Part shown: positions 1 to 64,000 of the stretch, piece after piece
Layout of the letters: the number at the start of each line of letters is the position of its first letter
Position numbering within the stretch: position 1 is the stretch's first letter
Source: Microgenomates group bacterium Gr01-1014_7
Lineage (GTDB): Bacteria; Patescibacteriota; Microgenomatia; Daviesbacterales; UBA10151
Assembly: GCA_007376405.1 (NCBI GenBank)
Contig: VMGD01000001.1
Coordinates: 2,891 to 66,890, forward strand
DNA length: 64,000 nucleotides
Reading direction: 5' to 3'
Translations under genes and position numbers: made by a program
Notes under the pieces: generated by a model
Databases searched by the model: none
The model's input: the letters and a program-made list of their open reading frames with translations, nothing else
What the model was told of the DNA's origin: nothing

Positions 1-948
1 CTGCCCTTTAAACCAACTAATATATTTTTGTAAACCATCAAGTAAAGAAGTTCTCGGTTGGTAATTTAATATTCTTTGAGCTTTACTAATATCTGCGAAG
101 GTTATCGGAGGATCACCAAGCTGTTCTGGTAATTTGAATACTTTAGCTTTCTTTCCTAAAACTTTTTCAAGCATTTGTACTAGCTTAAGCAGTTCCACTG
201 GTTCATTATTACCCAAATTAATAATTTCATACTGCGAACTAGAATAATCTAAAGTAGCTACAATACCAGAAACAACATCGTCAATAAATGTGTAATCTCT
301 TTTAGTTTTTCCCTCACCATAAATAGTAATGGGCTTACCTTTGGAAATTAATTTAGTAAATTTATGAATTACTAAATCTGGTCTTTGTTTTGGACCATAA
401 ACAGAAAAAAATCTAAGACCTATAAATTGCAAATTATATAACTTTGAATATACCTGTCCAAGTAATTCACCAGAAATCTTGGTAAAACCGTAAGGGTTAA
501 TCGGCATAAGTACACGATCATCTTCCCGCCATGGAACATTTGGATTTACTCCATACACACTACTTGATGAAGCAAAAATAAATTGTTTACATTTTAACTG
601 CTTAGCAAGTTCCAGTAGATTTTGCGTCCCTCCTATATTCACTTCTGTATAAATTTTTGGATCAACTAAGCTTGACCCTATCCCCACTTTGGCTGCTAAA
701 TGAATAATAATGTCGAATTTTTTGGTTAATTTGGATTTCAACTTAGGGAAATTACGAATATCTGCTTGTATGAAATTAAAATTAGGGTTTTTAAGAAAAG
801 GTTTAATATTTTCTTTTTTAACTTTTGAATTATAAAAAGGGTCAAAGTTATCTAAGCACGTAATTCTTAAGTTAGGATCTTCTATTAATTTGTTTATTAG
901 ATTACTTCCAATAAATCCTGCACCACCTGTTATGAGTATCTGTTTCAC
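1..948 (-). CDS. NAD-dependent nucleotide-sugar epimerase/dehydratase (GalE/WcaG-like); 3' end cut by window edge
   Basis: Reverse-strand translation begins (GTG) [21 protein letters not shown]..., a classic SDR Rossmann GxxGxxG, and continues to the window edge (...DGLQKYISWFKGQ). Not in the ORF track because it has no stop codon inside the window. Confidence 0.8.
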   Translation of the reverse strand, partial: MKQILITGGAGFIGSNLINKLIEDPNLRITCLDNFDPFYNSKVKKENIKPFLKNPNFNFIQADIRNFPKLKSKLTKKFDIIIHLAAKVGIGSSLVDPKIYTEVNIGGTQNLLELAKQLKCKQFIFASSSSVYGVNPNVPWREDDRVLMPINPYGFTKISGELLGQVYSKLYNLQFIGLRFFSVYGPKQRPDLVIHKFTKLISKGKPITIYGEGKTKRDYTFIDDVVSGIVATLDYSSSQYEIINLGNNEPVELLKLVQMLEKVLGKKAKVFKLPEQLGDPPITFADISKAQRILNYQPRTSLLDGLQKYISWFKGQ

Positions 949-977
949 CCCAACATAATACTTTACTGGCTTTCGTA

Positions 978-1006
978 TTGTCAAAATACTCTATAATTAC
1001 CATAAT
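978..1006 (+). promoter_or_regulatory. Candidate promoter TTGTCA-N17-CATAAT, 6 nt upstream of the ATG at 1013 (leaderless-type)
   Basis: TTGTCA at 978-983, CATAAT at 1001-1006, ATG at 1013, and no Shine-Dalgarno. The site lies in the 64-bp divergent intergenic region. Confidence 0.3.
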
Positions 1007-1012
1007 AACTCT

Positions 1013-2056
1013 ATGGAAGAAAAATTTGTAAGAATTTTCCCTAATAACGTTAAAAAATACCTCCGAAATTCAATGTTTGGTACTCAAAAAAATAAGGAGA
1101 TTGAGATTCCAGTTTTTGCACAGTTGAGAAATTTCTTAAGCCAAAGAAATATATACATAAATACTTATGATGTTTCCACAAAAAAGCCTCCTTATAGAAA
1201 TATCCACTTTGATTTACCTTATCCTTTTCCTTCAAACTTCCCTATTTGGAAAATAATCTTTTTAAATAGAAGGAAAAATATACTTATATGTACAGAGCCA
1301 CCAATGGTAAACCCTTTTAATTATATGAAAATATTTCATACTTTTTTTATAAAAGTTTATACTTGGAATGATGAGTTAGTAGATTATATAAAATATTTCA
1401 AAACTAATCTACCTAAATCTAGTTTAGGAATTAAGACTAAAGCTAAGAAATTTAAGGAGAAGAAGTTTTTAATCTTAATTAACAAAAACATCCTACCATT
1501 TTATCCGTTTAAAATATTTAAGCCTTTTGGTAAGGAGCTATATTCTGAAAGAATTAAGGCAATTGAGTTTTTCGAAGAAAATATTCCGGACAAGTTTTTT
1601 TTATATGGTAAAGGTTGGAATAAACCCAAAAAATATAATTTAAAGGAATCTATCTTTGGCTTCAAAAAATATTCAACTTATAAGGGGGAGGTTGGTAATA
1701 AAATTGAACTTTTATCCAATTTTAAATTTTGTATTTGTTTTGAAAATCTAACAGATATCAAAGGATACATTACTGAAAAGATATTTGACTGCTTTAAGGC
1801 CAGATGTGTTCCTATCTATTTGGGGGCTTCTAATATAGAAAAGTATATACCAAAAGGTTGCTTCGTCGATTTCAGGGATTTTGGCAACTATGAAGAGTTA
1901 CTTAACTTTCTTGCCTCGATTGATGAAAATAGATATAATTGCTACATTGAAAACATTGAAAGGTTGTTAGCAGACAAAAAATTTATTAATTTATGGTTTG
2001 AAGATGGCTTTTCAAAATTCTTTTTAGAAGATATTTTAGAAATTAAACAAGGCTAA
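1013..2056 (+). CDS. GT10-family alpha-1,3/4-fucosyltransferase-like glycosyltransferase
   Basis: C-terminal block FKFCICFENLTDIKGYITEKIFDCFKARCVPIYLGASNIEKYIP...FVDFRDF matches the conserved GT10 (FucT) donor-binding motifs (FENS...GY(V/I)TEK...IP(V/I)Y.G). Confidence 0.75.
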   Translation: MEEKFVRIFPNNVKKYLRNSMFGTQKNKEIEIPVFAQLRNFLSQRNIYINTYDVSTKKPPYRNIHFDLPYPFPSNFPIWKIIFLNRRKNILICTEPPMVNPFNYMKIFHTFFIKVYTWNDELVDYIKYFKTNLPKSSLGIKTKAKKFKEKKFLILINKNILPFYPFKIFKPFGKELYSERIKAIEFFEENIPDKFFLYGKGWNKPKKYNLKESIFGFKKYSTYKGEVGNKIELLSNFKFCICFENLTDIKGYITEKIFDCFKARCVPIYLGASNIEKYIPKGCFVDFRDFGNYEELLNFLASIDENRYNCYIENIERLLADKKFINLWFEDGFSKFFLEDILEIKQG

Positions 2057-2061
2057 ATAGC

Positions 2062-2089
2062 TTGCTTTAGGGCAATTATCTGATATAAT
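2062..2089 (+). promoter_or_regulatory. Candidate promoter TTGCTT-N16-TGaTATAAT, 8 nt upstream of the ATG at 2098 (leaderless-type), head of the long sugar operon
   Basis: An extended -10 (TGnTATAAT) at 2081-2089 and the ATG at 2098, with no Shine-Dalgarno. Confidence 0.35.
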
Positions 2090-2097
2090 TCCAAACT

Positions 2098-3090
2098 ATG
2101 TTTAAGAAAGTTTTAATAACTGGCATTACCGGTTTTGTTGGAAGCCACTTGGCGGAATATATTTTAAAAGAACATAAAGATACAAAGATTTATGGACTTG
2201 TAAGGTGGCGATCGCCAAAAGATAATATTTTAGGGATCATGGATCAAATTAATTTATGTTTAGGGGACTTAGAAGATTATAGTTCTTTAGAAAAAATACT
2301 CTCAGAAGTAAAACCTGATGTTATATTTCACCTTGCTGCTCAATCATATGTAGATTTTAGTTTTATTGCCCCAATATCAACTTTACAAGCAAATGTAATC
2401 GGTACAGCTAATTTGCTTGAATCCATTAAAAATCTTAAATTGCAAGAAAAATATGATCCGATTATTCATATTTGTAGTTCTTCTGAAGTTTATGGACAGG
2501 TCAAAGAAGATGAAATTCCAATCAAAGAAACAAATTCTTTTCGGCCAGCATCACCTTATGCTGTTTCTAAAGTTGGGGAGGATATGTTGGCCCTGCAATA
2601 CTTTTTATCCTGGAAAATAAAAACAATCAGAACAAGGATGTTTACTCATGAGGGACCAAGAAGAGGAGAAGTTTTTGCTCCTTCTAATTTTGCTAAACAA
2701 GTTGCTGCAATAGAAGCAGATAAACAAAAGCCTGTTGTGATGGTTGGAAATTTAAATAGTGTAAGAACCTTTATGGATGTGCGGGATGCTGTAAGCGCAT
2801 ATTGGTTGCTTGTAAATAAATGTACCCCGGGAGAGGTTTACAACATAGGCGGTGTAGAGACTATGACTATTGGGGATATGTTAAAAAAACTCATCAGTTT
2901 TTCCAAAAAGAAAAATATCAAAATAGAAGTAGATCCCAAACGCTTACGCCCCTCTGATGTTACTCTACAAATACCCTCAGTTAAGAAGTTTGTTCAACAA
3001 ACCAATTGGAAGCCAAACATAAAGTTTGATCAAACTTTAAAAGATATGCTGGATTACTGGAGAGATTATTATAAGAAAATTTATGAATAG
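2098..3090 (+). CDS. GDP-mannose 4,6-dehydratase / GDP-4-keto-6-deoxy-mannose reductase (Gmd/Rmd) family SDR
   Basis: ITGITGFVGSHL N-terminus, SSSEVYG catalytic block, THEGPRRGEVF, NLNSVRTFMDVRDAVSAYWLL and DPKRLRPSDV...NWKP align with Gmd/Rmd family signatures. Dehydratase versus reductase cannot be decided by eye. Confidence 0.8.
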   Translation: MFKKVLITGITGFVGSHLAEYILKEHKDTKIYGLVRWRSPKDNILGIMDQINLCLGDLEDYSSLEKILSEVKPDVIFHLAAQSYVDFSFIAPISTLQANVIGTANLLESIKNLKLQEKYDPIIHICSSSEVYGQVKEDEIPIKETNSFRPASPYAVSKVGEDMLALQYFLSWKIKTIRTRMFTHEGPRRGEVFAPSNFAKQVAAIEADKQKPVVMVGNLNSVRTFMDVRDAVSAYWLLVNKCTPGEVYNIGGVETMTIGDMLKKLISFSKKKNIKIEVDPKRLRPSDVTLQIPSVKKFVQQTNWKPNIKFDQTLKDMLDYWRDYYKKIYE

Positions 3091-4057
3091 AAAAAAAATA
3101 ATTTTAAATCTTTTTAAAAAAGCTTATTTAATAAGGACTACTGAGGAGTTAATCATTAAACACTATGATAATAATGAGATGAAAACACCAATGCATATGT
3201 CTATGGGGGAGGAAGCAATTATGGCTGGTGTTTGTACTGCACTGGGAAAAAACTCACAAACTTTTGGGACTTATAGAAGTCATGGTTTATACCTTGCAGT
3301 TACAGAAGAAACTGATAAATTTTTTGCCGAAATGTATGGTAAGGTAACAGGAGTTTTAAAAGGAAAAAGTGGTTCTATGCACCTTTTATCACCCAGTGAT
3401 GGCTTACTGGGGATTTCTGCGGTTGTTGGCAGTACTATACCTTTGGCAGTTGGTGCAGCATTTGCCAATATATACCTTAAAAAAAAGCAGATAACGACAG
3501 TCTTTTTTGGTGATGGTGCAGTTGATGAAGGCGTTTTTTGGGAAAGTTTAAACATTGCTTGTTCTAAAGGTCTTCCCGTACTTTTTGTTTGTGAAGATAA
3601 TGGTTATGCAGTACATACTCCTCTTTCAGCAAGGCGTGGATACAAAAGTTTAACCAATATAGTTAAACAATATTCCTGCTCTGTTTTTGAAACAGATTCT
3701 ACTGATGCGGAACAAATCTATAAACTTTCTTTAGAGGCTATTAATTCAATTCAAAAAAAACACCGACCAGCATTTTTACATCTGAAATACTATCGCTATT
3801 TGGAACATGTTGGTGTCCATGAAGATTTTCATGCAGGTTATCGAACTAAATTAGAATTTATGGAGTGGCAAAAAAAAGATCCGGTTAAGTTATTAAGAAA
3901 TAAATTAAAAGACGTAAAGGTGAAAGATATGGATATTATCGAACTTGAAGAACGTATTAACAAGCAAGTGGAAGAGAGTTTGCAGAAAGCGAAAAAGGCT
4001 CCATTCCCTGATCCTTCAGAACTTTTAAAAAATACATTTTATGAACAAACAGCTTAA
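3083..4057 (+). CDS. ThDP-dependent dehydrogenase E1 component, alpha subunit (pyruvate/acetoin dehydrogenase E1-alpha family)
   Basis: MSMGEEA...YRSHG...GSMHL...VFFGDGAVDEGVFWESLNIA...LFVCEDNGYA are E1-alpha ThDP-binding signatures. The gene overlaps the next gene by 17 nt. Confidence 0.85.
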   Translation: MNRKKIILNLFKKAYLIRTTEELIIKHYDNNEMKTPMHMSMGEEAIMAGVCTALGKNSQTFGTYRSHGLYLAVTEETDKFFAEMYGKVTGVLKGKSGSMHLLSPSDGLLGISAVVGSTIPLAVGAAFANIYLKKKQITTVFFGDGAVDEGVFWESLNIACSKGLPVLFVCEDNGYAVHTPLSARRGYKSLTNIVKQYSCSVFETDSTDAEQIYKLSLEAINSIQKKHRPAFLHLKYYRYLEHVGVHEDFHAGYRTKLEFMEWQKKDPVKLLRNKLKDVKVKDMDIIELEERINKQVEESLQKAKKAPFPDPSELLKNTFYEQTA

Positions 4058-5105
4058 ACTGGCAACAAAAAAAATTTCTTACCGGACTGCAATTAACCAA
4101 GCTCTTCACCAAGAAATGGAGCGAGATAACTCAATTTTCACATATGGAATTGATGTCGCAGACCATAAAAGAATATTTGGTTCAACAACGGGACTTCTAG
4201 AAACATTTGGTCCTCAACGTGTTTTCTCTACTCCACTTTCTGAAGAAGCACTGTTAGGCTTCGGCTTAGGAGCAGCTATAAATGGTTTACGACCAATTAA
4301 TGTCCACATTAGAGTTGATTTTCTGCTTTTAGCTATTAATCAACTTGTAAATATGGTTGCAAGTTATCACTACGGTTCAGATGGAAAATTACAAGTTCCT
4401 TTAGTTATCCGAGCAATTATCGGCAAAGGTTGGGGTCAATCGTACCAACATAGTAAAAGCTTACAATCATTTTTTGCTCACATCCCAGGATTGAAAGTAG
4501 TTATGCCGACTACACCGGCTGACGCTAAAGGATTGTTAATATCTGCTATAAGGGATAATAATCCTGTAGTAGTTTTAGAACATCGGATGCTTTACGACGT
4601 TGAAGATGAGGTACCTATTAAACCTATACCTACACCACTGGGTAAAGGACAAATCCTGAAAATAGGGACAGATATTACAATTATTGCTACTTCCTACTCT
4701 GTAGTTTCCGCAGTGCAAGCTGCTAAAGTTTTAGAAAAACAAGGTGTGAGTGTGGAAGTAGTTGATCCACGTTCTATCTTCCCTTTGGATGAAAATCTTA
4801 TTATAAAATCTGTTGAAAAAACCGGTCATTGTATTATTGCAGATTATGACTGGACTTTTTGCGGGTTTTCCGCTGAATTAGCTACCAGAATTTATGAAAA
4901 GTTATCTCACAAATTAAAATCTGAAGTAATGCGATTAGGATTTGCACCCACCCATTGTCCCAGTACAAGACCGTTAGAAAATGAATTTTATACAGACTCG
5001 ATTGATTTAATAAGGGCTGTTGAAAAAAAACTCAAGCTGAAGGAGATGGATTTATCACAAGAAACTTTTTATAGTTATGAAAATCAATTCAGGGGACCCT
5101 TTTGA
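4041..5105 (+). CDS. ThDP-dependent dehydrogenase E1 component, beta subunit (transketolase-like pyrimidine-binding plus C-terminal domain)
   Basis: E1-beta-like blocks: INQALHQEMERD...FGIDV...GLLETFGPQRVFSTPLSEEALLGFGLGAA...KVVMPTTPADAKGLL...VVVLEHRMLY. Translationally coupled to the flanking genes. Confidence 0.8.
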   Translation: MNKQLKLATKKISYRTAINQALHQEMERDNSIFTYGIDVADHKRIFGSTTGLLETFGPQRVFSTPLSEEALLGFGLGAAINGLRPINVHIRVDFLLLAINQLVNMVASYHYGSDGKLQVPLVIRAIIGKGWGQSYQHSKSLQSFFAHIPGLKVVMPTTPADAKGLLISAIRDNNPVVVLEHRMLYDVEDEVPIKPIPTPLGKGQILKIGTDITIIATSYSVVSAVQAAKVLEKQGVSVEVVDPRSIFPLDENLIIKSVEKTGHCIIADYDWTFCGFSAELATRIYEKLSHKLKSEVMRLGFAPTHCPSTRPLENEFYTDSIDLIRAVEKKLKLKEMDLSQETFYSYENQFRGPF

Positions 5106-5926
5106 TGCTAAAATTTCCACATCTTAAAGATGCAGCAAGAAAAATAAGGCTTAACTGCCTAAAGATGCAGCATATTGCTTATCAAGGACATTTAGGAGGA
5201 GCCTTTTCTGTAACTGAAATATTAGTTGCCCTTTATTACTGCGGTATTATTAATATTTCACCAAAAAATTTTAATGATCCAAAAAGAGATAGGATTATTT
5301 TTAGTAAAGGACACGCTTGTTTGTCCCTTTATGCTGTTCTAGCAGATAAGGGATTTTTTCCAAAAGCAGAATTAGAAAGATACGGTCAAAACGGCACTTT
5401 TTTGGGCGGTCACCCGGATCACTTGATACCTGGAGTAGAAGTATCTTCCGGATCTTTAGGTCACGGTCTAGGAATTGGCGCAGGCATGGCAATTGCCGCA
5501 AAATTAAACGATCAAAAGTATTTGACTTATGTCATTTTAGGGGATGGTGAGTGTACTGAAGGATCCATTTGGGAAGCAATTGCCTTTGCTGTTGTGCAAA
5601 ATCTTAACAATCTTATCGCAATTGTTGATAATAACCAAATCGCGGCAACTTCAAAAACGCAAAAGTTTGTTGGATCTTCTCTTTTAGAAAATAAATGGAA
5701 ATCTTTTGGCTGGGATACTTTATCAATAGATGGGAATAATATTTCGGAAATTATTAACGCGTTAAAAAAATCGAAAATGCATTCTACTAGTAAAAAACCG
5801 CTTGCAATTATAGCTAATACAATCAAAGGAAAAGGTGTGTTTTTTATGGAAGGTGATCCTAAATGGCATCACGGCGTTGCAAATGATACCCAGTATGAAC
5901 AGGCAAGAAAGGAGCTAAGTAAATGA
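5102..5926 (+). CDS. Transketolase, N-terminal (ThDP-binding) subunit of a split transketolase
   Basis: GHLGGAFSVTEILVALYY, FSKGHACLSLYAVLADKG, GSLGHGLGIGAGMA, VILGDGECTEGSIWEA are transketolase N-terminal domain motifs. The protein is 274 aa, typical of a split-form N subunit. Confidence 0.85.
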   Translation: MMLKFPHLKDAARKIRLNCLKMQHIAYQGHLGGAFSVTEILVALYYCGIINISPKNFNDPKRDRIIFSKGHACLSLYAVLADKGFFPKAELERYGQNGTFLGGHPDHLIPGVEVSSGSLGHGLGIGAGMAIAAKLNDQKYLTYVILGDGECTEGSIWEAIAFAVVQNLNNLIAIVDNNQIAATSKTQKFVGSSLLENKWKSFGWDTLSIDGNNISEIINALKKSKMHSTSKKPLAIIANTIKGKGVFFMEGDPKWHHGVANDTQYEQARKELSK

Positions 5927-6873
5927 ACAAAATAACCGCTCCGAAACGGAAATACCAGGATATGCGCGATGCCTTTTTTGAAGAGCTATTTCAGATTGCA
6001 TCTATAGACAGAGATGTAATACTTTTGATGGCTGACCAGGGGGCGCAGACTATGAAAAAATTTGAAGAAAAAATTCCTGATCAATTAATAAATGTAGGCA
6101 TAGCGGAGCAAAACATGATTTCCGTAGCTGCTGGACTAGCTTTGTGTGGGAAAAAAGTGTTTGTCCATGCTATTGCAAACTTCACTACACTAAGGTGTTA
6201 TGAGCAGATAAAAGTTGATCTTTCAATAATGAATTTACCCGTTACAATTGCTGGAGTCGGTGCAGGATTTACTTATGGAAGCGATGGACCAACACATCAC
6301 GCTAATCAGGATATTGCTGCAATGCGGGCAATCCCAGGAATAAGAATTTTAAACGCTTCTGATATTGTAAGCTTATCCGCTTTTCCTCACCTAGCATACC
6401 AAATTCCCAAGTTGACATATATCCGATTTGATAAAGGTAACTATATTGCCCTTTATAATAAAAATCATAATTTTCTAGATGGAATGTATGAGGTTGTAAA
6501 GGGAACAGATACGGTAATTATCTCTACAGGAATAATGGTTCATCAAGCTGTAAAAATTGCAAATCAGTTTAAATCGAAAGTTGGTGTAATTGATATCTAT
6601 CAACTTAAGCCATTAAATGAAGAAAAATTACATAAACTCCTCTCTTCTTATAAAAAAATCGTTGTTCTGGAAGAACATCTATCTTATGGTGGATTAGCAA
6701 CAATAGTGGCTGATATGCTGGCAGATTACTCTTTAAATAAAGGCTTTTTAAGGATTGGCTTACCGGATGAAAATATCTTTATTTATGGGGATAGAAATTA
6801 TATGCACAAGCAAATTGGAATATCTTACCCTCAAATTATTAAAAAAATTGACAAATTCCTGAAAGATAAATGA
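5923..6873 (+). CDS. Transketolase, C-terminal subunit of a split transketolase
   Basis: Transketolase pyrimidine-binding and C-terminal domain pattern: LINVGIAEQNMISVAAGLALCGKKVFVHA...GSDGPTHHANQDIAAMRAIPG. The ATGA overlap with the upstream N subunit indicates coupled translation. Confidence 0.8.
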   Translation: MNKITAPKRKYQDMRDAFFEELFQIASIDRDVILLMADQGAQTMKKFEEKIPDQLINVGIAEQNMISVAAGLALCGKKVFVHAIANFTTLRCYEQIKVDLSIMNLPVTIAGVGAGFTYGSDGPTHHANQDIAAMRAIPGIRILNASDIVSLSAFPHLAYQIPKLTYIRFDKGNYIALYNKNHNFLDGMYEVVKGTDTVIISTGIMVHQAVKIANQFKSKVGVIDIYQLKPLNEEKLHKLLSSYKKIVVLEEHLSYGGLATIVADMLADYSLNKGFLRIGLPDENIFIYGDRNYMHKQIGISYPQIIKKIDKFLKDK

Positions 6874-7808
6874 ACAATAAAAAAACTTTTAATTTAACAT
6901 CGAAATCATTTGCTAAAATTTTTAACACAAAGGAGGATACTCTTCCACTTATTGCCAAACAAGCAATCAAAAAAGCAAATTTTAAATACAAAAAAGTTGA
7001 AAATAAAGAATATGATGAAGCTATTTTAAGAATAATCAGAACTCTAGATTCAAGAATCTTAAAAGCTGCTGGACCTCACAGGCAAATTGACTGGGAGAAG
7101 GGCTGGGAAGAAAATTTACAGGAATTTATCCGAGGTAAACGTGATTTAAATCAACTAATCCCAAAATTTGTAAAGAAAGGTGCATACATTAGGTTCCAGG
7201 GTAACTTTATCAAACCTGAAAGTGATTTATTCGAAACAGATTTTGTAACTGTATTGAGGTATTACCTTTTTAGTAAGTATTACAAAAATACAGATACACT
7301 TTATGAATTTGGTGTAGGATCAGGGTTAAATTTAGTAGCAGCATCAGAAATTTTTCCTGAAATGAAATTGGTAGGTCTGGATTGGGCAAGCTCATCTGTA
7401 GAAATTCTAAATTCTTTAAAACAAAAATTGAAAATAAATATTTCCGGAAAAAGAATGGATTTTTTTAATCCGGATGGAGAATATCGCCTTAATAAAGACT
7501 CTGCAATTCTGACTATTGGTACATTAGAGCAATTAGGAGAAAATTTTAAACCCTTTATAAACTACTTACTGAAAAATAAACCCAAAGTTTGTATCCATAT
7601 AGAAACACTTTATGAAGTTTACGATCAGAGCAATTTATTGGATTATTTAGCAATAAAATACTTGGAAAAAAGAAATTACTTAAGGGGTTTTTTACCCTAT
7701 TTAAAAAATCTCGAAGCAAAAAAGAAAATAAGAATACTTGAAATGAGGAGAACTTTTGGTTCTTTTTACCATGAGGGGTATACTTATACAGTTTGGAGAC
7801 CAATTTAG
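6870..7808 (+). CDS. Hypothetical protein, possibly a class I SAM-dependent methyltransferase fold
   Basis: A long ORF coupled to the transketolase genes. EFGVGSGLNL followed by LVGLDWASSSVEIL resembles methyltransferase motif I and post-I, but the match is weak. Confidence 0.4.
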   Translation: MNNKKTFNLTSKSFAKIFNTKEDTLPLIAKQAIKKANFKYKKVENKEYDEAILRIIRTLDSRILKAAGPHRQIDWEKGWEENLQEFIRGKRDLNQLIPKFVKKGAYIRFQGNFIKPESDLFETDFVTVLRYYLFSKYYKNTDTLYEFGVGSGLNLVAASEIFPEMKLVGLDWASSSVEILNSLKQKLKINISGKRMDFFNPDGEYRLNKDSAILTIGTLEQLGENFKPFINYLLKNKPKVCIHIETLYEVYDQSNLLDYLAIKYLEKRNYLRGFLPYLKNLEAKKKIRILEMRRTFGSFYHEGYTYTVWRPI

Positions 7809-7811
7809 CAA

Positions 7812-8780
7812 ATGAGCAATTTTTATAAAAGAAAAAAGGTTTTGGTAGCAGGCGGTACAGGAATGATTGGAATCTGTATGGTAAATAAACTTTTACAATA
7901 TGGTTGCGAAATCACCATTGCATCCTTAGAATCAAAAGAGTACGCAGAAAAATTATTTGGGAAAAAAGTTAGATTTATCCAAACTGATTTAACAGATTTT
8001 GAAAACTGTCTGAAAGTTACCAAGAAACAAGAGTTAGTTTTTAATCTTGTAGGAATTAAAGGATCCGTCGGTATAGGACAAACAAAAATAGCCAGCTTTT
8101 TAGTACCAATGCTTCGTTTTCAGACTAATTTAATGGACGCATCATTTAAAAATGAGGCAAAAGGTTTTCTGTTTGCCAGCAGTATTTGTGCATACCCACA
8201 ATCTGATAAACCTAAAACTGAGGATAGTGTTTGGGATGGACAACCGAAACAAAATGATCGCATCCCAGGTTTAGCCAAAAGAATTGGTGAGGTTCAAGGT
8301 GAGGCATATCTACATGAATTTGGTTGGAAGGCAGTCAAAATTGTCCGACCCTCTAATGTTTTCGGACCCTTTGACGATTTTAATCCAAATACAGCCCAAA
8401 TTATTCCAGCTTTAATTGCCAGGATGGTTGGCAGAGAAAATCCAGTGAAAGTTTGGGGGGATGGTTCTGCTATCAGAGATTTTATTTTTGTAGAAGATGT
8501 GGCAGATGGGATGCTTTTGGCGATGGAAAAAGCAAATCCTGCAGATCCACTTAATGTAGGGTCTGGTAAAGGAATAACTATAAAACAAATCGCTGAAACA
8601 ATCGCCAAAAATGTTCCTCAAAAACCTGAAATTGAATGGGATAAAACAAAACCCACCGGTGATCCATTCAGAATACTCTCTATGCAAAAAACAAAGAAGA
8701 TATTAAAATTTACACCAAAGTATACTCTAGAGGATGGAATTAAAAAAACTATTGGCTGGTACTTAAAAAATCGAGTATGA
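7812..8780 (+). CDS. GDP-L-fucose synthase-like (Fcl/WcaG family) NAD(P)-dependent epimerase/reductase, paralog 1
   Basis: VLVAGGTGMIG Rossmann motif, a SSICAYPQ catalytic region, and IVRPSNVFGPFDDFNPNTAQIIPALI...VWGDGSAIRDFIFVEDVADG align with the Fcl family ([21 protein letters not shown]...VWGSG...REFLHVDD). Confidence 0.8.
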   Translation: MSNFYKRKKVLVAGGTGMIGICMVNKLLQYGCEITIASLESKEYAEKLFGKKVRFIQTDLTDFENCLKVTKKQELVFNLVGIKGSVGIGQTKIASFLVPMLRFQTNLMDASFKNEAKGFLFASSICAYPQSDKPKTEDSVWDGQPKQNDRIPGLAKRIGEVQGEAYLHEFGWKAVKIVRPSNVFGPFDDFNPNTAQIIPALIARMVGRENPVKVWGDGSAIRDFIFVEDVADGMLLAMEKANPADPLNVGSGKGITIKQIAETIAKNVPQKPEIEWDKTKPTGDPFRILSMQKTKKILKFTPKYTLEDGIKKTIGWYLKNRV

Positions 8781-9208
8781 AAAATCCGAAAACTAACAAC
8801 CAAAGAGAATTTTTACCAACTTTTGCTGACTTAGTTGATACTCTTTCCATTGATCAGATCAAAGAGATTAAACTGAAAAATAAAGAAAGCTACGCTCAAG
8901 AAATGAACAAGATCTCGTATGATATTGATTTACTTATTAAAGAAAAGGATATCAAACCGTCTGCGAAACTGATCAGACTAGTAATTATAATTGCTCAAGT
9001 GAATCTTTTTATTTGGGAAAACAAGGATAAAATGAAACAAGATCCGAAACAATATGATAAGTTACTAAAATTATCCCATCAGTTAAATGGAATAAGAAAT
9101 AGAATGAAAAATCTATTACTTGAAGAAAGTGGCGAAAAAGAACCGAGCAAAAAAAGAACCAATATTGAAACTGAAGGTTTAAAAGGTTGGGAAAGCTCAC
9201 TTAAATGA
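8777..9208 (+). CDS. Hypothetical protein (143 aa, charged, probably helical)
   Basis: The ORF is translationally coupled on both sides (ATGA overlaps). I recognise no motif. Confidence 0.5.
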   Translation: MKNPKTNNQREFLPTFADLVDTLSIDQIKEIKLKNKESYAQEMNKISYDIDLLIKEKDIKPSAKLIRLVIIIAQVNLFIWENKDKMKQDPKQYDKLLKLSHQLNGIRNRMKNLLLEESGEKEPSKKRTNIETEGLKGWESSLK

Positions 9209-10311
9209 TCTTCCAAAAACTTGGTTCCTCTCAGACTACCGTTTCAGTGTTAGGTTTGGGGACTAATGGTGTTGGTAATTTTTATCAGCCAAACTTAACC
9301 AAGGTTCGTTCCCGACAAAAAATATATAAGACTGCTTTTGAAAACGGTCTGATCTTATTTGACAGTGCCGAGCTATATGGAGAGGGATACGCTGAATTTA
9401 TTTTGGGAAAGACTTTTTCTAGAAAAAGAGACCAAATAATTATTTCAACCAAAGTTAATCCTGATAATTGCAGTTCTTTTAGGTTAAGAAAATCCCTCAA
9501 AGATAGCCTTAAGCGGTTGCAGACAGATTATATAGATCTCTACCAGGTTCACTGGATTAACCCTTTTATTGATCTTGAAGAAACTTTTATTACTTTGGAG
9601 CAGTTTGTAAAAGAAGGCTACATTAAACATATTGGAGTCTGTAACTTTTCTCCATTAATGATCTCTCAAGCTAATAAGTTTTTAAATAAATATAAGATTG
9701 TTTCTAATCAGATTGAGTTTAACCTCCAAAGCCAATATCAAATGCTTAAAGATTTTCAATTTTATAAAAAAAACAATATTACTATTATTGGCTATGGTGC
9801 CTTAAATCATCTTAACTCATTCTCATCCCCAAAGCAGAAACAGCTTATGGAGTTTTTAACTAAAAAATATAAAAAAACTCTTTCCCAATTAATAATCAAC
9901 TATCTTACCTCTTTTAAAAATACTATCCAACTTATAAAAACAGATAATATTACCCATTTACAGGAAAATATTAGATCATTTGATTTTGAATTGGAAAAAA
10001 AAGATTTTGAAGAAATTAAAACAAATTTTTATTATCAAGTTCAGTTTGTCCCAGTTAAAAAAATTAAAATTGAAAACGAATTAAAAATTGACCGTTTCCA
10101 AATCCTACAAAATAGTGAAAACTTTATTCCCTCTCCCCTAACTATAGCTCAAACTCTTGTTAAATATGGTTTTTTTAAACCTTTGAAGTTAATAAAGAAA
10201 AACGATTTTTTTTATCTTGATTCTTATGATTTACAGGGGGAATATAAAAAATACCTGGCATGGAGATTAATTTATGATATATCAAGTCAAATTCCAGCAA
10301 TAGTTATCTAA
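9205..10311 (+). CDS. Aldo/keto reductase (AKR) with a ~95-aa C-terminal extension
   Basis: LGLGTNGVGNFY, FDSAELYGEGYAEFILG, IDLYQVHW and GYIKHIGVCNFS are canonical AKR motifs. It carries an extra C-terminal region shared with the downstream paralog (FFPSP...IPAIV). Confidence 0.85.
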   Translation: MIFQKLGSSQTTVSVLGLGTNGVGNFYQPNLTKVRSRQKIYKTAFENGLILFDSAELYGEGYAEFILGKTFSRKRDQIIISTKVNPDNCSSFRLRKSLKDSLKRLQTDYIDLYQVHWINPFIDLEETFITLEQFVKEGYIKHIGVCNFSPLMISQANKFLNKYKIVSNQIEFNLQSQYQMLKDFQFYKKNNITIIGYGALNHLNSFSSPKQKQLMEFLTKKYKKTLSQLIINYLTSFKNTIQLIKTDNITHLQENIRSFDFELEKKDFEEIKTNFYYQVQFVPVKKIKIENELKIDRFQILQNSENFIPSPLTIAQTLVKYGFFKPLKLIKKNDFFYLDSYDLQGEYKKYLAWRLIYDISSQIPAIVI

Positions 10312-10312
10312 A

Positions 10313-11422
10313 ATGAAATATAAAAATTTAGGGGGTACTAATGTAAAAATAAGCAGTATTGGTTTAGGTACAAATTTTAATCCCTACCATCCCGATACTA
10401 ATCAGAAATTAATCTCTCTTATGCAAGAAGCCTTAAATTTGGGTCTAAATTTTTTTGATTCGTCCGAACTTTATCTTAATGGAAACTCAGAAAAATTAAT
10501 AGGTCAGGCATTTAAAAAAAGAAGAGGTGAAGTCTTTATCTCCACCAAATTCTCTCCAGAAAATTGCAGTTACGAGAGGGTGGTTAAGTCTTGTGAAGCC
10601 AGTTTAAAAAGATTACAGACTGATTACATTGATTTATATCAAATCCACTGGCCAAATCCCATTATTCCTATTGAGCAAACTCTAAAAGCTTTAGAAAAAT
10701 TAAGAAAAGTTGGGAAAGTAAAATACATTGGCGTGTGCAATTTTTCTCTTAGACAATTAAAGCATATCCAAAAAGTATCTAAATTACCTATTGTCTCTTT
10801 GCAAACAGAATATAATTTACTTGAACGATCAATAGAATACGACCTACTCCCCTATTGCGAAAAAAATAAAATTACAATTATTGCCTATACACCTCTAAAT
10901 TCAGGTAATATTTTAAAAACAGAAAAATATTTAAAGATATTTTCAGATCTGTCTAAAAAATATAATAGAACTGCCTCCCAAATAATATTAAACTTTTTAA
11001 TATCCCACCCCACCGTTGTTGTTATACCTGCAACAGCCAACATCATTCATTTAGAGGAAAATGCAAAGTCTACTGAGTTTGTGCTGGAAAAAAAAGACAT
11101 TCAACTTCTCACAAAAACATTTACTACAAAAGTAATAAATATAGATACCGGAAAAATTAAGGTTACAACTATTCCCCACCATGCTGCATATAAAACAATT
11201 GAAGAAGCCTTAACAAATAAGTTAAACTTTTTTCCAAGTCCAAAGACACTTTCGGAAGATATCCAAAAAGGAGATTTTTTAAAGCCTGTTAGGGTAAAAG
11301 TTTTACAAAAAAAGAAAGGTGATTTTGAATATGAATTATTAGGTGGTAGAATACGCTATTGGGCATGGGTTATAGCTTACCATGGTAAAAAACCCATACC
11401 CGCTATAGTTGAAAATTCATAA
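10313..11422 (+). CDS. Aldo/keto reductase (AKR) with the same C-terminal extension, paralog 2
   Basis: IGLGTNFN, FDSSELYLNGNSEKLIG, IDLYQIHW, KYIGVCNFS, with a C-terminal FFPSPKTL...KKPIPAIVENS tail. Confidence 0.85.
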   Translation: MKYKNLGGTNVKISSIGLGTNFNPYHPDTNQKLISLMQEALNLGLNFFDSSELYLNGNSEKLIGQAFKKRRGEVFISTKFSPENCSYERVVKSCEASLKRLQTDYIDLYQIHWPNPIIPIEQTLKALEKLRKVGKVKYIGVCNFSLRQLKHIQKVSKLPIVSLQTEYNLLERSIEYDLLPYCEKNKITIIAYTPLNSGNILKTEKYLKIFSDLSKKYNRTASQIILNFLISHPTVVVIPATANIIHLEENAKSTEFVLEKKDIQLLTKTFTTKVINIDTGKIKVTTIPHHAAYKTIEEALTNKLNFFPSPKTLSEDIQKGDFLKPVRVKVLQKKKGDFEYELLGGRIRYWAWVIAYHGKKPIPAIVENS

Positions 11423-12184
11423 ATGCCAAAAAAAGATTTAACTAAAATTAAAGTATATAACAGTGAGCATGAAACCAAGATTAGACAACAAATTGTTGAT
11501 CTTTTAAAAAGTTGTCCTATTCCTGACGATCAATTGATGTCTAATTTAGGTCTATTTTTAAATTCTAAAAATTTATCCCGTATACTTTTTGTGGACCATA
11601 TCTTCAAACAAATTGTGGATATCCCTGGGGCTGTCTTTGAGTTTGGTACAAGATGGGGACAAAATATAGCACTCTTTTCAGCACTTCGGGGAACCTATGA
11701 CCCGTTTAACAGACACAGAAAAATTGTCGGATTTGATACCTTTACGGGTTTCCCGGAAATTAGCCCAAAAGATGGGGATTCAGAGATGATGCAAAAAGGA
11801 AATTTAACTTTAACAAAAAACTACTTTGAATATTTAACAAAAATTATGGAATACCATGAGCAAGAAAACCCGCTATCCCATATCAAAAAATATGAACTAA
11901 TAAAAGGAGATGTTAATTTAGAAGTTGTTAGATATTTCAAAAAACACCCAGAAACAATTGTGGCTTTGGCTTTTTTTGATTTTGATATTTATAAACCTAC
12001 AAAAAAATGTTTAGAGGCTATTAAACCACATTTAGTAAAGGGAAGTATTTTAGGTTTTGATGAACTAAATGATCCTGATTCGCCTGGTGAAACTTTGGCT
12101 TTAGATGAAGTTTTTGGGTTAAATAACATAAGGTTAAAAAGGTATAAGTTTACTTCACGTACATCATATTTTGTCGTTGAATGA
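11423..12184 (+). CDS. TylF/macrocin-O-methyltransferase-family SAM-dependent sugar O-methyltransferase
   Basis: GAVFEFGTRWGQN, IVGFDTFTGFP and ALAFFDFDIYKPTKKCLEAIKPHLVKGSILGFDE resemble the TylF-family signatures (VECGV..GGS; D.F.G.P; LDGDLYEST...GG.V..DD). Confidence 0.55.
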   Translation: MPKKDLTKIKVYNSEHETKIRQQIVDLLKSCPIPDDQLMSNLGLFLNSKNLSRILFVDHIFKQIVDIPGAVFEFGTRWGQNIALFSALRGTYDPFNRHRKIVGFDTFTGFPEISPKDGDSEMMQKGNLTLTKNYFEYLTKIMEYHEQENPLSHIKKYELIKGDVNLEVVRYFKKHPETIVALAFFDFDIYKPTKKCLEAIKPHLVKGSILGFDELNDPDSPGETLALDEVFGLNNIRLKRYKFTSRTSYFVVE

Positions 12185-12752
12185 ACTAGATAAAAAAATG
12201 GCTAAATTCTTTAAAACAAAATTAGAAGGTGTTTTACTTATTAAGCCTGAACCCTTTGAAGATTTTCGTGGAGAATATGTTGAAACATTTAATGAAAAAA
12301 TTTACTCTGAAGAAATTGCCAAGAATTTAAAAGGAACTATTTATCAAAAAGAAGCTTCAAGTTTGCATTTTGTTGAAGATGATATCTCAACCGGTAGTAA
12401 GGGTGTAATAAAAGGGATACATGGAGATACCAAAACCTGGAAACTGGTTCAATGTTTATTTGGAAAATTTTATCTGGTTGTATTAAATTACAACCCAAAA
12501 TCTAAAGATTATGGTAAGTGGGAAGCATTTACACTCTCAGACAAAAATAGACTTCAGGTTTTAATTCCGCCAATGTATGGTAATGGACATTTTGTCTTAT
12601 CTGAATATGATATATACCACTATAAACAGACTCCATACTACGATCCGGATAATCAATTTACTATTAAATGGGATGATCCAAGGTTTAAGATTTGGTGGCC
12701 AATAAAAAATCCAATACTATCATTAAGAGATGAAACCGTCAGAAGAGTGTAA
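12171..12752 (+). CDS. RmlC-like cupin: NDP-4-keto-6-deoxy-sugar 3,5- (or 3-/5-) epimerase
   Basis: KLEGVLLIKPEPFEDFRGEYVETF plus downstream histidine- and tyrosine-containing blocks (GIHGDT...LIPPMYGNGHFVLSE) fit the dTDP-4-dehydrorhamnose 3,5-epimerase fold. This matches RmlC and the C. jejuni DdahB/MlghB family. Confidence 0.7.
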   Translation: MSLNELDKKMAKFFKTKLEGVLLIKPEPFEDFRGEYVETFNEKIYSEEIAKNLKGTIYQKEASSLHFVEDDISTGSKGVIKGIHGDTKTWKLVQCLFGKFYLVVLNYNPKSKDYGKWEAFTLSDKNRLQVLIPPMYGNGHFVLSEYDIYHYKQTPYYDPDNQFTIKWDDPRFKIWWPIKNPILSLRDETVRRV

Positions 12753-13717
12753 TGAACCAATTTTTTGAAAAGAAAAAAGTACTGGTAGCAGGTGGTGCTG
12801 GTTTTATGGGTACTAACTTAATTTTAAAACTTCTTGAAAAAGGAGTAAAGGTTAGAGCAACAATCCATAAAAAACCTCCTCAAATTAAAAATTCAGAAAC
12901 TGAATTTGTAAAAGCTGACTTGACTAAACCATCTGATTGTAAAAAAGCTGTTGAAGGGGTTGATTATGTGTTTATGTGTGCTGCTAATACTTCAGGTGCA
13001 GCAGTAATTGAAAAAACTCCCCTTGCGCATGTGACCCCAAATGTAATCATGAATTCTTTAATGCTCGAAGCAGCTCATAAGGCAGGCGTTAAAAAATTTC
13101 TATTTATCTCAAGTAATACGGTTTACCCTTTAACAAATTACGCGGTTAAAGAAGATGATGTAAATTATGCTCTTTACGAGAAATACTTCCCGGTTGGGTG
13201 GATGAAGCTATTTAGCGAAAAAATGTGTGAAATGTACTCTACCAAAATTAAAAACTCAATGACAACCATAGTTGTAAGACCCGGCAACGTATATGGCCCT
13301 TATGATGATTTTGACTGGGAGAGTTCACATGTAATTCCTGCCCTAATTAGAAAAGCAGTAGAAAGACACAGCCCGTTAGAAGTGTGGGGTACAGGTTATG
13401 ATATTAAGGATTTTATTTATGTGGAAGACTTGGTAGAAGGACTAATTTTAGCAATGGAAAAAATTAACCAATTTGACCAAATTAATATTGGTGGAGGGGT
13501 ACCTATCACCATAAGACAAGTTTTAAAAGCAATTCTAAAAGCGGATAATTTTAGAAGCCCAAAAATTGTTTTTAACAGCTCAAAACCTACTATGATTCCT
13601 ATCCGATTAATTAATATAAATAAGGCTAGGAGGATTCTAGGCTTTACACCTAAAACTTCTTTAAAGATGGGTATCAAAAAAACAGTAGATTGGTATAAAT
13701 CATTAAGAAATGTCTAA
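12752..13717 (+). CDS. Fcl-like NAD(P)-dependent epimerase/reductase, paralog 2
   Basis: VLVAGGAGFMG, FISSNTVYP and VVRPGNVYGPYDDFDWESSHVIPALI...VWGTGYDIKDFIYVEDL show clear paralogy to the 7812-8780 gene product. Confidence 0.8.
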   Translation: MNQFFEKKKVLVAGGAGFMGTNLILKLLEKGVKVRATIHKKPPQIKNSETEFVKADLTKPSDCKKAVEGVDYVFMCAANTSGAAVIEKTPLAHVTPNVIMNSLMLEAAHKAGVKKFLFISSNTVYPLTNYAVKEDDVNYALYEKYFPVGWMKLFSEKMCEMYSTKIKNSMTTIVVRPGNVYGPYDDFDWESSHVIPALIRKAVERHSPLEVWGTGYDIKDFIYVEDLVEGLILAMEKINQFDQINIGGGVPITIRQVLKAILKADNFRSPKIVFNSSKPTMIPIRLININKARRILGFTPKTSLKMGIKKTVDWYKSLRNV

Positions 13718-14426
13718 TCCTTCAGAAATTTGTGTGGCAATTCTAGCGGGTGGGTTTGGAACTAGACTTCAATCAACAGTGAAGGGGAACCCTAAGGCCT
13801 TAGCAGAAGTTAGAAAGCACCCTTTCTTAGAATATTTATTGCATCAGTTGGATCAGGCTAATTTTAAAAAAATTGTTCTTTGTACAGGCTATTTAAGTGA
13901 TCAAATTGAGAAAACATTTGGAGAAAGGTATAAAAATCTGCGTCTTTATTATTCACCAGAACAACTGCCTTTAGGTACAGCAGGTGGTTTGAGAAAAGCC
14001 TTACCTCTCTTAAATTCAGAAAGTATATTAGTTATGAATGGAGATTCGTTTTGCGAGGTAGATTTTAAAAAAATTTGGCAGTTCCATTTAAATAAAAAAT
14101 CTAAAGCAAGTTTAGTTCTTTCATCAGTTTCTGATACCAGCCGTTTTGGAACAGTGAAGTTAGGAAAGAATGATAACATTATTGGATTCCAAGAAAAAAA
14201 AGGAGGAAGTGAAGCTGGACTTATCAATGCTGGAATTTACTTGATTAATAAAACTTTTATTGCAGAAATTCCTAAAGACAAAGAAATGTCATTAGAGAAA
14301 AATGTCTTCCCAAATTGGATAGGTAAAGGATTTTATGGATATAAAAGTAATAACAATTTTATAGATATAGGAATTCCTGAGAATTATGCTCAGGCTGAGC
14401 AATTCTTTGCTAAGTATCAATTATGA
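13710..14426 (+). CDS. hddC: D-glycero-alpha-D-manno-heptose 1-phosphate guanylyltransferase-like sugar-phosphate nucleotidyltransferase
   Basis: AILAGGFGTRLQS...PKALAEVRKHPFLEYLLHQL...LGTAGGL matches the HddC/GmhD-type nucleotidyltransferase N-terminus (LAGGLGTRL...PKPM..I.GKPFLEYL). Confidence 0.8.
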   Translation: MSNPSEICVAILAGGFGTRLQSTVKGNPKALAEVRKHPFLEYLLHQLDQANFKKIVLCTGYLSDQIEKTFGERYKNLRLYYSPEQLPLGTAGGLRKALPLLNSESILVMNGDSFCEVDFKKIWQFHLNKKSKASLVLSSVSDTSRFGTVKLGKNDNIIGFQEKKGGSEAGLINAGIYLINKTFIAEIPKDKEMSLEKNVFPNWIGKGFYGYKSNNNFIDIGIPENYAQAEQFFAKYQL

Positions 14427-14968
14427 AAAAAAAGAGATTTGTTTTACTTGATCGCGACGGTACAATAATTGTTGAAAAAAATTATTTATCAAATCCTGAT
14501 CATATTGAATTAGTTCCTGGAGCCGCGGATGTTTTAAAAAAGCTTAAGAAAGTGGGATTAGGACTGGTGATAATAACCAATCAGTCAGGGATAGGAAGAA
14601 AATATTTTGATTTAGCTACTCTTCGGAAAATCCATCAGAAATTGACAGATCTGCTCTTAAAAAATGGGGTAGTTTTAGATGATATTTATTATTGTCCGCA
14701 CACACCCGAAGATGACTGTTTATGTAGAAAACCAAAAACAAAACTGGTAGAACAAGCCAGAGATAAGCATAACTTTGATCCGAAGTTATGCTTTGTTATT
14801 GGTGACAATAAAGGAGATATTGAACTGGGAAAGAATATTGGTGCTACAACTATATTGGTTCGTACCGGCTATGGCAAACAAATAGAGAATGATGAATTAA
14901 GTCCTGATTATGTGGTTGATAATCTGGAAGCTGTACTGCCTATCATTAAGAATGAGCTCGCTTCCTAA
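14423..14968 (+). CDS. gmhB: D,D-heptose 1,7-bisphosphate phosphatase (HAD superfamily, histidinol-phosphatase-like)
   Basis: FVLLDRDGTI (the HAD DxDGT nucleophile motif), ITNQSGIGRKYF, and the C-x-C...CRKPK zinc-binding loop typical of GmhB. Confidence 0.85.
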   Translation: MKKKRFVLLDRDGTIIVEKNYLSNPDHIELVPGAADVLKKLKKVGLGLVIITNQSGIGRKYFDLATLRKIHQKLTDLLLKNGVVLDDIYYCPHTPEDDCLCRKPKTKLVEQARDKHNFDPKLCFVIGDNKGDIELGKNIGATTILVRTGYGKQIENDELSPDYVVDNLEAVLPIIKNELAS

Positions 14969-15968
14969 TTTTTGATCTTCTACTATTTTCATAAAAGACG
15001 TTATATCTTTTACCTAGATTATCCCTATTTTTCAAATACCACTCAATTGTTTCTTTAATACCCTCTTCTAATGAGTATTTTGGTTTAAAGCCTAATAATT
15101 TTTTGGCCCTGGTCATATCCATTAAGCGCTTAGCATCTCCTTTAGGTTTACTTTTATCCCAAACTATTTTTATTGGTCCATTAGGAACACTTTTGGCAAT
15201 CACTTCAGCAATCTGTTTGATAGTTACTCCTGATCCACTTCCTAGATTAACCGGTACATTGATTCCTTTTTCCACCGTTAGCATCATACCTTCCGCTACA
15301 TCTTTGGAATAAATAAAGTCCCTAATTGGTGAACCATCACCCCAAACAGTTAGGGGACTTTCTCCTGCCAAAGCTCGATTTATCAATGAAGGGATAACCA
15401 TAGCTGTGTTGGGATCAAAGTTATCAAAAGGACCATACGTATTTGCTGGTCTAACAATTGAGATCTTATCCCATCCATATTCAATCTTATAGGCTTCTGC
15501 TTGTAACTCCCCCATTCTTTTTGCCCATCCTGCAAATCGGTCATTTTCAGATGGAAAAGTTTTCCATACATCATCTTCATGAAAAATTTCAGCAAGTGCA
15601 TAGACACCTACAGTGCTAGTGTATAAGAACCTAGAAACCTCTTGACGGCGGGCAGCCTCCATCATATTGGTATTAAAAGTTATGGTGGGAACAAAAAAAC
15701 TTGCAGGTTGTTTTTGATTTAATAATGGAGATCCCTTAATACCAGCCAAATGGAAAACAATTTCAATACCTTTGCAAACATCCATACAATTACTAAATTC
15801 TCTTAAATCAGCCTTAATAAATTTAACCCCTTTAGGTGCCCGACTGGGATCATCTAAAGATACTACCACCACCTTAGCCCCTTCTTTAACAAGACCATCA
15901 ACTAAGGGTCTACCAATTAAGCCAGTCCCCCCTGTAATTAATATCTTTTTATTTTGGAAAAACTTCAT
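14946..15968 (-). CDS. Fcl-like NAD(P)-dependent epimerase/reductase, paralog 3
   Basis: ILITGGTGLIG and IVRPANTYGPFDNFDPNTAMVIPSLI...VWGDGSPIRDFIYSKDVAEG are very similar to the 7812-8780 product. The gene converges on the gmhB stop with a 23-nt overlap. Confidence 0.8.
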   Translation of the reverse strand: MKFFQNKKILITGGTGLIGRPLVDGLVKEGAKVVVVSLDDPSRAPKGVKFIKADLREFSNCMDVCKGIEIVFHLAGIKGSPLLNQKQPASFFVPTITFNTNMMEAARRQEVSRFLYTSTVGVYALAEIFHEDDVWKTFPSENDRFAGWAKRMGELQAEAYKIEYGWDKISIVRPANTYGPFDNFDPNTAMVIPSLINRALAGESPLTVWGDGSPIRDFIYSKDVAEGMMLTVEKGINVPVNLGSGSGVTIKQIAEVIAKSVPNGPIKIVWDKSKPKGDAKRLMDMTRAKKLLGFKPKYSLEEGIKETIEWYLKNRDNLGKRYNVFYENSRRSKIRKRAHS

Positions 15969-16972
15969 TTTTTTAAAGAATAATCTTCTTGCTGATCAAA
16001 AAAAATTATTTGAGAACCTGCACGCTCGAAGTTGAAAGGAACATGAATAAGTTTGTTAAATTTTTTTCTGACCTTAGCTTGATGGGATGGAGGAACAAAA
16101 AGTAGTATAAATCCTCCGCCACCTGCACCGATAATTTTGCCTCCAGTTGCACCCGCTGAGAGAGCATTGAGATATATGTCATCTATAAGGGAATTAGAAA
16201 CAGAGGAGCTTAGGGAGCGTTTAAGGCTCCAGGTTTCATGTAAGAGTTTACCGAAATCATTAATATCTTGTTTGCTGTTTAAAATGTTTAAAGCTTGATT
16301 AACCATTTCATTCATAGCAAAAAGTTGCTTTTCTTTTTGTTCGATATTTGGAATAAATGTTTTAGCTACATCGGACGCGGTACGGGCAATACCAGTATAA
16401 AAAAGCATTAAGTGATTTTCCAGGTCTTCAACACGTTTTGAAGGGATGGTAATTGGTTTAAGTGAAAAATTCCCATCTTTATGAAAGGTAATAAGATTAA
16501 ATCCTCCATAAGATGCTAACACTTGATCTTGTGATCCAACTGTTTCTTTAAGAACTCTTTGCTCAAGATAAATGCTTTCTTTGGCCAATCTATGTTTGTT
16601 TGGCATATGACCACCTAAAGCATACAAAGCGTGTAACAATCCTACTGTAAAGGCAGAGCTAGAACCTAATCCGCTGCGCCCTGGCAAATCCCCATCATAA
16701 TGAATTTCCACCCCTTGGCGAATTTTTAAAAAACGTATAACCTCACGAACAGAAGGATGGAGAATTTGATCAATGGTTTTGCAATTTTCAACTTTGGAAT
16801 ATGCAATCCTATATTTATATCCAAAAAAGGGGGGCATATACCTTGCATTGAGGTAACAATATTTATTAATTGTTGTTGCTAAAATCGATCCGCCATGTTT
16901 TTTATACCAAGCAGGATAGTCCGTGCCTCCACCAAAAAAAGAAATTCGAAAGGGGGTTCTGCTTATGACCAT
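15965..16972 (-). CDS. hddA: D-glycero-alpha-D-manno-heptose 7-phosphate kinase (GHMP kinase family)
   Basis: SRTPFRISFFGGGTDYPAWY...GGSILATTINKY...PGRSGLGSSSAFTVG...GGKIIGAGGGGFILLF match the HddA GHMP-kinase blocks. Confidence 0.85.
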   Translation of the reverse strand: MVISRTPFRISFFGGGTDYPAWYKKHGGSILATTINKYCYLNARYMPPFFGYKYRIAYSKVENCKTIDQILHPSVREVIRFLKIRQGVEIHYDGDLPGRSGLGSSSAFTVGLLHALYALGGHMPNKHRLAKESIYLEQRVLKETVGSQDQVLASYGGFNLITFHKDGNFSLKPITIPSKRVEDLENHLMLFYTGIARTASDVAKTFIPNIEQKEKQLFAMNEMVNQALNILNSKQDINDFGKLLHETWSLKRSLSSSVSNSLIDDIYLNALSAGATGGKIIGAGGGGFILLFVPPSHQAKVRKKFNKLIHVPFNFERAGSQIIFFDQQEDYSLKK

Positions 16973-17619
16973 GACTTACCTTTTTTACCAAAGAAATGAT
17001 GTTCTACCAACTCACATAATATGTGTTCAATGGCTATATGGGATTCTTGAATGTATTGAGTCATACTACTTGGAACACAAATAGCTACATCAGCCATTTT
17101 TTGTAGTTTACCACTGTTGCCAGTTAATGCTATTGTGCTTATATTGGCTGATTTTGCTGCTTTAACAGCAACAAGTATGTTTGAAGAATTACCGCTAGTG
17201 GAAATAGCAATCAAAAGGTCGCCAGGCTTGCCTAATGCTTGGACCTGACGTTTAAAGATATTTTCAAAACCTAGGTCGTTGGCGTGGGCTGTTAGAATAG
17301 ATGTATTAGTAGTCAAAGCAATGGCAGGAAAACCAGCTCTCTCAAATGTTTTGTTTAAAATACAAACAAATTCCCCAGCCATATGTTGAGAATCGGCTGC
17401 ACTACCGCCATTTCCACAAATCATTACTTTATTACCTGATTCGAATGTATCAACTATTAATTGGGCTGCTTCTAGAATTGATTCCAGACAATCCTCAGCC
17501 ACTTTTTTTTTAACCTGAGCACTTTCTATTAAGCGCTCTTGGACGAATTGGCGATGTTTATTGCTGATTTTAGTCATTATTTCTGGTAAGACTTTATCCC
17601 AGGAATGGGTAAATGTCAA
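16963..17619 (-). CDS. gmhA: Sedoheptulose-7-phosphate isomerase (SIS domain)
   Basis: VMICGNGGSAADSQHMAGEF...AIALTTNTSILTAHANDLGFENIF...ISTSGNSSNI align throughout with E. coli GmhA (CGNGGSHCDAMHFAEEL...ISTSGNSAN). The ORF-track start is a TTG. The true start may be the internal Met at about 17577. Confidence 0.9.
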   Translation of the reverse strand: MTFTHSWDKVLPEIMTKISNKHRQFVQERLIESAQVKKKVAEDCLESILEAAQLIVDTFESGNKVMICGNGGSAADSQHMAGEFVCILNKTFERAGFPAIALTTNTSILTAHANDLGFENIFKRQVQALGKPGDLLIAISTSGNSSNILVAVKAAKSANISTIALTGNSGKLQKMADVAICVPSSMTQYIQESHIAIEHILCELVEHHFFGKKGKSWS

Positions 17620-17655
17620 ATATAATAGCTCGACTTAGTTTAGGTAGAAGGAGGA

Positions 17656-19878
17656 ATGTGTTATTATTTGGTTTCGAAGGGACTAACAACAAAGATTACA
17701 TCTTACGATTATAAAATGACTTTTAAACGATTTTTTAAAGGTGAGCTCCTTTCACTTATTGTGATAATTTTAGTCTGTCTTCTTATTGTTTCGATTTGGT
17801 TTAAAGACGGCCTTATGTTTGCAGGAGGAGAGGATGTTATTTCTTTTTATAATCCCGACAGAGTATTTGATCTATTTTTTTATACTTGGAATCCACAAGA
17901 CAGTGGTACTCCCCAAATACAACTTTTAGCAAGAGTTCCTTACTTTTATGTAATAGAATTATTTTACAATTGGGGTATCCCAGGTTTGCTATTACAGGCA
18001 TTAACTTTTTTCTTGTTAATGTTGAGCGGAACATTAGCGATTTATTTCTTATTAAAAGAAACTCTTTCAAAAGATTTACCAGAAAATATGAAGAGTTCTG
18101 TACCAATTATAGGAAGTTTATTTTATCTTTTGAATCCTTATGCAATGTCTCAAATTTGGCTTAGAGGACTTTATAACCAATTTTTTTCTTTTGCCTTAGT
18201 GCCCATTTTCTTGTTATTTTTTGTACTTGGTTTAAATAGAAAAAAAATTGTATATGGACTAATAGCAGTCATATGCAGTTTTATTTTCTCTACAGGGTAT
18301 ACACATCCTGCTACTGTTATTACAACATGGGCAATTCCAATAATTTATCTAATTTTTTATTTCTTCAAATTTAAAAATAATGTTAAAAATATAACTTTTG
18401 GTTTGTTTTATATAATTACAATATTAATTCTTTGGTTTTTGGTGAATGCCTTTTGGATTTATCCGCTTATTGAGGTGGGGAAACAAGTATTTAGTTCCGC
18501 TCTAGATACATCTTTAACTAACAATATAGGGACCCTCCAGGGAGTAAGTAAAGATACTCCTATATTTACAGTGCTGAGGCTTTTACATAATGGATATTTT
18601 TTTAGAGGTTTATATTATGGAGACATTTATCTTAGTTTCCCTTTTATGCTTATAAGCTGGTTAATTCCCGCAGTTGCACTTTTTTCTTTTTCATTTTTTA
18701 AAAAAATGAGGTACTTTAAGTTTTATTTTTTTTCTTTGTTAATAGGTTTATTTGTAAGTTCTGGAGATAATCCCCCCTTAGGATGGCTTCTTATAGTTAT
18801 TCTTCAGTTAGTTCCATTGCTACAAGTATTTAGAAACCCATACGAGAAATTCGGTATCAATTTTTTAATAGCATATATACCCTTTTTTACAATAGGGCTT
18901 GTGATTGTATCTAACTGGTTTAAAGAAAAACTAAACTCTTCAAAGATTGCTAAGCTAATCCAATATTTTATAATAATTCTAATATGTGGAATTTTCGTTT
19001 GGCCAATGTGGACCGGCAAATTTGCGGTAAAACCCTATGTAAACCCTTGGATTAAAGTCCCTAGCTATTATAAATTAGCAGATAATTGGTTAATGGAACA
19101 GAATGGAGATTTTCAAATCTTTCAGTTACCCCTTACTGCGGGAGACGGTATCAGATATACATGGAGGAATCCTTTCCAAGGCCTAGAACCAAGTCATTAT
19201 TTTTTTCAAAAGCCTTCAATTAGAACAGGATATTTTTTTAATAATAGTTATTATGCTCCCATAGGCGAGCAATTCGTTAATTTACGAGAAGGAGAGAAAA
19301 TAAAATATGTTACTAACAATAGAGAAGTTTTGGATAAAAATAAAATAATTGAAGGCCTATCTTTTTTAAATATTCGATATATTATTTTGCATAATGATGT
19401 TGATTATAAATTTAGCTCATCGCCATCACCTGATCAAATTAGAGAATATCTTAATAAACAGGATAAAATAAAATTTGTAAAAAAATTTGGAGAGTTAGAA
19501 GTTTATGAAATTGAGACATCCAAAAATTTAAGTGTAGTTTATTCTCCGGATGCTGAAATTGAGACTTCAAAGAAAAATCCTACTTTGTATAAAATATATG
19601 TTAAAAATGCTAAAGAAGAAATTAACCTATATTTTCTTCAAACATTTAACCCAGGATGGGAATTATCCTTAGATAACCAAGTGGTTACTAAACACGAAAA
19701 AGTGTTTTCCTATGCTAACGGTTGGAAAATTAATAAGTTAGGAAATTATACACTCACTTTATCATATAAACCTCAACAGTTTGTTTATTTAGGATTTAAA
19801 ATTTCTCTTATTAGTTTGATTATAGTATTAATAGTAATAATTATTATTCCCATATGGAAAAAAGTAAAAAATATATGA
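17656..19878 (+). CDS. Large polytopic membrane protein, member 1 of a six-paralog uncharacterised GT-C-like family
   Basis: About 12 hydrophobic segments, an acidic loop motif after TM1 (GGEDVISFY), and a ~250-aa C-terminal soluble domain followed by a terminal TM. The start is ambiguous. The ATG at 17656 sits only 1 nt after a GGAGG, so the Met at 17716 (MTFKRFF) may be the real start. Confidence 0.5.
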   Translation: MCYYLVSKGLTTKITSYDYKMTFKRFFKGELLSLIVIILVCLLIVSIWFKDGLMFAGGEDVISFYNPDRVFDLFFYTWNPQDSGTPQIQLLARVPYFYVIELFYNWGIPGLLLQALTFFLLMLSGTLAIYFLLKETLSKDLPENMKSSVPIIGSLFYLLNPYAMSQIWLRGLYNQFFSFALVPIFLLFFVLGLNRKKIVYGLIAVICSFIFSTGYTHPATVITTWAIPIIYLIFYFFKFKNNVKNITFGLFYIITILILWFLVNAFWIYPLIEVGKQVFSSALDTSLTNNIGTLQGVSKDTPIFTVLRLLHNGYFFRGLYYGDIYLSFPFMLISWLIPAVALFSFSFFKKMRYFKFYFFSLLIGLFVSSGDNPPLGWLLIVILQLVPLLQVFRNPYEKFGINFLIAYIPFFTIGLVIVSNWFKEKLNSSKIAKLIQYFIIILICGIFVWPMWTGKFAVKPYVNPWIKVPSYYKLADNWLMEQNGDFQIFQLPLTAGDGIRYTWRNPFQGLEPSHYFFQKPSIRTGYFFNNSYYAPIGEQFVNLREGEKIKYVTNNREVLDKNKIIEGLSFLNIRYIILHNDVDYKFSSSPSPDQIREYLNKQDKIKFVKKFGELEVYEIETSKNLSVVYSPDAEIETSKKNPTLYKIYVKNAKEEINLYFLQTFNPGWELSLDNQVVTKHEKVFSYANGWKINKLGNYTLTLSYKPQQFVYLGFKISLISLIIVLIVIIIIPIWKKVKNI

Positions 19879-20810
19879 AAAAAGAAAAAAAATTAGTCTC
19901 TGTAGTAATTGTAACAAGAAACAGAAAAAAGGATTTAATTGAGTGTTTAGACTCATATATTAAATCATCATATAAAAATACAGAAATTATAATTTTGGAT
20001 AATGCATCCATAACTCCCGTTTCATCATGGTTACCTAAGAAGTACAAAGGAATAGAAATTATAACTACTGTCAAAAATATTGGTGCAGCTGAGGGTAGAA
20101 ATAAAGGATTTAGTAAATCTAGCGGTTACTATATTGTATTTAGCGATGATGATGCAGTAGCTGATGCCTTGATGGTAGAGAAATTAGTCTCAGTATTTGA
20201 GAATCATAAAAATGTCGGAATAGTTCAACCATTAATATATGAAAAGAATAAGAAAAAATTATTACAAGGTGCTGGTCATAATATTGATCTAACAACTGGC
20301 AGAATTAGTGCTTGGGGTGTTAGAGAAAAGGATATAGGGCAATATGATGGGCTTAGAGAAATACCGATGGTTGGATGTGCTTGGATGGTAAGAAGAGATG
20401 TTTTTGAAAAAGTTAAAGGTTTTGATAAAGATTACTTTATCCCGTATGAAGATTCTGATTTCTCTTTTAGAGTTAGTAAGGCTGGTTTTAAGGTATACTG
20501 TTATTCGGATGCTAAAACTTGGCACAGAGGTCTTAAAGATACATTTATTCACCCATGGATTGAGTGGTTGGGTATTACTTCTTCAGATAGAGCGTATAGA
20601 ATTGCAAGGAATAAGATGATTTTTATTCGCAAGCACTCATCTAACCATCAAAAAATTATTTTCTTCTTTTTTTTATTACCGCTTTATACATTTATTCACT
20701 CATTAATAATTATGGCATCAGCTCGATTTGATATTTTGTACAAGTATTGGCTAGGAGTTTTATCAGGTATTTGGTATAGTTTAATGTATTCTTTTAAAAA
20801 GTTTACATAA
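19854..20810 (+). CDS. GT2-family glycosyltransferase with C-terminal membrane anchor
   Basis: VSVVIVTRNRKKDL...IIILDNAS...FSDDDAVAD (a DxD-type block) and C-terminal hydrophobic helices. Confidence 0.75.
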   Translation: MEKSKKYMKKEKKLVSVVIVTRNRKKDLIECLDSYIKSSYKNTEIIILDNASITPVSSWLPKKYKGIEIITTVKNIGAAEGRNKGFSKSSGYYIVFSDDDAVADALMVEKLVSVFENHKNVGIVQPLIYEKNKKKLLQGAGHNIDLTTGRISAWGVREKDIGQYDGLREIPMVGCAWMVRRDVFEKVKGFDKDYFIPYEDSDFSFRVSKAGFKVYCYSDAKTWHRGLKDTFIHPWIEWLGITSSDRAYRIARNKMIFIRKHSSNHQKIIFFFFLLPLYTFIHSLIIMASARFDILYKYWLGVLSGIWYSLMYSFKKFT

Positions 20811-20831
20811 TGACTCCTTTTTGTGGATAGT

Positions 20832-21659
20832 TTATTTTTTAACTGCTTTCATAAAAATTGATACTCCGGAGGAATTAGGAAATATATCATTAAGTTTATC
20901 TAAAGTGTTTACTAACCAAAACAGAAAACTTGCTAAAGAGGTCTTCTGATTTTTGGATTTACTAAATTTATTTATGTCTTGCAGTAAATCTTGGCTTAAC
21001 TTCTTATAAAAAAGTAATTTACATCCCAAATTTAGCAAATAATGATTAAATGGTAGACACCAACCAGTTAATAATTCACATGAATCGACTTTAAATCCAA
21101 CTTTTTCTAACTTTTTTCCAATTTCTTCGGGTTTATATAATCTTACATGTTGATTCCAAATTCCGGCAAAAAAACCACTCTTTATATGAAAATTAAAAAG
21201 ATGTTCTAAAAACCAATTAATTGGATCCCATAAAAAAGGGTAATTTTTATTGGGAGTAGTTAGAACCAATATTCCGCCCGGTTTTAAAACTCTTCTGGCC
21301 TCTTTTAAAACTCTTATATCATCTTTGACATGTTCAATAATTTCAGACATGACTATTTTATCAAAAGAATTTTCAGGAAATGGTAACTTTTCTGCATCCC
21401 CTATAATGAAACGAACATTCTTCTTTCTCACTTGTCTCTTCGCAGATTCAATAGCAGCAACATGATTATCTATTCCAGTTATTTTTGGAGAAAAACTTGA
21501 GAGAAGATAAGAATAGTACCCATCCCCACAACCAAGATCCAGAACTTTATCTCCGTCTTTTAACTCTAATTGCTCAATGATTCTTTTGGCGCGTCTCTTT
21601 AAAGCCATATCACCAACACTTTTTAATAAATCATCAAGCCTATCTGATATTGTTTTCAA
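20832..21659 (-). CDS. Class I SAM-dependent methyltransferase (type 11-like)
   Basis: KVLDLGCGDGYYS (motif I), VRFIIGDAEKLPFPENSFDKIVMSEIIEH, LKPGGILVLTTPN. Confidence 0.8.
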   Translation of the reverse strand: MKTISDRLDDLLKSVGDMALKRRAKRIIEQLELKDGDKVLDLGCGDGYYSYLLSSFSPKITGIDNHVAAIESAKRQVRKKNVRFIIGDAEKLPFPENSFDKIVMSEIIEHVKDDIRVLKEARRVLKPGGILVLTTPNKNYPFLWDPINWFLEHLFNFHIKSGFFAGIWNQHVRLYKPEEIGKKLEKVGFKVDSCELLTGWCLPFNHYLLNLGCKLLFYKKLSQDLLQDINKFSKSKNQKTSLASFLFWLVNTLDKLNDIFPNSSGVSIFMKAVKK

Positions 21660-21661
21660 TA

Positions 21662-22771
21662 TTAAAAATTATACTCCCTTTTAAACCACTGTAATGTTTT
21701 ATTTAAACCTGTCTCAAGATCTACTTTTGGCATATACCCTAACTCATTTTTAATTTTTGTTAAATCTGGGCAACGTCTTTGTGGTTCTCCTGCCGGATAT
21801 GAGGAGGGGTAAGATTTACGGCGAGGTTTGACATTATTTTCTAAAAGATTTGAGATAATTGATGCAAGTTCATACATGGAAACTTCAGGATTATCATTAC
21901 CTATATTATATACTTCTCCAGCTTTACCTGAAATAAGCACCTTAAAAATGGCGGCAAGTGCATCTGTAATATAACAAAAGGTGCGTGTCTGTACCCCCTT
22001 ATCATGAACCGGTAGGTTTCTCCCTCTTAAACCATAATAAATAAATGTTGGGATAACTCTGTAATCTGTATGTCTCATACCAGGACCATAAACATTAAAT
22101 GGTCTGACTATTTTTATAGGCACACCATAGATTTGATGGTAGGTTATACATAAAGTTTCAGTTAGCCTTTTGGACTCATCATAACAAGCTCTTGGTCCAA
22201 TTGATGAAACATGCCCTGCATAAGTTTCCGGAGTAGGAACATTATTGGGATCAGGATCTCCATAAATTTCACTTGATGAGAAGAATAAAAAACCTTTCAC
22301 TTTATAAAGTCTTGCAATCTCCAAAAGATTTTTTGCTCCAAATATGGCACTTTCTATAGTTTCCAAAGGATATTTTTTATAGTAAAAAGGTGAGGCAAGT
22401 CCGGCTGCATGAATTATAAAATCTATTTTTTCATTAATATTAAGGGGTAATCTAACATCATGATGCAAAAACTTAAAATCCTTATCTTTGATATCAATTA
22501 TGAAGTTTTTTTTGGCGCCAGTTAAATAATTATCTAAGGAAATTACTTTACATTTATTTTTAAGAAGGTTTTTATTTAAAAGATAAATTAGACTGACAAT
22601 ATAACTTCCTATAAATCCTGCCCCTCCAGAAATTAAAATAGTTTTACCCTCTAAAACCTTAGCTTCTTTTTTGATTTCTGAAATTACTAATTTTAGGTCA
22701 TTAATTATTGCTCTTTGCATCAGATTAATATATCTTTGGGGTAGGGACAGGAACAATAAATCTACCACCAC
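21662..22771 (-). CDS. UDP-glucuronate decarboxylase (UDP-xylose synthase)-like NAD-dependent SDR
   Basis: [38 protein letters not shown] and PFNVYGPGMR...GVQTRTFCYITD match the UXS/ArnA-decarboxylase family (STSEVYGDP; ERSCYDEGKR; GSQTRSFQYV). The likely true start is the internal Met near 22717. Confidence 0.75.
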   Translation of the reverse strand: MVVDLLFLSLPQRYINLMQRAIINDLKLVISEIKKEAKVLEGKTILISGGAGFIGSYIVSLIYLLNKNLLKNKCKVISLDNYLTGAKKNFIIDIKDKDFKFLHHDVRLPLNINEKIDFIIHAAGLASPFYYKKYPLETIESAIFGAKNLLEIARLYKVKGFLFFSSSEIYGDPDPNNVPTPETYAGHVSSIGPRACYDESKRLTETLCITYHQIYGVPIKIVRPFNVYGPGMRHTDYRVIPTFIYYGLRGRNLPVHDKGVQTRTFCYITDALAAIFKVLISGKAGEVYNIGNDNPEVSMYELASIISNLLENNVKPRRKSYPSSYPAGEPQRRCPDLTKIKNELGYMPKVDLETGLNKTLQWFKREYNF

Positions 22772-23972
22772 GGCTCTTAAACTGTTCTAGTTTTTTCATA
22801 ATTGGTTTGGCAAAATTCCAGGCCAGAATGAAAATAAAATCCGGATTAGTTTCCGAAATTTCTTTTGGAGATACAACCGGAATATGCATGCCCGGAGTAA
22901 AAAGCCCCTGTTTATATTGACTATCCTCAACTATATAATCTAAAACTTGTGTTCCTATATTAAAATAATTTAATAGGGTATTACCCTTTGCGGGTGCCCC
23001 ATAGCCAATTATATTTTTTCCTTGAGATCTTAACTTTTTTAAAAGTTTATTTAAATCAATTTTATTTTGCTCAATTTTTTTTGCAAACTTTTGATAGGTA
23101 TGTAACTTACCTAATCCTAAAGCTTTTTCGTTCTTTATGAAATTTTCAACAGTTTCTTTTACTTTTCTTTTGGACTTATTTTTCTTTACAAAAACTCTGA
23201 TTGAACCACCATGACTATCAGTTTCTTCAACATCAAAAATTGTCATATTAAATCTATTAAAAAGGGTTACTAGAGGCCTTATAGAGAGATAAGAAACATG
23301 CTCATGATAGATTGTATCGAATAGATTTTTTTGCAAAAAGTCTACTAAATAAGGGACCTCTATTATCAATACTCCTTCCGAGTTAAGTAATTTTTTTGCT
23401 GCTAATATTAGCTCATCAATGTAAGGCACGTGGGCAAAAACATTATTAGCAGTTATTACATCGGCAAATCCCCATTTTTTAATAATTCTATTTGCTAATC
23501 CTTGATCAAAATACTCAGGAATTGTAAGAATTCCATTTTTGGTAGCCTCTTTGGCAATTTTTCTGGCAGGATCTATCCCTAAAATTTTTACTCCTAATTT
23601 CTTAAAAGGTTTAAGTAAAATACCATCATTACTACCAATATCTACCACTAAGGATTCAGAATCAAGTTTAATTTTTTTATAAACACTTTTTGCGTACTGC
23701 TCAAAATGAGCTACAAATACTGGAGAGGTAGAAGAAACATAAACATAATTTCTAAATAAATAATCCGGAGAAACAATATGAGTAAGTTGGAGCTGACCAC
23801 ATTTTGAGCAAAAGTTAACCTTCAAAGGAAAAAAGGGTTCCTTTCCTTTTAATTGCTTTTTGGTCAAAAAAGCATTAGCAGCTGGTTGGCTACCCAGGTC
23901 TATAACCTGTTTTAGATTTTTATTTAAGCAGAACCTACAGTGAGCAAATTTTTTATATAAACCATTTTTCAT
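22725..23972 (-). CDS. NDP-hexose C-methyltransferase (TylCIII/EryBIII-like) with N-terminal zinc-ribbon
   Basis: N-terminal CRFC...(30 aa)...CSKC zinc-binding pair, a methyltransferase core (VVDIGSNDGILL), and a C-terminal HGGSIRVF block. This architecture is characteristic of sugar 3-C-methyltransferases. Confidence 0.7.
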   Translation of the reverse strand: MKNGLYKKFAHCRFCLNKNLKQVIDLGSQPAANAFLTKKQLKGKEPFFPLKVNFCSKCGQLQLTHIVSPDYLFRNYVYVSSTSPVFVAHFEQYAKSVYKKIKLDSESLVVDIGSNDGILLKPFKKLGVKILGIDPARKIAKEATKNGILTIPEYFDQGLANRIIKKWGFADVITANNVFAHVPYIDELILAAKKLLNSEGVLIIEVPYLVDFLQKNLFDTIYHEHVSYLSIRPLVTLFNRFNMTIFDVEETDSHGGSIRVFVKKNKSKRKVKETVENFIKNEKALGLGKLHTYQKFAKKIEQNKIDLNKLLKKLRSQGKNIIGYGAPAKGNTLLNYFNIGTQVLDYIVEDSQYKQGLFTPGMHIPVVSPKEISETNPDFIFILAWNFAKPIMKKLEQFKSRGGRFIVPVPTPKIY

Positions 23973-23973
23973 C

Positions 23974-24360
23974 TTAAAATTTAAGCCTTACTGTGTCTCT
24001 CTCGTATTTCTCCTGTTCCCTTGGCTCGGAAGTAATTGCCAAAAAAACAGTATCCTCTAAAAATTCCATGCTATGGGCAATCATCTTACGAGAAAGTACT
24101 AAATCTCCAGGTTTTAAAATAACTGACTGCTTCTCGGAATTTTTTTTGCTCATATCTTTTTCAGAATATCTAAATTTACCACTTAAGCAGTAAACGTAAT
24201 GTGAATCTTTTTTATGATAGTGATTGGCACGAGAACTGCCTGCTTTACTAGTAATTAAAAGTACTGCTCTAAAATGAATACTGTCATCGTCAACTAAGCG
24301 GGAGATAAACCCTCTTTCGTCCGTGAACTCAGGTTTTATATGTGTGACTTTAATAGACAT
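23974..24360 (-). CDS. FdtA/WxcM-like cupin: NDP-4-keto-6-deoxy-sugar 3,4-ketoisomerase
   Basis: A 128-aa cupin. FTDERGFISRL and RANHYHKKDSHYVYCLSGK resemble the FdtA blocks (GDERGSL; RGNHAHK). Confidence 0.55.
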   Translation of the reverse strand: MSIKVTHIKPEFTDERGFISRLVDDDSIHFRAVLLITSKAGSSRANHYHKKDSHYVYCLSGKFRYSEKDMSKKNSEKQSVILKPGDLVLSRKMIAHSMEFLEDTVFLAITSEPREQEKYERDTVRLKF

Positions 24361-24380
24361 AGTTAAAAGTATCAGTTAGT

Positions 24381-26360
24381 CTATAAGGGATTTGTATTGT
24401 TGTCAAGCTCCTTATGTAATCTCTCAAGCACCTCTTTGGTAATATCCACTACTTGATCTCCTTTTAAAGTGAAGGCAAAAAAGTCATCTTGGTAAAAAGT
24501 GTGTGTACCAGAATAGAGAACACTATCTTTAGTGCAAAAAGCAGTTATTGAATTGAAAGTTACTTGATTATTAGAGTATTTATAAATTTTTTTAAATTCA
24601 TTAAAGCCATTATCTACCCAGTCCAAACAACCGTTTACCTTTCTATCAGGTTTATTATAATATTTGTGTAAAAATACCCATAATGTAATCCTACCGTAGT
24701 TTAGTGCCGTGTACCAATATCTATCTTCAACTGTTACCAGTCTTGGTTCATAGTATAATATGAGATTGTCTCTTTTTGAAGCAGGTGTTGTGTTAAAAAA
24801 TACTTCTTGAATATGTTTTTGCACAGCCATATCCTCACCTAGTGATTTAATCATTTTAAAGTATTGGTTCCCTTTGTAAGAAAAAACCACTAGATAGATA
24901 AGAAATATCACTAGAAAAAAGGCATATAGACCTGCTGTACGTTTACTTGTTTGAATTCTTTTAAATATCAGAATTAAAATTGAGGAAATAAATATGCTAA
25001 CACCAATTGCAGGAACTGTTAAATATCTGTGTACCGGACCTTCATATCCAAAATGCTTACCAATTGAAAGCCAAGTGGCACAAATAAAGGATAGGGAAAG
25101 AAGGGGTGATATAAAAACTGCTAGAAGTATTTTATCCTTCATACCGGTTTTGTACCACTCAAAACCAGTTGCCAAAGCTATAGCTATAATATAAGCTCCT
25201 AGAATACCCGGGAGCGTAGCAAAATCTAGAGTTCCGTTATAAGGTAACGCTAGCTCCTTCGGAATATAATAATAATGGGTGTCAAAAATGTAAATTAAAA
25301 TTTGAAAGAAAGTACTTAGAATAAATGTAGTTATAATGAAACGTTTTGGTTTTTGGGAAATAACAGGGGCAAGTACAAAGGTAAAAATTAAGAATAAAGG
25401 TATGATGCCGCGACCAAAAAGATTACCAAAATAACTCTCCAGAGTCCTTAAATTCCAAATACCAAAAAAACGGACAGAATCAGGATTGATCAGAGTAAAA
25501 CCTAAACCTGCCAATGGATTTATCAAAAGCTGCCAGTTACCTGCAAAAAGATCCTTAAGTAAATTGTTATAAGAATTTCCTCTTGCAAAAGTACCCGGAT
25601 CAACCAAACGAAACAGAAGATAAAAAGGTACAAGATAAATAATTATTCTTAAGATTGTTGTCTTAAATTTTGATATACCCTTAATAGCTATTATAATCTC
25701 CATTATAACCAGTAAAATAAAAGTTGGTATCATTCTCATGGGTGCTGAAAAAATAGCCACATACAAAAGGATAAAAGAGAGCACCAAAAGTTTAATATTC
25801 TTCTGATCTCTAATTAGGAAATAGTAAGAAATTATAAATAGATTTAAAAAAATAACTCCCCAATATTCTGTCCCGGTGACATTGATTTGCAAAGATCCAT
25901 TTGCTGAAGGAAGGATAGCATATATTAATGTGGCCAAGGTGGCTAAAAATTTGCGTTTTGTTAAAACCCACAGAGTGGGATATATGCTTAATGCAGCCAA
26001 GATTTTCCATATAAAATTTAACTTATGTGTAAGTTCCCAGTTATAAGGAAATAGTTCATCTAAGGTACCTGCATACAATATCTGATGGGCCCAACCTAGA
26101 CCAGTGTGAACCCAAGTTTTGTAAACTCTAACTAAATAATTGTTGTCAACAATTCGATTATCGGCTTTATAATCTCTTAGATATGGAATATCTTCATTGA
26201 CTAGTCCATAGCCAAAAAAATCTTGTGCAAAAATATAATTTAAAAACAATACAGCTAAAACTAAAGATATACCAAAACTAGCTTTGATATGTTTTGATGA
26301 TTGTGTCTGCATTTTTTTCAGAATATCTCCTTTCTGCAAATTTTCGACAATTTTTTGCAA
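24381..26360 (-). CDS. Large polytopic membrane protein, member 2 of the GT-C-like family
   Basis: More than 12 TM segments. NEDIPYL acidic loop motif after TM1, a conserved GPVHRYLTVPAIG block late in the membrane domain, and a ~200-aa C-terminal soluble domain. The probable start is the internal Met near 26312. Confidence 0.5.
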   Translation of the reverse strand: MQKIVENLQKGDILKKMQTQSSKHIKASFGISLVLAVLFLNYIFAQDFFGYGLVNEDIPYLRDYKADNRIVDNNYLVRVYKTWVHTGLGWAHQILYAGTLDELFPYNWELTHKLNFIWKILAALSIYPTLWVLTKRKFLATLATLIYAILPSANGSLQINVTGTEYWGVIFLNLFIISYYFLIRDQKNIKLLVLSFILLYVAIFSAPMRMIPTFILLVIMEIIIAIKGISKFKTTILRIIIYLVPFYLLFRLVDPGTFARGNSYNNLLKDLFAGNWQLLINPLAGLGFTLINPDSVRFFGIWNLRTLESYFGNLFGRGIIPLFLIFTFVLAPVISQKPKRFIITTFILSTFFQILIYIFDTHYYYIPKELALPYNGTLDFATLPGILGAYIIAIALATGFEWYKTGMKDKILLAVFISPLLSLSFICATWLSIGKHFGYEGPVHRYLTVPAIGVSIFISSILILIFKRIQTSKRTAGLYAFFLVIFLIYLVVFSYKGNQYFKMIKSLGEDMAVQKHIQEVFFNTTPASKRDNLILYYEPRLVTVEDRYWYTALNYGRITLWVFLHKYYNKPDRKVNGCLDWVDNGFNEFKKIYKYSNNQVTFNSITAFCTKDSVLYSGTHTFYQDDFFAFTLKGDQVVDITKEVLERLHKELDNNTNPL

Positions 26361-27396
26361 GCTTTTTTAATTCATCCTTAGACTTATAAAAATATTCTAT
26401 AGTTCTCCTGATACTTTCCGGACTTATATCAATAATCTTCCCGACAGTTCCATCTAAAGCTTCAGGAATAGCACCTCTTCTAGCACCAATAATAGGTGTC
26501 TCACAAGCTAATGCTTCCAATATAACTCTTCCAAAACCTTCCTCAGAAACAGACGGAACAATTAATAAGTCTGCGCCACTATAATATATAGGTAGATTAT
26601 CCGAATCAATCCCTTCAATAAAATCCACATTCGACAATTTCAAAGTGGTTTCTTTTACCTTATCTTTCAAAGGTCCTGATCCAATAATCTTTAAGCTTAT
26701 ATTTTTATCCCAGCTCTTAACCGATTCGAGTAATTCCTTTATTCCTTTTTCTGGTACTAATCTTCCAACGAATAGAACAGTAAATTTTTCCTTCCAGCCT
26801 AGTTTATTTTTTGCTTCTTTCACTTTTTTAAACTTTTTTAAATCAATCCAATAAGTAAAGTTTTTAACTTTTATTTTAGCAGCCCCTAATGATTCAATTT
26901 CCCTTACTGCCTGTTTTGATAAACCCAAACAGTAATTGGCATTTTTAAATATAAAGCTCACAAAGTTTCTGTAAATCCCTTTTTTGGGAAAACTATATAT
27001 GCTATGCGTTGAAACAATAATCTTTTTTCCGAATATTTTTGCCCAAAATACACCTGCAAATCCTGCTACTAAGCCATTGGCATGGATTACCTCAGGGTTA
27101 GTAGCAATTATAACCAAAGGAGCAATAATAAATAGTCCAGGGAGCAAATAAAGAAATTCAAGTAATGGGTACTGTACCAATTTGTAAAACAAACCGAACA
27201 ACCAAGGTATTCGGATTATTGTTAATAAACCCATCTTTTCATAAACTTTTGAATAAACATTGGTAGTCAGCGGTTTGTAAGTAAGCACCCACACCCTCCA
27301 CTTTCTCTTTGTCAAGACATAAACTAAATCATTAAGATGGGTTTCTACTCCTCCTATATTAGGTTTAAAGTGAGCAGTCAGTAAAAGTATGTTCAA
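26278..27396 (-). CDS. GT4-family (retaining, GT-B) glycosyltransferase
   Basis: N-terminal HFKPNIGGVETH and a C-terminal EGFGRVILEALACETPIIGARRGAIPE (E-x7-E motif). Confidence 0.8.
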   Translation of the reverse strand: MNILLLTAHFKPNIGGVETHLNDLVYVLTKRKWRVWVLTYKPLTTNVYSKVYEKMGLLTIIRIPWLFGLFYKLVQYPLLEFLYLLPGLFIIAPLVIIATNPEVIHANGLVAGFAGVFWAKIFGKKIIVSTHSIYSFPKKGIYRNFVSFIFKNANYCLGLSKQAVREIESLGAAKIKVKNFTYWIDLKKFKKVKEAKNKLGWKEKFTVLFVGRLVPEKGIKELLESVKSWDKNISLKIIGSGPLKDKVKETTLKLSNVDFIEGIDSDNLPIYYSGADLLIVPSVSEEGFGRVILEALACETPIIGARRGAIPEALDGTVGKIIDISPESIRRTIEYFYKSKDELKKLAKNCRKFAERRYSEKNADTIIKTYQS

Positions 27397-28226
27397 AGTT
27401 TCCTTATCCTTCCTATAAAATATCCCAATCCACCCCCTATCAATTCTGCCGATAACATAATAAACATTCCTATTGATAATATGGGATGCATAATTATCTT
27501 TTTAGGATTTTTATAGAATACAGGACGCAAAAAATAGACAGTTTTAGGTCCAAACATGGGGATATTATGCTTACCTAAATACTTATAAGCATGAAGGGCG
27601 TAATAAAATTTTTTTGAAGCAACTGAAAATAGTGAGTCAATCCTTTCATAATGGTGAATTTCTGATTTTATTCTTCCTACCTTATACCCCATTTCCCTAA
27701 TAGTATCCGGTAAATCCCAATCTTCCGGGCCGGTAATAGTTTCATCGTAACCGCCAGCTTTAAAAAAAACCTCCCTTCTAAAAAGCCTTGCCGCATCTGT
27801 TAGCTCATCACCTTTTTCATTATAGAACGATCGCTCAAAAGCCTTTACCTTACCCCAATAGTTTGAAGCCAGTGACTGCTCAGGAATCACTATCTCACCA
27901 ATTTTCTTATCTGACTCTGCTAACTCCACACATTCTGAAACTAGTTCAGGAGTAAGTTCCATATCAGCATCCAAAATAAGTAAATATTTACCTTTTGCTA
28001 CTTTTGCACCAAAATTTCTCTGAGTGGATCTTTCAGGACCAACTGTATATACCTTTACATTCATTTTTCTGGCAACATCTAAAGTCTTATCAGTTGAATT
28101 ATTATCGACTAAAATAATTTCTTTATTCTTAAAGGTTTGAGTTTTTATAGATCGAATCAGTCTTCCTATAGCATCTTCTTCATTTTTTGTTGTTATAACA
28201 ACTGACACAAGTGGCCCTTTATCCAT
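27393..28226 (-). CDS. GT2-family glycosyltransferase with C-terminal TM helices (polyprenyl-phosphate sugar synthase-like)
   Basis: VSVVITTKNEEDAI...ILVDNNSTDKT...ILDADMEL, with a hydrophobic C-terminus. Confidence 0.75.
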   Translation of the reverse strand: MDKGPLVSVVITTKNEEDAIGRLIRSIKTQTFKNKEIILVDNNSTDKTLDVARKMNVKVYTVGPERSTQRNFGAKVAKGKYLLILDADMELTPELVSECVELAESDKKIGEIVIPEQSLASNYWGKVKAFERSFYNEKGDELTDAARLFRREVFFKAGGYDETITGPEDWDLPDTIREMGYKVGRIKSEIHHYERIDSLFSVASKKFYYALHAYKYLGKHNIPMFGPKTVYFLRPVFYKNPKKIIMHPILSIGMFIMLSAELIGGGLGYFIGRIRKL

Positions 28227-28260
28227 AATTTAAGATAAATACTACCACAAAATCGAGTGC

Positions 28261-28289
28261 TTGCATTAGCTATCCATACAGTGTATAAA
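28261..28289 (+). promoter_or_regulatory. Candidate sigma-70-type promoter (TTGCAT-N17-TATAAA) for the GT2 gene at 28301
   Basis: TTGCAT at 28261-28266 and TATAAA at 28284-28289, with the ATG 11 nt downstream and no Shine-Dalgarno, so the leader would be very short. Confidence 0.35.
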
Positions 28290-28294
28290 AATCA

Positions 28295-28999
28295 TTGATT
28301 ATGCCAAGTATAACCATTGCTATTCCTGTCTATAATGAGGAGGAGAATATTGAATGGGTTATTAAGGATACCTTAAAAACTTTACCCAAATATTTTAAGG
28401 ACTGGGAAATTGTTGCTGTTGATGATGGTTCGAAAGATAAAGTAGGACAAATTCTAGATCAGTTAGCAACTAAAAATTCTAAACTAAAAGTAATCCACCA
28501 AGAGCATGGTGGCTATTCAAAAGCCATGCTGACTGGGATTAAAGCAGCCACAAAAGATTATATCGCTTATATGCCGGCAGATGGGCAATTCTTAGTTTCT
28601 GATATGAGGCATTGTTTTAAGATTATGTCTAAAAATGATCTGGTCTTAGGTTACAGAGGCAGCAGGCCGGACTATACTGTCAAAAGAATTATTTTTTCCT
28701 ATGGTTATCTTTTACTTTTATTATTTCTGTTTGGCATCCGTTGGATAGATATTGGTTGGGTAAATATTTGGAGAAGGAAAGAAGTCCAAAAGCTAAAATT
28801 AAAAGATACAGGCGGAATTTTTATTTTGACTGAAATCGTTGTCAGGTTTATTAGGAAAGGTTTAAAAATTGATGAAGCTCCTTCCTATTATCATGTCAGA
28901 TCTAAAGGAGAAGCAAAAAATGCTAAATTAAAAGTGGTATTTAATACTTTTTTATCAGCATTAAAACTAAAATTGGAGCTGATGAATCTTTTTCACTAA
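28295..28999 (+). CDS. GT2-family polyprenyl-phosphate glycosyltransferase-like (GtrB/DPM1/ArnC type)
   Basis: ITIAIPVYNEEENIEWVI...IVAVDDGSKD...YMPADGQF and C-terminal hydrophobic helices. The ORF-track start is a TTG. The ATG at 28301 is more likely. Confidence 0.75.
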   Translation: MIMPSITIAIPVYNEEENIEWVIKDTLKTLPKYFKDWEIVAVDDGSKDKVGQILDQLATKNSKLKVIHQEHGGYSKAMLTGIKAATKDYIAYMPADGQFLVSDMRHCFKIMSKNDLVLGYRGSRPDYTVKRIIFSYGYLLLLLFLFGIRWIDIGWVNIWRRKEVQKLKLKDTGGIFILTEIVVRFIRKGLKIDEAPSYYHVRSKGEAKNAKLKVVFNTFLSALKLKLELMNLFH

Positions 29000-29006
29000 T
29001 TGAAAT

Positions 29007-30662
29007 TTGATATCCGACTTATGTAAAATAGTTACCATGTCAGTAACAAAACTTTTTACTTTATTTCCTCCCTTCATTTATTATGCAATGCTTCTACTTA
29101 TTGTTGGGATTTTTGTTTTTAATAAAACTTTTCACCTATCACTCATTGGTGATGAGTGGCAAATGATGTGGATAGTTAAAAATTCAGTAGTAACAACTGG
29201 GCAATGGGATTTGCATATAAATCAGACTTTCGGACAGGGATATCGCATGGGAGCATTAATAATGTATCTTCTTACAGAGTATTTTGGATATGATGGAAAA
29301 ACTGTTTATATATTCTCATTTATAACAAGATTTTTTGCTACTTTAACTTTATTTTATTTCTTAAGAAAAAGAGGGTGCTCCTATTTAGCAGCTTTTTTAG
29401 GATCACTTTTTTTCCTAGTAACGCCGATTGGGTTACAGGCAACTGATTGGGCAAAAAATTTCACATCTTATATATCTATTAGCTTTTTTCTGCTTTGTAT
29501 CGACTCTATTTATAGTCTAAAATCTTGGAGAAGCATTTTATTTTTTCTTCTTACTTTTTCAATCTCAATTTATGTTAATCCAATCAGAAGCCATGGTATA
29601 ATTTTGACAACTACATTTTTATTAATCTTCCAATATTTTTTTAGCAGATCAGTGGATAAAAAAAGGATTATCTTTTCTTTATTTTGTTCTTTAGCTATAT
29701 TTTTTCTATTTTTAAAAATGTTGGTTTTTGGCGGGATTACTATTGGGCAAATAGAAACGCTTTTCGGCTCAATCGGTGCCGCACTATTACCCCAACCTTC
29801 TTTACCTTACCTTATCCTATTAGTTGTAACTTTATTGCTTTGGAAAAGGTATTTAGTGAGTAAAAAATACTTATTATTTACCTTAAGTCTCCATACTCTT
29901 ATCATCCCTATTTTCTTTGGTACGTTTTTAAACATTTCAAACGATAAATTGTTCGCTATTCTAGGTATTTATTTTACATTATTTATGATATATGTATTTA
30001 TAATTGAGTTATCAAATAAGAAAACACCTGAAGCTTTAAATGCAGCCTTACCATTTTTGTTAATTATTTGTTTTCTTATTGCTCCTTGGTTAGTAGGAAC
30101 TCCTATTGTAGGTCCAACTCATAGATACCTGATTTATTCTGCTCTATCACTACCAATAATAGTAGCATTCTCATTAAATCAAAATATGCTTCTGAAACTT
30201 AGGTCAATTAGCTTTTGTATTACTTCGTTATTTTTACTAATGTTTTATTTATCTTTAAAATCAGATATAAACGAAATGTACAGTTTCCATAATCAAAATA
30301 CTGCTAAAATAATCTGGCAGCAAATCGCCCCTTATTTTGACAATTATGATTTTAAAAATCATACGCCGGTTGTTTTTTTTGATTCAAATAATGAAGCAGC
30401 TATCGTACATGATGTTGTAACTTTTGGATTTGGATTTCATATGGGTTATATATATAAAATTTGGGTATATGATATCAAGGAGATGAATAATAAATTACCG
30501 ATTGCTGTGGATAGCTTGGCTGATTTTACTTCGATGGTTACAGATGGAAAGGTTATTAAAAAATATGTGGGTAAAGATGCTAAGCCTTTTATATTTCCAA
30601 AAGCAGACGCTTTCTACTTCAAAATTGATAATTTAAAAGTTACTAGAGTTGAGGATTTTTAA
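29007..30662 (+). CDS. Large polytopic membrane protein, member 3 of the GT-C-like family
   Basis: GDEW acidic motif after TM1, a PTHRYLIYSALSL block, and the C-terminal soluble domain (VVTFGFGFHMGYIY...) shared with members 4 and 5. Confidence 0.5.
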   Translation: MISDLCKIVTMSVTKLFTLFPPFIYYAMLLLIVGIFVFNKTFHLSLIGDEWQMMWIVKNSVVTTGQWDLHINQTFGQGYRMGALIMYLLTEYFGYDGKTVYIFSFITRFFATLTLFYFLRKRGCSYLAAFLGSLFFLVTPIGLQATDWAKNFTSYISISFFLLCIDSIYSLKSWRSILFFLLTFSISIYVNPIRSHGIILTTTFLLIFQYFFSRSVDKKRIIFSLFCSLAIFFLFLKMLVFGGITIGQIETLFGSIGAALLPQPSLPYLILLVVTLLLWKRYLVSKKYLLFTLSLHTLIIPIFFGTFLNISNDKLFAILGIYFTLFMIYVFIIELSNKKTPEALNAALPFLLIICFLIAPWLVGTPIVGPTHRYLIYSALSLPIIVAFSLNQNMLLKLRSISFCITSLFLLMFYLSLKSDINEMYSFHNQNTAKIIWQQIAPYFDNYDFKNHTPVVFFDSNNEAAIVHDVVTFGFGFHMGYIYKIWVYDIKEMNNKLPIAVDSLADFTSMVTDGKVIKKYVGKDAKPFIFPKADAFYFKIDNLKVTRVEDF

Positions 30663-31491
30663 CTGGAGCAAAATTGGTAACAATAGGATAATGATCTGAT
30701 GCCGTAGAATCTATTTTTTGTGCATTAATAACTTGCAGGTTTTTACTCCAAATATAATCTAGTTTTCTTCTGACGTGGACGTTTAGGTGTTTAATTACCT
30801 TTTTTACTAATCCTGGTTTTTCACCAAAATCAGAATTATAAATATCAGCACTCCAGACTATATCTTTTGTAGCATCAGTAAATGAGTACATATCAAACAA
30901 CCCTCGCATAGCTTGGACTTCTTTGCCTGTTTTAAAGAGGTCAATGGTATTAAAGTCACCACAAATGATTTCATATTCAACTTTTGGTTTATCTTTTATG
31001 AAATCAAGTATATACTTCGCCTGCTTTATTCTATTTTTTGTTCCCCCTACAGTATCTAAACGAAGGGAAGTGATTCTTAAAGAGTGACCATTCAGAGAAA
31101 AGGTTCCTACAATCGCTCTATTTTGTAAAGGAGTATCAATATAACCCGTAGACCTTAACACTAGCCTATCTAGCAAGGGGTATTTCTTCATCTTCGGTAA
31201 ATTTATCTTTTCAATCTTTTGAAGTTTCAAAATACTTTCATCCCAAAGAATACCAACACCTACGTCTAGGTAATTTCCTTCTTCTCCAACAAAATATTCT
31301 AATTTCCAATTTTTCCCTAATTCCTTTAACAAAACATCTACAATAAATTCATTTTCAGGAAGTCTCAAAACTTCCTGAAAGCAGAATACATTCACTCCGT
31401 TTTGTATCATCTGAATAATTGTCTTTATTAATAACTGAGGACGTCTTGAATATTCTATATTATACGTAGCGACGGAAAGAGAGGTATTCAT
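30643..31491 (-). CDS. Endonuclease/exonuclease/phosphatase (EEP, DNase I-like fold) family protein
   Basis: ATYNI, FCFQEV, ICGDFN and a C-terminal SDHYPIVTNF match the ordered EEP catalytic motifs. Confidence 0.7.
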   Translation of the reverse strand: MNTSLSVATYNIEYSRRPQLLIKTIIQMIQNGVNVFCFQEVLRLPENEFIVDVLLKELGKNWKLEYFVGEEGNYLDVGVGILWDESILKLQKIEKINLPKMKKYPLLDRLVLRSTGYIDTPLQNRAIVGTFSLNGHSLRITSLRLDTVGGTKNRIKQAKYILDFIKDKPKVEYEIICGDFNTIDLFKTGKEVQAMRGLFDMYSFTDATKDIVWSADIYNSDFGEKPGLVKKVIKHLNVHVRRKLDYIWSKNLQVINAQKIDSTASDHYPIVTNFAPVKNPQL

Positions 31492-31641
31492 AAAAAAATA
31501 TTATACTTATAATGATATCATACGTATTAAGAAATACCTTTCGATTAGATAAGTTTAACTTATATACTACTATGATTTTATTAAACTGAATGGTAGAATA
31601 AAATGTTCAGACTAAAATATTAAGTTATACTTAAATTATCT

Positions 31642-33411
31642 ATGCTGCTTAAATTATCGAAGAATTTCTTATTTATTTTTTCTATATTACTGATTAGTTT
31701 ATTTACTCTTTACCCAAGTTTTAATTTGGCATTATTTGGTGATGACTGGTTGGTGATCTATAGGTATGTCAGTGACGTTGGGTCTATTTCTGCAGGGTTT
31801 TCAAAACATTTGCACGAATACCTCTCTCCTTATGGCCCCACTCAAGTTTTTATGGGTATACTGGAACAACTCTACAATTATAATTCTACTTTTTACTATA
31901 TAACCTCATATTTGCTTAGACTTTTTGCTGCTTTTTCACTCTTCCCTATTACTTTTTATCTAACCAGAAATAAATTATCCGCTTTTTTTGCAGTTCTTTT
32001 TTTCAGTGTAACAACTACTGGTTTCGATACTACCAATTGGGTATTCAATATGACTTCTTATTTAGCCATCGGTTTTATTAGTCTCTTTCTATTTTTTTAT
32101 TTAAGATCTAAAGAGGAAGAAAGGACGATTTTTTTGGTACCTGCAATAATTCTTTTTTATCTCGCCTATATTACCTCTTCAATTAGAATGCATGCTACAT
32201 TACCTTTACTTATTCTGCTGGAAATTATCTGGAATTTCCAAGAAAGAAATCTCATTTTTGCTCGAAAATCTCTTGTAAGGCTCACGTTAGTAGTAGTAAC
32301 TATTTTATTCATTCGTTTTACTGGCGCTTCGTTTGGACAGCCTACCGAGGCCGCTGATAGGTTTAGGGAAGGTATTAGTACTGCCAAATTATTTCTTAAT
32401 CAAGGGCGATACGATTTCCTAGCATATCCATTGGCATCTTTTGGAAGTATATTTATTCCAGATGCTATTTTACCTTTTTCGGGCCAAGTTTCATCAATCA
32501 AAAATCTTATCATAAATATGGTGCTACCAATTTTACTGATTTTTGTTATAGTATCTAGATTTCTTATGAAATTAACCTATGATTTAAAGAGAGATTTCTT
32601 TGGCATTTTATTTGCTCTTACAATTGTCTGGACAATTATTGCAATCATTTTTTATAAAGGTAACATTTCCACCTTCTCTTCAGCTGCTTATAACTCACTT
32701 TTATTAATAGGTGGTTATATATTTATCCTTGGTCTGATGTTGATAATTAAAAACATAAAGCTAAAATCTACTTCAACTTTACTTATTCTGTCGCTTGCAT
32801 GGATATTACTATCTTATTTGTATGCGTGGTGGTGGAAACCTGAATCCTTATATTTAACAACTCACAGATATCTTATTGTTGGAGCGGCTGGAGCGGCTAT
32901 ATTTTTATCTGGTCTTATAAGTTTAGGAAAAAGCAAGCGTAATCAGATTACGATCTTCATGATGTTTGTTCCCTTATTAATAATACATATTTATTCAACC
33001 AGAATGTATGAGAATCAATTAATATCTTCCGGACATGGTCAAGAAATTTTCAATAAAATATGGGCATCTATTCCTTATATACCGGAAATTAGCAAAAAAG
33101 AAAAAGCATCTATTTTCTATTTCGAAGGAGACGGGACTAATGGCAGTATCCTACACGATAGTATCACCTTTGGTTTTTCACCTCACATGGCTCTGCTTTA
33201 CAATATTACTGAAAGTAATAAAATACCACAAGCGATGGATTCTTGGGAAGATGTGGTGTCTGCTGTTAATGATGGAAAAATTTTAAAAAAGTATGGTATT
33301 GCAAAAGACCCAATTCCCATAGATAATGTATACGCTTTTAAACTTGAAGGAAAAGATCATCTTATAAACCTCACCACTCAAGCACGGGAGAAACTATTGA
33401 AGGTACCATGA
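31642..33411 (+). CDS. Large polytopic membrane protein, member 4 of the GT-C-like family (tandem paralog of 33971-35767)
   Basis: N-terminus LYPSFNLALFGDDWLVIYRY, AWWWKPESLYLTTHRYLIV, and C-terminal GDGTNGSILHDSITFGFSPHM...DPIPIDNVYAFKLEG...TQAREKL. Confidence 0.5.
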   Translation: MLLKLSKNFLFIFSILLISLFTLYPSFNLALFGDDWLVIYRYVSDVGSISAGFSKHLHEYLSPYGPTQVFMGILEQLYNYNSTFYYITSYLLRLFAAFSLFPITFYLTRNKLSAFFAVLFFSVTTTGFDTTNWVFNMTSYLAIGFISLFLFFYLRSKEEERTIFLVPAIILFYLAYITSSIRMHATLPLLILLEIIWNFQERNLIFARKSLVRLTLVVVTILFIRFTGASFGQPTEAADRFREGISTAKLFLNQGRYDFLAYPLASFGSIFIPDAILPFSGQVSSIKNLIINMVLPILLIFVIVSRFLMKLTYDLKRDFFGILFALTIVWTIIAIIFYKGNISTFSSAAYNSLLLIGGYIFILGLMLIIKNIKLKSTSTLLILSLAWILLSYLYAWWWKPESLYLTTHRYLIVGAAGAAIFLSGLISLGKSKRNQITIFMMFVPLLIIHIYSTRMYENQLISSGHGQEIFNKIWASIPYIPEISKKEKASIFYFEGDGTNGSILHDSITFGFSPHMALLYNITESNKIPQAMDSWEDVVSAVNDGKILKKYGIAKDPIPIDNVYAFKLEGKDHLINLTTQAREKLLKVP

Positions 33412-33974
33412 AGAAATTTAATATATCAGTTATTACCACTCCGTATCGAGCTAAGTTAATAATTTCAATTTATAAGAGTTGGTTTAAAAGAAACGGGAAA
33501 GCGCTAGATGTGGGTTGTGGAACAGGTATAGTTGCCAATATATTAAAGAAAGAATTAGGGCTTAAGATTACTGGATGTGATGTTAAAAACTATTTAATTC
33601 ATAATATTCCATTCGTTAAGGTAAAAGGCGATAAACTTCCATTTCCTAAACATAGTTTTGATGTTGTTCTATTTAATGATGTCTTACATCACATTGATAA
33701 ACCAAAACAGGAGCAGGTAATAAGTGAGGCTCTTAGAGTTGGAAAAAATGTTTTTATTTTTGAATACGAAGCTGGTACAGGTGGCAAAATATTAGACATT
33801 GTACTTAACAAATTCCACTATGATGATCTTAATACTCCCTTAGCATTTAGGAGTGCTAATGAATGGAAGCAATTATTCAAAAAACTATCTGCCAACTATG
33901 ATTATATTAAACTGAAAAAACCCTTTTGGTATCCATTCACACATATAGCATTTAGAGTAAGTAAAAATAAATGA
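33408..33974 (+). CDS. Class I SAM-dependent methyltransferase
   Basis: ALDVGCGTGIVANIL (motif I), DVVLFNDVLHH. It sits between the two tandem membrane paralogs with ATGA overlaps on both sides. Confidence 0.75.
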   Translation: MKKFNISVITTPYRAKLIISIYKSWFKRNGKALDVGCGTGIVANILKKELGLKITGCDVKNYLIHNIPFVKVKGDKLPFPKHSFDVVLFNDVLHHIDKPKQEQVISEALRVGKNVFIFEYEAGTGGKILDIVLNKFHYDDLNTPLAFRSANEWKQLFKKLSANYDYIKLKKPFWYPFTHIAFRVSKNK

Positions 33975-35767
33975 GGTCGATAATATCAATTCTTCTTATT
34001 GTATTATTAAGTTTGTTTACATTTTTCCCTTCTTTTAATTTAGCTCTTTTTGGAGACGACTGGCTGGCTTTCTATAGATATAGTAAAATATTAGGACCAT
34101 TTGCCCAGGATAATTCGTCGACTCATCTCAAGTACTTCTTAACTCCATACGGCGCACAAGACATCCTTATGGGCTTGCTACAAAAAATATACGGTTATCA
34201 ATCATCACTTTATTATCTCACTTCATATATATTCAGAATTATCGCTGCTGTTTCTTTTTATCCACTTACTTTATATCTAACCAAAAGTAAATTGGCAGCC
34301 TTTTTTGCAATACTTTTTTTCTCAATTACCGCCATAGGCATTGATACAACCAACTGGGTCTTTAATATGCCCTCCTATATTACCATAGCATTGTTTAATT
34401 TATTCTTATATTTTTTTCTTAAATCCCGTGAGGATAAAAAACCTAAGTTACTGCTTATTATTAGCGGCTTACTTTACTATTTAGCATATGTTATTACCCC
34501 TATTAGAATGCATGGGTCATTGCTACTTATTTTTTTATTAGAGACATTCTGGTTTTTTCAAAAAAGAGATAAAAAGACATTAAAAAAAATTATCTTAAGA
34601 CTTACAATAATAATTTTAATATTCTTAATTATAAGATACACCGGACATTCACAAGGACCTCCCGAAGAAATAAGTCAACGACTTAATATAGGAATAACTA
34701 CGGATTTAACTATGCTTAAGTATGGAAGATTTGACTTTATTTTTTATCCTATTGTTATGTTTGGCGCTATGTTTCTTCCGGATTTACGGAGTTTCCTCCT
34801 TGGTCCAGATCAATTATTAGGATATAGTATACCAACATTTTCGTATGTGAATCTTATTTTTATCTATCTTACTCCGGCATTTTTGGGCTTCTTGTTACTA
34901 AATTTTGTTTTAATGAAGAATATTTCTTTATCAAGTAATTTTTTTTGGAGAAATGGAATAGCCGGGTTGTTATGGATAATAATTACCTTATTAATTCATC
35001 AGTTTAACGCAACCATTTTTTTTGATGAGAAGTATATCCTTTCTTTAACGCTTGGAGGCTTTGCAATAATTATCATACTTTCCTTAATCTTAAAATTTTT
35101 TAAAGAGATAAATATCACTACGTCATTATTTTTATCTTTTTCTTGGTCAATATTGGCTTTTTTCTTTGCATGGTGGTGGGTACCTAATACTATATTTCCT
35201 ACTCCCTATAGATATTTCATAGTTTCCGCTGTTGGGATTTCAATCTTTTTGGCAACTATTATTGGTTTAGGAAAAAATATAAAGCAGCGGATCAATATTT
35301 TTTCGTTTTTGCTGATTTTAGTTATTATTCATGTAATATCAACTCATTCCTATTTGAGTCAATTAAAAGATATCCGTTCACAAGAACTTTATAATAGGGT
35401 TTGGTCTCAAATGCCATATGTTCCCGCAGTTGGCAAAACATCTCGTCCGATTATTTTTTATTTTGAAGGAGATGGCACCGTGGCTAATGCAAACATCTTG
35501 TATAGTGTGATAGCCTTTGGTTTTCCACCGCACATGTACTTACTTTATAATCTTACTTCTGATGCTCAAATTCCAGCAATAATGGACACTTGGGATGAGG
35601 TTATATCTGCTGTCAAAGATGGAAAATCTTTTAAAAGGCATATCGGTACAGCCATAGATCCAATACCTATTGATAATGTATTTGCTTATCATCTTGAGGG
35701 CGCAGACAGGCTTATTAATATAACGGATTTAGCCAGAGAAAAATTAAGGCAAACGCTTAATAATTAG
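33971..35767 (+). CDS. Large polytopic membrane protein, member 5 of the GT-C-like family
   Basis: FFPSFNLALFGDDWLAFYRY, AWWWVPNTIFPTPYRYFIV, and C-terminal GDGTVANANILYSVIAFGFPPHM...DPIPIDNVFAYHLEG...LAREKL. Confidence 0.5.
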   Translation: MRSIISILLIVLLSLFTFFPSFNLALFGDDWLAFYRYSKILGPFAQDNSSTHLKYFLTPYGAQDILMGLLQKIYGYQSSLYYLTSYIFRIIAAVSFYPLTLYLTKSKLAAFFAILFFSITAIGIDTTNWVFNMPSYITIALFNLFLYFFLKSREDKKPKLLLIISGLLYYLAYVITPIRMHGSLLLIFLLETFWFFQKRDKKTLKKIILRLTIIILIFLIIRYTGHSQGPPEEISQRLNIGITTDLTMLKYGRFDFIFYPIVMFGAMFLPDLRSFLLGPDQLLGYSIPTFSYVNLIFIYLTPAFLGFLLLNFVLMKNISLSSNFFWRNGIAGLLWIIITLLIHQFNATIFFDEKYILSLTLGGFAIIIILSLILKFFKEINITTSLFLSFSWSILAFFFAWWWVPNTIFPTPYRYFIVSAVGISIFLATIIGLGKNIKQRINIFSFLLILVIIHVISTHSYLSQLKDIRSQELYNRVWSQMPYVPAVGKTSRPIIFYFEGDGTVANANILYSVIAFGFPPHMYLLYNLTSDAQIPAIMDTWDEVISAVKDGKSFKRHIGTAIDPIPIDNVFAYHLEGADRLINITDLAREKLRQTLNN

Positions 35768-37090
35768 TTAAACAATTCTAGGTTCTGGTAAAGGGATAAT
35801 AAACTTACCCCTAAATCCTCTTTGCTTTAATTTTGGTATTAATTCTTCTGCGATGTGCCATGATAAAAGCAAAGCATAATCAGGTTGATCTTTAAATAAT
35901 ATAGATTCTTCAAGAATAGGTATTTTTGTACCGGGGATATATTTTCCTATTTTATAAGAACCTTTAATTTCCACAACACAATCCAATATATCCTGGTCTA
36001 AACCTAAATAATTGATCAAGGTACTGGCTCTTGAAGGAGCGCTTATCCCAAAGATTGTTTTTCTTTTTTTCTTGATATCAAAAAGCAAGCTTTGCAATCC
36101 TAATTTTGATAATACAACCCTATCTTTAAATTTAAGTAAGCTATCCATGCTAGTAACCACTTCTTTTTCCTTTGCTAATATTTCAGTGACGCTTTTATTT
36201 TTACTATATAAACCTTTTTTGGCAGCATATACTCTTATGGAGCCTCCGTGCGAGGGTATTTGTTTTGCATGAAAAATTTCCAGTCCATGCTTCTTTAAGA
36301 GATAACTTAAGCTAGTCAAAGAATAATACCTCAAATGCTCATGATAGATAGTGTCATACTGGACTGTTCTTATTAGTGGATAAAGATAGTGTGATTCAGA
36401 AATAAACACACCATCTGTTTGAAGTAAGGAGACAATATTATCCAAGACCCCGTTCACATCCTCTATGTGTGCAAATACATTGGCAGCTGTGACAACCTTT
36501 GCTTTTCCATATTTTTTCTTAATTTTATCAACTACTTCAGGTCTAAAATAATCCAATACTGTAGGTATATTCTTTTCAATAGCTAATTTGCCAATATCCT
36601 CCGGAGTAACTCCTAAAACCTTAGCATATGAAACAAAATTACTAAGCAGTGTACCGTCATTACTTCCAATATCCACTACTAAATCTTCTGTATGTAAACC
36701 AATGATTTTCTTTACTTCTTGTCCTAAATCAGCGAAATTATCTCTTAATACTTTTGTTGTTCCACTTGTGTAAGGATATTCTTTAGGAAAAATTATTTGG
36801 GGGTCTACCGCTAAACCGAGTTGAACTAAATGACATTTAGAACAATACAGTAATTCCGCTGGATAACTGGGTTGTTCTTTAGGTTTTGAGCCAATAGGAT
36901 GCAGCTGGTTAACAGGAGGCAAATATCCCAAGAACAAAACGGATTTCAAATTTGAATTATTACAAATTTGGCAATTTTCTACTACAGCACTACCACCGGT
37001 TCCAAATACAGATTTCAAATTTAGCTTAATCATTTTTAAATTGTAAATGGGCAAAGGCATTATACCATTCGATTGTTTTTTGTAAACCAT
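35768..37090 (-). CDS. NDP-hexose C-methyltransferase (TylCIII-like), paralog 2
   Basis: CQICN...(36 aa)...CSKCHLVQL zinc-ribbon, VVDIGSNDGTLL and HGGSIRVYAAKK. Paralog of 22725-23972. The probable start is the internal Met near 37033. Confidence 0.7.
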   Translation of the reverse strand: MVYKKQSNGIMPLPIYNLKMIKLNLKSVFGTGGSAVVENCQICNNSNLKSVLFLGYLPPVNQLHPIGSKPKEQPSYPAELLYCSKCHLVQLGLAVDPQIIFPKEYPYTSGTTKVLRDNFADLGQEVKKIIGLHTEDLVVDIGSNDGTLLSNFVSYAKVLGVTPEDIGKLAIEKNIPTVLDYFRPEVVDKIKKKYGKAKVVTAANVFAHIEDVNGVLDNIVSLLQTDGVFISESHYLYPLIRTVQYDTIYHEHLRYYSLTSLSYLLKKHGLEIFHAKQIPSHGGSIRVYAAKKGLYSKNKSVTEILAKEKEVVTSMDSLLKFKDRVVLSKLGLQSLLFDIKKKRKTIFGISAPSRASTLINYLGLDQDILDCVVEIKGSYKIGKYIPGTKIPILEESILFKDQPDYALLLSWHIAEELIPKLKQRGFRGKFIIPLPEPRIV

Positions 37091-38009
37091 CTTTCAAAGA
37101 AGTCTTTTGCTTAAAACCTAGCTTTTTTAGTTTTGTTATATCCGGACAACGACGTAAAGTACTGCCTTTAGTCAATTTTCCGGGAACTATCTTAATCTTT
37201 ACATTAAAACATGCACCAATTTCTTCGGCTAGCTGCGAAATTGTAATTTCTTGCATTGTGCCAATATTATAAATTTCTAAATGTTTGCCTTTATCTAAAA
37301 CTGTTAATAAACCATCTGTGAAATCATCAATATACATATAAGCTCTAGTTTCTTTTCCAGAACCCTGTATTGGTAACCTAATAACGCCTTTACCCTTTTT
37401 ATCTCCAATTATTTTTTTTATTCGTAAAGTTAGTTGTGGTATCACATGTTCAAATCTCATATTCGGACCATAGACATTATGAGGTCTAACAATCATTACC
37501 TTATTAAAAAATTTACGTCCATAATTTATGGCCAAAATTTCTGAAATAATTTTTCCTGCTCCATAGGAGTATCTGGAATTAAATGGATCAGGAATAACCA
37601 TGGCAACTGTTTCTGGTGTAGGAATAATATTAGGAGTTTGATAGACTTCAGAACTGGATACTAAGATAAAATTTTTTACTTTATGTTTAATAGAACCATC
37701 TAATATATTAATAATACCCTTCACACCGACTTCTAAAATTAATTCAGGCTTTGTATAAAAATATTCTGTTCCATTTATGTATGCTAGATGGATTATGCAA
37801 TCTATCTTTTGACAAGCTTTCTCAACTACCTCTTTATCCCTAATATCTCCTTTTATAAATTCAAACTTGCCTTCAATATCTTTAAGTCTTGCTATCTCAC
37901 CCCTAGAGTCATTATCTAGGATTCTGACCCTATGTCCTTGTTTGATAAGAGATTTGGTAAGACTGCTTCCAATGAATCCTGTTCCTCCCGTAACGAGATA
38001 GTGTTTCAT
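37026..38009 (-). CDS. NAD-dependent nucleotide-sugar epimerase/dehydratase (SDR)
   Basis: YLVTGGTGFIGSSL, VSSSEVYQ and YSYGAGKIISE (the YxxxK catalytic pair). Confidence 0.75.
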   Translation of the reverse strand: MKHYLVTGGTGFIGSSLTKSLIKQGHRVRILDNDSRGEIARLKDIEGKFEFIKGDIRDKEVVEKACQKIDCIIHLAYINGTEYFYTKPELILEVGVKGIINILDGSIKHKVKNFILVSSSEVYQTPNIIPTPETVAMVIPDPFNSRYSYGAGKIISEILAINYGRKFFNKVMIVRPHNVYGPNMRFEHVIPQLTLRIKKIIGDKKGKGVIRLPIQGSGKETRAYMYIDDFTDGLLTVLDKGKHLEIYNIGTMQEITISQLAEEIGACFNVKIKIVPGKLTKGSTLRRCPDITKLKKLGFKQKTSLKDGLQKTIEWYNAFAHLQFKND

Positions 38010-38713
38010 AATCCTCTAAAACCAACACTTAAAATAGTTTTTAGAAATAAAAAACCATCCTTAAAAGGAATTAATTTTGAGTTACCAACTACACGAGTCT
38101 TATAATCAATGGGGACACAAATAATTTTATAATTTTTTTGAGCTGCTTTAATAATCACTTCTGCCTCATATCCATAATGATTTATTTGCATATTAATATC
38201 CTCCAAAGCTTTCTTCTTAAATGCCTTAAATCCTGCTGGCATATCTGTAATCCTTTGCCCACTGAAACATGAAGTAAGAAGTGAAAGAGCATAAATGCCG
38301 ATACGTCTCAGTCTGGTCACAGAACCTTTTTCAGGATTACCACCCTTTTCATACCGACTACCCAGAGCAACATCATAACCGCTAAGAAGAGGTTCCACAA
38401 GTTTAGGTATATCATAGGGCATAAACTGATAATCAGCATCCATTTGGACAATTATGTCACCTTTGGCAGAAGGAAGGGCAAGTCGGAGAGCTGCTCCTTT
38501 TCCCAGCCATTTACCGGTATGAATAACCTTAGCTCCTGCTTTTTTTGCAACCTCTCCTGTATGATCTGTCGTCTTACTATCAAGCACAACTAAAACTTCC
38601 AGCTTATATTTTTTGATCTTTATGGTTTCTCTAATAGTTCTTTCTATATTTTTTTCTTCATTCAAAGCAGCAATCATGACAGATACAAATGGGTGTTCAC
38701 TTCTCTTTTTCAT
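38006..38713 (-). CDS. GT2-family polyprenyl-phosphate glycosyltransferase-like
   Basis: VSVMIAALNEEKNIERTI...VVLDSKTTDHT...VQMDADYQF. Confidence 0.75.
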   Translation of the reverse strand: MKKRSEHPFVSVMIAALNEEKNIERTIRETIKIKKYKLEVLVVLDSKTTDHTGEVAKKAGAKVIHTGKWLGKGAALRLALPSAKGDIIVQMDADYQFMPYDIPKLVEPLLSGYDVALGSRYEKGGNPEKGSVTRLRRIGIYALSLLTSCFSGQRITDMPAGFKAFKKKALEDINMQINHYGYEAEVIIKAAQKNYKIICVPIDYKTRVVGNSKLIPFKDGFLFLKTILSVGFRGL

Positions 38714-38741
38714 ATGCTTAAATACATGTGTACTATACTAT

Positions 38742-38760
38742 ATAATCATTATATGATTAT
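38742..38760. promoter_or_regulatory. Perfect inverted repeat ATAATCAT-N3-ATGATTAT overlapping a TATAAT-like box upstream of the GT2 gene at 38713
   Basis: 8-bp arms, 3-bp spacer, about 30-45 bp upstream of the minus-strand start codon in the only sizeable intergenic gap (127 bp) in this stretch. Read on the minus strand, the centre contains TATAAT. Confidence 0.3.
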
Positions 38761-38840
38761 TATCAAATCTCTGTACTGGATTTTCTTTGTTACAAACTGA
38801 TAATCCTGCTTAGTTAACCAGGTAGGTATTCTCTTATCTA

Positions 38841-40112
38841 TCATTTATTTTTAGCAGGTTTCTTTATTCCTACCAATTGCTGAATAGAGTTCCTTCCTCC
38901 TCTGGCTACCCCCCACAAATCCACTACTTCAACCTTTTTAGGTATCACCATTCCTTTATAATTAGAATGTGGAACAGCCACAATTACAACATCACAAATC
39001 TCCATTAGTTTATTTTTGGAAACAAAGTCAGAATTTTTGGCAAATTCATCTGAATAATAAACATCAGCACCATTAAATCTTAAGATCTTTCCTAACTTGT
39101 ACGAAAGTGAGTCTCGTATATCATCTATATCCGCTTTAAATGTCATGCCTAAAATACCTACTTTAGTTTTTGTTAAATCATATCTTCTCTTTAAGTCTTC
39201 CACTATAAAGTTAGGAAGACCTTCATTTATCATCATGGCTGCGTGTCCCAATAAAAAGTTATTAGCATCAAAAGCTGCCAGCTGCATTGTATCTTTTAAA
39301 AGACAAGGACCTGCTGCAAACCCGGCTGAAGGGAGATTGGCCGCTCTTGCGTAACCTTCTTTCATAGCCCAACGTACTCTTTCATAATCAACACCAAATT
39401 TCTGAGAGATCATATAAAACTGATTCGCTAAGGCGAATTGAATATACCTCCAGGCATTTGAAAATAATTTAACCAGTTCTGCCTCTCCCATTGAAGTTTT
39501 GATAATTTTTGGAGCAATCATATTAAACAATGCGGATGCACTTTCTATTGCATGGTCACTTAATCCTGCTATAACTTGAGGTAATTCCCTCAGTTCTTGA
39601 GTAGCATACCCTTGAGTAATACGCTCAGGACAATATGCAATATGCCACTGTTTACCATTTTCCAGCATTCTCAGTAATTGTTCACAGGTATTCGGATAGA
39701 CGGTGCTTCTGATAATTATTACTTGATTGGGGCTTAGATATTTTCTTACACTTTCAAAAAAATCCAAAAAAGCCCTAGTTCTTGGGGTAAGGTGTTCGTC
39801 TACAGGAGTACCAAGAGTTACTATCACGTATTTAGCTTTAGAAATATCTTTAATGTTAAGCGATACTGATAATCTTTGTTCTTTTAAAACTTTCTCCAAT
39901 ATTTCTTGCGCTCCATGCTCTATAAAAGGCATCCTGCCTTTGCGAACCATTTCACCTTTTTTCTTATCAATATCATAAAGACATACCTTTAATCCTTTTT
40001 CGGCAAAAGCTATCCCTAGCGGGAGACCAACATGACCCAACCCACCTATAATAACTAAGTCGTAGGCGGTATTAGAAATATTTTTTGGCATAGGTTTAAT
40101 TGTCACGATCAT
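38841..40112 (-). CDS. Nucleotide-sugar 6-dehydrogenase (UDP-glucose / UDP-N-acetyl-mannosamine dehydrogenase family)
   Basis: LVIIGGLGHVGLPLG (Rossmann motif), catalytic GFAAGPCLLKDT, and the C-terminal GMTFKADIDDIRDS UDP-binding domain. Confidence 0.85.
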   Translation of the reverse strand: MIVTIKPMPKNISNTAYDLVIIGGLGHVGLPLGIAFAEKGLKVCLYDIDKKKGEMVRKGRMPFIEHGAQEILEKVLKEQRLSVSLNIKDISKAKYVIVTLGTPVDEHLTPRTRAFLDFFESVRKYLSPNQVIIIRSTVYPNTCEQLLRMLENGKQWHIAYCPERITQGYATQELRELPQVIAGLSDHAIESASALFNMIAPKIIKTSMGEAELVKLFSNAWRYIQFALANQFYMISQKFGVDYERVRWAMKEGYARAANLPSAGFAAGPCLLKDTMQLAAFDANNFLLGHAAMMINEGLPNFIVEDLKRRYDLTKTKVGILGMTFKADIDDIRDSLSYKLGKILRFNGADVYYSDEFAKNSDFVSKNKLMEICDVVIVAVPHSNYKGMVIPKKVEVVDLWGVARGGRNSIQQLVGIKKPAKNK

Positions 40113-40199
40113 ATCATAATCATTTGCTATTTTGTAGGTACTTTATGATGTTATTGCTAATCTTCTGAAATAATCATAGACTAATAAAGATCAAAACTT

Positions 40200-40934
40200 A
40201 TGTCCAAAAGAATCAACAAAATATATCTTAGCGTTATTGTACCCGTCTATAATGAGGGTACTAATATAACAAAATTTATTTATGGTCTAGAGAGCTCAGT
40301 TAATATAAAACACGAAGTATTAATCATATATGATTTCGATGAGGATAATACTATGCCTGTTGTAAAAAGACTTAAAAGAAAGTTTAAAAATATCAAACTG
40401 ATAAAAAATATTTTTGAATCTGGCTTAATTAATGCATGCAAAACCGGATTTAAAAAAGCTAACGGTAATTTTCTGGTAGTAATGTCGGGAGATCTTGCTG
40501 ATGAACCAAAGACTATCAATAAAATGTACGAATTAGCAAAAAAAGGGTATGACATAGTTTGTGCAACTCGTTATTCCAAAGGCGGAAAACAGCTAGGTGG
40601 AAGTTTAGTAAAAACTTATCTCTCAAAATTTGCAGGACTAACCACACCCATACTGCTAGGTATTCCTACTTCAGATTTAACCAACGGTTTTAAAATGTAT
40701 AACCGAAAAATTTTTAAAAAAATAAAAATTGAGTCACAGGGAGGTTGGGAGTTTACTATGGAAATTTTAATCAAAGCTCATTTTTTAGGTTTCAAGATTA
40801 CAGAAACTCCCTCAACCTGGTATGAAAGAACTTTAGGCAAATCTAAATTTAAGCTTTTAAAGTGGTTACCAAAATATATTTACTGGTACTTTTGGGGTAT
40901 TTCTCAAAGATCGAAATTACTCTTGAATAGATAA
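40200..40934 (+). CDS. GT2-family polyprenyl-phosphate glycosyltransferase-like (DPM1/GtrB type)
   Basis: LSVIVPVYNEGTNI...VMSGDLADEP...TNGFK. Confidence 0.75.
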   Translation: MSKRINKIYLSVIVPVYNEGTNITKFIYGLESSVNIKHEVLIIYDFDEDNTMPVVKRLKRKFKNIKLIKNIFESGLINACKTGFKKANGNFLVVMSGDLADEPKTINKMYELAKKGYDIVCATRYSKGGKQLGGSLVKTYLSKFAGLTTPILLGIPTSDLTNGFKMYNRKIFKKIKIESQGGWEFTMEILIKAHFLGFKITETPSTWYERTLGKSKFKLLKWLPKYIYWYFWGISQRSKLLLNR

Positions 40935-41773
40935 AGACCTTCATCAATAGAATGAAGTACATTCTCTCCAAATTTTTTTCTAAACTTTGATGTATCCAGC
41001 CAACAAAATTTAGTTCTTAAAGCATTCTTTTCTTTAAAAAATTCCTCAAAGGATATTCCTTTTACCAAATTTTCATTTAGATTAAAAATCTTTGCCAATT
41101 TTTTTACGAATTCATAATTTGTAACATAATCTCTTGCTCCTAAATGATAAATGCCATAACTTCCAGATTCAAGTAGCAAATCAACTGCTGCAACAACATC
41201 ATCAACGTATATTGGATTAACTACCTGATCAATCACTCCATAAAACTTTTCTCCCTTTTTGAGAGTCTCAATGGCAGTTTGGACAAATCTCTTTCTTTTA
41301 GTAAATTTGCGTGAATAGACCATAATAACTCTAACTATACAATTTCTCTCAAATGCATTCATAACCATTTGCTCACCTAGTAGTTTTGATTTACCGTATG
41401 AAGATACAGGATGAGGTTTATCATCCTCAGTATAAGACTTCTCGCTTTTAGAACCGTCAAAAACTGCATCAGTAGAAAAATAGAGAATAGGAATACCCAT
41501 GGATGCGGCAAACTTTGCAATGTGAGCAGGTGCGTGGACATTCAATGAATAAGCTAATTCAGGAAATTTCTCTGCCTCGTCCATACTGGTAAGACCTGCA
41601 GCATAGATAATATAATTAGGTTTAGATCTTTTTATAATTTGTTCAATTTGCTTGTTATTAGAAACATCAATTTGTAGATGAGAAGGAGCAACTATTTGAT
41701 ACTTAAGGCTCAAAAGCTCTCTTACTCTAGAGCCGATTAATCCACTTCCTCCAAAGATCAGAACTTTTAACAT
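40904..41773 (-). CDS. dTDP-4-dehydrorhamnose reductase-like (RmlD family) NDP-4-keto-6-deoxyhexose reductase
   Basis: VLIFGGSGLIGS, FSTDAVFDG and SSYGKSKLLGEQ align with the RmlD blocks (YSTDYVFPG; VYGKTKLAGEK). Confidence 0.75.
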   Translation of the reverse strand: MLKVLIFGGSGLIGSRVRELLSLKYQIVAPSHLQIDVSNNKQIEQIIKRSKPNYIIYAAGLTSMDEAEKFPELAYSLNVHAPAHIAKFAASMGIPILYFSTDAVFDGSKSEKSYTEDDKPHPVSSYGKSKLLGEQMVMNAFERNCIVRVIMVYSRKFTKRKRFVQTAIETLKKGEKFYGVIDQVVNPIYVDDVVAAVDLLLESGSYGIYHLGARDYVTNYEFVKKLAKIFNLNENLVKGISFEEFFKEKNALRTKFCWLDTSKFRKKFGENVLHSIDEGLYLFKSNFDL

Positions 41774-41784
41774 GATAAAAAAAC

Positions 41785-43707
41785 TTAGTTAGATATACCT
41801 ATTTCTTGTAAAATTTCACTTTTTATATCATATACATTCCTATTTTTTAACCTAAAAGCATAAAATCTCTTGGGTTTATAAAATACATTTTTATATAAAA
41901 CACCCTTTTCTCCATTTCGCAAAGTGACATAACTTTTGAGCTTACCCAGACAATTAACATTGGCTCCGGTACAATAAACATTTGTTTCAGAACCGAGATC
42001 CATGTTTCTTATATACTCCGGAGTAATCCCATCCAGCGGCATACTTCTACCCCTAAATCTAATCCAGGTAGGAAAACCTGCTATTATTGTTGTTTCAAGA
42101 AAATATCCATTTTCACGATCCTCTTCATCAAAATAAAATAAGGTGGGTTCTTTCAAATCAAAATTGCCCATATAAGATAATAGTTCACTTTTTATTCTTT
42201 TTTGCTGCTCTCCGTTCATACCTGAATCATTTAACTCTTGATTAAAATACTTACCTACTATATAAAAATTGAATTGAATTATGGGTATAATTATTAATAA
42301 AATGAGCCAAGAAAAATTATTTAAGAATTTTGTATTTTTAATTTTTTCATAAAAAAGTGTAATAAGTGCGGCGATAAAAAAGGAAGAGCCAATCGCCGGA
42401 ATTGCCAAATACCTGTGAACTCCTGCTACAATTAAAGTGTAATCTGAAGGGAGCCAAGTTACAAAAATCATAAGAAAGGCTATAGCCGGGCCTATGAAAA
42501 GATATAAAAGATAACCTCCTTTTCTATCATTTAATAGCCATTCAATTAGCAATGATAGAGTCAAAGACATGATAAATACCCCTATCAGCGCGGGCTTCAG
42601 AAACATGGTGTCAAAAGATAGTCTTAAAGCTTCAACTTTGAAGAGTTGGTGACTTGCTAGTATGTAAACTATGGCACCCAATGCGATAGCCAAAAAAGAG
42701 TTTATTAATATAAATCTTAGCCGTTTTTTTAAGATAAGTATGCTTAAAAAGACTGTAAAAATGAGGAAAGTCGAAAATGGCCCTAAAAAGAATCCTAGAT
42801 ATCCGCCAAATCCATTTAAAGCATATTTGTCAGAACCTATCAGTCCCCAATATTCTCTTGGAAAGAATAGACTTGCCAGGGAAATTGGAGGATTTAGAGC
42901 GAGCTGCCAATATCCCTCTGCGATCTTTTGGAAAATAGTTTTGGTATTACCAAAAAAACTTGATATCCCACCAAATTGGCTAGGTCCGCCAAAATGAACC
43001 AGAAAATATAACAATAGTAAAGGAGAAAAAAATACAATTTGTCTTATAACGGAAGATTTTACAATTGATCTAGAAAATTTTTGACTTAGCATCCAAAAAA
43101 ACTCCCCCAAAAATATTAAAGGTATTAAAGGATACATCCTTTCAGTGGCAATAAATAACGTCAAAGGGAATAAGAAAGCACCAACAATTAACCATATCAC
43201 TCCACTTTTATTATTCTTTACTATTAAGATATAGTATGTGGCAAATATATTCATCAATGTTATCCCTATATAGTAACCACTAACCTGTGCTGAATACAAA
43301 GGTGCTACTGCAGAATAGGCAACAGCATAAAGAATTGTGGCTAAAGCTGCCAGTAATCTTTTGCCGGTAAAAGCTAAAACCAAAGGGAATAAAGTGATGG
43401 CAGATAAAAATTTAAAAAAATGGTTGGCTTTATGTATGTTTATGAAATTAAAACCATCAATTGGAAAAAAATGCTCTAAAATTCCCATATAATAAACTCC
43501 GTATGTGTAAACTCCCACGCCTTTCCAAACTTGATATATTTTGGCAAGAGGTGCCTCACCCAGTATTTTATATTGATACAAATATCCCCAATCCACATCT
43601 GCAAAACCATATCTTAAGTGAGGAGCAAGAAGTTTAGATTCGAGAAAAAAGATCAGAGGAATAATAACAATAAAGATTAGAAGTGAGCGGGGAATCCTAT
43701 GTATCAT
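41785..43707 (-). CDS. Large polytopic membrane protein, member 6 of the GT-C-like family
   Basis: ADVDWGYLY acidic loop motif, VAGVHRYLAIPAIG (nearly identical to member 2), and a C-terminal soluble domain. Confidence 0.5.
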   Translation of the reverse strand: MIHRIPRSLLIFIVIIPLIFFLESKLLAPHLRYGFADVDWGYLYQYKILGEAPLAKIYQVWKGVGVYTYGVYYMGILEHFFPIDGFNFINIHKANHFFKFLSAITLFPLVLAFTGKRLLAALATILYAVAYSAVAPLYSAQVSGYYIGITLMNIFATYYILIVKNNKSGVIWLIVGAFLFPLTLFIATERMYPLIPLIFLGEFFWMLSQKFSRSIVKSSVIRQIVFFSPLLLLYFLVHFGGPSQFGGISSFFGNTKTIFQKIAEGYWQLALNPPISLASLFFPREYWGLIGSDKYALNGFGGYLGFFLGPFSTFLIFTVFLSILILKKRLRFILINSFLAIALGAIVYILASHQLFKVEALRLSFDTMFLKPALIGVFIMSLTLSLLIEWLLNDRKGGYLLYLFIGPAIAFLMIFVTWLPSDYTLIVAGVHRYLAIPAIGSSFFIAALITLFYEKIKNTKFLNNFSWLILLIIIPIIQFNFYIVGKYFNQELNDSGMNGEQQKRIKSELLSYMGNFDLKEPTLFYFDEEDRENGYFLETTIIAGFPTWIRFRGRSMPLDGITPEYIRNMDLGSETNVYCTGANVNCLGKLKSYVTLRNGEKGVLYKNVFYKPKRFYAFRLKNRNVYDIKSEILQEIGISN

Positions 43708-43708
43708 T

Positions 43709-44236
43709 TTAAAGCTTTTGCAGGTTTATATCAATTGAATTAATAACATGTTGAACCAGCATCCAAAAGCTTGAGTTTGCAGGATATTTATCTCTTAATT
43801 TTTCTAAAATAATTTTATCTTCTTTATATAAATCTGCTAGACTTTGTCTATTATTATTTAGTTTTTTCCCAGCAACATAATCTGTTAAAACCCCCACCTG
43901 ATATGATACTCTTTGGGTAGACTTTTCTACTTGATCCAGATAATCTTTATCAACAATATATTTTAATTCCGCCATACGAGTTTGCACTAGATCTTTATAG
44001 TAGCCTGCCTTACTATTAGAATCAATATATAAATTGACCTTGATTTTTTCGGTTATTCTTTTGAGAGGATAATAAAAAGATTCTGGGGTAATTTTAACAG
44101 GAGGTAAATCAGGCTGGTTTGCATATACTGGAAAAGCTGCATAAACTATAATGACACTTGTTAACAAAAAAAGTAAGGGTATTTTTTTCATGTCGCTACT
44201 TGAGAGAATTATAAATGAATGGTAGATTATACACAA
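43709..44236 (-). CDS. Hypothetical secreted or membrane-anchored protein
   Basis: The internal Met gives MKKIPLLFLLTSVIIVYAAFPVYA (a signal peptide or anchor). The ORF sits immediately upstream of membrane family member 6 in the same operon. Confidence 0.5.
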   Translation of the reverse strand: MCIIYHSFIILSSSDMKKIPLLFLLTSVIIVYAAFPVYANQPDLPPVKITPESFYYPLKRITEKIKVNLYIDSNSKAGYYKDLVQTRMAELKYIVDKDYLDQVEKSTQRVSYQVGVLTDYVAGKKLNNNRQSLADLYKEDKIILEKLRDKYPANSSFWMLVQHVINSIDINLQKL

Positions 44237-44246
44237 CCTTTAATAT

Positions 44247-45056
44247 ATGATAAAAGATAGATACTGGCAACTACCAATCTATGAAATACATGAATTTAGA
44301 AAAAAACAAACCAAATATTGTATTTGTATTCCAGTTTTGAATGAAGGGGAAGAAATTAAAAAACAGCTCCAAAGAATGCTACCCTTTTCCAAGCAGGCAG
44401 ATATTGTTATTGCCGATTGGGGTTCAACCGATGGATCAACCGATCCAAAATTTTTAAAAAAAATAGGCGTTAGAACGAAACTTTTATTAAAAAGTCCAGG
44501 AAGACAAGGGACACAACTTAGAATGGGATTTTCATATGCTTTAAAACAAGGATATGAAGGAATAATTCAGATAGATGGAAACAATAAAGACGGAGTGGAA
44601 GCAATCCCAAATTTTATCAATGCACTTGATGAAGGTTTTGATTATGTACAAGGGTCAAGATTTATAAAGGGCGGAAAAGCCATTAATACTCCCCCTCTTC
44701 GTTTTCTTGCAGTAAGACTTCTGGCAGCTCCTATTTTAAGTTTAGGGGCAGGGTTTTGGTATACGGATGTAACAAATGGTTTCAGGGGTTATAGTAAAAG
44801 ATATTTTCTTCATCCAAAAGTCCAACCATTTAGAGATATATTTGTCAGGTATGAATTCAATATGTATTTAACAGTAAGAGCAAATCAGCTGGGATTAAAA
44901 ACAAAAGAGATTCCCGTTTCAAGAACTTATCCAAAGGGAAAGGTTCATACCAAAATCTCATTTTTAAAAGGCAACTTCGATTTCTTATTATCTCAACTTA
45001 AAGCAGCTTTCGGCTACTATAACCCAAAATGTAGTAAAATATCAAAATCCATATGA
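44247..45056 (+). CDS. GT2-like glycosyltransferase (divergent)
   Basis: CICIPVLNEGEEI...VIADWGSTDGSTD resembles the GT2 N-terminal nucleotide-binding region. The DxD block is atypical. Confidence 0.5.
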   Translation: MIKDRYWQLPIYEIHEFRKKQTKYCICIPVLNEGEEIKKQLQRMLPFSKQADIVIADWGSTDGSTDPKFLKKIGVRTKLLLKSPGRQGTQLRMGFSYALKQGYEGIIQIDGNNKDGVEAIPNFINALDEGFDYVQGSRFIKGGKAINTPPLRFLAVRLLAAPILSLGAGFWYTDVTNGFRGYSKRYFLHPKVQPFRDIFVRYEFNMYLTVRANQLGLKTKEIPVSRTYPKGKVHTKISFLKGNFDFLLSQLKAAFGYYNPKCSKISKSI

Positions 45057-46177
45057 AATTTAAAAATATTTTGGTAACAGGTGGCGCAGGTTTTATCGGT
45101 TCTCATCTTGTAGATAAATTAGTTTCTGAAGGATACAAAGTAAGAATTCTAGACAACTTAACTCGCCAAGTGCATCAGGGGAAAATTCCAAAATATATAA
45201 GCAAGAAGGCAGAGTTTATAAAAGGTGATGTTACAAAAAAAGAAGATTTGGAAAAAGCCCTAAAAGATATTGATACCGTATTTCATGAAGCGGCAGTTGT
45301 CGGAGTTGGACAAAGCATGTATGAAATAGAGCATTATATTTATAACAATACTTTGGGTACCGCAAGACTTTTAGATTTTCTCGCAAATAACAAACATAAA
45401 GTTAAAAGAATGCTTGTTGCCTCATCTATGAGTGCTTATGGAGAAGGTTTATACAAATGCCAAAAGTGTGGATTAGTTCGTCCTCCCTTGAGATCTGATG
45501 AGCAGATGAGTAAAAGAGAGTGGGAGTTAATTTGTCCAAATTGCAAAAGATTACTGAAACCTGTTGGCATACCGGAAAACCAGCCTTTTTCTTGCAATTC
45601 AGTTTATGCAGTAACAAAGCAATCCCAAGAAGATATGGTGATGATTTTTGGCAAAGCTTATGGGATTCCAGCTACGGCTCTTCGGTGTTTTAATGTATAT
45701 GGACCCAGACAATCATTATCTAACCCATACACAGGCGTTGCTGCTATTTTTTTATCAAGGCTAAAAAACAGTCACCCGCCAATTGTGTATGAGGATGGTT
45801 TGCAAACTAGAGATTTTATATCAGTCTACGACATCGCGGATGCAAATGTAGTTTGCCTTGATGATGAAAGGTCATTTGGGAAGGTATTTAATTTGGGGAC
45901 CGGAAAACCTATTTCCATAAAAGAAATTGCTGAAATTTTGGCAAAACTTTTAAAGAAAAACATAAAACCAGAGATCACAGAAAAATTCAGATCTGGCGAT
46001 GTGAGACACTGCACTGCAGATATTTCATTGATTGAAAAAATTTTAAGATGGAAACCTAAATGGAGTTTTGAAGAAGGAATGAAAGACTTAATCGAATGGG
46101 GAGAAAAGATCGAAGCAAAAGATTTATTTGACCAAGCCTCAAAGGAGTTAAATGCAAAAGGATTACTTAAGACTTAG
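45053..46177 (+). CDS. NAD-dependent nucleotide-sugar epimerase/dehydratase with an inserted Cys4 zinc-ribbon
   Basis: [27 protein letters not shown] and YAVTKQSQE (YxxxK). A CQKCG...(24 aa)...CPNCKRL insertion sits between the catalytic Ser and Tyr regions. Confidence 0.75.
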
Positions 46178-47255
46178 AATTTCTATACAAAACAGCATAT
46201 CTGCAAAGTTCTTCTAGGATTTGATCTGAAGTATATGTATACTCCCATTTTGGGAAATGGCTTTTAAATTTAGAAACATCCGAAATATACCAAATATGAT
46301 CACCTATTCTGTTTTTGGGATTATATTTAACTTTTGCTTTTTTACCTAAAATTTTTTCAATTTTTTCTATTGCATCCAAAACCGAAATGTTGGAATGTCT
46401 TGATCCGCCAATATTGTAAACTTCACCTTTTCTTGGATTTAAATAAAAATGATAAAAAGCATTCACCACATCATATGAGTGAAGATTATCCCTCACTTGT
46501 TTTCCTTTATATCCAAAAATTGTATATTCTTTATTATCTGCGATACTGCTTACTAAATAAGCAAGGAACCCATGTAATTGAGCAGGTGAATGAGCCGGTC
46601 CTGTTAAACAACCGCCTCTGAAAATTCCCGTAGGTAACCCAAAATATTTTCCATATTCTTGAACCATTAAGTCTGCAGCTGTTTTGGAAACTCCAAAAAT
46701 TGAGTGAGTATTATCATCCAAACTCATACTCTCATCTATACCGTTATAAGATTTGTGATTTTTAGACAGTTCATAACGGGAATTTAACTCTACAAACGGA
46801 AACCTATTAGGATTATCTCCGTAAACTTTGTTTGTTGAACAATAAATAAAAACAGCATTAGGGGTAAACTTTCTGTAAGCTTCCAGTAAAATAAGAGTGC
46901 CCAAAGCATTTATAGTAAAGTCAGTTAAAGGCTCTTTAGCAGCCCAGTCGTGTGAAGGTTGGGCAGCCGCATGAATGATTAAATCAATTGTGTTATTCTT
47001 AAAAATTTCCTCAATTTTCTTTTGATTCCTAATATCAACACTGTAATGTTTATAATCCCTAATTTCTTTTTCTAGTTTTCTTTTGTTCCAAGCCGTTGAG
47101 GCAGAAGGCCCAAAAAAATATTTTCTGGCATCATTATCTATCCCTATAACCTTAAACCCCTTATCAGAAAAAAATCTCACAGCTTCAGACCCTATTAGCC
47201 CTGCAGAACCAGTTATCAAAACATTTTTCTTTTTACCCTTATCCATGGTTTTCAA
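46167..47255 (-). CDS. CDP-paratose 2-epimerase (tyvelose epimerase)-like NAD-dependent SDR
   Basis: [39 protein letters not shown] and [20 protein letters not shown] resemble the CDP-tyvelose 2-epimerase blocks ([12 protein letters not shown]; YGCSKGAADQ). Confidence 0.65.
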
Positions 47256-47260
47256 CTATA

Positions 47261-48382
47261 TCATGACCGAGTAATCTTTTCTATAAGTGTTAGGCTTTTT
47301 TTTACGGATTTTTCCCAGCTAAATTTTTTACTCCATTTATAAGCATTCTTGCTTAATTTATCTAAATTTTCTTCGTTAGATAAGGTTTTCTTAATCAAAT
47401 CAGCCAATTCAACATTATTCCTATTTTTACAAAGTAATCCGGTAATACCATCCTTTATAGAATCTCTAAGGCCTGGCACATTAAATGCGAGAGTGGGTGT
47501 AGCTACACTAGCTGCCTCAATAACCACCAATCCCCACCCTTCTCTTACAGAAGTATTTATCAGCAAATGTGCTTTTGACAGTAATTCAAATTTCCTATTC
47601 TCTTCAACAAAACCATAAAAAGCAACTCGTTGTTCAATATTTAGTTCCTTGCATAACAATTTTAGTCTTTTTAAATAATTTTCATCACCCTTCCCAACTA
47701 CCCAAAACTTCCATTTCGTTTTTGTAGATAGTATTGAAAATACTTCTAGAGCATCTTCAATTCCTTTATCTCTACTCAAGGCTCCCAAAAAAATAAGAGT
47801 TGGTTCTTTTTCTTTTTCAAATCTTTTTAAACCTCTTGGTATGTTTGTTCCATTGTGAATAATAGTAATATTTTTATCCGGTATGCCCCACCTAATTAAG
47901 TCATCTTTTGTAGATTTTGAAACAGTCATAAAAGGAACATATTTGTAAAATAAAAAAATTAGCGGCTCAAATAATCTGCCGAAAGTGCTGGGGAAAAAAT
48001 TGTAGGGTTTTGGCCAGGGGTTTAAACTCCATACCTCTTTTGCCACCTCATGTATAAAAGCCAATTTTTTGCCTCGAACGTAGAATGGAATAAAAAAAGG
48101 AATACCGTGAAATTGATCAATAACTAAATCAAACTTTTCGTGAGGCTTAAATAAGTACCATAGAAACGCCTCCCACTGTACTCCAAACATTTGTCTCCCG
48201 TACCTTTTTATATTTATTCCATCTATTACTTCTTCTCTTTTTGCATCAGGAAAGTAAGAAGTAAATATAGTCACTCTATGATCCATCTTTACCCAACCTT
48301 TGGCATGTTCATGGGTAGATTTTTCTGCCCCACCTGCATGGGGATGGCCAGGTCCTCTCCAAGATAGAATTAATATATTCAT
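47261..48382 (-). CDS. GT4-family glycosyltransferase
   Basis: EGWGLVVIEAASVATPTLAFNVPGLRD (E-x7-E motif). Confidence 0.8.
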   Translation of the reverse strand: MNILILSWRGPGHPHAGGAEKSTHEHAKGWVKMDHRVTIFTSYFPDAKREEVIDGINIKRYGRQMFGVQWEAFLWYLFKPHEKFDLVIDQFHGIPFFIPFYVRGKKLAFIHEVAKEVWSLNPWPKPYNFFPSTFGRLFEPLIFLFYKYVPFMTVSKSTKDDLIRWGIPDKNITIIHNGTNIPRGLKRFEKEKEPTLIFLGALSRDKGIEDALEVFSILSTKTKWKFWVVGKGDENYLKRLKLLCKELNIEQRVAFYGFVEENRKFELLSKAHLLINTSVREGWGLVVIEAASVATPTLAFNVPGLRDSIKDGITGLLCKNRNNVELADLIKKTLSNEENLDKLSKNAYKWSKKFSWEKSVKKSLTLIEKITRS

Positions 48383-48897
48383 ACTGAATCCATGGCTAAG
48401 ATTAAAGTACCATTTTTCTTTAAAACTCTTCTAATTTCTTGTAGAGATTTTAAAGGGTTTTCCACATGTTCTATGGTTTCATAGTTTAGTACGAAATCCA
48501 TACTGTTACTTCTAAAAGGTAAATCTTCAGCAGAAGCTACTCTAAAATTTATATGAGGATAAATTTTCTTAGCATACGATATAGCTTTATCAAATACATC
48601 TATTCCAAAATATTTAGCATTTGGATAAGACTTAGCAATTTCAGAAATCATATATCCACTGGCACAACCAACATCTAAGCAATTACTAAGCTTTATTCTT
48701 TTTATAATTCTTTTAGCAAGTTTAATCTTATGATAATGCCAAATCCATCTAAATATATTTGTTTTAACGCCTTTTTGATAATAATTTACTGGTACTTTAT
48801 CCCAAAGATTGTATAACCTATGATCTAAAAATTTTGGTTGATTTTCAGAATTAGTTTCCCTTTGTTGACTTGCATTTACTGAAGAGAAGATGTTCAT
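48379..48897 (-). CDS. Class I SAM-dependent methyltransferase
   Basis: CLDVGCASGYMISEIAK, FDVFDKAI, MDFVLNYETIEH, LKKNGTLILA. Confidence 0.75.
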   Translation of the reverse strand: MNIFSSVNASQQRETNSENQPKFLDHRLYNLWDKVPVNYYQKGVKTNIFRWIWHYHKIKLAKRIIKRIKLSNCLDVGCASGYMISEIAKSYPNAKYFGIDVFDKAISYAKKIYPHINFRVASAEDLPFRSNSMDFVLNYETIEHVENPLKSLQEIRRVLKKNGTLILAMDSV

Positions 48898-50621
48898 ATC
48901 TTTGGGAAACTAATTATCCAGTTTTTGCAGAATTCTTTTCTATTCATTTTCTCCATGTAAAAAATATTTGTATTCATTACTCTTATATATCTTGCTAAAT
49001 CTACATCATTGCATACTAAATCATTATTTATTACAAAAATGGTTCCTGCATCAGCAAGTGACACGATACCTTTTTTACCATTTTCTTCTCTATTACACTT
49101 ATTCCTTGCATCGGTAATTAATATCTCTCCTTTTGTAAAATCTACTCCTTTGGGACAATCACTAGAAAATGTGGCCTTGTTTAAAGAAAAATCCTTTGCT
49201 TTTATTTTTTGATTTGCTTTTAGGATATCTTGTTTAGTTTCATACATTCCAGAATAAAATAGATATTGCTCAAACACTACCTTTGAAGATTCATTAGTAA
49301 CCACATAAATCTTCTGAATACTGGCAATATCCTGACTTTGCTTTACATAATTTGCTATAATTCTTTCTCCTAAAAACCAGCGATCTGCGGAATAAATTGG
49401 ATACCTGAAAAAATAAAGATGAATAAAATATAAAACCCCTACTATATATAAACTAATTAAGAAAATAAATATAAGTTTTTTAAATTTTCCTATTTGGGTC
49501 AAAGACCACATTCCTACTCCTGAGAGTATTACCATATAAGGAAACATTGAAAAAGCTCTAATAGCATAGGTTTTTTCTACCTTATCTATAGCCGAAACTG
49601 ATGGAGCTAAAGCAATAATTGACATAGTCAACCAAAAAACACCTCTTTTTAAAGTAAACAGAGTGATTAATCCAATAATTATTAAGGGGAAATCTAAATA
49701 ATGAAATTGTCCATAATCCCATGTTGAGTAAACAGATACTGTCTCTCCACGGGCAAAAAGAGCTGTAGTATCAAAAGCACCTAAATAAACATCAATCACT
49801 CTCCTTAATGTTATGGTCAGCTTATTTATAAAAATAGGCAAGGCGAAATTTGGTATTGCTTGCCTTCTTTCCAAATTGACTATATCAGATGCCCAACTTT
49901 GATCAAAAATTAATAGTTCTCCCGTCCTTGCCCCAGCAGGCTGATGATGAATAGTCAAGGTGTATAAGGAAAAAGTTAAAAAGGTAAGTAAACCCATAGC
50001 AAGGTATGGTAATTTGGATTGTTTACTTTTATCAGTTTTAAATTTATATACTAGAAGAATTATAATTAAAGGTAAAAAAAATAATTTAGCGCCCAGATAG
50101 CTTAGAAAGCCTAAAATAAAAAAGGGGAAAGAAAAAAGTATTCTCCAGGAATTTTTACTTAAAAGAAGATATGTTCCCAAAAGAAAAAAGAAGGAGGCAA
50201 AAGTCGTCTCCAACGCATTCCTACTGGTATGAATACTCCAAGGGTTTACTGCCATAAAAAGGGCGGCAAAATTGGCAATTTTCTCATTTAATAGATTTTT
50301 AGTAATTAAATATACAAGTAGAACAGATAAAACGCCAAAGATAGCATATATTATTCTTGAATTAAATTGAGAGAGAGGATTTGGACCCACCCAAAACATA
50401 ATGACATAAGATGGAATCTCAGATATCACTACATCAAAATCCTTTTCTCCCCAAGAAAACAAAGCTGAAGCAGTTAAGGGAATATTTTTACCCGTGTGAT
50501 ATAAAGATTTAGCATTCATGACATAATTCAACTCATCATAAATCATAGATGGTGGAAAAATATCTAAAAACCACACCCGCAGAAATAGAGCAATACTAAG
50601 AATTAAAAATAATACTTTCAT
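48894..50621 (-). CDS. GT39/ArnT/PMT-like GT-C glycosyltransferase (polyprenyl-phosphate-sugar dependent)
   Basis: N-terminal loop with the YDELNYVMNAKS acidic DE motif after TM1, about 11 TM segments, and a C-terminal soluble domain. Confidence 0.65.
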   Translation of the reverse strand: MKVLFLILSIALFLRVWFLDIFPPSMIYDELNYVMNAKSLYHTGKNIPLTASALFSWGEKDFDVVISEIPSYVIMFWVGPNPLSQFNSRIIYAIFGVLSVLLVYLITKNLLNEKIANFAALFMAVNPWSIHTSRNALETTFASFFFLLGTYLLLSKNSWRILFSFPFFILGFLSYLGAKLFFLPLIIILLVYKFKTDKSKQSKLPYLAMGLLTFLTFSLYTLTIHHQPAGARTGELLIFDQSWASDIVNLERRQAIPNFALPIFINKLTITLRRVIDVYLGAFDTTALFARGETVSVYSTWDYGQFHYLDFPLIIIGLITLFTLKRGVFWLTMSIIALAPSVSAIDKVEKTYAIRAFSMFPYMVILSGVGMWSLTQIGKFKKLIFIFLISLYIVGVLYFIHLYFFRYPIYSADRWFLGERIIANYVKQSQDIASIQKIYVVTNESSKVVFEQYLFYSGMYETKQDILKANQKIKAKDFSLNKATFSSDCPKGVDFTKGEILITDARNKCNREENGKKGIVSLADAGTIFVINNDLVCNDVDLARYIRVMNTNIFYMEKMNRKEFCKNWIISFPKI

Positions 50622-50668
50622 TACAACTTTTGATTTTACCTTTATTTAGATTACATTAACTCTAAAGT

Positions 50669-51451
50669 TTAATTCCGGTCAAACCTCCACTTTCTTTTAT
50701 TCTCATCAGCATAATAATTTAATATCCTTAATCTGTAAAAAACTGCAAGTGTATCTTTAAGCATAGCAAGCACTGTTCTTACAAATCTCTGGCTTGTAAA
50801 AGTAGACGTTCCTCCAAATCTTAGATTAATATCAATAGGTGCCTCAAAAATTCTTTTAAATCCCAGATAATTTGCAACAGCAAGCATCTCAACATCAAAA
50901 GCAAACCGCTTAACCAGTAAACGGGGAAGTACTTTTTCCAACACTGCTCTTCTAAAAAATTTCATACCTACTTGGGTATCCCTAATCTTTAAACCGAAAA
51001 GCACTAAAACAAGAAATTGATACCCCATTGAAAGAATTCTTCTTTGCCAAGGATAATCAACTTTTGAAACCGGGTGTCTTTTAGAACCTACAATAATATC
51101 GGCGTTATACCATTCAAAATGTTCCAGAAGAAGAGATAGTCCGTTAGGATTTAGATCCATCCCTGCATCAACAAAACCAACAATATCCCCTCTACTTTCT
51201 GCCATCCCAAACCGCACAGCATACCCCTTACCTTTATTCGTTTCATATCCTATGACTTTTACATTTGAGTATTTTTTTGCAAACCTTTGAGCATTAATAA
51301 ACGTATTATCTATTTTTCCGTCTACAACACATATCAGTTCAGTTGGATAACGCAGTTTATCCAAAACCTCTTTTATTCTCTTAAGATCCCTAACTATCGC
51401 CCCCTCTTGCCTGAAGGCGGGAACTATTACTGATATTAAACTTATTTCCAT
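50669..51451 (-). CDS. GT2-family polyprenyl-phosphate glycosyltransferase-like
   Basis: ISVIVPAFRQEGAI...ICVVDGKIDNT...VDAGMDLNPN. Confidence 0.7.
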   Translation of the reverse strand: MEISLISVIVPAFRQEGAIVRDLKRIKEVLDKLRYPTELICVVDGKIDNTFINAQRFAKKYSNVKVIGYETNKGKGYAVRFGMAESRGDIVGFVDAGMDLNPNGLSLLLEHFEWYNADIIVGSKRHPVSKVDYPWQRRILSMGYQFLVLVLFGLKIRDTQVGMKFFRRAVLEKVLPRLLVKRFAFDVEMLAVANYLGFKRIFEAPIDINLRFGGTSTFTSQRFVRTVLAMLKDTLAVFYRLRILNYYADENKRKWRFDRN

Positions 51452-52727
51452 AGGTAGAGTATATAAGCAGAGACACTAGTAGTAAAGCAGTTACAATAAT
51501 TGATACTAGGATGACATCAAATAAACTTTGGTGATAAAACCAAATGGCTGCAATTTGAGCTATAGCAGCCAGTAAAGGTAAGACCACAACTTTAGTCCGG
51601 TTCAGCGATAAATGAAAATTAATTAGCAGTGAAGAAAACGTAAAAAGAGTCATAAAAATACCAAACCATACCAATAAATTGGCTGATTCCAAATAGGCAG
51701 ACCCATAAAGCAAGTTTACGGCAAATCTGGGAAACAATAAATAAACTATTAAAATACTTAAAGATATTGCCGCTGTTGCAAAGAAGCTGTAAAGAAAGAT
51801 CTTTTTATACCTTAGTCCTTTGGCATGTCTTTGAGAAACAATGGGAAACATGACCGATCCAATCGGACCGGCTCCAAAGAAAATAATCTTTCCCAGCGTA
51901 GATAAAGAGGCATAAAGACCAGCGTCATGAGAAGAGAAGAAATGTTTTACTAAGATTAAATCTGAAGAGTAAAGCGAAGTTACAGCTAAAGATTGTACCA
52001 ATATCTGAATAGTAAAAAGCAGCATCGGTTTTAGATTTAATGAAAAATTGGATTCCTCTTTAGTTTGAATCTTGAGATAATGGTTGGTAAATAACCAACC
52101 CAAAAGTGCCGCAATCACAAAAGCCAACATTGCTCCGCCGACTCGAAAGCCCAAATAGACCAAAGCCACACTAACAAGAAGTTTTGCCCCATTTTCTAAA
52201 AAGACAGATAACATCATCTCTTTAAATTTCAACAGGCCTTGCAGTATGGATCTATTTAAAAGTGTTTGGATGGCGAAAAGGGAAGCTAAGGCAATCAAAA
52301 AAAGATAGCTCAATTTATTAATATGTAAAAAGGAGGCTAAAGCCGGTGATATAACAATTATGAAAATAAAAAAGATCAATGAAATCTTAAAGACTTTTGT
52401 TTTTAGCCAATGGATTAAAATTGCTACCTCCCTCTCATTTTTTGCGCCCGATACATATTTAATAATGACCAAACTCAAAGATCCAGGGATAATTCCCAAA
52501 AGCCCCATCAAAGAAATTAAAGCTGCCAGTTCCCCATAAAAGGCAGGACCTAACATCCGTCCTATCACCAAATGATATATATAATTCAGGAGGTTAATGC
52601 TATTGCTTCCTAAAACCATTATGGCGCTACCTGAAAAAAGCGGGTGTTTAATGAAATTGAAAATTTTCTTCATGCTACCCAATATCCTCTCAAAAACAGA
52701 GTTGTTTCGGCAAATAAAATTAGGCAT
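51390..52727 (-). CDS. Wzx-like polysaccharide/oligosaccharide flippase (MOP superfamily)
   Basis: About 12-14 TM segments and an N-terminal KHPLFSGSAIMVLGSNSINLLNYIYHLVIGRMLGPAFYGELAAL, typical of polysaccharide-biosynthesis-protein (Wzx) N-termini. The probable start is the internal Met near 52673. Confidence 0.6.
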   Translation of the reverse strand: MPNFICRNNSVFERILGSMKKIFNFIKHPLFSGSAIMVLGSNSINLLNYIYHLVIGRMLGPAFYGELAALISLMGLLGIIPGSLSLVIIKYVSGAKNEREVAILIHWLKTKVFKISLIFFIFIIVISPALASFLHINKLSYLFLIALASLFAIQTLLNRSILQGLLKFKEMMLSVFLENGAKLLVSVALVYLGFRVGGAMLAFVIAALLGWLFTNHYLKIQTKEESNFSLNLKPMLLFTIQILVQSLAVTSLYSSDLILVKHFFSSHDAGLYASLSTLGKIIFFGAGPIGSVMFPIVSQRHAKGLRYKKIFLYSFFATAAISLSILIVYLLFPRFAVNLLYGSAYLESANLLVWFGIFMTLFTFSSLLINFHLSLNRTKVVVLPLLAAIAQIAAIWFYHQSLFDVILVSIIVTALLLVSLLIYSTYGNKFNISNSSRLQARGGDS

Positions 52728-53830
52728 GAAATAAACAAAAAAATTACTCTTAAAAACTTTGGAAGGCTGTTGACAAAGATAGCCAATGCTAAAAAACTTG
52801 GGAATAAAACTATTATATATCTGGGCAGAGAAGAAAAACTGCCTTGAACTGTTGTTAATAAAAACCCAAATATTGCATACAAAAGATAAGATAGCCTAAT
52901 TTTTTTAAAATAGCCGTAAATGGGCAATAAGAAAAATGTTATTCCCACCATAATCTCTAAAATAATTGTTTGATAAATAGGATTTTGCATGTCAACAGTC
53001 AGAAGCATCTTCAGATAACGAAAATAGACTTGTGGCAATAAAATAATACCCGACTGGTGCTGTTCCCCCACTTCTTTTTGTAAATTATAGAAAGCTAAAG
53101 GATCTCCGAAGTTTAAATATTGGTAAATCATATAAATTCCCAGTCCAGTAGGTATCATAAAAAGCCAAATGATTTTCTTAAAAGGTACTTTTTGTTGCCA
53201 TGCTTCAAACAGTAATGCTGGAAGGAGTATAATCCCAAAAACTCTGGTGGATGATGCAATGGCCCCTATTAAGGAGGCTTCAATCCATTTTCCTTTTCTT
53301 GCAAGGTAAAAAGATGAGACTGATAGCAATAAAAATAATGACTCACTATATAAAGCTCCGAAATAAAATGATGTTGGAAAACAAAGAAGCACTATGAGAG
53401 TTAAGAAACTAATTTTTTTTGAATAATCTAAATTAAGTAATTCAAAAAGTAATATTAAAGCAATAAAGAAAGAGGTATTTGAAATTATTAAACCCACAAT
53501 GGTTGAAGATAATATAGAGATTAAGAGATTGGAAGAAAAAGGGCTTGCAAAAAAATTAATTATCATAGGAAAAATTGGGAAAAAAGCTTGTTCCAACTCG
53601 TTATAACCAAAAATAGCTATTGATAGAAAATGTTCTCCATCAAAATTTGCCCAAGCAAATAGTTCAGGTGAGAGCTGAAAATTTATTGGCCCCCCGCCTA
53701 AATACCGGGATGTTGAAGCCAACGGAAAATTTAGAGCGATAAGAGAAAAAATAATTAATGCTGTTCTCCAAGATAAAAATAAGCCTATGATAATTTTTGT
53801 ATCAGTATTGATCTTGGAAAAAATCCTCAT
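52670..53830 (-). CDS. Polytopic membrane protein, PIG-V/Mannosyl_trans2-like GT-C candidate
   Basis: WANFDGEHFLSIAIFGY resembles the conserved W..WD..YF..IA block of the GPI mannosyltransferase-2-like family. Multi-TM. Confidence 0.4.
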   Translation of the reverse strand: MRIFSKINTDTKIIIGLFLSWRTALIIFSLIALNFPLASTSRYLGGGPINFQLSPELFAWANFDGEHFLSIAIFGYNELEQAFFPIFPMIINFFASPFSSNLLISILSSTIVGLIISNTSFFIALILLFELLNLDYSKKISFLTLIVLLCFPTSFYFGALYSESLFLLLSVSSFYLARKGKWIEASLIGAIASSTRVFGIILLPALLFEAWQQKVPFKKIIWLFMIPTGLGIYMIYQYLNFGDPLAFYNLQKEVGEQHQSGIILLPQVYFRYLKMLLTVDMQNPIYQTIILEIMVGITFFLLPIYGYFKKIRLSYLLYAIFGFLLTTVQGSFSSLPRYIIVLFPSFLALAIFVNSLPKFLRVIFLFISCLILFAETTLFLRGYWVA

Positions 53831-54891
53831 TTTATAACCTTCAAGTAAACTTTTTTTATCTCCTCAGCGAATTTTATCCAGGAAAATCTGGCTGCCTGTT
53901 TTAATCCCAACCGTGATAGCTTAGATTGTAGCGATTTATCGTACAATAGCTCTCTGGCAATCTTGACAAACTGGCTTACATTAGTTGGATCGAAATAAAC
54001 TGCGGCATCCCCTCCTACCTCTTTTAAACTACCCCTATTTGAAGAAATAACCGGTGTGCCGCAAGCAAAAGATTGCAAAATAGGCATACCAAAACCTTCA
54101 TATAATGAAGGTTGTACATATACAGTAGCCAAATTATAAAAGGCAATTAACTCTTTATCTTCCAAATTACCCGGCTTGATGATTTTTTGTTCAAGACTAT
54201 ATTCTTTGATAAGTTTATTAACCAGTTTTAAAGATTCAAGTTCGGGATGATCAATATTTTCAACATTTTTTAAAAAAACTCCTCCTACTAAAATCAGTTT
54301 AAGATTCTCTAATTCTTTGTATTCTAAAAGCTTTCTAAAACCATCAATCAAAAATGGCAGATTTTTCGTCCAATTGGCATCACCCACATATAATATATAT
54401 TGATCAGGCAGCTGATACTTTCTCTTAATATAAATTAAATCCCTATCCGGTAACACTTTAAACTGCCAATCGGCTGATAAATAGACAGCTGTAATTTTTG
54501 AACTATCAATCTTAAGATGTTTAATAATATCTAATTTTGATACATGTGAATCTGTCATAACAGCGCAGTTTGATAGTGCAATTTTTTGTAGAAAATGATT
54601 AAACTTACCCTTTATACCGACTGGGTAATAATCTGAAAAAATAAGCGGTATCACATCATGAATGGTAACTACAGTGGGAAAATTCTTCTTAATTGGCAAT
54701 GTGTGAAAAAAAAGGTCAAACCAGGGATAGTGAACCAGATCTACGTTTTTTAACTCATCCTGATTTCTAAACTTAATAATTTCAACTTCATTATCTTTTT
54801 CCAAAATATCTATTAAATTTTTCGTATAGTAACCTATACCTCTTGATTTATGAGCTGTTTCTAAAGGTAAAATGTTAATGCCTATCTTCAT
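53827..54891 (-). CDS. GT4-family glycosyltransferase
   Basis: EGFGMPILQSFACGTPVISSNRGSLKEV. Confidence 0.8.
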   Translation of the reverse strand: MKIGINILPLETAHKSRGIGYYTKNLIDILEKDNEVEIIKFRNQDELKNVDLVHYPWFDLFFHTLPIKKNFPTVVTIHDVIPLIFSDYYPVGIKGKFNHFLQKIALSNCAVMTDSHVSKLDIIKHLKIDSSKITAVYLSADWQFKVLPDRDLIYIKRKYQLPDQYILYVGDANWTKNLPFLIDGFRKLLEYKELENLKLILVGGVFLKNVENIDHPELESLKLVNKLIKEYSLEQKIIKPGNLEDKELIAFYNLATVYVQPSLYEGFGMPILQSFACGTPVISSNRGSLKEVGGDAAVYFDPTNVSQFVKIARELLYDKSLQSKLSRLGLKQAARFSWIKFAEEIKKVYLKVIK

Positions 54892-55658
54892 TTATCTTCT
54901 CCTTTATCAATCAATAATTTTATATAGGCAATAGGAAACCGCAGGGAAGAAAACAATGAAAAAACAAAACCGGGAAAACCATCGATAAAACCTTTGTGCC
55001 TGAAATAAGTCTTCACAAACCACCAAACGGGTTTTATAAAAAAATAATCTACTGATGTTATGAAACCTTTTTTAACTCCATTTTGCTTCATTTGTGTGGC
55101 AATCAAATCAGTATATGTATTTAATCTTTGAATATAGATTGCAAAATTTTTATCCCTTAGATGCAAAAGATCATTTTTTAGAAATCCCACTTTACCTTCA
55201 ACTACAGCTTGCTCATGAACATCTTTAGCCGGAAGCCTTCCCTTGCCTATTTTATAAAGCCGCAAGGTATAATCAGGATACTGACCGCCCTTTTTAAGAA
55301 ATCTTCCTAGAAAGAAATTTTTCCGGGGAATCCAATAGCCATTTATTTCGGATTTCCTTGAAACAATTTTTTTTATCTCTTGGGATAACTCTCTGGTAAC
55401 TACTTCATCTGCATCCAACTGCAGAATCCAATCTCCTTTTGCCGCATCAATTGCTTTATTTTTATTAATATGAAATACGGCAGGATTATCTGCCGATATT
55501 ACCCTAGCTCCAAAACTTTTTGCAATCTGCACTGTTTTATCTTTGGATCCTCCATCAACTATAACAATTTCCCAAGCAAAATCAGCAACCGACTCAAGAC
55601 ATTGTCTTAAATTTTCTTCTTCGTTATATACGGCCAATACTACCGAAATCTTTGTCAT
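54888..55658 (-). CDS. GT2-family glycosyltransferase (polyprenyl-phosphate sugar synthase-like)
   Basis: ISVVLAVYNEEENLRQCL...IVDGGSKDKT...LQLDADEV. Confidence 0.75.
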   Translation of the reverse strand: MTKISVVLAVYNEEENLRQCLESVADFAWEIVIVDGGSKDKTVQIAKSFGARVISADNPAVFHINKNKAIDAAKGDWILQLDADEVVTRELSQEIKKIVSRKSEINGYWIPRKNFFLGRFLKKGGQYPDYTLRLYKIGKGRLPAKDVHEQAVVEGKVGFLKNDLLHLRDKNFAIYIQRLNTYTDLIATQMKQNGVKKGFITSVDYFFIKPVWWFVKTYFRHKGFIDGFPGFVFSLFSSLRFPIAYIKLLIDKGEDK

Positions 55659-57298
55659 TGTGCACTCACTAAATAGAAATCGTTACCTCCATCAGGGAAG
55701 TGAATAATTCTTACTACATTAAACTTTGCTCGATATTTTAAACCATCATACTGACTGGGCGTAAGAACATATAATACACTGGGCAGAGGGGCGCTTTCAA
55801 TAGGATCCCAACCTCCAAAATAATACTTATCGAAGGATGAAACAGTATTATACTTATAACTCTTACTATCCAAACGATTGTATATTACAGTATTTCTAAA
55901 ATCCGGTAGAGGTTCTTTCAAATAAAAAAGGAAAAAGATGTACGGTTGTGATCTTTCTTCTGTTACGTAAATTGTATGATACCGTGGATGATCCTTGACA
56001 AACTCTACAATTTGCTTCATACCATATTGCCAATCAGTTGGTTCCTTTTTCGGGTAAATATTATAATAATAGTTAAGGTAGGAATATACTTCTATGCTCA
56101 GAATAAGCAGAATAATAAACAGTGCTAATAATTTTATCTTATTCCTAGTAAGTTTCAGAATCTTAGTTGCTCCAAAAGCTGAGAGAAGATGCATACTACC
56201 CATCATAAAAACTGCCCTAGTAGCACTAGGCGCACCTCCAACTAAGCTGGCGGGAACAGGAGATAGTAGTAACCAGGCTAATAAAATTAGAGTAACCCTT
56301 GATCTTAATTTTAATAAATATAAAAGTCCTACTAAAATAAAAAGGGCGTCGATTTTATAGAATTCTCCACTAGTCTTGACTGAATTTCTTGGACTCTGGT
56401 CTCCTGTCAAAAATAAGTATTGAGGAGTAAAATGGCTTATGTAGTTTTTTAAAAAAATTTCTCCAATCGCAAGATTAGAATTTTTTGTCATTTTGTAAAT
56501 GGTTGTTTTCTCGAAATCTTCAAGATTTAGTTGAGTTTGTTTAACTCTTGCTGTTCCTAAAAGCCTTGGTTCTATGAAAAGTAGTGATATAAAGACAAGA
56601 AAAATAAGTAAACCGCTATAAAAATTCTTTGATAATTTTCTTAAGTCTTTAAAATAAAAAAAACAAAGCAGTAAAACTATTAAGGGAACTACAATCTTTG
56701 AGGAATGATAGGATAAAATGCTAAGACCAAAACTTAAGAATGATATATTTATTAACCAACCTTTTTTTTGTAAAGCTAAATAGAACATCAGTAGACCTAA
56801 CATAAAGAAAAAAAGTGCGAAATTGACTTCCCATAATCCCCTGGAAAATTGTAAGTGATATGGTGAAACTGCCAAAAATAATGCGGAAATTAAGGCTGTT
56901 AGATCGTTCTTAAAAAGAATGCGAGTCAGGTAAAAAATTACTAAAACACTAAGTACACCAATTATTGCCCCGGGAAGTCTGGTTGTAAAATCCGATAAGC
57001 CAAATATTTTTACAAACGGTACAGTAAGATATATATGAATTGGGTGTTTATCATCTTTAAATGAAGTAAATACCAGTGGAAATGCTTTACCCCATTCATC
57101 TTTTCCCCAATTAGCTATTGCATATGCGTTATATCCTGCTGCGGCTTCATCCCAATTAACAGAGGGTGGTACTTGATCTAATTTGTATATCCTCAAAAAG
57201 GCAGCCAATAAAATAATTAAGAATAAAAAGATCTTAACTTTAATTTTCATTGTATACCCAGAAGGCTGTTTTCTCATCCAGGAATTTAATTTCTGCAT
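55655..57298 (-). CDS. GT39/ArnT-like GT-C glycosyltransferase, paralog
   Basis: NWDEAAAGYNAYAIANWGKDEWGKAFPLVFTSF...HPIHIY (DE motif loop) and multi-TM. The probable start is the internal Met near 57250. Confidence 0.7.
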   Translation of the reverse strand: MQKLNSWMRKQPSGYTMKIKVKIFLFLIILLAAFLRIYKLDQVPPSVNWDEAAAGYNAYAIANWGKDEWGKAFPLVFTSFKDDKHPIHIYLTVPFVKIFGLSDFTTRLPGAIIGVLSVLVIFYLTRILFKNDLTALISALFLAVSPYHLQFSRGLWEVNFALFFFMLGLLMFYLALQKKGWLINISFLSFGLSILSYHSSKIVVPLIVLLLCFFYFKDLRKLSKNFYSGLLIFLVFISLLFIEPRLLGTARVKQTQLNLEDFEKTTIYKMTKNSNLAIGEIFLKNYISHFTPQYLFLTGDQSPRNSVKTSGEFYKIDALFILVGLLYLLKLRSRVTLILLAWLLLSPVPASLVGGAPSATRAVFMMGSMHLLSAFGATKILKLTRNKIKLLALFIILLILSIEVYSYLNYYYNIYPKKEPTDWQYGMKQIVEFVKDHPRYHTIYVTEERSQPYIFFLFYLKEPLPDFRNTVIYNRLDSKSYKYNTVSSFDKYYFGGWDPIESAPLPSVLYVLTPSQYDGLKYRAKFNVVRIIHFPDGGNDFYLVSAQ

Positions 57299-58850
57299 AT
57301 GGACTTATATTATCCAGCTTGTCTAAATTAGTTGCAAAGATTAAAGTTTTTTTAGCTTTTAAATCTTCTTTATTAATTTTCCTAAATTCAAACTTATCAA
57401 ACTTTGAAACTGCTGAGAATCCACGGTTATTTACAGGGTTATACTTAACTTCATTTCGAAATTTTTCCGGATGATAGCGCAGATAATATAATGCAAAAAT
57501 ATACGGCTGAGCATATTCATCAGAAATAATAATCTTATCAAATTTATTAAACTGATCTTTATAATCCAAAAATAACCCTTTATATCCATACTGCCAATCT
57601 TGTGAGGATTCTCTATTATATTGACTAATGAAATTTTGAAAAAAATAAACAAAAAAGAGTAAGTAAATAAATATAATTAGAAATGGAGCTTTTTTAAAAT
57701 GTTTTGAAATAGATGTTGCTCCAACTGCCATTAGTATAGATAAAAACGGAACCACGGTTAGCGATCTTAAAGCATGGGGCGCTTCCTTAAAAAGGATTGC
57801 AGGAATTGGTCCTAAAAACAGAAATATAATGGGTAGATAAAGCAATAATTTCCTTTGCTTTTTAATGATAAAAATTCCCAGTAGAGCTAAAAATATATCA
57901 GTCAGGAATAGTTGACCGAATCCCTGTGGGTGATTTCTGGAATTTGAATCCCCCTCTAGTAAAAGAAATGAGGGGCTAAAATGAACAAAATAATTAGTTA
58001 GGATATTAGTAAAATTTTTGTTCCAATCAGTTGATTTACTTCGATCAAAAATTAGTTGCAGGTGAGGTTTACCTGAAAGATCATAGACTTGTTGAATGGT
58101 AGGTAACAAAGTAAAAGCTTGAACCCTACCAAAGCCTGCATCATAAATAAGTAATCTAACAATGGGAGTTAAACTTATTATAAAAATAATCAGTGCGCTA
58201 AGAATTAGAAAATAATTCTTTATCTTTATCGGCTGAATATGCAAAAAAAGAAGTAGAATTAAAGCTATTGGGGCAAGTATCCGAAAACTATTATAGCTAT
58301 AAATGCTAAGAATCAAACTTAAAGTTGCGAAAATTATCAAGTACTTTTTCTTTATTGCTAAAATCATAAAGTAAACCCCTAAAATAAAAAACATTAAACC
58401 TGCGGAGACCTCATACCCAGCCCTACTAAAAATAAATAACCAAGAGGAACAAGTAAGGAAAAAGGCGCTAAATAATGCTAATTTTGTATCCCTAAATAAT
58501 TCTTTCGCCAATAAATAGGTAATAAGTACAGTCATTAATGAAAATAGGACCGCAGGTAACCTAATCGAAAATTCATTAAGACCAAAAAGCTTAATAAAGA
58601 TTGCAGTGGTATAGATATAAACAGGTAGTTTGAACTCTCCAAAGGCTCTAAAATGAATGGGCAAAAATTCTCCCCACTCATCTTTCCCTGTTTGGGAAAT
58701 AGAGTAAGCGTTATAACCAATAGATGCTTCATCCCAATACAAAGAAGGAGGAATCTCGTTAATTTTGTAAAGACGAGTAAGCAGAAAAAATAAGCATATT
58801 AGAATTAAAAAAAAATTAGGTGAGAGTAATTTTGATATAGACGTAGCCAT
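57240..58850 (-). CDS. GT39/ArnT-like GT-C glycosyltransferase, paralog (tandem with 55655-57298)
   Basis: YWDEASIGYNAYSISQTGKDEWGEFLPIHFRAFGEFKLPVYIY. Confidence 0.7.
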   Translation of the reverse strand: MATSISKLLSPNFFLILICLFFLLTRLYKINEIPPSLYWDEASIGYNAYSISQTGKDEWGEFLPIHFRAFGEFKLPVYIYTTAIFIKLFGLNEFSIRLPAVLFSLMTVLITYLLAKELFRDTKLALFSAFFLTCSSWLFIFSRAGYEVSAGLMFFILGVYFMILAIKKKYLIIFATLSLILSIYSYNSFRILAPIALILLLFLHIQPIKIKNYFLILSALIIFIISLTPIVRLLIYDAGFGRVQAFTLLPTIQQVYDLSGKPHLQLIFDRSKSTDWNKNFTNILTNYFVHFSPSFLLLEGDSNSRNHPQGFGQLFLTDIFLALLGIFIIKKQRKLLLYLPIIFLFLGPIPAILFKEAPHALRSLTVVPFLSILMAVGATSISKHFKKAPFLIIFIYLLFFVYFFQNFISQYNRESSQDWQYGYKGLFLDYKDQFNKFDKIIISDEYAQPYIFALYYLRYHPEKFRNEVKYNPVNNRGFSAVSKFDKFEFRKINKEDLKAKKTLIFATNLDKLDNISPYAEIKFLDEKTAFWVYNEN

Positions 58851-58872
58851 ATTATAACCATATAATCATATC

Positions 58873-59640
58873 ATGCAACTCATGCAACATCTAAGTTTAC
58901 TATCCATTTTACCAAACTTCTTCACCCTAGGCTTATCAATATATCTATTTAGAAGATATCTACCTTTCAAAACAAGTGTGTTCAGAAGCTTCCTAATAAT
59001 TTCTTTATTATTAATTCCACTTTTTTATTATTCACCAAATTACTTTATTTCCTTTTTACCATTAATCTCAGTAGGGATTTTAGCTCTTTACAAACATTTT
59101 CCAAATAGTCTTGTATTAATAGCTTGGGCTATCTTTTTATTTTTAGGCAATCTTTATTCCGGCGAGGTTATCAAATACCCTTTTGATATTCAACATTCGC
59201 AACTTATTTTTAATTCTCCGGAAGTTAATTATAATTTGAATAGGCATCAGGAAGACGCATTGTTTATTCCCTACAAAGCTCGTTTAATCGTATACTCACA
59301 ACTCGTTTATGTTTACGCCCTTTTAACAAACTTTTTTGATTTCCTAAACTTAAAAAACCTTTATGATATTTTATTACTCGCTAATTTGTATCCAATATCT
59401 ATAGGTCTTTACAAAATTTTTACACAAAAGCAGGAATTGAAAAGTATTTTTTTAGTTTCTTTTCTTATTACCATGTTAACTTCCGGTATTGATAGGTCAC
59501 CTGATAAGTTTCAATCGCTTTATTTATTAACACCAGTTTTCATATATCTAATAATTTTAGGTGCACAAAGTATAAATAAAAAGTTATATTTTGCTCTTTG
59601 GATTTTAAGCATTTTTATTTTGATTAGTCCCAAAATATGA
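58873..59640 (+). CDS. Hypothetical integral membrane protein (about 8 TM)
   Basis: Hydrophobic throughout. An ATGA overlap links it to the downstream GT39-like gene. Confidence 0.5.
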   Translation: MQLMQHLSLLSILPNFFTLGLSIYLFRRYLPFKTSVFRSFLIISLLLIPLFYYSPNYFISFLPLISVGILALYKHFPNSLVLIAWAIFLFLGNLYSGEVIKYPFDIQHSQLIFNSPEVNYNLNRHQEDALFIPYKARLIVYSQLVYVYALLTNFFDFLNLKNLYDILLLANLYPISIGLYKIFTQKQELKSIFLVSFLITMLTSGIDRSPDKFQSLYLLTPVFIYLIILGAQSINKKLYFALWILSIFILISPKI

Positions 59641-61217
59641 AATTTAAGATACTGGTAGTTTTAGTTGCAGTTCTAACCGTATTGACCAGATTTATAAATT
59701 TGGATTCAAACCCTCCACATTTATCAAATGATGAAATATCAATTGCCTATGATGCTTATTCTGTTTCAAAAACCTTAAGGGATGAGCATAATCACTTTTT
59801 ACCTTTATCCTTTCAATCGCATAGCACCTATAAAGCCCCCCTAACCATTTATCTATCAATCCCCACAACTATTATATTTGGTAATAGCGAAATAGCTGCC
59901 AGAGCTCCTTCAGCTTTCTTGGGCAGCTTAACTGTCTTAATTTTAGGACTTTTGGTTTTTGAACTAACGAGAAATAAATACCTTAGCCTACTTACCGCAC
60001 TTATTCTTGCTATCTCTCCTATGCATATTTTAACTTCACACATGGCTTATGAAGCTAATATTGGTTTATTCTTTTTTGTCCTGGGGATATATTTATTTTT
60101 CTTATCCTTAAGAAAAAATAGCAATCTTATAACCTTCAGTTCTTTCTTTGCATTTACCTTATCAGTATATAGCTATCATACGGAATGGGTTTTCACCCCG
60201 TTTATTATTATTTTGTTGTATATGCTTAATTTTAAGTTTATATCTAAAAAACCCAAGTATTATATTGGGGCATTAATATTTTTAGTACTTATTACACCCT
60301 TGGTTCTAGATTTCCTAAGTAATTTACAGACTACTACCAGAGCAGGTACTGAAAATCTACTACGGGAACCCTCACTGGCAAAGAAACTCGAAGATGGTAA
60401 TTTCTTTTATTGGCAAAAGATATCTTTTATTCTACAAGCTTTTTTAGAAAAATATTCATCCTACTTTAATCCTTCCTATATTTTCTTTACAGGCTATAAC
60501 TTACTTCCTAAGGGAGACCCTTTCCAACTTGGAGTATTCTTATTTATTTTTCTCCCGTTCTTCTGTATTGGAATTTTTAGTCTACGCTCATTTTTCAAAG
60601 GCAACTCAAAGTTTATTTATATACTTTTAATAACTTCCCCAATAACTGCATCATTAACTAGCGGACCTCAAAGCACTTCCAGGAACCTAGTTTCTTTAAT
60701 TCCTATTTCAATTGTTTGTGCCGTTGGGTTGTTTATTTTTTGGAAAACTGCCGGAAAAATTTGGAAAAAAGCGTTTTTAATAATTTTTGCTGGTACCTTT
60801 TTATATTTTTTAGCTATTTTTTATTATCATTTTCCCAAAGATTCAGGAGAAGGATTTCAATATGGCTATAAACAAATTGCATTATTTATTAAACCAAGAT
60901 ATCAAAATTTAAACCTTATAATTATTGATCCCAGATTTGGACCAGCGAATATGTATTCAGGACTTCCGCATTTATATATCCCCTACTATACAAATCTTGA
61001 TCCTAATAAACTATTAGAAAGTAAAAGAGACAAAGCAGGAACCTTTTTTGATAAATATCAAATCAGAGATATTAATTGGGATAAAGAAGAATTAGATGAA
61101 GGTAATCTTTATATAGTACCTGTCTCTAATGAACCCGATCAAAAATTACAACTTAAAAGAATTTATACCATTACTTTACCCAATTTTAAGCCGGCATTTT
61201 ATCTTTATATCCTCTAA
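59637..61217 (+). CDS. GT39/ArnT-like GT-C glycosyltransferase, paralog
   Basis: SNDEISIAYDAYSVSKTLRDEHNHFLPLSFQSHSTYKAPLTIY. Confidence 0.7.
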   Translation: MKFKILVVLVAVLTVLTRFINLDSNPPHLSNDEISIAYDAYSVSKTLRDEHNHFLPLSFQSHSTYKAPLTIYLSIPTTIIFGNSEIAARAPSAFLGSLTVLILGLLVFELTRNKYLSLLTALILAISPMHILTSHMAYEANIGLFFFVLGIYLFFLSLRKNSNLITFSSFFAFTLSVYSYHTEWVFTPFIIILLYMLNFKFISKKPKYYIGALIFLVLITPLVLDFLSNLQTTTRAGTENLLREPSLAKKLEDGNFFYWQKISFILQAFLEKYSSYFNPSYIFFTGYNLLPKGDPFQLGVFLFIFLPFFCIGIFSLRSFFKGNSKFIYILLITSPITASLTSGPQSTSRNLVSLIPISIVCAVGLFIFWKTAGKIWKKAFLIIFAGTFLYFLAIFYYHFPKDSGEGFQYGYKQIALFIKPRYQNLNLIIIDPRFGPANMYSGLPHLYIPYYTNLDPNKLLESKRDKAGTFFDKYQIRDINWDKEELDEGNLYIVPVSNEPDQKLQLKRIYTITLPNFKPAFYLYIL

Positions 61218-62869
61218 GGAGTCACTTCTATAATATCAAAAGCTCTCTTACCATCAAGAAAATCAACAGATAAAAGTCTTGGAATCTCCTTTGGAAAATC
61301 TTCCGTCTTACCAATAAACAGCAGTTTCTTTCCCGGATTTTGTTTAACAATATCTGCAAATTGAGTACCTTCGTCTCCAAGATCAGGGAAGTAGAATTTA
61401 TCAAACCGCAAAACCCTAACCCAATCGTGAGTCTCAAACCTGACCAGATTTGGATTCGTTTGGTATTTGGAAGGATCATAATTTAGGAAAAACAGCGTAA
61501 ACATGTGAGGTTCACCATAGGTTCTGCTGAATACAATCTCATCATAGTCATTCCTATGCTTACCAATGTAATCTAGTGCTTGTTTGTACCCATATTGCCA
61601 GTCCCTGGAATAAGTTTTGGGGTAAACATTGTAATATTCATTTAGGTAATAACTAATGCTTACAGCAATTATAATTACCAGTAATGCGCCTACAGAAATT
61701 TTTGCCACTGCTTTCCATTTCTTAATCCATCCAAATGATATATAAAACCCAAAGGCGCAAACCAATTGGTAAAAAGGTGCAGCAATCAAAGTCCTTAACG
61801 CATGAGGGATACTGTCATTGGTAACTGAAACCGGGATAAAGGAAAGCAAAAGCCACGATAAAAGTAATCCCTTAAACCGATGTTTAAGGTAAAAAAGTGC
61901 CACTAGCCCAATAATTAAGAATGGAGCTTGAAAGTAATAAAGCTCTCCGATGTTTTGGACATGATGTTGTTTATGTGGGGCTCCGGAAATAAATAAAAAT
62001 TGCGGGGTAAAATGCGCAAGATAATTTCTCGCGAAATAAAAGCCGACATAAGTAATTTTATTATGCACTAATCTTGGGAGCGGCTGAGGAAGCCTTGAGA
62101 ATCCCCTATTTTCGTTTATTCTGGGGATTAAGCCCAGGTCATCGGTTATGCTTACCAATTTATACCTGGCACTTCTTTCTCCGCTAAAAAGATAGGGTGC
62201 AAGTGGCAGTAAAATAATAGTAAAAACTACTATTGAAATTACTACAATTTTTCTGAATTTAACCAGACTTTTTCTGTATAATAAAAAAATAACCAGTAAA
62301 AGCAGCGGTGTGAATATCCTGGCTGAATTATAAGTGAATACCGATAATCCAAAAGGGATCATTGAAATAACAAACCACTTCTTTGTGAAAAAACCTTTGA
62401 CAAGAAACGAAATCCCAAGTATTACCCATAATGTGGCCAAGGACGATTCAAATGAAGCCCGAGTAAGCTGTATATGCCATGGAGAAACAGCCAGTAAAAA
62501 TGAAGAAATTAAGCCAACCAGATTACTTTGAAAAAGGGCTCTTCCCAAAAAAAACATAGCCAAAACAGTCAGTGTTCCATAAATTACAGGGGTAATTCTA
62601 ACTCCCAGCTCATTTAGACCAAACAAATATATTCCGGGGATACTAAGATATATTTGAACCGGCAACTTATATTCTCCATACGCTTTAAAGTGTATTGGGA
62701 AGCTTTGATTCCATTCATCTTTCCCGGTTTTCAAAATTGAATATGCATTATATGCAATCGAAACTTCATCCCAGTTTAGGGAGGGCGGAATTTCTTTAAC
62801 TTTGTAAAATCTCAGTACAAAGCCCAAGACTAAGATTAAAAATAAGATAACAGGAATAATTTTTCTCAT
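61214..62869 (-). CDS. GT39/ArnT-like GT-C glycosyltransferase, paralog
   Basis: NWDEVSIAYNAYSILKTGKDEWNQSFPIHFKAYGEYKLPVQIY. Confidence 0.7.
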   Translation of the reverse strand: MRKIIPVILFLILVLGFVLRFYKVKEIPPSLNWDEVSIAYNAYSILKTGKDEWNQSFPIHFKAYGEYKLPVQIYLSIPGIYLFGLNELGVRITPVIYGTLTVLAMFFLGRALFQSNLVGLISSFLLAVSPWHIQLTRASFESSLATLWVILGISFLVKGFFTKKWFVISMIPFGLSVFTYNSARIFTPLLLLVIFLLYRKSLVKFRKIVVISIVVFTIILLPLAPYLFSGERSARYKLVSITDDLGLIPRINENRGFSRLPQPLPRLVHNKITYVGFYFARNYLAHFTPQFLFISGAPHKQHHVQNIGELYYFQAPFLIIGLVALFYLKHRFKGLLLSWLLLSFIPVSVTNDSIPHALRTLIAAPFYQLVCAFGFYISFGWIKKWKAVAKISVGALLVIIIAVSISYYLNEYYNVYPKTYSRDWQYGYKQALDYIGKHRNDYDEIVFSRTYGEPHMFTLFFLNYDPSKYQTNPNLVRFETHDWVRVLRFDKFYFPDLGDEGTQFADIVKQNPGKKLLFIGKTEDFPKEIPRLLSVDFLDGKRAFDIIEVTP

Positions 62870-62879
62870 ACTTGGAATT

Positions 62880-63953
62880 TCATTTCCATAACTTCAAAAT
62901 CTTATCTCTAAATTTGTCTTTACTAAATTGTCTTGCTGATTGTATAGCTGCTTTCCCCATCTTTTTCATTAGACCGCTGTTCTTTATTAACTTTACAGTG
63001 TATTCCTTTAGCTGCTCGGGTGTATCCCAAAGCATGCCTGATGTTCCTCTTCCGATGATTTCTATTTGCCCTCCCCCATTAAAAACAACGGGTACACATC
63101 CTCCTGCCATTGCTTCAACTGTAGTAATACCAAAATGCTCCATTTTGGTAGGATCATCCTCACTAAATCCTGACGCATGCCAATAAATACTTGACTCTCC
63201 ATACAATTTTACGAGAGAATCATAATCTATATTTGGATAAAAATTCACTGGTAACTGCGCGGCTAAATTCTTAAGTTCCCTAAGATACGATTCATCACCC
63301 TTGCTTGCAGCACCTGCTAATTGTAAACTCCAATCTTTAAGGTTATTTTCTTTGTGAAGCTCTCTGAAAGTTTTTATCAATAAATTCTGTTTTTTATCTT
63401 TTAGATATCCAAAAAAACGACCCACAGATAATATATATTTTTTCTTTTTTAAAGGTTTAATTTTATCTGTATCGACGGGAGGGTAAATAACCTCAGACGA
63501 AAGAGGCCAGTTTGTTTCAGAATGCTTTTTCGTAAAGTTGGAATTATAGATAATTAAGTTCCAGCTTTTGAGTTTTAATTTTCCCCAAAAATTTTTTGCA
63601 GGCTGACCCGCTAGGGGCGATTGAATATGTAAAATGTTGCGTTTGGATGTTGATAAAAAAATACTGCCATCTGTTAAATAAAACAGTACATCATAATGCT
63701 TTAAAAAAGCTAATCTTGCCAAAAAACTCGATCCCTCCCCTATCGGACCTTTAATAAAACTTACTTTATTAAGATCTAAATCAAATCTTTTGGACAATTC
63801 TTTTTTTAGATAATCTCCTCCCAAACTCCTCAAGTGTTTATCTAATAAAACATCCACCCTTTGCAGAGAAGATAAACTTTCGGCAATAGTCATCATGTAT
63901 TTCTCTCCTCCGCCGAATGTATCTAAATAAGGGGAATAGATTGCTACTCTCAT
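62880..63953 (-). CDS. GT4-family glycosyltransferase
   Basis: EHFGITTVEAMAGGCVPVVFNGGGQIEII (E-x7-E motif). Confidence 0.8.
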   Translation of the reverse strand: MRVAIYSPYLDTFGGGEKYMMTIAESLSSLQRVDVLLDKHLRSLGGDYLKKELSKRFDLDLNKVSFIKGPIGEGSSFLARLAFLKHYDVLFYLTDGSIFLSTSKRNILHIQSPLAGQPAKNFWGKLKLKSWNLIIYNSNFTKKHSETNWPLSSEVIYPPVDTDKIKPLKKKKYILSVGRFFGYLKDKKQNLLIKTFRELHKENNLKDWSLQLAGAASKGDESYLRELKNLAAQLPVNFYPNIDYDSLVKLYGESSIYWHASGFSEDDPTKMEHFGITTVEAMAGGCVPVVFNGGGQIEIIGRGTSGMLWDTPEQLKEYTVKLIKNSGLMKKMGKAAIQSARQFSKDKFRDKILKLWK

Positions 63954-64000
63954 CTAATAATTAAATTTGTTTTTTAACAACTCTTCATCAATGTTGTTAT

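What the first reader, a model, noticed from the sequence alone, without database searches (positions are those of the whole stretch)
3083..6873. Two ThDP-dependent enzyme pairs (E1 alpha/beta and a split transketolase) translationally coupled inside a nucleotide-sugar operon
Four consecutive, overlapping genes encode a pyruvate/acetoin-dehydrogenase E1 alpha and beta pair and a split transketolase (N and C subunits). They sit between a Gmd/Rmd-like and an Fcl-like GDP-sugar enzyme. No E2 or E3 genes are present, so this is not a conventional dehydrogenase complex.

From established knowledge, stand-alone E1 alpha/beta pairs (AviB1/AviB2 in avilamycin) and ThDP-dependent YerE (yersiniose) attach two-carbon branches to NDP-4-keto sugars.

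By inference, this locus could build a C-branched or chain-extended sugar, possibly on a heptose scaffold. A second, more mundane hypothesis is that the transketolase pair supplies sedoheptulose-7-phosphate to the GmhA/HddA heptose pathway encoded 7 kb downstream. Either way the organisation is unusual.
Basis: partly seen in the sequence, partly recalled or inferred. Interest (0 to 1): 0.8.

Follow-up and report, generated by a model that had tools for sequence, protein, structure and literature searches.

The report
Thiamine-enzyme cassette for branched GDP-heptose
A groundwater candidate-phyla bacterium carries, inside a large cell-surface glycan island, two thiamine-dependent carbon-carbon bond-forming enzymes (a lone E1 alpha/beta pair and an atypical split transketolase) wired to a GDP-heptose pathway, which most likely builds an undescribed carbon-branched heptose that many uncultured bacteria and archaea also seem able to make.

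Summary
Four intact, overlapping genes at 3083-6873 encode E1 alpha, E1 beta and a split transketolase (TK-N, TK-C). No E2 or E3 homologue occurs in the window or in 88 related loci.

The source is the MAG "Microgenomates group bacterium Gr01-1014_7". The gene upstream is best matched by the Campylobacter jejuni GDP-heptose 4,6-dehydratase, and GmhA, HddA, GmhB and HddC lie downstream.

The E1 pair belongs to a discrete family. Its motifs were found in 185 species genomes, spanning CPR, Omnitrophota, Planctomycetota, Chloroflexota, Nitrospira, Heliobacterium mobile and archaea. It almost always sits next to that dehydratase and the heptose genes.

The transketolase pair is an optional module, present in 30 of 61 loci. 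It travels with an aldo-keto reductase and a TylF-like methyltransferase. Its pocket for sugar-phosphate binding is altered (His461 to Gly, Arg520 to Lys, Ser385 lost), so it is unlikely to be a housekeeping transketolase.

Best reading: the E1 pair adds a two-carbon branch from pyruvate to GDP-4-keto-6-deoxyheptose, and the transketolase adds a second two-carbon unit. No activity has been shown. This is a new variant of a known kind.

The parts
1013..2056 (+). GT10 (fucosyltransferase-like) glycosyltransferase. It is a candidate transferase for the GDP-activated 6-deoxy/branched heptose.
   Evidence: Pfam Glyco_transf_10, E=1.2e-15. It is conserved at this position in the Levybacteria and Daviesbacteria loci. 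The role is inferred.
2098..3090 (+). GDP-heptose 4,6-dehydratase (DmhA-like). It makes the GDP-6-deoxy-4-keto-heptose acceptor.
   Evidence: Best PDB match is 7US5, C. jejuni GDP-D-glycero-D-manno-heptose 4,6-dehydratase, at 303 bits, E=2.5e-89. It overlaps the E1 alpha start by 8 nt. A homologue (at least 45% identity) is present in 62 of 77 related loci.
3083..4057 (+). E1 alpha-type ThDP subunit (alpha-KADH2 superfamily), proposed keto-sugar C-acetyl branching enzyme.
   Evidence: Pfam E1_dh, E=1.7e-50. NCBIfam PDH E1 alpha scores 253 bits against a cutoff of 394, so the cutoff is not reached. The family-specific motifs TPMHMSMG and YYRYLEHV were found in 185 species genomes.
4041..5105 (+). 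E1 beta-type subunit, partner of E1 alpha.
   Evidence: Pfam Transket_pyr plus Transketolase_C. Human PDH E1 beta scores 219 bits. NCBIfam scores 295 bits against a cutoff of 321. It lies directly downstream of E1 alpha in 72 of 72 loci.
5105..5926 (+). Split transketolase, N-terminal (ThDP/PP-domain) subunit.
   Evidence: Pfam Transketolase_N, E=5e-39. Best PDB match is the C. hydrogenoformans split-TK N chain 6YAK, 210 bits. His26, His66 and His100 (E. coli numbering) are retained.
5923..6873 (+). Split transketolase, C-terminal (Pyr plus C domain) subunit of a non-canonical clade.
   Evidence: It scores only 123 bits to the canonical split-TK C chain 6YAJ. In E. coli numbering, His461 is Gly, Arg520 is Lys and Ser385 is Gln, while Arg358, Glu411, Asp469 and His473 are kept. 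All 150 best library representatives have Gly or Cys at position 461.
6870..7808 (+). Class I SAM-dependent methyltransferase-like protein with an N-terminal domain; substrate unknown.
   Evidence: The AF2 model has pLDDT 95.5. Foldseek matches natural-product O- and C-methyltransferases (DnrK, MppJ/SgvM, CurJ). It is fused to TK-C in L054 (647-aa ORF) and in several library representatives. It also occurs in loci without the transketolase.
7812..8780 (+). GDP-fucose-synthase-like SDR (SDR_a).
   Evidence: Pfam Epimerase. PDB GDP-L-fucose synthases score 118-131 bits. In related loci it is always followed by the 143-aa protein.
8777..9208 (+). Conserved 143-aa helical-bundle protein of unknown function.
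   Evidence: It has no Pfam or NCBIfam hit. There are 331 homologues with about 27 invariant, mostly polar, residues. The AF2 model is a helical bundle with pLDDT 74.7 and has no significant PDB fold match.
9205..11422 (+). Two tandem aldo-keto reductases (9205-10311 and 10313-11422), proposed side-chain ketoreductases.
   Evidence: Pfam Aldo_ket_red, E=5e-54 and 7e-65. They are 40% identical paralogues with a shared C-terminal extension of about 100 aa. An AKR co-occurs with the transketolase in 17 of 30 loci and is found in 3 of 31 loci without it. [quoted passage not shown]
11423..12184 (+). TylF/Methyltransf_24-like methyltransferase (253 aa).
   Evidence: The Pfam hits are weak: TylF E=0.002 and Methyltransf_24 E=0.001. 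It is strongly linked to the transketolase module, present in 20 of 30 loci with it and 1 of 31 without it.
12198..12752 (+). RmlC-like GDP-4-keto-heptose 3- or 3,5-epimerase.
   Evidence: Best PDB matches are C. jejuni GDP-D-glycero-4-keto-D-lyxo-heptose 3,5- and 3-epimerases (8DB5, 8DCO, 7M14, 8DCL), 111-115 bits.
12752..13717 (+). GDP-fucose-synthase-like SDR (SDR_b), probable C4 or side-chain reductase.
13710..14968 (+). HddC-like heptose-1-phosphate guanylyltransferase (13710-14426) and GmhB-like phosphatase (14423-14968).
   Evidence: NCBIfam HddC scores 162 bits (cutoff 300, not reached). GmhB scores 172 bits (cutoff 178).
14946..17619 (-). SDR_c (14946-15968), HddA-like heptose-7-phosphate kinase (15965-16972) and GmhA sedoheptulose-7-phosphate isomerase (16963-17619).
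   Evidence: NCBIfam HddA scores 151 bits (cutoff 600, not reached). GmhA scores 200 bits (cutoff 276). SDR_c is GDP-fucose-synthase-like.

Best explanation
The four genes are two ThDP-dependent carboligases that tailor a GDP-activated heptose for a cell-surface glycan.

Steps supported by homology:
1. GmhA, HddA, GmhB and HddC make GDP-D-glycero-alpha-D-manno-heptose.
2. The dehydratase at 2098-3090 converts it to GDP-6-deoxy-4-keto-heptose.
3. The RmlC-like epimerase may act on that intermediate.

Steps inferred by analogy and gene context:
4. The E1 alpha/beta heterotetramer decarboxylates pyruvate. It adds the ThDP-bound hydroxyethyl carbanion to the sugar's keto group. This gives a C-acetyl branch and a tertiary alcohol, as proposed for AviB1/AviB2 and Pau11/Pau12, supported for the aldgamycin enzyme by feeding and gene-knockout experiments, and demonstrated in vitro on ketone substrates for KbDH alpha/beta.
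5. The split transketolase has an altered sugar-phosphate pocket. It transfers a second two-carbon unit (glycolaldehyde, from hydroxypyruvate or a ketose) to another carbonyl of the same intermediate. The most likely target is the new side-chain ketone or a ring ketone.
6. The aldo-keto reductases and SDRs reduce the resulting ketones, and the two methyltransferases decorate the product.
7. A GDP-sugar glycosyltransferase, perhaps the adjacent GT10, installs the sugar in the glycan built by the rest of the island.
For: - The domains and catalytic motifs are intact.
- The genes are translationally coupled from the dehydratase through to the methyltransferase.
- The dehydratase and epimerase are best matched by characterised C. 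jejuni GDP-heptose enzymes. All three SDRs resemble GDP-fucose synthase.
- The whole cassette is syntenic in Levybacteria and Daviesbacteria.
- Across 80 loci from many phyla, E1 beta follows E1 alpha in 72 of 72. The dehydratase is present in 62 of 77. Heptose-activation genes are present in 44 of 61.
- No AceF or Lpd homologue occurs in 1.58 Mb of such loci.
- The NCBIfam PDH E1 cutoffs are not reached.
- The transketolase is a modular add-on, present in 30 of 61 loci. It is placed after E1 beta and is linked to the AKR (17/30 against 3/31) and the TylF-like methyltransferase (20/30 against 1/31). It is fused to the 312-aa methyltransferase in some genomes.
- TK-C has Gly for His461 in 31 of 32 cassette copies and in 149 of the 150 nearest library representatives (the remaining one has Cys). 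It has Lys for Arg520 and no Ser/Thr at position 385. The characterised split transketolase 6YAJ keeps all of these.
- Literature precedents exist. E1-type (alpha-KADH2) enzymes and split-gene transketolases are the two non-YerE ThDP superfamilies proposed to branch keto-sugars (PMC12247030). An AKR, Pau7, reduces the acetyl branch (PMC4753412).
Against: - No activity or product is known for any member of this cassette.
- Ketone-accepting transketolase activity has never been shown in vitro for any enzyme (PMC12247030).
- A 4-keto sugar can be branched only once at C4, so the transketolase's acceptor carbonyl is unidentified.
- The catalytic His residues used by true E1 enzymes for lipoyl acylation are retained, so sequence alone does not exclude dehydrogenase chemistry.
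- The HddA, HddC, GmhA and GmhB matches fall below the NCBIfam equivalog cutoffs.
- The RmlC-like epimerase and the 4-reductase-like SDRs would also suffice for an unbranched 6-deoxyheptose, so part of the locus may serve a parallel product.
- The locus survey was anchored on E1 alpha. It therefore cannot show whether this transketolase clade needs the E1 pair.
Confidence: 0.6

Rival explanations
1. The two enzymes work on parallel branches. The E1 pair and the transketolase each act separately on GDP-6-deoxy-4-keto-heptose. This gives two alternative singly branched sugars (4-C-acetyl and 4-C-hydroxyacetyl) that are reduced and methylated separately.
For: - Only one carbonyl, C4, is demonstrably generated by the encoded dehydratase.
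- The transketolase module brings its own reductase and methyltransferase (AKR and the 253-aa methyltransferase), like a self-contained sub-pathway.
- The window has two AKRs and three SDRs.
Against: - The tight translational coupling E1 beta/TK-N/TK-C/methyltransferase fits one assembly line better. So does insertion of the transketolase, and sometimes a YerE-like enzyme, directly after E1 beta.
- Some loci hold three different ThDP enzymes in a row, which would then require three parallel products.
Confidence: 0.22
2. The transketolase is a housekeeping or supply enzyme. The split transketolase is an ordinary pentose-phosphate enzyme that provides sedoheptulose-7-phosphate for the GmhA/HddA heptose pathway, and only the E1 pair tailors the sugar.
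For: - CPR genomes are small and often encode split transketolases.
- TK-N is clearly related to a characterised split transketolase (6YAK, 210 bits).
- The core catalytic residues are intact.
- Whether the MAG has another transketolase was not determined.
Against: - The transketolase is absent from half of the E1/heptose loci (31 of 61), many of which carry heptose-activation genes.
- It lies among the tailoring genes, 7-10 kb from GmhA/HddA.
- It co-varies with the AKR and the O-methyltransferase.
- It is fused to a methyltransferase in some genomes.
- His461, Arg520 and Ser385 of the phosphate-binding site are replaced throughout the clade.
- TK-C scores only 123 bits to canonical TK-C, against 187-469 bits to 150 clade representatives.
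- It occurs in large genomes such as Desulfobacterium (7.85 Mb), Nitrospira and Heliobacterium. These are expected to have their own transketolase, although this was not checked.
Confidence: 0.06
3. The E1 pair is a catabolic or central-metabolic enzyme. It is the E1 of a pyruvate or acetoin dehydrogenase system whose E2 and E3 are encoded elsewhere, and it sits in the glycan island by chance.
For: - The best family-level matches are PDH E1 alpha and beta.
- Automated annotations call relatives 'acetoin:DCPIP oxidoreductase' or 'pyruvate dehydrogenase E1'.
- The active-site His residues are conserved.
Against: - The curated PDH E1 cutoffs are not reached.
- The pair is adjacent to, or overlaps, a GDP-heptose dehydratase across many phyla, including archaea. 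No E2 or E3 occurs in 1.58 Mb of flanks.
- The family motifs were found in only 185 of 185,579 species genomes, a patchy distribution unlike a housekeeping enzyme.
Confidence: 0.03

Closest known systems
alpha-KADH2-type sugar-branching E1 pairs of actinomycete antibiotics: AviB1/AviB2 (avilamycin), Pau11/Pau12 (paulomycin), the aldgamycin enzyme, and KbDH alpha/beta (kibdelomycin)
   Same: - It is a stand-alone E1 alpha/beta pair without E2 or E3.
- It is encoded next to an NDP-sugar 4,6-dehydratase and ketoreductases.
- The proposed chemistry is pyruvate-derived C2 (acetyl) addition to a keto-sugar.
- An AKR lies nearby, like Pau7 (PMC12247030, PMC4753412).
   Different: - The scaffold here is a GDP-heptose rather than a dTDP-deoxyhexose.
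- The setting is a cell-envelope glycan island rather than an antibiotic cluster.
- The hosts are CPR bacteria, many other uncultured phyla and archaea rather than actinomycetes.
- It is combined with a second, and in relatives a third, ThDP enzyme.
- The sequence relationship to AviB1 or KbDH was not tested.
Split-gene transketolases proposed for hydroxyacetyl branching in miharamycin and amipurimycin biosynthesis
   Same: - The genes are split into N and C subunits.
- They lie in a sugar-tailoring cluster.
- A keto-sugar is the proposed acceptor (PMC12247030).
   Different: - According to the 2025 review, the 13 known candidates are all from Streptomyces and none has been characterised.
- This one is in a GDP-heptose glycan locus in many phyla.
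- It belongs to a large clade with Gly at His461.
- Orthology with the Streptomyces enzymes was not tested.
Canonical transketolase, including the characterised split enzyme of Carboxydothermus hydrogenoformans (PDB 6YAK/6YAJ)
   Same: - The fold, the ThDP motif and the catalytic His and Glu residues are shared.
- The organisation is a heteromeric N plus C pair.
   Different: - The phosphate-binding residues are changed: His461 to Gly, Arg520 to Lys, and Ser385 lost.
- TK-C is only weakly similar (123 bits).
- Its distribution is not that of a housekeeping gene.
YerE/ErwE-type (decarboxylase-superfamily) branching enzymes of LPS sugars such as yersiniose and erwiniose
   Same: - They perform ThDP-dependent acyl branching of an NDP-4-keto sugar destined for a surface polysaccharide.
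- Relatives of this cassette (L005/L006, L020, L021, L045, L074 and others) carry a YerE-like 575-aa enzyme between E1 beta and TK-N.
   Different: - The window itself has no YerE-like gene.
- YerE acts on CDP-3,6-dideoxy-4-keto-hexose and is a single-chain enzyme of a different superfamily.
Campylobacter jejuni capsule GDP-heptose modification pathways (4,6-dehydratase, 3-/3,5-epimerases, C4 reductases)
   Same: - The heptose activation genes, dehydratase, RmlC-like epimerase and Fcl-like reductases are shared.
- The best PDB matches of the dehydratase and epimerase are the C. jejuni enzymes.
   Different: - To my knowledge (from memory, not checked here), the C. jejuni pathways contain no ThDP enzyme and yield unbranched heptoses.
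- Here, carboligases are inserted directly after the dehydratase.

Membership tests
2-oxoacid (pyruvate/acetoin/BCKA) dehydrogenase complex E1 alpha2beta2 | E1_dh alpha subunit plus Transket_pyr/Transketolase_C beta subunit, with a ThDP motif and active-site His residues | tested here: met
   Pfam domains are present. The alignments to BCKDH and PDH E1 show the GDG...N motif, the alpha His (YRYLEH) and the beta QHS His.
2-oxoacid (pyruvate/acetoin/BCKA) dehydrogenase complex E1 alpha2beta2 | Reaches the curated equivalog score of PDH E1 alpha/beta | tested here: not met
   TIGR03182 scores 253 bits against a cutoff of 394. NF006667 scores 295 bits against a cutoff of 321.
2-oxoacid (pyruvate/acetoin/BCKA) dehydrogenase complex E1 alpha2beta2 | Genomic association with E2 (lipoyl acyltransferase) and E3 (lipoamide dehydrogenase) | tested here: not met
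   None is found in the 64-kb window or up to the contig end. tblastn with AceF and Lpd gave no hit in the window plus 88 loci. E2 or E3 elsewhere in the genome is not excluded.
2-oxoacid (pyruvate/acetoin/BCKA) dehydrogenase complex E1 alpha2beta2 | Reductive acylation of lipoyl-E2 | not testable with these tools
   This needs an enzyme assay.
alpha-KADH2 sugar C-branching enzymes (AviB1/B2-like) | Stand-alone E1 alpha/beta pair next to an NDP-sugar 4,6-dehydratase that supplies a keto-sugar | tested here: met
   The E1 alpha start overlaps the heptose dehydratase by 8 nt. The dehydratase is present in 62 of 77 related loci.
alpha-KADH2 sugar C-branching enzymes (AviB1/B2-like) | Ketoreductase for the acetyl branch in the cluster (for example AKR Pau7) | tested here: inconclusive
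   Two AKRs and three SDRs are present. However, the AKR tracks the transketolase module rather than the E1 core. Orthology to Pau7 was not tested.
alpha-KADH2 sugar C-branching enzymes (AviB1/B2-like) | Sequence clustering with AviB1/AviB2, Pau11/12 or KbDH rather than with PDH/AcoAB | not tested
   The reference sequences were not obtainable with the tools. This is a lead from the literature only (PMC12247030, PMC4753412).
alpha-KADH2 sugar C-branching enzymes (AviB1/B2-like) | Pyruvate-dependent acetyl transfer to a keto-sugar | not testable with these tools
   This needs an enzyme assay.
Canonical transketolase (EC 2.2.1.1) | Transketolase N, Pyr and C domains with a ThDP motif and catalytic His26/His66/His100/Glu411/His473 | tested here: met
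Canonical transketolase (EC 2.2.1.1) | Sugar-phosphate binding residues Arg358, Ser385, His461 and Arg520 (E. coli numbering) | tested here: not met
   Only Arg358 is kept. His461 is Gly (31 of 32 cassette copies; 149 of 150 nearest representatives, the other being Cys). Arg520 is Lys (30 of 32). Position 385 is never Ser/Thr in the 32 cassette copies and is Ser/Thr in only 4 of the 150 representatives. The canonical split transketolase 6YAJ keeps all of these.
Canonical transketolase (EC 2.2.1.1) | Housekeeping-like distribution | tested here: not met
   It is present in 30 of 61 E1/heptose loci and is linked to tailoring genes. Whether the MAG has another transketolase was not tested.
Split-gene transketolases of keto-sugar branching (miharamycin/amipurimycin type) | Split N/C genes inside a sugar-tailoring cluster that generates a keto-sugar | tested here: met
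Split-gene transketolases of keto-sugar branching (miharamycin/amipurimycin type) | Sequence relationship to the Streptomyces enzymes; hydroxyacetyl transfer to a ketone | not tested
The review states that the activity has not been shown for any member (PMC12247030).
GDP-D-glycero-alpha-D-manno-heptose pathway (GmhA-HddA-GmhB-HddC) | All four enzyme types encoded together | tested here: met
   The best NCBIfam hit of each is the expected enzyme. All four scores are below the equivalog cutoffs (HddC 162/300, HddA 151/600, GmhB 172/178, GmhA 200/276), so the assignment is at family level plus context.

The most novel reading that the evidence does not exclude
A widespread and so far undescribed class of multiply carbon-branched, higher-carbon (C9 to C11 or more) heptose-derived sugars decorates the cell surfaces of CPR bacteria, DPANN/Thermoplasmata archaea, Omnitrophota, Planctomycetota, Chloroflexota and others. 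These sugars are assembled on GDP-heptose by two or three ThDP carboligases of different superfamilies acting in sequence (E1 alpha/beta, sometimes YerE-like, then a Gly461-type split transketolase). This would give the first physiological, non-actinomycete role for a ketone-accepting transketolase.
Probability: 0.35. Interest if true: 0.85.

Novelty: new variant of a known kind. Interest (0 to 1): 0.7.

Why it matters
- A 2025 review assigns E1-type (alpha-KADH2) and split-transketolase sugar-branching enzymes mainly to antibiotic pathways. It notes that all candidate branching transketolases come from Streptomyces and that none has been characterised (PMC12247030).
- This cassette moves both enzyme types into primary cell-envelope glycan synthesis, on a GDP-heptose scaffold.
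- It is found across many uncultured bacterial phyla and some archaea. It also occurs in one cultured carrier, Heliobacterium mobile DSM 6151, where the sugar could be looked for.
- If confirmed, it would predict a new family of branched heptoses on the surfaces of episymbiotic CPR cells, where surface glycans may mediate host attachment.
- It would also provide soluble, small ThDP carboligases that accept ketones. Such enzymes are sought for making chiral tertiary alcohols.
- Finally, it would define a large transketolase-like clade (at least 150 clusters at 50% identity) whose substrate is not a sugar phosphate.

Tried and rejected
- tRNA and Rfam scans of the window found nothing.
- The promoter/terminator scan of 1-18000 found no more sites than shuffled sequence, so it did not define the operon ends.
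- E1 catalytic residues were checked as a discriminator between dehydrogenase and carboligase function. Both the alpha and beta active-site His residues are conserved, so the check is uninformative.
- The first MAFFT alignment of the concatenated transketolase to E. coli TktA misaligned the linker region (positions 261 and 358-385). It was redone on the C-terminal half with the C. hydrogenoformans chain as an anchor.
- The 143-aa protein has no family hit. Its AF2 helical-bundle model has no significant PDB match, so its function remains unknown.
- The 312-aa protein could only be assigned to SAM methyltransferases in general (TM about 0.42), not to O- or C-methylation.
- Literature searches for transketolase or E1 together with GDP-heptose, capsule or caryophyllose found no description of this cassette. 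My recollection that the M. marinum caryophyllose locus uses E1 plus transketolase was not borne out. The review names a YerE-like enzyme, MMAR_2332, instead.
- Krug et al. 2024 (Angew. Chem., doi 10.1002/anie.202403535), the genome-mining study most likely to overlap, is not in the library.

Full report
**Observation**

The window is low in G+C (about 32%). It comes from a 144.8-kb metagenomic contig, ENA ERZ27284378 k139_581057. NCBI names the source "Microgenomates group bacterium Gr01-1014_7", with proteins TSC88510 to TSC88514.

ORFs at 3083-4057, 4041-5105, 5102/5105-5926 and 5923-6873 are intact. Their domains are E1_dh, Transket_pyr plus Transketolase_C, Transketolase_N, and Transket_pyr plus Transketolase_C respectively.

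The junctions overlap by 8, 17, 1 (or 4) and 4 nt. The next gene also starts within an ATGA overlap. The description 'four consecutive, overlapping genes' is therefore correct.

The flanks need one correction. Directly downstream is a 312-aa methyltransferase-like gene, and the Fcl-like SDR follows it.

No E2 or E3 is present in the 64-kb window or in the 2.9 kb up to the contig end. The rest of the window is a glycan island. It encodes GT2, GT4 and GT-C enzymes, a flippase, sugar C-methyltransferases, FdtA and a UDP-glucose dehydrogenase.

**The scaffold is a GDP-heptose**

The upstream SDR's best solved relative is the C. jejuni GDP-D-glycero-D-manno-heptose 4,6-dehydratase (7US5, 303 bits). 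GDP-mannose dehydratases score about 140 bits.

The RmlC-like protein is best matched by C. jejuni GDP-4-keto-heptose 3- and 3,5-epimerases. The three further SDRs resemble GDP-fucose synthase.

HddC, GmhB, HddA and GmhA homologues lie at 13710-17619. Each hits the expected NCBIfam model best, although all score below the equivalog cutoffs.

**Conservation**

The closest E1 alpha relatives (80-91% identity) are in Levybacteria and Daviesbacteria MAGs. There the whole cassette is syntenic: dehydratase, E1 alpha, E1 beta, TK-N, TK-C, 312-aa protein, SDR, 145-aa protein, AKR, 253-aa protein, RmlC, SDR, HddC.

A scan of 185,579 species genomes used two motifs that are invariant in this family, TPMHMSMG and YYRYLEHV. 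It found 185 species with a relative. The 80 best loci come from the following groups:
- CPR lineages, Omnitrophota, Planctomycetota and Chloroflexota/Dehalococcoidia;
- Desulfobacterota, Nitrospira, Betaproteobacteria and Magnetococcales;
- the cultured Heliobacterium mobile DSM 6151;
- Thermoplasmata and Nanoarchaeota.

I annotated these loci by tblastn with the window's proteins. The results were:
- E1 beta follows E1 alpha in 72 of 72 loci.
- A heptose-type dehydratase is present in 62 of 77 loci.
- GDP-heptose activation genes are present in 44 of 61 loci that have at least 8 kb downstream.
- AceF and Lpd queries found nothing in 1.58 Mb.

The E1 pair also fails the curated PDH E1 cutoffs. 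This is not a dehydrogenase complex. It is a stand-alone E1 pair dedicated to a GDP-keto-heptose context.

**The transketolase**

The transketolase pair is present in 30 of 61 loci, normally directly after E1 beta. It co-varies with the following genes:
- the 253-aa TylF-like methyltransferase (20 of 30 loci with the pair, 1 of 31 without);
- an AKR (17 of 30 against 3 of 31);
- a YerE-like ThDP enzyme inserted between E1 beta and TK-N (7 of 30 against 1 of 31).

TK-N is clearly transketolase-like (6YAK, 210 bits). TK-C is divergent (6YAJ, 123 bits).

I aligned 32 cassette TK-C subunits with E. coli TktA and the C. hydrogenoformans chain. The cofactor and catalytic residues Arg358, Asp381, Glu411, Asp469 and His473 are kept. 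The sugar-phosphate site is altered. His461 is Gly in 31 of 32. Arg520 is Lys in 30 of 32. Position 385 is never Ser or Thr.

An exhaustive search of 1.84 billion cluster representatives returned 150 best hits at 187-469 bits. All 150 have Gly (149) or Cys (1) at position 461. This is therefore a large non-canonical clade.

In several genomes TK-C is fused to the 312-aa protein. These facts argue against a sedoheptulose-7-phosphate supply role.

**Accessory proteins**

- The 312-aa protein models with high confidence (pLDDT 95.5) as a class I SAM methyltransferase of the natural-product type.
- The 253-aa protein is weakly TylF-like.
- The 143-aa protein is a conserved helical bundle with no detectable relatives of known function.
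- The two AKRs are 40% identical paralogues with a shared C-terminal extension.

**Mechanism**

A 2025 review recognises three ThDP superfamilies that branch keto-sugars (PMC12247030):
- YerE-like enzymes, which act on LPS sugars.
- E1-type alpha-KADH2 enzymes, which add a C2 branch from pyruvate in antibiotic pathways. KbDH alpha/beta has been shown in vitro to act on ketones.
- Split-gene transketolases, which have been proposed but never characterised. All 13 candidates are from Streptomyces.

Pau7, an AKR, reduces the acetyl branch of paulomycose (PMC4753412).

By analogy, I infer the following sequence:
1. The E1 pair adds an acetyl branch to GDP-6-deoxy-4-keto-heptose.
2. The transketolase adds a second C2 unit to another carbonyl.
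3. AKRs and SDRs reduce the ketones, and the methyltransferases decorate the product.
4. A GDP-sugar glycosyltransferase, possibly the adjacent GT10, transfers the sugar.

The heptose steps rest on homology. Everything from the E1 reaction onward is inference. The transketolase's acceptor is unknown. A parallel-pathway arrangement, with two singly branched sugars, remains a serious rival.

**Comparison and novelty**

The chemistry belongs to a known kind, ThDP-dependent C-branching of NDP-keto sugars. The following aspects were not described in anything I could find:
- the GDP-heptose scaffold;
- the cell-envelope glycan setting;
- the very broad distribution, mostly in uncultured organisms;
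- the stacking of two or three ThDP superfamilies in one operon;
- the Gly461 transketolase clade.

One possibly overlapping genome-mining paper could not be read. I rate the finding a new variant of a known kind, with interest 0.7.

Noticed in passing
L005/L006 11989-13716 and 19951-20880; also L020, L021, L032, L045, L074, L078, L085: More distant versions of the cassette carry a third ThDP enzyme between E1 beta and TK-N. It is a 575-aa YerE/acetolactate-synthase-like protein. L005/L006 also encode a strong PanB-like ketopantoate hydroxymethyltransferase (306 bits), which could make a hydroxylated 2-oxoacid donor for it.
   Followed up: partly
window 8777-9208: This is a 143-aa protein with about 27 invariant, mostly polar, residues and 331 homologues. 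In related loci it always follows the Fcl-like SDR_a. It is predicted to be a helical bundle and has no family or fold match.
   Followed up: yes
L054 12909-14852; representatives P0245, P0251, P0372, P0373: In some Planctomycetota and Chloroflexota genomes, TK-C is fused in one ORF (about 640 aa) to the 312-aa SAM-methyltransferase-like protein. This points to a functional link between the two.
   Followed up: partly
L079 (Heliobacterium mobile DSM 6151, NZ_WNKU01000013.1) 3411-13658: A cultured organism carries E1 alpha/beta, the transketolase pair, SDR_a, the 143-aa protein homologue and two AKRs. It also carries a 626-aa B12-binding radical SAM protein (9488-11368) inside the cassette. No dehydratase is seen in the 3.4 kb available upstream, where the contig ends.
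   Followed up: partly
window 22725-24360 (-) and 35768-37090 (-): The same island has further branched-sugar genes. Two are NDP-sugar C-methyltransferase-like proteins (PF08421/PF08484, 415 and about 430-440 aa). One of them lies next to an FdtA-like 3,4-ketoisomerase (23974-24360).
   Followed up: no
window 24381-26360, 29007-30662, 31642-33411, 33971-35767, 41785-43707: Five large ORFs (551-659 aa) inside the glycan island have no Pfam hit in the precomputed annotation.
   Followed up: no
window 17656-19878, 48894-50621, 55655-58850: Several GT-C-type membrane glycosyltransferases are present: one AftD-like and three PMT_2-like. They suggest extracytoplasmic glycan or protein glycosylation in this CPR organism.
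   Followed up: no
window 9205-11422: The window has two tandem AKR paralogues (40% identity), each with a conserved C-terminal extension of about 100 aa that is absent from solved AKRs. The Levybacteria locus L002 and the Daviesbacteria loci L003/L004 have one AKR, whereas the Levybacteria locus L011 has both.
   Followed up: partly
L012, L014, L020, L031 record titles: Several MAG records that carry CPR-like versions of the cassette are titled 'uncultured Gammaproteobacteria'. L012 shares a contig with a protein NCBI assigns to Daviesbacteria. The taxonomic labels of these binned assemblies therefore look unreliable.
   Followed up: no

Follow-up and report, generated by a model that had tools for sequence, protein, structure and literature searches.

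A general route to branched sugars is ThDP-dependent branching with subsequent reduction by NAD(P)H (PMC9306805). One source of the branch is an E1 alpha/beta pair, which gives NDP-4-keto sugars a pyruvate-derived two-carbon unit (PMC4802897). The two-carbon units of paulomycose and eurekanate are attached by such PDH-E1-like pairs, while for yersiniose the unit is added by YerE and the side-chain carbonyl is reduced by YerF. Heptoses also occur outside LPS, as Gram-positive S-layer glycans, capsules and flagella use GDP-D,D-heptose (PMC5387315).

We analysed a window of 64 kb, the whole stretch of DNA available to us, whose proteins are deposited under Microgenomates group bacterium Gr01-1014_7 of the Patescibacteria group. 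This agrees with a preliminary description that had called the genome CPR-like. Positions 1013-17619 of the window form a single conserved sugar-nucleotide cassette of ~17 kb. Its product, judged by the parallels with paulomycin, avilamycin and yersiniose, is likely a two-carbon-branched or chain-extended, O-methylated 6-deoxyheptose, and not a plain one. We regard the cassette and the steps proposed below, taken together, as the best explanation, with slightly better than even confidence. From the cassette we predict that a tiny uncultivated CPR bacterium bears an unusual cell-surface sugar not described so far.

Extent and conservation of the cassette

Between 1013 and 14968 the genes are packed into a tight operon with intergenic gaps of -17 to +41 nt. 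The gmhB gene (+) ends at 14968 and a minus-strand SDR gene ends at 14946, which reproduces the 23-nt convergent overlap (14946-14968) reported earlier. The tailoring genes had been assigned to the same operon. This holds for the dehydratase unit, but the third Fcl-like gene sits with hddA and gmhA in the unit that converges on it. The overlap is not kept in the Daviesbacteria locus L002, where a gap of ~28 nt was found.

The arrangement is not random. Two other MAGs, from Levybacteria (L003) and Daviesbacteria (L002), carry the complete set in synteny at 60-90% amino-acid identity. The cassette core was also seen in metagenome loci with 26-64% GC. The CalS11-like gene served as the anchor for all of these, so that counts of co-occurrence among them are biased. 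Loci with an E1 alpha of ~60% identity keep the dehydratase, E1 alpha/beta, TktN/TktC, an AKR, the 251-aa methyltransferase, an SDR, the cupin and an SDR. Two variants carry additions to the core, namely a YerE/ALS-type TPP enzyme and a PanB-like gene in L004, and a B12 radical-SAM enzyme in L006.

The remainder of the 64-kb island encodes many GT2, GT4 and PMT_2/GT-C enzymes and a flippase. One gene adjoins the cassette, and its membership is uncertain:

17656-19878 (+): GT-C (AftD-like) membrane glycosyltransferase (PF11847, E 1.6e-9)

It was not seen in L002 or L003, both of which stop short of that position.

Predicted GDP-heptose formation and dehydration

In the proposed pathway GDP-heptose would first be made and then dehydrated, two steps in which we have good confidence. 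The genes involved are:

16963-17619 (-): GmhA, sedoheptulose-7-phosphate isomerase (top NCBIfam NF010546, 200 bits; TIGR00441, 188 bits; both below their cut-offs)
15965-16972 (-): HddA-like D,D-heptose-7-phosphate kinase, GHMP type (NCBIfam HddA, 151 bits; cut-off 600)
14423-14968 (+): GmhB, heptose-1,7-bisphosphate 7-phosphatase (PRK08942, 172 bits; cut-off 178)
13710-14426 (+): HddC-like D,D-heptose-1-phosphate guanylyltransferase (top NCBIfam HddC, 162 bits; cut-off 300)
2098-3090 (+): GDP-heptose 4,6-dehydratase homologue, an extended SDR (best PDB match 7US5)

NCBIfam and PDB matches agree with the preliminary description on the identity and position of gmhA, hddA, gmhB and hddC. None of the four products reaches its NCBIfam equivalog cut-off, and they are therefore divergent members. 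GmhA has the catalytic and zinc-binding motifs CGNGGSA...QHMAGE, ISTSGNS and IQESH, and its true start is likely Met15 (~17577). The solved structures nearest to the kinase are D,D-heptose kinases (3k85, WcbL 4usk and C. jejuni 4n3o, ~120 bits), compared to 66 bits for fucokinase. GmhB matched GmhB entries best (4pnh, 108 bits; 3l8e, 100 bits). The top match of the HddC-like enzyme was Yersinia pseudotuberculosis HddC (5xhw/6jq8, 121 bits), compared to 95 bits for the ManC-type mannose-1-P guanylyltransferase. The pathway had been considered noteworthy because the lineage lacks LPS. This argument is weak, as GDP-D,D-heptose also serves Gram-positive S-layer glycans, capsules and flagella (PMC5387315), and GDP-heptose in an LPS-free organism is in itself no surprise.

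The gene at 2098-3090, earlier described as Gmd/Rmd-like, was found in its place and its reading as a heptose 4,6-dehydratase was strengthened. Its product is 46.6% identical over 337 columns to 7US5, the C. jejuni GDP-D-glycero-D-manno-heptose 4,6-dehydratase (303 bits, E 2.5e-89), compared to 218 bits for Rmd (2pk3) and ~140 bits for Gmd. It carries the motifs SSSEVYG and SPYAVSK. This strong homology suggests that it would yield GDP-6-deoxy-4-keto-D-lyxo-heptose. All steps proposed after the dehydratase draw on gene context and analogy.

Candidate genes for two-carbon branching

Half of the operon went unmentioned in the preliminary description: the GT10 transferase gene and seven others, namely the six below and the 312-aa putative methyltransferase listed in the next section.

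3083-4057 (+): TPP-dependent dehydrogenase E1 alpha-like subunit, proposed two-carbon donor (PF00676, E 1.7e-50; TIGR03182, 253 bits; cut-off 394)
4041-5105 (+): E1 beta-like subunit (PF02779 and PF02780; NF006667, 295 bits; cut-off 321)
5105-5926 (+): split transketolase-like enzyme, N-terminal (PP) half (PF00456, E 5e-39; NF004559, 259 bits; cut-off 488)
5923-6873 (+): split transketolase-like enzyme, C-terminal (Pyr + C) half (best PDB match 6yaj)
9205-10311 (+): aldo-keto reductase 1, proposed side-chain ketoreductase (PF00248, E 5e-54, residues 16-272 of 368)
10313-11422 (+): aldo-keto reductase 2 (PF00248, E 7.5e-65)

These seven genes are co-operonic and co-conserved, and other genomes carry them together with the dehydratase, which makes a plain 6-deoxyheptose an unlikely end product. 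Of the sugar predicted earlier, a possibly O-methylated 6-deoxyheptose, the parts that depend on the dehydratase and the methyltransferase are supported.

Context and precedent suggest that the 4-keto intermediate would not simply be reduced. Like the pairs that build paulomycose and eurekanate, and in the position of YerE in the yersiniose pathway, the translationally coupled E1 alpha/beta subunits may decarboxylate pyruvate on TPP and add a two-carbon unit to the sugar carbonyl. We lean slightly towards this E1-mediated branching. The E1 alpha gene overlaps the dehydratase gene by 8 nt, across its stop codon, and the E1 alpha/beta pair directly adjoins the dehydratase in nine of the 11 informative related loci. 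L002 and L003 encode an E1 beta with 87-88% identity. Nowhere in the 64-kb window was an E2, an E3 or a lipoyl protein found. Where E1 alpha/beta sit elsewhere, three loci (L020, L026 and L040) have another transketolase-like pair.

The split transketolase-like enzyme would probably add a second, glycolaldehyde-type two-carbon unit, with the ketone or an oxidised carbon of the side chain as acceptor. Residues corresponding to H26, H66 and H100 of E. coli TK are present in its N-terminal half, and its C-terminal half is closer to the split TK of C. hydrogenoformans (6yaj, 123 bits) than to DXS (~96 bits). The sugar-hydroxyl and TPP residues are retained in the C-terminal half. E. coli TK binds phosphate through four residues, among them H461 and R520 (PMC11387542). 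The former is replaced by Gly in all 38 cluster-associated homologues and the latter by Lys in 28 of 39 homologues. Phosphate binding may nevertheless survive, judging from the sequence, since R358 never varies, Thr usually replaces S385 (Met in the window) and Lys is the most frequent residue at R520. We see a tailoring role for the pair as an evenly balanced proposition. The pair often follows hddA directly, and in L048, L061 and L065 it occurs with heptose-activation genes and no dehydratase within 10 kb, a pattern that a dedicated supply of sedoheptulose-7-phosphate would explain equally well.

The aldo-keto reductases would reduce the carbonyls that branching leaves in the side chain, as YerF does for yersiniose. 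The two proteins are 39.7% identical and both bear a C-terminal extension of ~95 aa. A TktN-TktC-AKR-CalS11-like block recurs in many loci. L002 has a single AKR for two TPP systems, which counts against the branching model.

Proposed epimerization, methylation and transfer

The remaining genes of the cassette are:

12198-12752 (+): RmlC-like cupin, predicted C3/C5 epimerase of the 4-keto sugar (PF00908, E 1e-39)
7812-8780 (+): Fcl-like SDR paralogue 1 (NCBIfam Fcl, 168 bits; cut-off 500)
12752-13717 (+): Fcl-like SDR paralogue 2 (NCBIfam Fcl, 161 bits)
14946-15968 (-): Fcl-like SDR paralogue 3 (NCBIfam Fcl, 156 bits)
11423-12184 (+): CalS11-like (TylF superfamily) NDP-sugar O-methyltransferase (Foldseek; named 'CalS11' by the depositor)
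6870-7808 (+): 312-aa putative class I SAM methyltransferase (weak Pfam Methyltransf_25/Methyltransf_31, E 0.04-0.12; GVGSG motif)
8777-9208 (+): 143-aa helical protein (single-sequence AF2 model, pLDDT 65.7)
1013-2056 (+): GT10 (fucosyltransferase-like) glycosyltransferase (PF00852, E 1.2e-15, 58 bits)

The cupin, the three Fcl-like SDRs and the TylF-type methyltransferase all lie where the preliminary description had placed them. C3 and/or C5 may be epimerised by the cupin, whose best PDB matches are the C. jejuni GDP-heptose 3,5- and 3-epimerases (114 bits), marginally above dTDP RmlC (~102 bits), in line with its earlier reading as an epimerase. The protein has His, Lys, Tyr and Asp motifs. 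The gene caller starts the gene at 12198; the start given earlier, 12171, is that of the longest ORF.

The Fcl-like SDRs may fix the stereochemistry that is still to be set, and reduce C4 in the absence of a branch there. They had been described as reductases that could yield several stereoisomers. Fcl-like SDR genes they are, but the catalytic Tyr is absent from all three, as it is from C. jejuni MlghC, and their scores against the C. jejuni heptose reductases are no better than those against Fcl, GME or GalE. The missing Tyr leaves the reduction steps uncertain. Paralogue 1 matched GDP-fucose synthase best (7ll6, 130 bits) and keeps the Cys109 equivalent, with RIPGLAK as its Tyr motif. Paralogue 2 (E. 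coli Fcl, 120 bits; GME, 105 bits) keeps the His179 equivalent and has FPVGWMK. Paralogue 3, 50.8% identical to paralogue 1, matched T. maritima GalE best (4zrm, 127 bits; Fcl, 120 bits) and has RFAGWAK, with neither the Cys109 nor the His179 equivalent. In related loci the types of paralogues 2 and 3 and the cupin between them recur as an invariant block, an arrangement that suggests that they act in sequence and not as alternatives.

The GDP-sugar would then be methylated by the CalS11-like enzyme, and perhaps also by the 312-aa protein, which is conserved in L002, L003, L006 and others. That O-methylation occurs at the nucleotide-sugar level is fairly probable. The earlier O-methyltransferase reading is now narrowed to a CalS11-type NDP-sugar enzyme, as the top Foldseek match was CalS11 itself (3tos, E 2e-24, TM 0.75, 40% identity), obtained with a weak model (pLDDT 59.8). 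Pfam TylF and Methyltransf_24 were sub-threshold.

The 143-aa protein had no Pfam match and no PDB fold match at E<=0.001. Its gene recurs in a block with Fcl1 and an AKR in L006, L009, L016, L023, L024 and L077.

Finally, a GT10-like enzyme may move the finished GDP-sugar into a cell-surface glycan, which the rest of the 64-kb island would assemble. GT10 enzymes use GDP-fucose as donor, and the GT10-like enzyme is a candidate transferase for the GDP-linked product. Its gene precedes that of the dehydratase by 41 nt and is syntenic in L002 (65% identity).

Layout of the cassette and heptose activation

The cassette consists of a plus-strand operon of 16 genes (1013-14968; intergenic gaps of -17 to +41 nt) and, tail to tail with it, a minus-strand unit of three genes (14946-17619). 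The 23-nt convergent overlap reported in the preliminary description was borne out, as the operon ending at 14968 meets the minus-strand unit from 14946. A promoter and terminator scan of positions 1-20000 returned 73 promoters (84 expected from shuffled sequence) and 11 terminators (11.5 expected). Because neither count exceeded the shuffled expectation, the scan left the operon boundaries uninformed. Rfam and tRNA scans of the window gave no matches and so no taxonomic marker. The deposited annotation of the cassette is generic, and the preliminary description passed over the pyruvate dehydrogenase (PDH) E1 alpha/beta pair, the N and C halves of a split transketolase-like enzyme (TktN and TktC), the 312-aa and 143-aa proteins, the two aldo-keto reductases (AKRs) and the GT10 gene.

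Genes of the cassette
First gene of the plus-strand operon: GT10 (fucosyltransferase-family) gene, from Pfam
2098-3090, plus strand: dehydratase, from its match to 7US5
3083-5105, plus strand: homologues of PDH E1 alpha and E1 beta, from Pfam and NCBIfam; E1 alpha overlaps the dehydratase gene by 8 nt
5105-6873, plus strand: split transketolase-like pair, TktN and TktC
7812-8780, plus strand: Fcl-like paralogue 1
Between the dehydratase and methyltransferase genes: 312-aa protein, weakly resembling class I methyltransferases
Between the dehydratase and methyltransferase genes: 143-aa helical protein
Between the dehydratase and methyltransferase genes: two AKRs, each with a C-terminal extension of about 95 aa
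11423-12184, plus strand: TylF-like/CalS11-like methyltransferase
Gene-caller start at 12198: RmlC-like cupin (PF00908)
12752-13717, plus strand: Fcl-like paralogue 2
13710-14426, plus strand: HddC, best match Y. pseudotuberculosis HddC
14423-14968, plus strand: GmhB, best PDB matches GmhB structures
14946-15968, minus strand: Fcl-like paralogue 3
15965-16972, minus strand: HddA, best solved relatives three D,D-heptose kinases
16963-17619, minus strand: GmhA, top NCBIfam match at 200 bits; true start likely near 17577

The four enzymes of heptose activation, GmhA, HddA, GmhB and HddC, are all present and clustered, as previously described, and the nearest characterised relative of each is the matching heptose enzyme. 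They were the top NCBIfam matches of the four proteins, at scores below the equivalog cut-offs (GmhA 200 of 276, HddA 151 of 600, GmhB 172 of 178 and HddC 162 of 300 bits), so the assignments denote the closest characterised family and not curated orthology. Sequence divergence of this degree is common in CPR bacteria. Among solved structures, HddA scored about 120 bits against D,D-heptose kinases versus 66 against fucokinase, HddC 121 bits against its Y. pseudotuberculosis counterpart versus 95 against mannose-1-phosphate guanylyltransferase (ManC), and GmhB 100-108 bits. The zinc-binding and catalytic motifs of GmhA are present. The same four activation enzymes are used in the capsular heptose pathways of C. 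jejuni and in the DmhA/DmhB system of Y. pseudotuberculosis.

The dehydratase, an extended short-chain dehydrogenase/reductase (SDR), aligned end to end with 7US5, the C. jejuni GDP-D-glycero-D-manno-heptose 4,6-dehydratase (DdahA/WcbK), with 46.6% identity (303 bits, E-value 2.5e-89). Its scores against Rmd (218 bits) and Gmd (about 140 bits) were lower, and both the Ser-x-Glu motif (SSSEVYG) and the YxxxK motif (SPYAVSK) are present. No other single observation supports the predicted 6-deoxy-4-keto-heptose intermediate as strongly as the 7US5 match. Judged by homology, the heptose part of the cassette is a divergent member of the C. jejuni/Yersinia GDP-6-deoxyheptose system (PMC10680097, PMC7949155), whose C. 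jejuni version resides in a Gram-negative pathogen and not, as here, in a CPR bacterium. The sole indication that the nucleotide is GDP comes from the GDP-type relatives of the dehydratase, of the SDRs and of the GT10 enzyme.

TPP-dependent enzymes and tailoring enzymes

The E1 alpha and beta homologues scored below the NCBIfam PDH E1 cut-offs, and the whole 64-kb window was found to encode no E2, E3 or lipoyl protein. Branching by such a pair has direct precedent: on the way to paulomycose, eurekanate and kosinostatin, PDH-E1 alpha/beta pairs working alone load a two-carbon chain derived from pyruvate onto C4 of an NDP-4-keto-deoxysugar (PMC4802897). By gene content these systems (Plm8/Plm9 for paulomycose, AviB1/AviB2 for eurekanate, and that of kosinostatin) resemble the cassette, with a stand-alone E1 alpha and beta, no E2 or E3, and a deoxysugar cluster containing a 4,6-dehydratase, a 3,5-epimerase and an O-methyltransferase. 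However, they act on dTDP-2,6-dideoxyhexoses in secondary metabolism, whereas the acceptor presumed here, a GDP-4-keto-6-deoxyheptose, would end up in a cell-surface glycan.

Yersiniose, erwiniose, caryophyllose and gastriose exemplify a general scheme in which a ThDP enzyme of the YerE type acylates an NDP-4-keto-deoxysugar and an NAD(P)H-dependent reductase of the YerF type then reduces the side chain (PMC9306805). The close coupling of E1 alpha/beta to the dehydratase, together with the downstream AKRs, is consistent with this scheme. The likeness lies in the logic: YerE is a flavoenzyme of the ALS family, whereas the window encodes E1 alpha/beta and a transketolase-like enzyme, its reductases are AKRs and not YerF-type, and the yersiniose-type scaffold is a CDP-3,6-dideoxyhexose in place of a GDP-heptose.

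Both transketolase-like halves scored below the NCBIfam transketolase cut-off, and TktC scored almost as high against DXS as against transketolase. The pair keeps the TPP and metal motifs and, as residues contacting the donor and the sugar hydroxyls, the equivalents of H26, H66, H100, D469 and H473, as found in E. coli TktA and in the split transketolase of C. hydrogenoformans (6YAJ), the latter also sharing the N/C architecture. The four phosphate-binding residues of the E. coli enzyme are R358, S385, H461 and R520 (PMC11387542). At these positions the window TktC has R, M, G and K, and the full canonical phosphate-binding set was not found in the window pair. The position of H461 is Gly in 38/38 cluster-associated homologues, that of R520 is mostly Lys and that of S385 is variable, which, together with its place in a sugar-nucleotide operon, sets the pair apart from canonical transketolases. 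With H461 lost and mostly Lys at R520, two of the four phosphate binders are changed, and we accordingly favour a reaction in which a glycolaldehyde-type two-carbon unit passes to a carbonyl of the GDP-sugar. On balance, we give the pair an even chance of being a sugar-tailoring enzyme; a role in supplying sedoheptulose-7-phosphate is possible and less probable.

The C-terminal extensions of the two AKRs (about 10021-10311 and 11117-11422) are related to each other, both carrying F-x-P-S-P and IPAIV motifs, and neither had a Pfam match. AKRs of related loci are of similar length (358-378 aa). The 143-aa protein, in a helical single-sequence model, had no meaningful PDB fold match (best E-value 1.5).

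The cupin of the preliminary description is indeed present, with its start placed by the gene caller at 12198 and not at 12171. It matched PF00908 (E-value 1e-39), and the motifs GIHGD, WKLVQ, YHYK and LRDE were spotted by eye; the defining residues of such cupins are a His-Asp dyad, a Lys and a Tyr (PMC7949155). Among solved structures it scored highest against the C. jejuni GDP-heptose 3,5-/3-epimerases (DdahB/MlghB/Cj1430), by the narrow margin of 114 bits versus 102 for dTDP RmlC.

The three Fcl-like SDRs fall in the Fcl/GME/GalE neighbourhood of the PDB, with 120-130 bits to each, and none is nearer to the C. jejuni heptose reductases (DdahC, MlghC, Cj1428) than to Fcl, GME or GalE. We aligned their residues to an E. 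coli Fcl sequence whose numbering reproduces S107, C109, Y136, K140 and H179 of PMC7949155. Where the Ser-Tyr-Lys triad (S107, Y136, K140) has its catalytic Tyr, paralogues 1, 2 and 3 have Pro, Val and Ala, respectively. The Cys109/His179 dyad is incomplete too: paralogue 1 has the Cys alone, paralogue 2 the His alone and paralogue 3 neither. Both patterns were repeated in about 50 homologues from related loci (L002-L077), which form three conserved SDR classes. Loss of the Tyr was considered as disqualifying these proteins from a reductase role, and this was rejected on the precedent of MlghC, a family member from C. jejuni that has Phe136 in its place and is proven to reduce heptose at C4 (PMC7949155). 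MlghC differs in having Tyr at position 109, where the cassette SDRs have Cys, Thr or Gly. The family assignment of the preliminary description stands, whereas its view of the three proteins as reductases that could give several stereoisomers is unproven, given the missing Tyr and the lack of closeness to heptose reductases.

The TylF-like methyltransferase was confirmed as a TylF-type class I fold with clear homology to CalS11, the name also used by the depositors. CalS11 is the calicheamicin TDP-rhamnose 3'-O-methyltransferase (3TOS, 5HOQ), and Foldseek placed it first (3tos, E-value 2e-24, TM-score 0.75 over 242 columns, 40% identity), followed by the methyltransferases TylF, MycF, SpnH and NovP. 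The query model was of low confidence (pLDDT 59.8, pTM 0.62, shallow alignment), and we used it because its top match also has 40% sequence identity. The protein scored below the Pfam gathering thresholds of TylF (17.7 vs 23 bits) and Methyltransf_24 (20.3 vs 26.3 bits), and weak Methyltransf_24 matches were found in 17/18 of its homologues. The CalS11 match makes it plausible that the sugar is methylated while bound to the nucleotide, which would presumably be GDP on a different sugar, unlike the TDP sugar of CalS11. Several homologues (P0131, P0145, P0148, P0237 and positions 14977-15732 of L087, an Azospirillum plasmid locus) are annotated in NCBI as 'crotonobetainyl-CoA--carnitine CoA-transferase'. 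Considering the 40% CalS11 identity and the TylF-type fold, this label looks like a propagated misannotation.

Related loci

A Candidatus Levybacteria MAG (L003) contains the whole cassette with its order kept and with amino-acid identities of 60-90%, and so does L002 (CAZYBP010000001.1; 60-87% identical to the window). The L002 record is titled 'uncultured Gammaproteobacteria bacterium' and its proteins are named Candidatus Daviesbacteria. We rejected the title as an argument against a CPR origin in view of these protein names; it is probably a taxonomic mislabel.

More distant relatives, on contigs of 540-580 kb and with about 60% identity in E1 alpha, keep a core order of dehydratase, E1 alpha, E1 beta, TktN, TktC, AKR, 251-aa methyltransferase, SDR, cupin and SDR. 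One variant (L004) inserts a TPP enzyme of the YerE/acetolactate-synthase type (11989-13716), so that a YerE-type enzyme is actually present in a related cassette, and a PanB-like gene of the ketopantoate hydroxymethyltransferase family (19951-20880). Another (L006) inserts a B12-binding radical-SAM enzyme (13764-15683). Across related loci, the cupin gene lies between genes of the Fcl3 and Fcl2 types in a fixed block, and genes of the Fcl1 type accompany those of the 143-aa protein and an AKR. These groupings suggest that the SDR types have distinct sequential roles.

The metagenome set comprised 80 loci, all anchored on a CalS11-like gene, which biases the following co-occurrence counts. The block of TktN, TktC, AKR and methyltransferase recurs across these loci, and E1 alpha/beta lie directly beside the dehydratase in 9/11 informative loci. 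Four loci carry two transketolase-like pairs, and a second pair takes the position of E1 alpha/beta in L020, L026 and L040. When loci of 12 kb or more are counted, 17/21 with a transketolase-like pair also had heptose genes or the dehydratase, versus 2/9 without one (Fisher p = 0.004, subject to the anchoring bias). The pair often directly follows hddA, including in the dehydratase-less loci L043, L047, L048, L061 and L065; L048, L061 and L065 combine it with heptose-activation genes and have no dehydratase within 10 kb. In most related loci large enough to judge, the dehydratase co-occurs with hddA, hddC, gmhA or gmhB. Since the loci span 26-64% GC, the cassette is not confined to CPR bacteria.

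In the plasmid collection the full cassette was found in no cultured organism, so no known glycan structure can be linked to it. Acetoanaerobium has the CalS11-like methyltransferase alone. Plasmid p5 of Azospirillum argentinense Az39 (L087, 48336-63413) carries a split transketolase-like pair, a cobalamin-dependent protein, a methyltransferase, an HddC-like protein and a CalS11-like protein (52% identical). Because its host is a cultured alphaproteobacterium, the plasmid might offer convenient experimental access to the part of the cassette that comprises the transketolase-like and methyltransferase genes.

Predicted product and the surrounding glycan island

We tentatively propose that the cassette makes a GDP-6-deoxyheptose with one or two TPP-installed two-carbon units (branched or chain-extended, C9-C11), reduced and O-methylated. 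Such a product would be a new class of nucleotide-activated higher-carbon sugar. In this proposal a GDP-keto-heptose is the direct substrate both of the E1 pair and of a previously uncharacterised transketolase-like subfamily marked by Gly at H461, and the cassette, widespread in uncultivated bacteria of many phyla, decorates the CPR surface. Sedoheptulose-7-phosphate would be converted to GDP-heptose and then to GDP-6-deoxy-4-keto-heptose, both stages resting on good homology. E1 alpha/beta would add the pyruvate-derived chain to this GDP-4-keto-deoxysugar, and the transketolase-like enzyme a glycolaldehyde-type two-carbon unit to a GDP-sugar carbonyl. The AKRs would reduce the side chain as in the ThDP-branching scheme, the cupin would epimerise, and the SDRs would reduce and set the stereochemistry before O-methylation. 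The GT10-like enzyme would transfer the finished sugar.

A simpler product is conceivable, if somewhat doubtful: one or more stereoisomers of a plain, possibly O-methylated GDP-6-deoxyheptose, as in C. jejuni, with the transketolase pair supplying sedoheptulose-7-phosphate from pentose phosphates and the E1 pair and AKRs auxiliary or unrelated. The dehydratase, cupin, Fcl-like SDRs and O-methyltransferase are indeed the C. jejuni toolbox (PMC10680097), and the enrichment of transketolase-like loci in heptose genes or the dehydratase, as well as the position of the pair after hddA even where the dehydratase is missing, is in line with a supply role. So are the conserved donor-binding His residues and R358 equivalent, and the basic residue still found where R520 would be. 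The enzyme classes listed for C. jejuni (PMC10680097) include no E1 alpha/beta, transketolase-like pair or AKRs. Against the plain product, it leaves without a function both E1 alpha/beta, whose genes overlap that of the dehydratase and stay next to it across divergent lineages, and the AKRs lying between the transketolase-like pair and the methyltransferase. Against mere supply of sedoheptulose-7-phosphate stand the constant AKR and methyltransferase neighbourhood of the pair, the family-wide Gly at H461, and the loci with two pairs, three of which have the second in place of E1 alpha/beta. Moreover, cassette variants gain further enzymes that form C-C bonds (YerE-like, PanB-like and B12 radical SAM).

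It is improbable that the dehydratase and tailoring enzymes instead work on GDP-mannose, giving a rhamnose-, talose- or fucose-type 6-deoxyhexose, perhaps branched, while the heptose genes feed a separate unmodified heptose in the same glycan. Such a route would agree with the secondary resemblance of the dehydratase to Rmd and Gmd, with the HddC-like protein scoring 154 bits against the NCBIfam mannose-1-phosphate guanylyltransferase model and 162 against HddC, and with CalS11 acting on a 6-deoxyhexose, TDP-rhamnose. GT10 enzymes, too, are users of GDP-fucose. The C. jejuni heptose enzymes are weakly active on mannose substrates (PMC7949155). Yet the cassette enzyme matches the heptose dehydratase far better than any other, the window contains no phosphomannomutase, phosphomannose isomerase or separate ManC, and the dehydratase is mostly accompanied by heptose-activation genes. 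Despite generic family assignments and annotation, it is very improbable that E1 alpha/beta and transketolase are pyruvate/acetoin dehydrogenase and pentose-phosphate genes placed in the island by chance, as they score below the respective cut-offs, lack E2 and E3 in the window and overlap sugar genes in positions kept across loci of 26%-64% GC, and the TCA cycle is generally absent in Patescibacteria (PMC11665869).

What appears to be new is the conserved joining of a heptose 4,6-dehydratase with two TPP-dependent systems forming C-C bonds, AKRs and a CalS11-type methyltransferase. The searched literature contained no description of this combination, and nothing relevant on transketolase in heptose, capsule or O-antigen clusters. 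The host lineage is not known to have LPS, from which the preliminary description drew part of its interest. GDP-heptose in such a host is not surprising in itself, because GDP-D,D-heptose is already known from the S-layer glycan of an LPS-less Gram-positive (PMC5387315). That system likewise builds a surface glycan via GDP-heptose, but no deoxygenation or branching of its heptose is described. For CPR bacteria and heptose, the sole mention in our literature search was an ADP-heptose module in Paceibacteria in a CPR survey (PMC9166423). Even if the plain 6-deoxyheptose is the true product, the cassette would provide a clear C. jejuni-type pathway in Patescibacteria.

CPR bacteria live attached to host cells and devote a large share of their tiny genomes to surface structures, and to our knowledge almost nothing is known about their glycans. 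The cassette offers a concrete, testable prediction for them, a heptose-derived, deoxygenated, two-carbon-branched and methylated sugar. We know of TPP-dependent sugar branching only on dTDP- and CDP-deoxyhexoses, in actinomycete antibiotics and some LPS/LOS; if correct, the branched-heptose proposal would extend it to GDP-heptoses and to primary cell-envelope biosynthesis. The large uncharacterised transketolase-like subfamily and the Tyr-less Fcl-like SDRs are also candidate biocatalysts.

The remainder of the window is likewise entirely glycan-related, with GT2 and GT4 enzymes, five PMT_2 GT-C enzymes, a flippase, sugar C-methyltransferases and more SDRs. Five large ORFs of 551-659 aa (24381-26360, 29007-30662, 31642-33411, 33971-35767 and 41785-43707) had no Pfam match at E-value ≤1e-4. 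A second deoxysugar module on the minus strand (20832-24360) contains an FdtA/WxcM-like cupin (23974-24360), a TylC3-type sugar C-methyltransferase (22725-23972), an SDR (21662-22771) and a class I methyltransferase (20832-21659), which suggests a separate C-methyl-branched sugar in the same island. Another TylC3-type C-methyltransferase (35768-37090) is followed by an SDR (37026-38009) and a GT2 gene (38006-38713) in a minus-strand stretch at 35768-38713. A UDP-glucose/GDP-mannose dehydrogenase (38841-40112) and RmlD (40904-41773) are also encoded, and a DUF5667 protein lies mid-island (43709-44236, minus strand). The five PMT_2-type paralogues (48894-50621, 55655-57298, 57240-58850, 59637-61217 and 61214-62869), a PIG-V-like mannosyltransferase (52670-53830) and an AftD-like GT-C enzyme (17656-19878) form an unusually dense set of lipid-linked-sugar-dependent enzymes.

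Follow-up and report, generated by a model that had tools for sequence, protein, structure and literature searches.

Five of the large polytopic membrane proteins encoded in the 64,000-nucleotide stretch analysed here (the window), labelled B to F below, are likely to be extracytoplasmically acting glycosyltransferases with a GT-C fold, and they belong to a family that is covered by no public model. We regard this family as a candidate new GT-C family; the type of enzyme, its topology and its genetic pairing with GT2 glycosyltransferases are all known. The first-pass annotation had read the six proteins listed here as GT-C-like extracytoplasmic transferases, and that reading is supported by the fold and topology tests reported below, the function itself being predicted. 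That said, its set of six paralogues is actually one of five plus one, as protein A falls outside the family by BLASTP, by profile comparison and by the family HMM.

17656-19878, + strand: A, 740 aa; by Pfam a GT-C of the AftD type, with a single TM anchor at the C-terminus; outside the B-F family
24381-26360, - strand: B, 659 aa; divergent B/F branch; family HMM E 2e-116
29007-30662, + strand: C, 551 aa; family member; family HMM E 2e-99; 27% identity to D
31642-33411, + strand: D, 589 aa; family reference; NCBI 'hypothetical protein G01um10147_35'
33971-35767, + strand: E, 598 aa (P0092); near paralogue of D (45% identity); operon D-methyltransferase-E
41785-43707, - strand: F, 640 aa; B/F branch member

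Five paralogues and a separate AftD-type protein

The positions first given for the six open reading frames are exact in every case, with encoded lengths of 551-740 aa. B and C begin, in the longest reading frame, with TTG codons; these starts are provisional, that of B overlapping the upstream GT4 gene by 83 nt. BLASTP joins B to F through D/E (45% identity, 1e-155), B/F (1e-44) and C/D (2e-32), with E/F (1e-14) and B/D (6e-13) as weaker pairs, and a search of the window with the family HMM returns exactly five members. A shows nothing significant against B-F by BLASTP (E >= 0.1), zero matches to 267 family proteins and a probability of 0.7% against the family profile in hhalign. Judged by sequence, B, C, D, E and F form a single family, and A is separate from it, with no sequence relationship. 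In particular, A passes the Pfam model PF11847 (GT-C_AftD) with 36.7 bits against a cutoff of 26 over residues 105-636, a threshold that none of B-F reaches; a direct match between A and the AftD sequence in the PDB is absent. By Pfam, A is an ordinary, recognisable AftD-type GT-C, and it probably acts in the same pathway as B-F. The family assignment had been called unclear, which holds for B-F, where Pfam and NCBIfam scans give no matches and the sole match of the family profile to PDB sequences is spurious (E 0.65), and does not hold for A.

The family comprises approximately 1,270 clusters at 50% identity, annotated merely as 'hypothetical protein'. All informatively named members come from Microgenomates-lineage CPR, which covers the less divergent two thirds of the family; for ten divergent members, a look-up by exact-sequence cluster gave neither a name nor an organism. 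As found so far from sequence records, the family appears confined to the Microgenomates (CPR), where Daviesbacteria-like genomes carry 4-7 copies per approximately 20 kb. The description of the family as diversifying is apt only as regards copy number and sequence divergence. In a literature search we met with no relevant work on the family or on expansions of GT-C enzymes in CPR, Microgenomates or Daviesbacteria. The source organism is an uncultured MAG, and tRNA and Rfam scans of the whole window were empty.

Predicted fold, topology and putative active site

The top 16 Foldseek matches are all GT-C proteins, and this ranking decides for a GT-C-like fold over a transporter fold: MFS, APC and MATE structures reach a probability of at most 0.23, with TM-scores of approximately 0.1, and were rejected. 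As expected of the GT-C(A) class, the modelled N-terminal module, made up of TM1-7 and the two juxtamembrane helices of the first outer loop, can be superposed on GT-C enzymes of known structure. The membrane domain is predicted to consist of 13 TM helices with the N-terminus inside, a count that combines model-based helices with positive-inside statistics. Namely, Lys and Arg make up 24.1% of the predicted cytoplasmic loops versus 6.4% of the outer loops across 71 family members, and the 13 helices alternate consistently across the membrane. A Kyte-Doolittle count of 8-10 helices, which is crude and under-calls, was replaced by the model-based helices. The same analysis of 71 members upholds, as a prediction, the proposal that both the acidic motif and the C-terminal domain face the outside of the cell. 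What is more, this domain, credited earlier to three members, is common to all five, B and F included. It measures approximately 125-150 aa in the family, and conservation at G511 is at least 90%; its (F/Y)-A-(F/Y)-x-L motif and terminal helix can also be aligned in B and F, where insertions occur.

31741-31746, + strand: D34-D35 of D (GDDW); acidic pair, putatively catalytic, at the N-terminal end of the first loop helix (33-45)
32185-32187, + strand: R182 of D (P-I-R-M-H); outer TM5/6 loop; conserved in 71/71; putative phosphate ligand
32866-32871, + strand: R409-Y410 of D, within the HRYL block; where TM12 starts on the outer side; putative phosphate ligands
33037-33408, + strand: C-terminal alpha/beta domain of D (aa 466-589); predicted extracytoplasmic

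Every acidic motif quoted by the first-pass annotation is found, namely GGEDV at residue 57 of A, NEDIPY at 55 of B, GDEW at 48 of C, GDDW at 33 of D and at 28 of E, and ADVDW at 36 of F. The late HRY(L/F) block ascribed to all six is YRYF in E and HRYL in the other four family members, and A has no HRY block. Among 71 divergent members, Asp occupies the D34 column in 60 and the D35 column in 61 (approximately 85%), the variants of the motif being Asp-Asp, Asp-Glu or Asp-x-Asp; R409 is conserved in 70 and Y410 in all 71. Published GT-C(A) enzymes all have their catalytic Asp at the tip of juxtamembrane helix 1, and in AftB this Asp lies within a DD motif, with two Arg residues stabilising the leaving phosphate (PMC12041299). 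The models of D and F likewise have, judged by helix position, an acidic residue where the first juxtamembrane helix begins, D37-x-D39 of F opening the helix formed by residues 37-48. An acidic residue at the canonical position, together with practically invariant Arg, Arg and Tyr at the outer face at approximately 26% identity, argues for a conserved active site. For this reason, we hold it very improbable that B-F are inactive GT-C-fold scaffolds, lipid- or substrate-binding subunits like PIG-U/GAB1, or transferases of a group other than sugar; the GT2 fusions and synteny described below also point to glycosyl transfer.

Some of the top structural matches are oligosaccharyltransferases, so that a polyprenyl-diphosphate oligosaccharide is a conceivable donor. 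B-F would then be en-bloc transferases (oligosaccharyltransferase, ligase or polymerase-like) acting on oligosaccharides that are made by the GT4 and GT2 enzymes of the cluster and flipped by the Wzx-like protein. Against this stand several points, and we consider it a poor candidate. As the first-pass annotation had noted, the WWDYG-type motif of STT3, PglB and AglB (GT66) is absent (W[WY]D[YWF]G matches 0/6 proteins); there is no STT3 Pfam match in the six proteins or in 71 relatives, and the small alpha/beta C-terminal domain is unlike, and much smaller than, that of oligosaccharyltransferases. The annotated genes include no initiating phosphoglycosyltransferase, and the pairing or fusion of one family gene with one GT2 suggests that a monosaccharide is transferred. 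Oligosaccharyltransferases or ligases would also not usually occur as many paralogues in one genome.

Neighbouring genes and GT2 partners

The whole window is a sugar-nucleotide and glycosyltransferase island, and its dozen GT-Cs comprise the five B-F proteins, five of the PMT_2 type, one AftD-like and one PIG-V-like. The neighbours that bear on the function of B-F are the following.

19854-20810, + strand: GT2, 318 aa; GtrB-like architecture with a pair of hydrophobic helices at the C-terminus; overlapping the end of A
27393-28226, - strand: GT2, 277 aa; conserved partner type of the family
28295-28999, + strand: small GT2, 234 aa, PF00535; 8 nt upstream of C
33408-33974, + strand: SAM methyltransferase, 188 aa, PF08241; between D and E, overlapping both
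38006-38713, - strand: small GT2, 235 aa; leading candidate for a polyprenyl-phosphate hexose synthase
40200-40934, + strand: small GT2, 244 aa; PgfS/ArnC-like
51390-52727, - strand: Wzx-like (Polysacc_synt) flippase, PF13440 and PF01943; sole flippase candidate in the window

Each of the six genes had been described as adjoining a GtrB-type GT2 or a methyltransferase, which is true only in rough terms: it is right for A (GT2 at 19854), for C (GT2 at 28295) and for D and E around their shared methyltransferase. B is flanked by GT4 and GT2 genes and by an FdtA-like gene, in an operon that reads GT2 (27393)-GT4-B-FdtA-like-C-methyltransferase-epimerase-methyltransferase, and F lies between RmlD and DUF5667 genes. 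Methyltransferases flank family genes at two further loci as well (L001, L029). Orthologues of the GT2 at 27393 (40-58% identity) directly adjoin a family gene in 10 loci from other Microgenomates lineages (L014-L017, L020-L023, L025 and L027), and this type is fused to a family protein in P0202. The GT2 at 19854 is 49-63% identical to the N-terminally fused GT2 domain of four further members (P0228, P0230, P0233 and P0236), giving five natural fusions, whose topology is compatible with the GT2 inside and the DD motif outside.

For both partner types the best PDB matches are 6p61, chondroitin synthase and GalT1, and the match to DPMS, at 3.6e-6, covers the N-terminus only; by sequence they resemble generic GT2s and may not produce a lipid-linked donor. 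The small GT2 at 38006 has the Pyrococcus Dol-P-Man synthase 5mlz as its best PDB relative (E 3.6e-22 across the entire catalytic domain), with ArnC and GtrB next in rank; its best NCBIfam matches are AglJ and Dol-P-hexose transferase. The one at 28295 is partially similar to ArnC, PgfS and PpgS, and has an 88%-identical orthologue upstream of a family gene in L002. All matches of these DPMS/ArnC/GtrB-like small GT2s (38006, 40200, 28295) lie under the NCBIfam cutoffs. A GtrA/SMR-type flippase was not found in the window: none of its small ORFs checked is a GtrA-like membrane ORF, and the intergenic gaps are too short to contain one.

Proposed function and relation to known systems

The most likely function of B-F is to pass sugars from a lipid phosphate to an acceptor at the cell surface. 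A GT2, either cytoplasmic or anchored in the membrane, would load a sugar onto polyprenyl phosphate; the foremost candidates for this step are the small DPMS-like GT2s of the cluster, and the part played by the conserved partner types is less clear. The lipid-linked sugar would then be flipped, with the Wzx-like protein as the sole candidate in the window. Outside the cell, the Arg and Tyr residues of the GT-C enzyme may hold the lipid phosphate, and the Asp of loop 1 may act as nucleophile or catalytic base in passing the sugar to the acceptor, which is most likely a glycan being extended at the cell surface. Each paralogue could handle a different sugar, often methylated or deoxy, or form a different linkage.

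One could also picture B-F as PMT-like protein O-glycosyltransferases moving sugars from polyprenyl phosphate to Ser or Thr of proteins that are secreted or displayed at the surface, for example pilins or S-layer proteins. A link to PMT_2 does exist, remote and transitive as it is: 3/71 members match Pfam PMT_2 (best 4.9e-7), the PMT_2 profile matches family member P0173 at 2e-6, and hhalign relates the family to PMT_2 with a probability of 39% and to the window's own PMT_2 paralogues at E 3e-4. B-F themselves, however, all miss the PMT and PMT_2 thresholds, with nothing against PF02366 (PMT) or PF13231 (PMT_2) even at E <= 1, and a MIR domain is absent from the six proteins and 71 relatives. 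Compared with the PMT_2 (PF13231)/ArnT-like enzymes, which we take to be of the CAZy GT83/GT39 type, B-F have approximately 10% identity to solved members and differ in the conserved set (DD, P-x-R-M-H, (H)RY) and in the C-terminal domain. No candidate acceptor protein is encoded beside B-F, and arrays of 4-7 paralogues amid sugar-modifying enzymes and cytoplasmic GT4/GT2 enzymes fit stepwise glycan building better. Consequently, we think protein O-glycosylation unlikely and keep to the transfer of sugars onto a surface glycan.

AftA, AftB, AftD and the Emb proteins are mycobacterial GT-C(A) arabinofuranosyltransferases that use decaprenyl-phosphate-arabinose donors. B-F differ from them in lacking sequence similarity to PF11847 or A and in having a much smaller periplasmic domain, and a DPPR-synthase-type donor pathway, as for those enzymes, was not seen. 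Multi-component glycosylation systems include GtrB/GtrA/Gtr*, ArnC/ArnEF/ArnT, CsbB/GtcA/YfhO, GacI/J/K/L and that of C. youngae GT136. The mechanism proposed here is not new, and the enzyme type is well precedented. Three- and four-component systems of GT2, flippase and GT-C have been described (PMC11127046; PMC10821137), Wzx-type flippases serve the GacK and WpsG systems (PMC10821137), and with GT136 a new GT-C family has already been established for a protein that lacked sequence similarity (PMC11127046). Here, too, a GT2 is genetically paired or fused with the GT-C, DPMS/ArnC/GtrB-like small GT2s lie in the cluster and, as for GacK and WpsG, a flippase candidate of the Wzx type is in the window. 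The differences are that no GtrA/SMR-type flippase was found, that the partner GT2 cannot be assigned clearly to the polyprenyl-phosphate-sugar synthases, and that arrays of 4-7 GT-C genes stand in place of a single decoration module.

CPR/Patescibacteria are ultra-small and mostly uncultured, their cell surface presumably mediates attachment to a host and, to our knowledge, almost nothing is known of their glycans. Rather tentatively, we suggest that Daviesbacteria-type CPR might use the dozen GT-Cs to build, largely outside the membrane, a surface glycan that would be complex, methylated and rich in deoxy sugars or heptose. The new, lineage-specific family would then be a self-contained 'load and transfer' module, coupled to a dedicated GT2 or fused with it from its origin, that was expanded by duplication to diversify the surface of an episymbiont. 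If true, mycobacterial arabinan synthesis and the ER-lumenal ALG steps would be functional analogues of such external assembly. The GT-C assignment itself offers a concrete annotation for a family of 'hypothetical proteins' and a candidate new CAZy GT family, as well as defined residues to mutate (D34/D35, R182, R409 and Y410), and the natural GT2-GT-C fusion is a possible tractable start for biochemistry.

Five paralogues and one AftD-type gene

The six open reading frames reported by the first-pass annotation are present in the window at precisely the positions given (GC approximately 32%; scans for tRNA and Rfam features found none), they encode proteins of 551-740 aa, and every motif quoted for them is found in their translations:

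A, 17656-19878 (+), AftD-type GT-C
B, 24381-26360 (-), B-F family member
C, 29007-30662 (+), B-F family member
D, 31642-33411 (+), B-F family member, taken as reference
E, 33971-35767 (+), B-F family member
F, 41785-43707 (-), B-F family member

D and E are identical to the 'hypothetical proteins' G01um10147_35 and G01um10147_37, respectively, both from the CPR/Patescibacteria MAG named Microgenomates group bacterium Gr01-1014_7. The longest-ORF starts of B and C are TTG codons (window 26278-26360 and 29007-29037), that of B overlapping the upstream GT4 by 83 nt, with in-frame ATG codons 16 (B) and 10 (C) codons downstream; the true N-termini of both may be shorter.

Paralogy of all six genes, as originally claimed, was not borne out: BLASTP, hhalign, phmmer and HMM agree on five paralogues, B-F, plus A. 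Namely, all-against-all BLASTP links D with E (45% identity, 1e-155), B with F (1e-44), C with D (2e-32), E with F (1e-14) and B with D (6e-13), and gives no significant match between A and B-F. Similarly, A aligns to the B-F family profile with an hhalign probability of 0.7%, has no phmmer match among 267 proteins of the family, and the family HMM, run over the window, retrieves exactly five members. Judged by its sequence, A is a GT-C of a recognised family, as it scores above the cutoff of Pfam GT-C_AftD (PF11847; 36.7 bits vs 26). The earlier view that these proteins are unassigned from sequence therefore holds for B-F, which have no Pfam or NCBIfam match with E <= 1, but not for A.

A family profile of 51 sequences likewise found no match among PDB sequences. 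The only sequence link we could detect leads to PMT_2, and it is remote and transitive: the family aligns with the window's five PMT_2 paralogues over TM2-TM6 (hhalign E 3e-4, probability 39%), Pfam PMT_2 is matched by 3 of 71 relatives (best 4.9e-7), and a profile built from the window's PMT_2 genes reaches one family member, P0173, at 2e-6. Among the same 71 relatives, TMEM260-like and PTPS_related were touched by single members, and STT3 and MIR gave no match; the WWDYG motif is absent from A-F. Within the GT-C superfamily, the family is best placed far out on the ArnT/PMT_2-like side, outside all public models.

Fold, topology and a proposed mechanism

The AlphaFold2 model of D, computed on a 51-sequence alignment, has a pLDDT of 90.7 and a pTM of 0.90. 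Its best 16 Foldseek matches are all GT-C, and matches to transporters reach a probability of 0.23 at most; we therefore reject a transporter fold, which had been named as the finding that would speak against a GT-C-like fold, and the latter is supported. B-F are a new family by sequence, though the kind of enzyme is well known, and the family is a candidate for a new CAZy family, with GT136 as precedent. Its assignment helps the annotation of CPR genomes.

From the helices of the D model, how hydrophobic they are and how the loops are charged, we derive 13 TM helices and a cytoplasmic N-terminus. Over 71 divergent members, which have a mean column identity of 26%, K+R make up 24.1% of the seven predicted cytoplasmic segments vs 6.4% of the five short outer loops, where R182 and R409 (D numbering, here and below) account for about two of the K/R per sequence. 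Because of this topology and charge bias, the acidic motif, R182, R409-Y410 and the C-terminal domain are placed outside the cell, so that the location foreseen for the motif and the domain is supported as a prediction. The Arg and Tyr residues are predicted to sit at the outer boundary of the membrane. The motif opens a helix both in D (D34-D35, helix 33-45) and in F (D37-x-D39, helix 37-48). According to the models, the C-terminal 125-150 aa or so form a small alpha/beta domain, which is homologous in all five paralogues rather than in the three members first proposed.

R182 and Y410 do not vary among the 71 aligned sequences; R409, G268, P273, G357 and G511 are at least 90% conserved, and G33, D34, D35, Y64, G127, Y140 and W396 at least 80%. 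Conservation is highest in TM2-4 and in the loop and helix of TM12, and lowest in the long outer loop 228-285, TM8-11 and TM13. GT-C(A) enzymes share a TM1-7 module with two juxtamembrane helices, the first carrying a catalytically essential Asp at its tip; in AftB, the catalytic Asp lies within a DD motif and the departing phosphate is stabilised by two Arg residues (PMC12041299). The acidic motif and the Arg/Tyr pattern of the B-F family match this published description, their spatial clustering being putative.

In the proposed mechanism, a sugar would be loaded on lipid phosphate at the cytoplasmic face and flipped, the flipped lipid-phosphate-linked sugar would be held via its phosphate by R182, R409 and Y410, and D34/D35 would act as base or nucleophile as the sugar is passed to an extracytoplasmic acceptor; each paralogue would have its own sugar or linkage. 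The donor may be a monophosphate or a diphosphate, and the acceptor a glycan or a protein. Documented three- and four-component systems (PMC11127046; PMC10821137) follow the same logic, and so does mycobacterial arabinan assembly (PMC12041299); to a specialist, such a mechanism would not be surprising.

Partner glycosyltransferases

In five family members, a GT2 is naturally fused to the N-terminal end. In four of the five, this GT2 is 49-63% identical to the window GT2 at 19854-20810, whose two hydrophobic helices at the C-terminal end give it a GtrB-like architecture; the fusion order, from cytoplasmic GT2 through two TM helices to TM1 of the GT-C, recreates the N-in topology. In the fifth, P0202, the GT2 is 42% identical to another window gene:

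27393-28226, GT2, first gene of the operon of B

Orthologues of the latter (40-58% identity) adjoin a family gene in 10 loci of other lineages (L014-L017, L020-L023, L025 and L027), mostly head-to-head. Both types look like generic GT2s, and they may either make the lipid-linked donor or act on another intermediate. The small GT2 at 38006-38713 resembles the Pyrococcus Dol-P-Man synthase over the whole catalytic domain (E 3.6e-22), followed by ArnC and GtrB. Similarity to ArnC/PgfS/PpgS, though weaker, is also seen in the GT2s at 40200 and 28295.

P0202 lies on a 367-kb contig (L029) unrelated to the window, in a window-like mix of methyltransferases, a GT4, dTDP-sugar enzymes and two flanking AftD-type genes, which parallel A:

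L029 3590-5665, AftD-type GT-C, 691 aa
L029 13248-16736, AftD-type GT-C, 1162 aa

Judging by these neighbours of P0202 and by A in the window, GT-Cs of the AftD-like type and of the B-F family seem to form a gene set that recurs.

Distribution and genomic setting

When 1.84 billion representatives were searched exhaustively with the profile, 1,269 clusters of the family scored E <= 1e-3, of which 654 stayed at or below 1e-10 and 331 at or below 1e-30. A scan of GTDB species, with patterns that represent the D-like branch, so that wider occurrence is possible, gave 26 loci. All 14 informative titles are of Microgenomates-lineage CPR (Daviesbacteria, Woesebacteria, Levyibacteriota, Amesbacteria, 'Microgenomates group', 'Patescibacteria group'); the other 12 bear the placeholder title 'uncultured Gammaproteobacteria ... 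binchicken'. Contigs so titled (L002, L003, L005, L008, L010, L013 and others, from GTDB-representative MAGs) carry the same gene arrays as the window and proteins up to 81% identical to its Microgenomates protein, and these titles seem to be placeholders or taxonomically mistaken. Daviesbacteria-like loci hold 4-7 family genes per approximately 20 kb (L013 has seven within 14.4 kb), and other lineages one or two.

The entire 64-kb window is a glycan island, with a heptose-nucleotide set, RmlC, RmlD, many epimerases/dehydratases, a UDP-Glc dehydrogenase, several SAM methyltransferases, a GT10, at least three GT4, about nine GT2 and a Wzx-like flippase. Together with A-F, the following genes further downstream make 12 GT-C-type membrane transferases in approximately 46 kb:

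Five PMT_2 (ArnT/PMT-like) GT-Cs and one PIG-V-like Mannosyl_trans2 GT-C:
48894-50621 (-)
52670-53830 (-)
55655-57298 (-)
57240-58850 (-)
59637-61217 (+)
61214-62869 (-)

Directly upstream of A, 13710-17619 encodes an NTP transferase, a GmhB-like HAD phosphatase, an epimerase, a GHMP kinase and a GmhA-like SIS isomerase. To all appearances this nucleotide-heptose set is complete, and it points to heptose as a constituent of the glycan. Two sugar C-methyltransferases (PF08421 + PF08484; 22725-24360 and 35768-37090), one adjoined by an FdtA-like cupin (23974-24360), imply C-methyl-branched deoxysugars, a chemistry that would be unusual for a CPR genome. Within 3083-11422 lie transketolase-like subunits (4041-5105, 5923-6873), each possibly paired with an unannotated upstream ORF (3083-4057, 5102-5926; presumed N-terminal subunits), and, within the sugar cluster, tandem aldo-keto reductases (9205-10311, 10313-11422); these genes may add two-carbon units to sugars, as branches or as chain extensions. 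ORFs 58873-59640 (+), 11423-12184 (+), 8777-9208 (+) and 30643-31491 (-) have no Pfam family or, at most, an EEP match that falls short of the threshold, the first (255 aa) lying between PMT_2 genes, at a position where a GT2 could be expected. Finally, the gene directly upstream of F and on its strand (43709-44236, -) encodes a DUF5667 protein that has a signal/anchor helix at the N-terminus.
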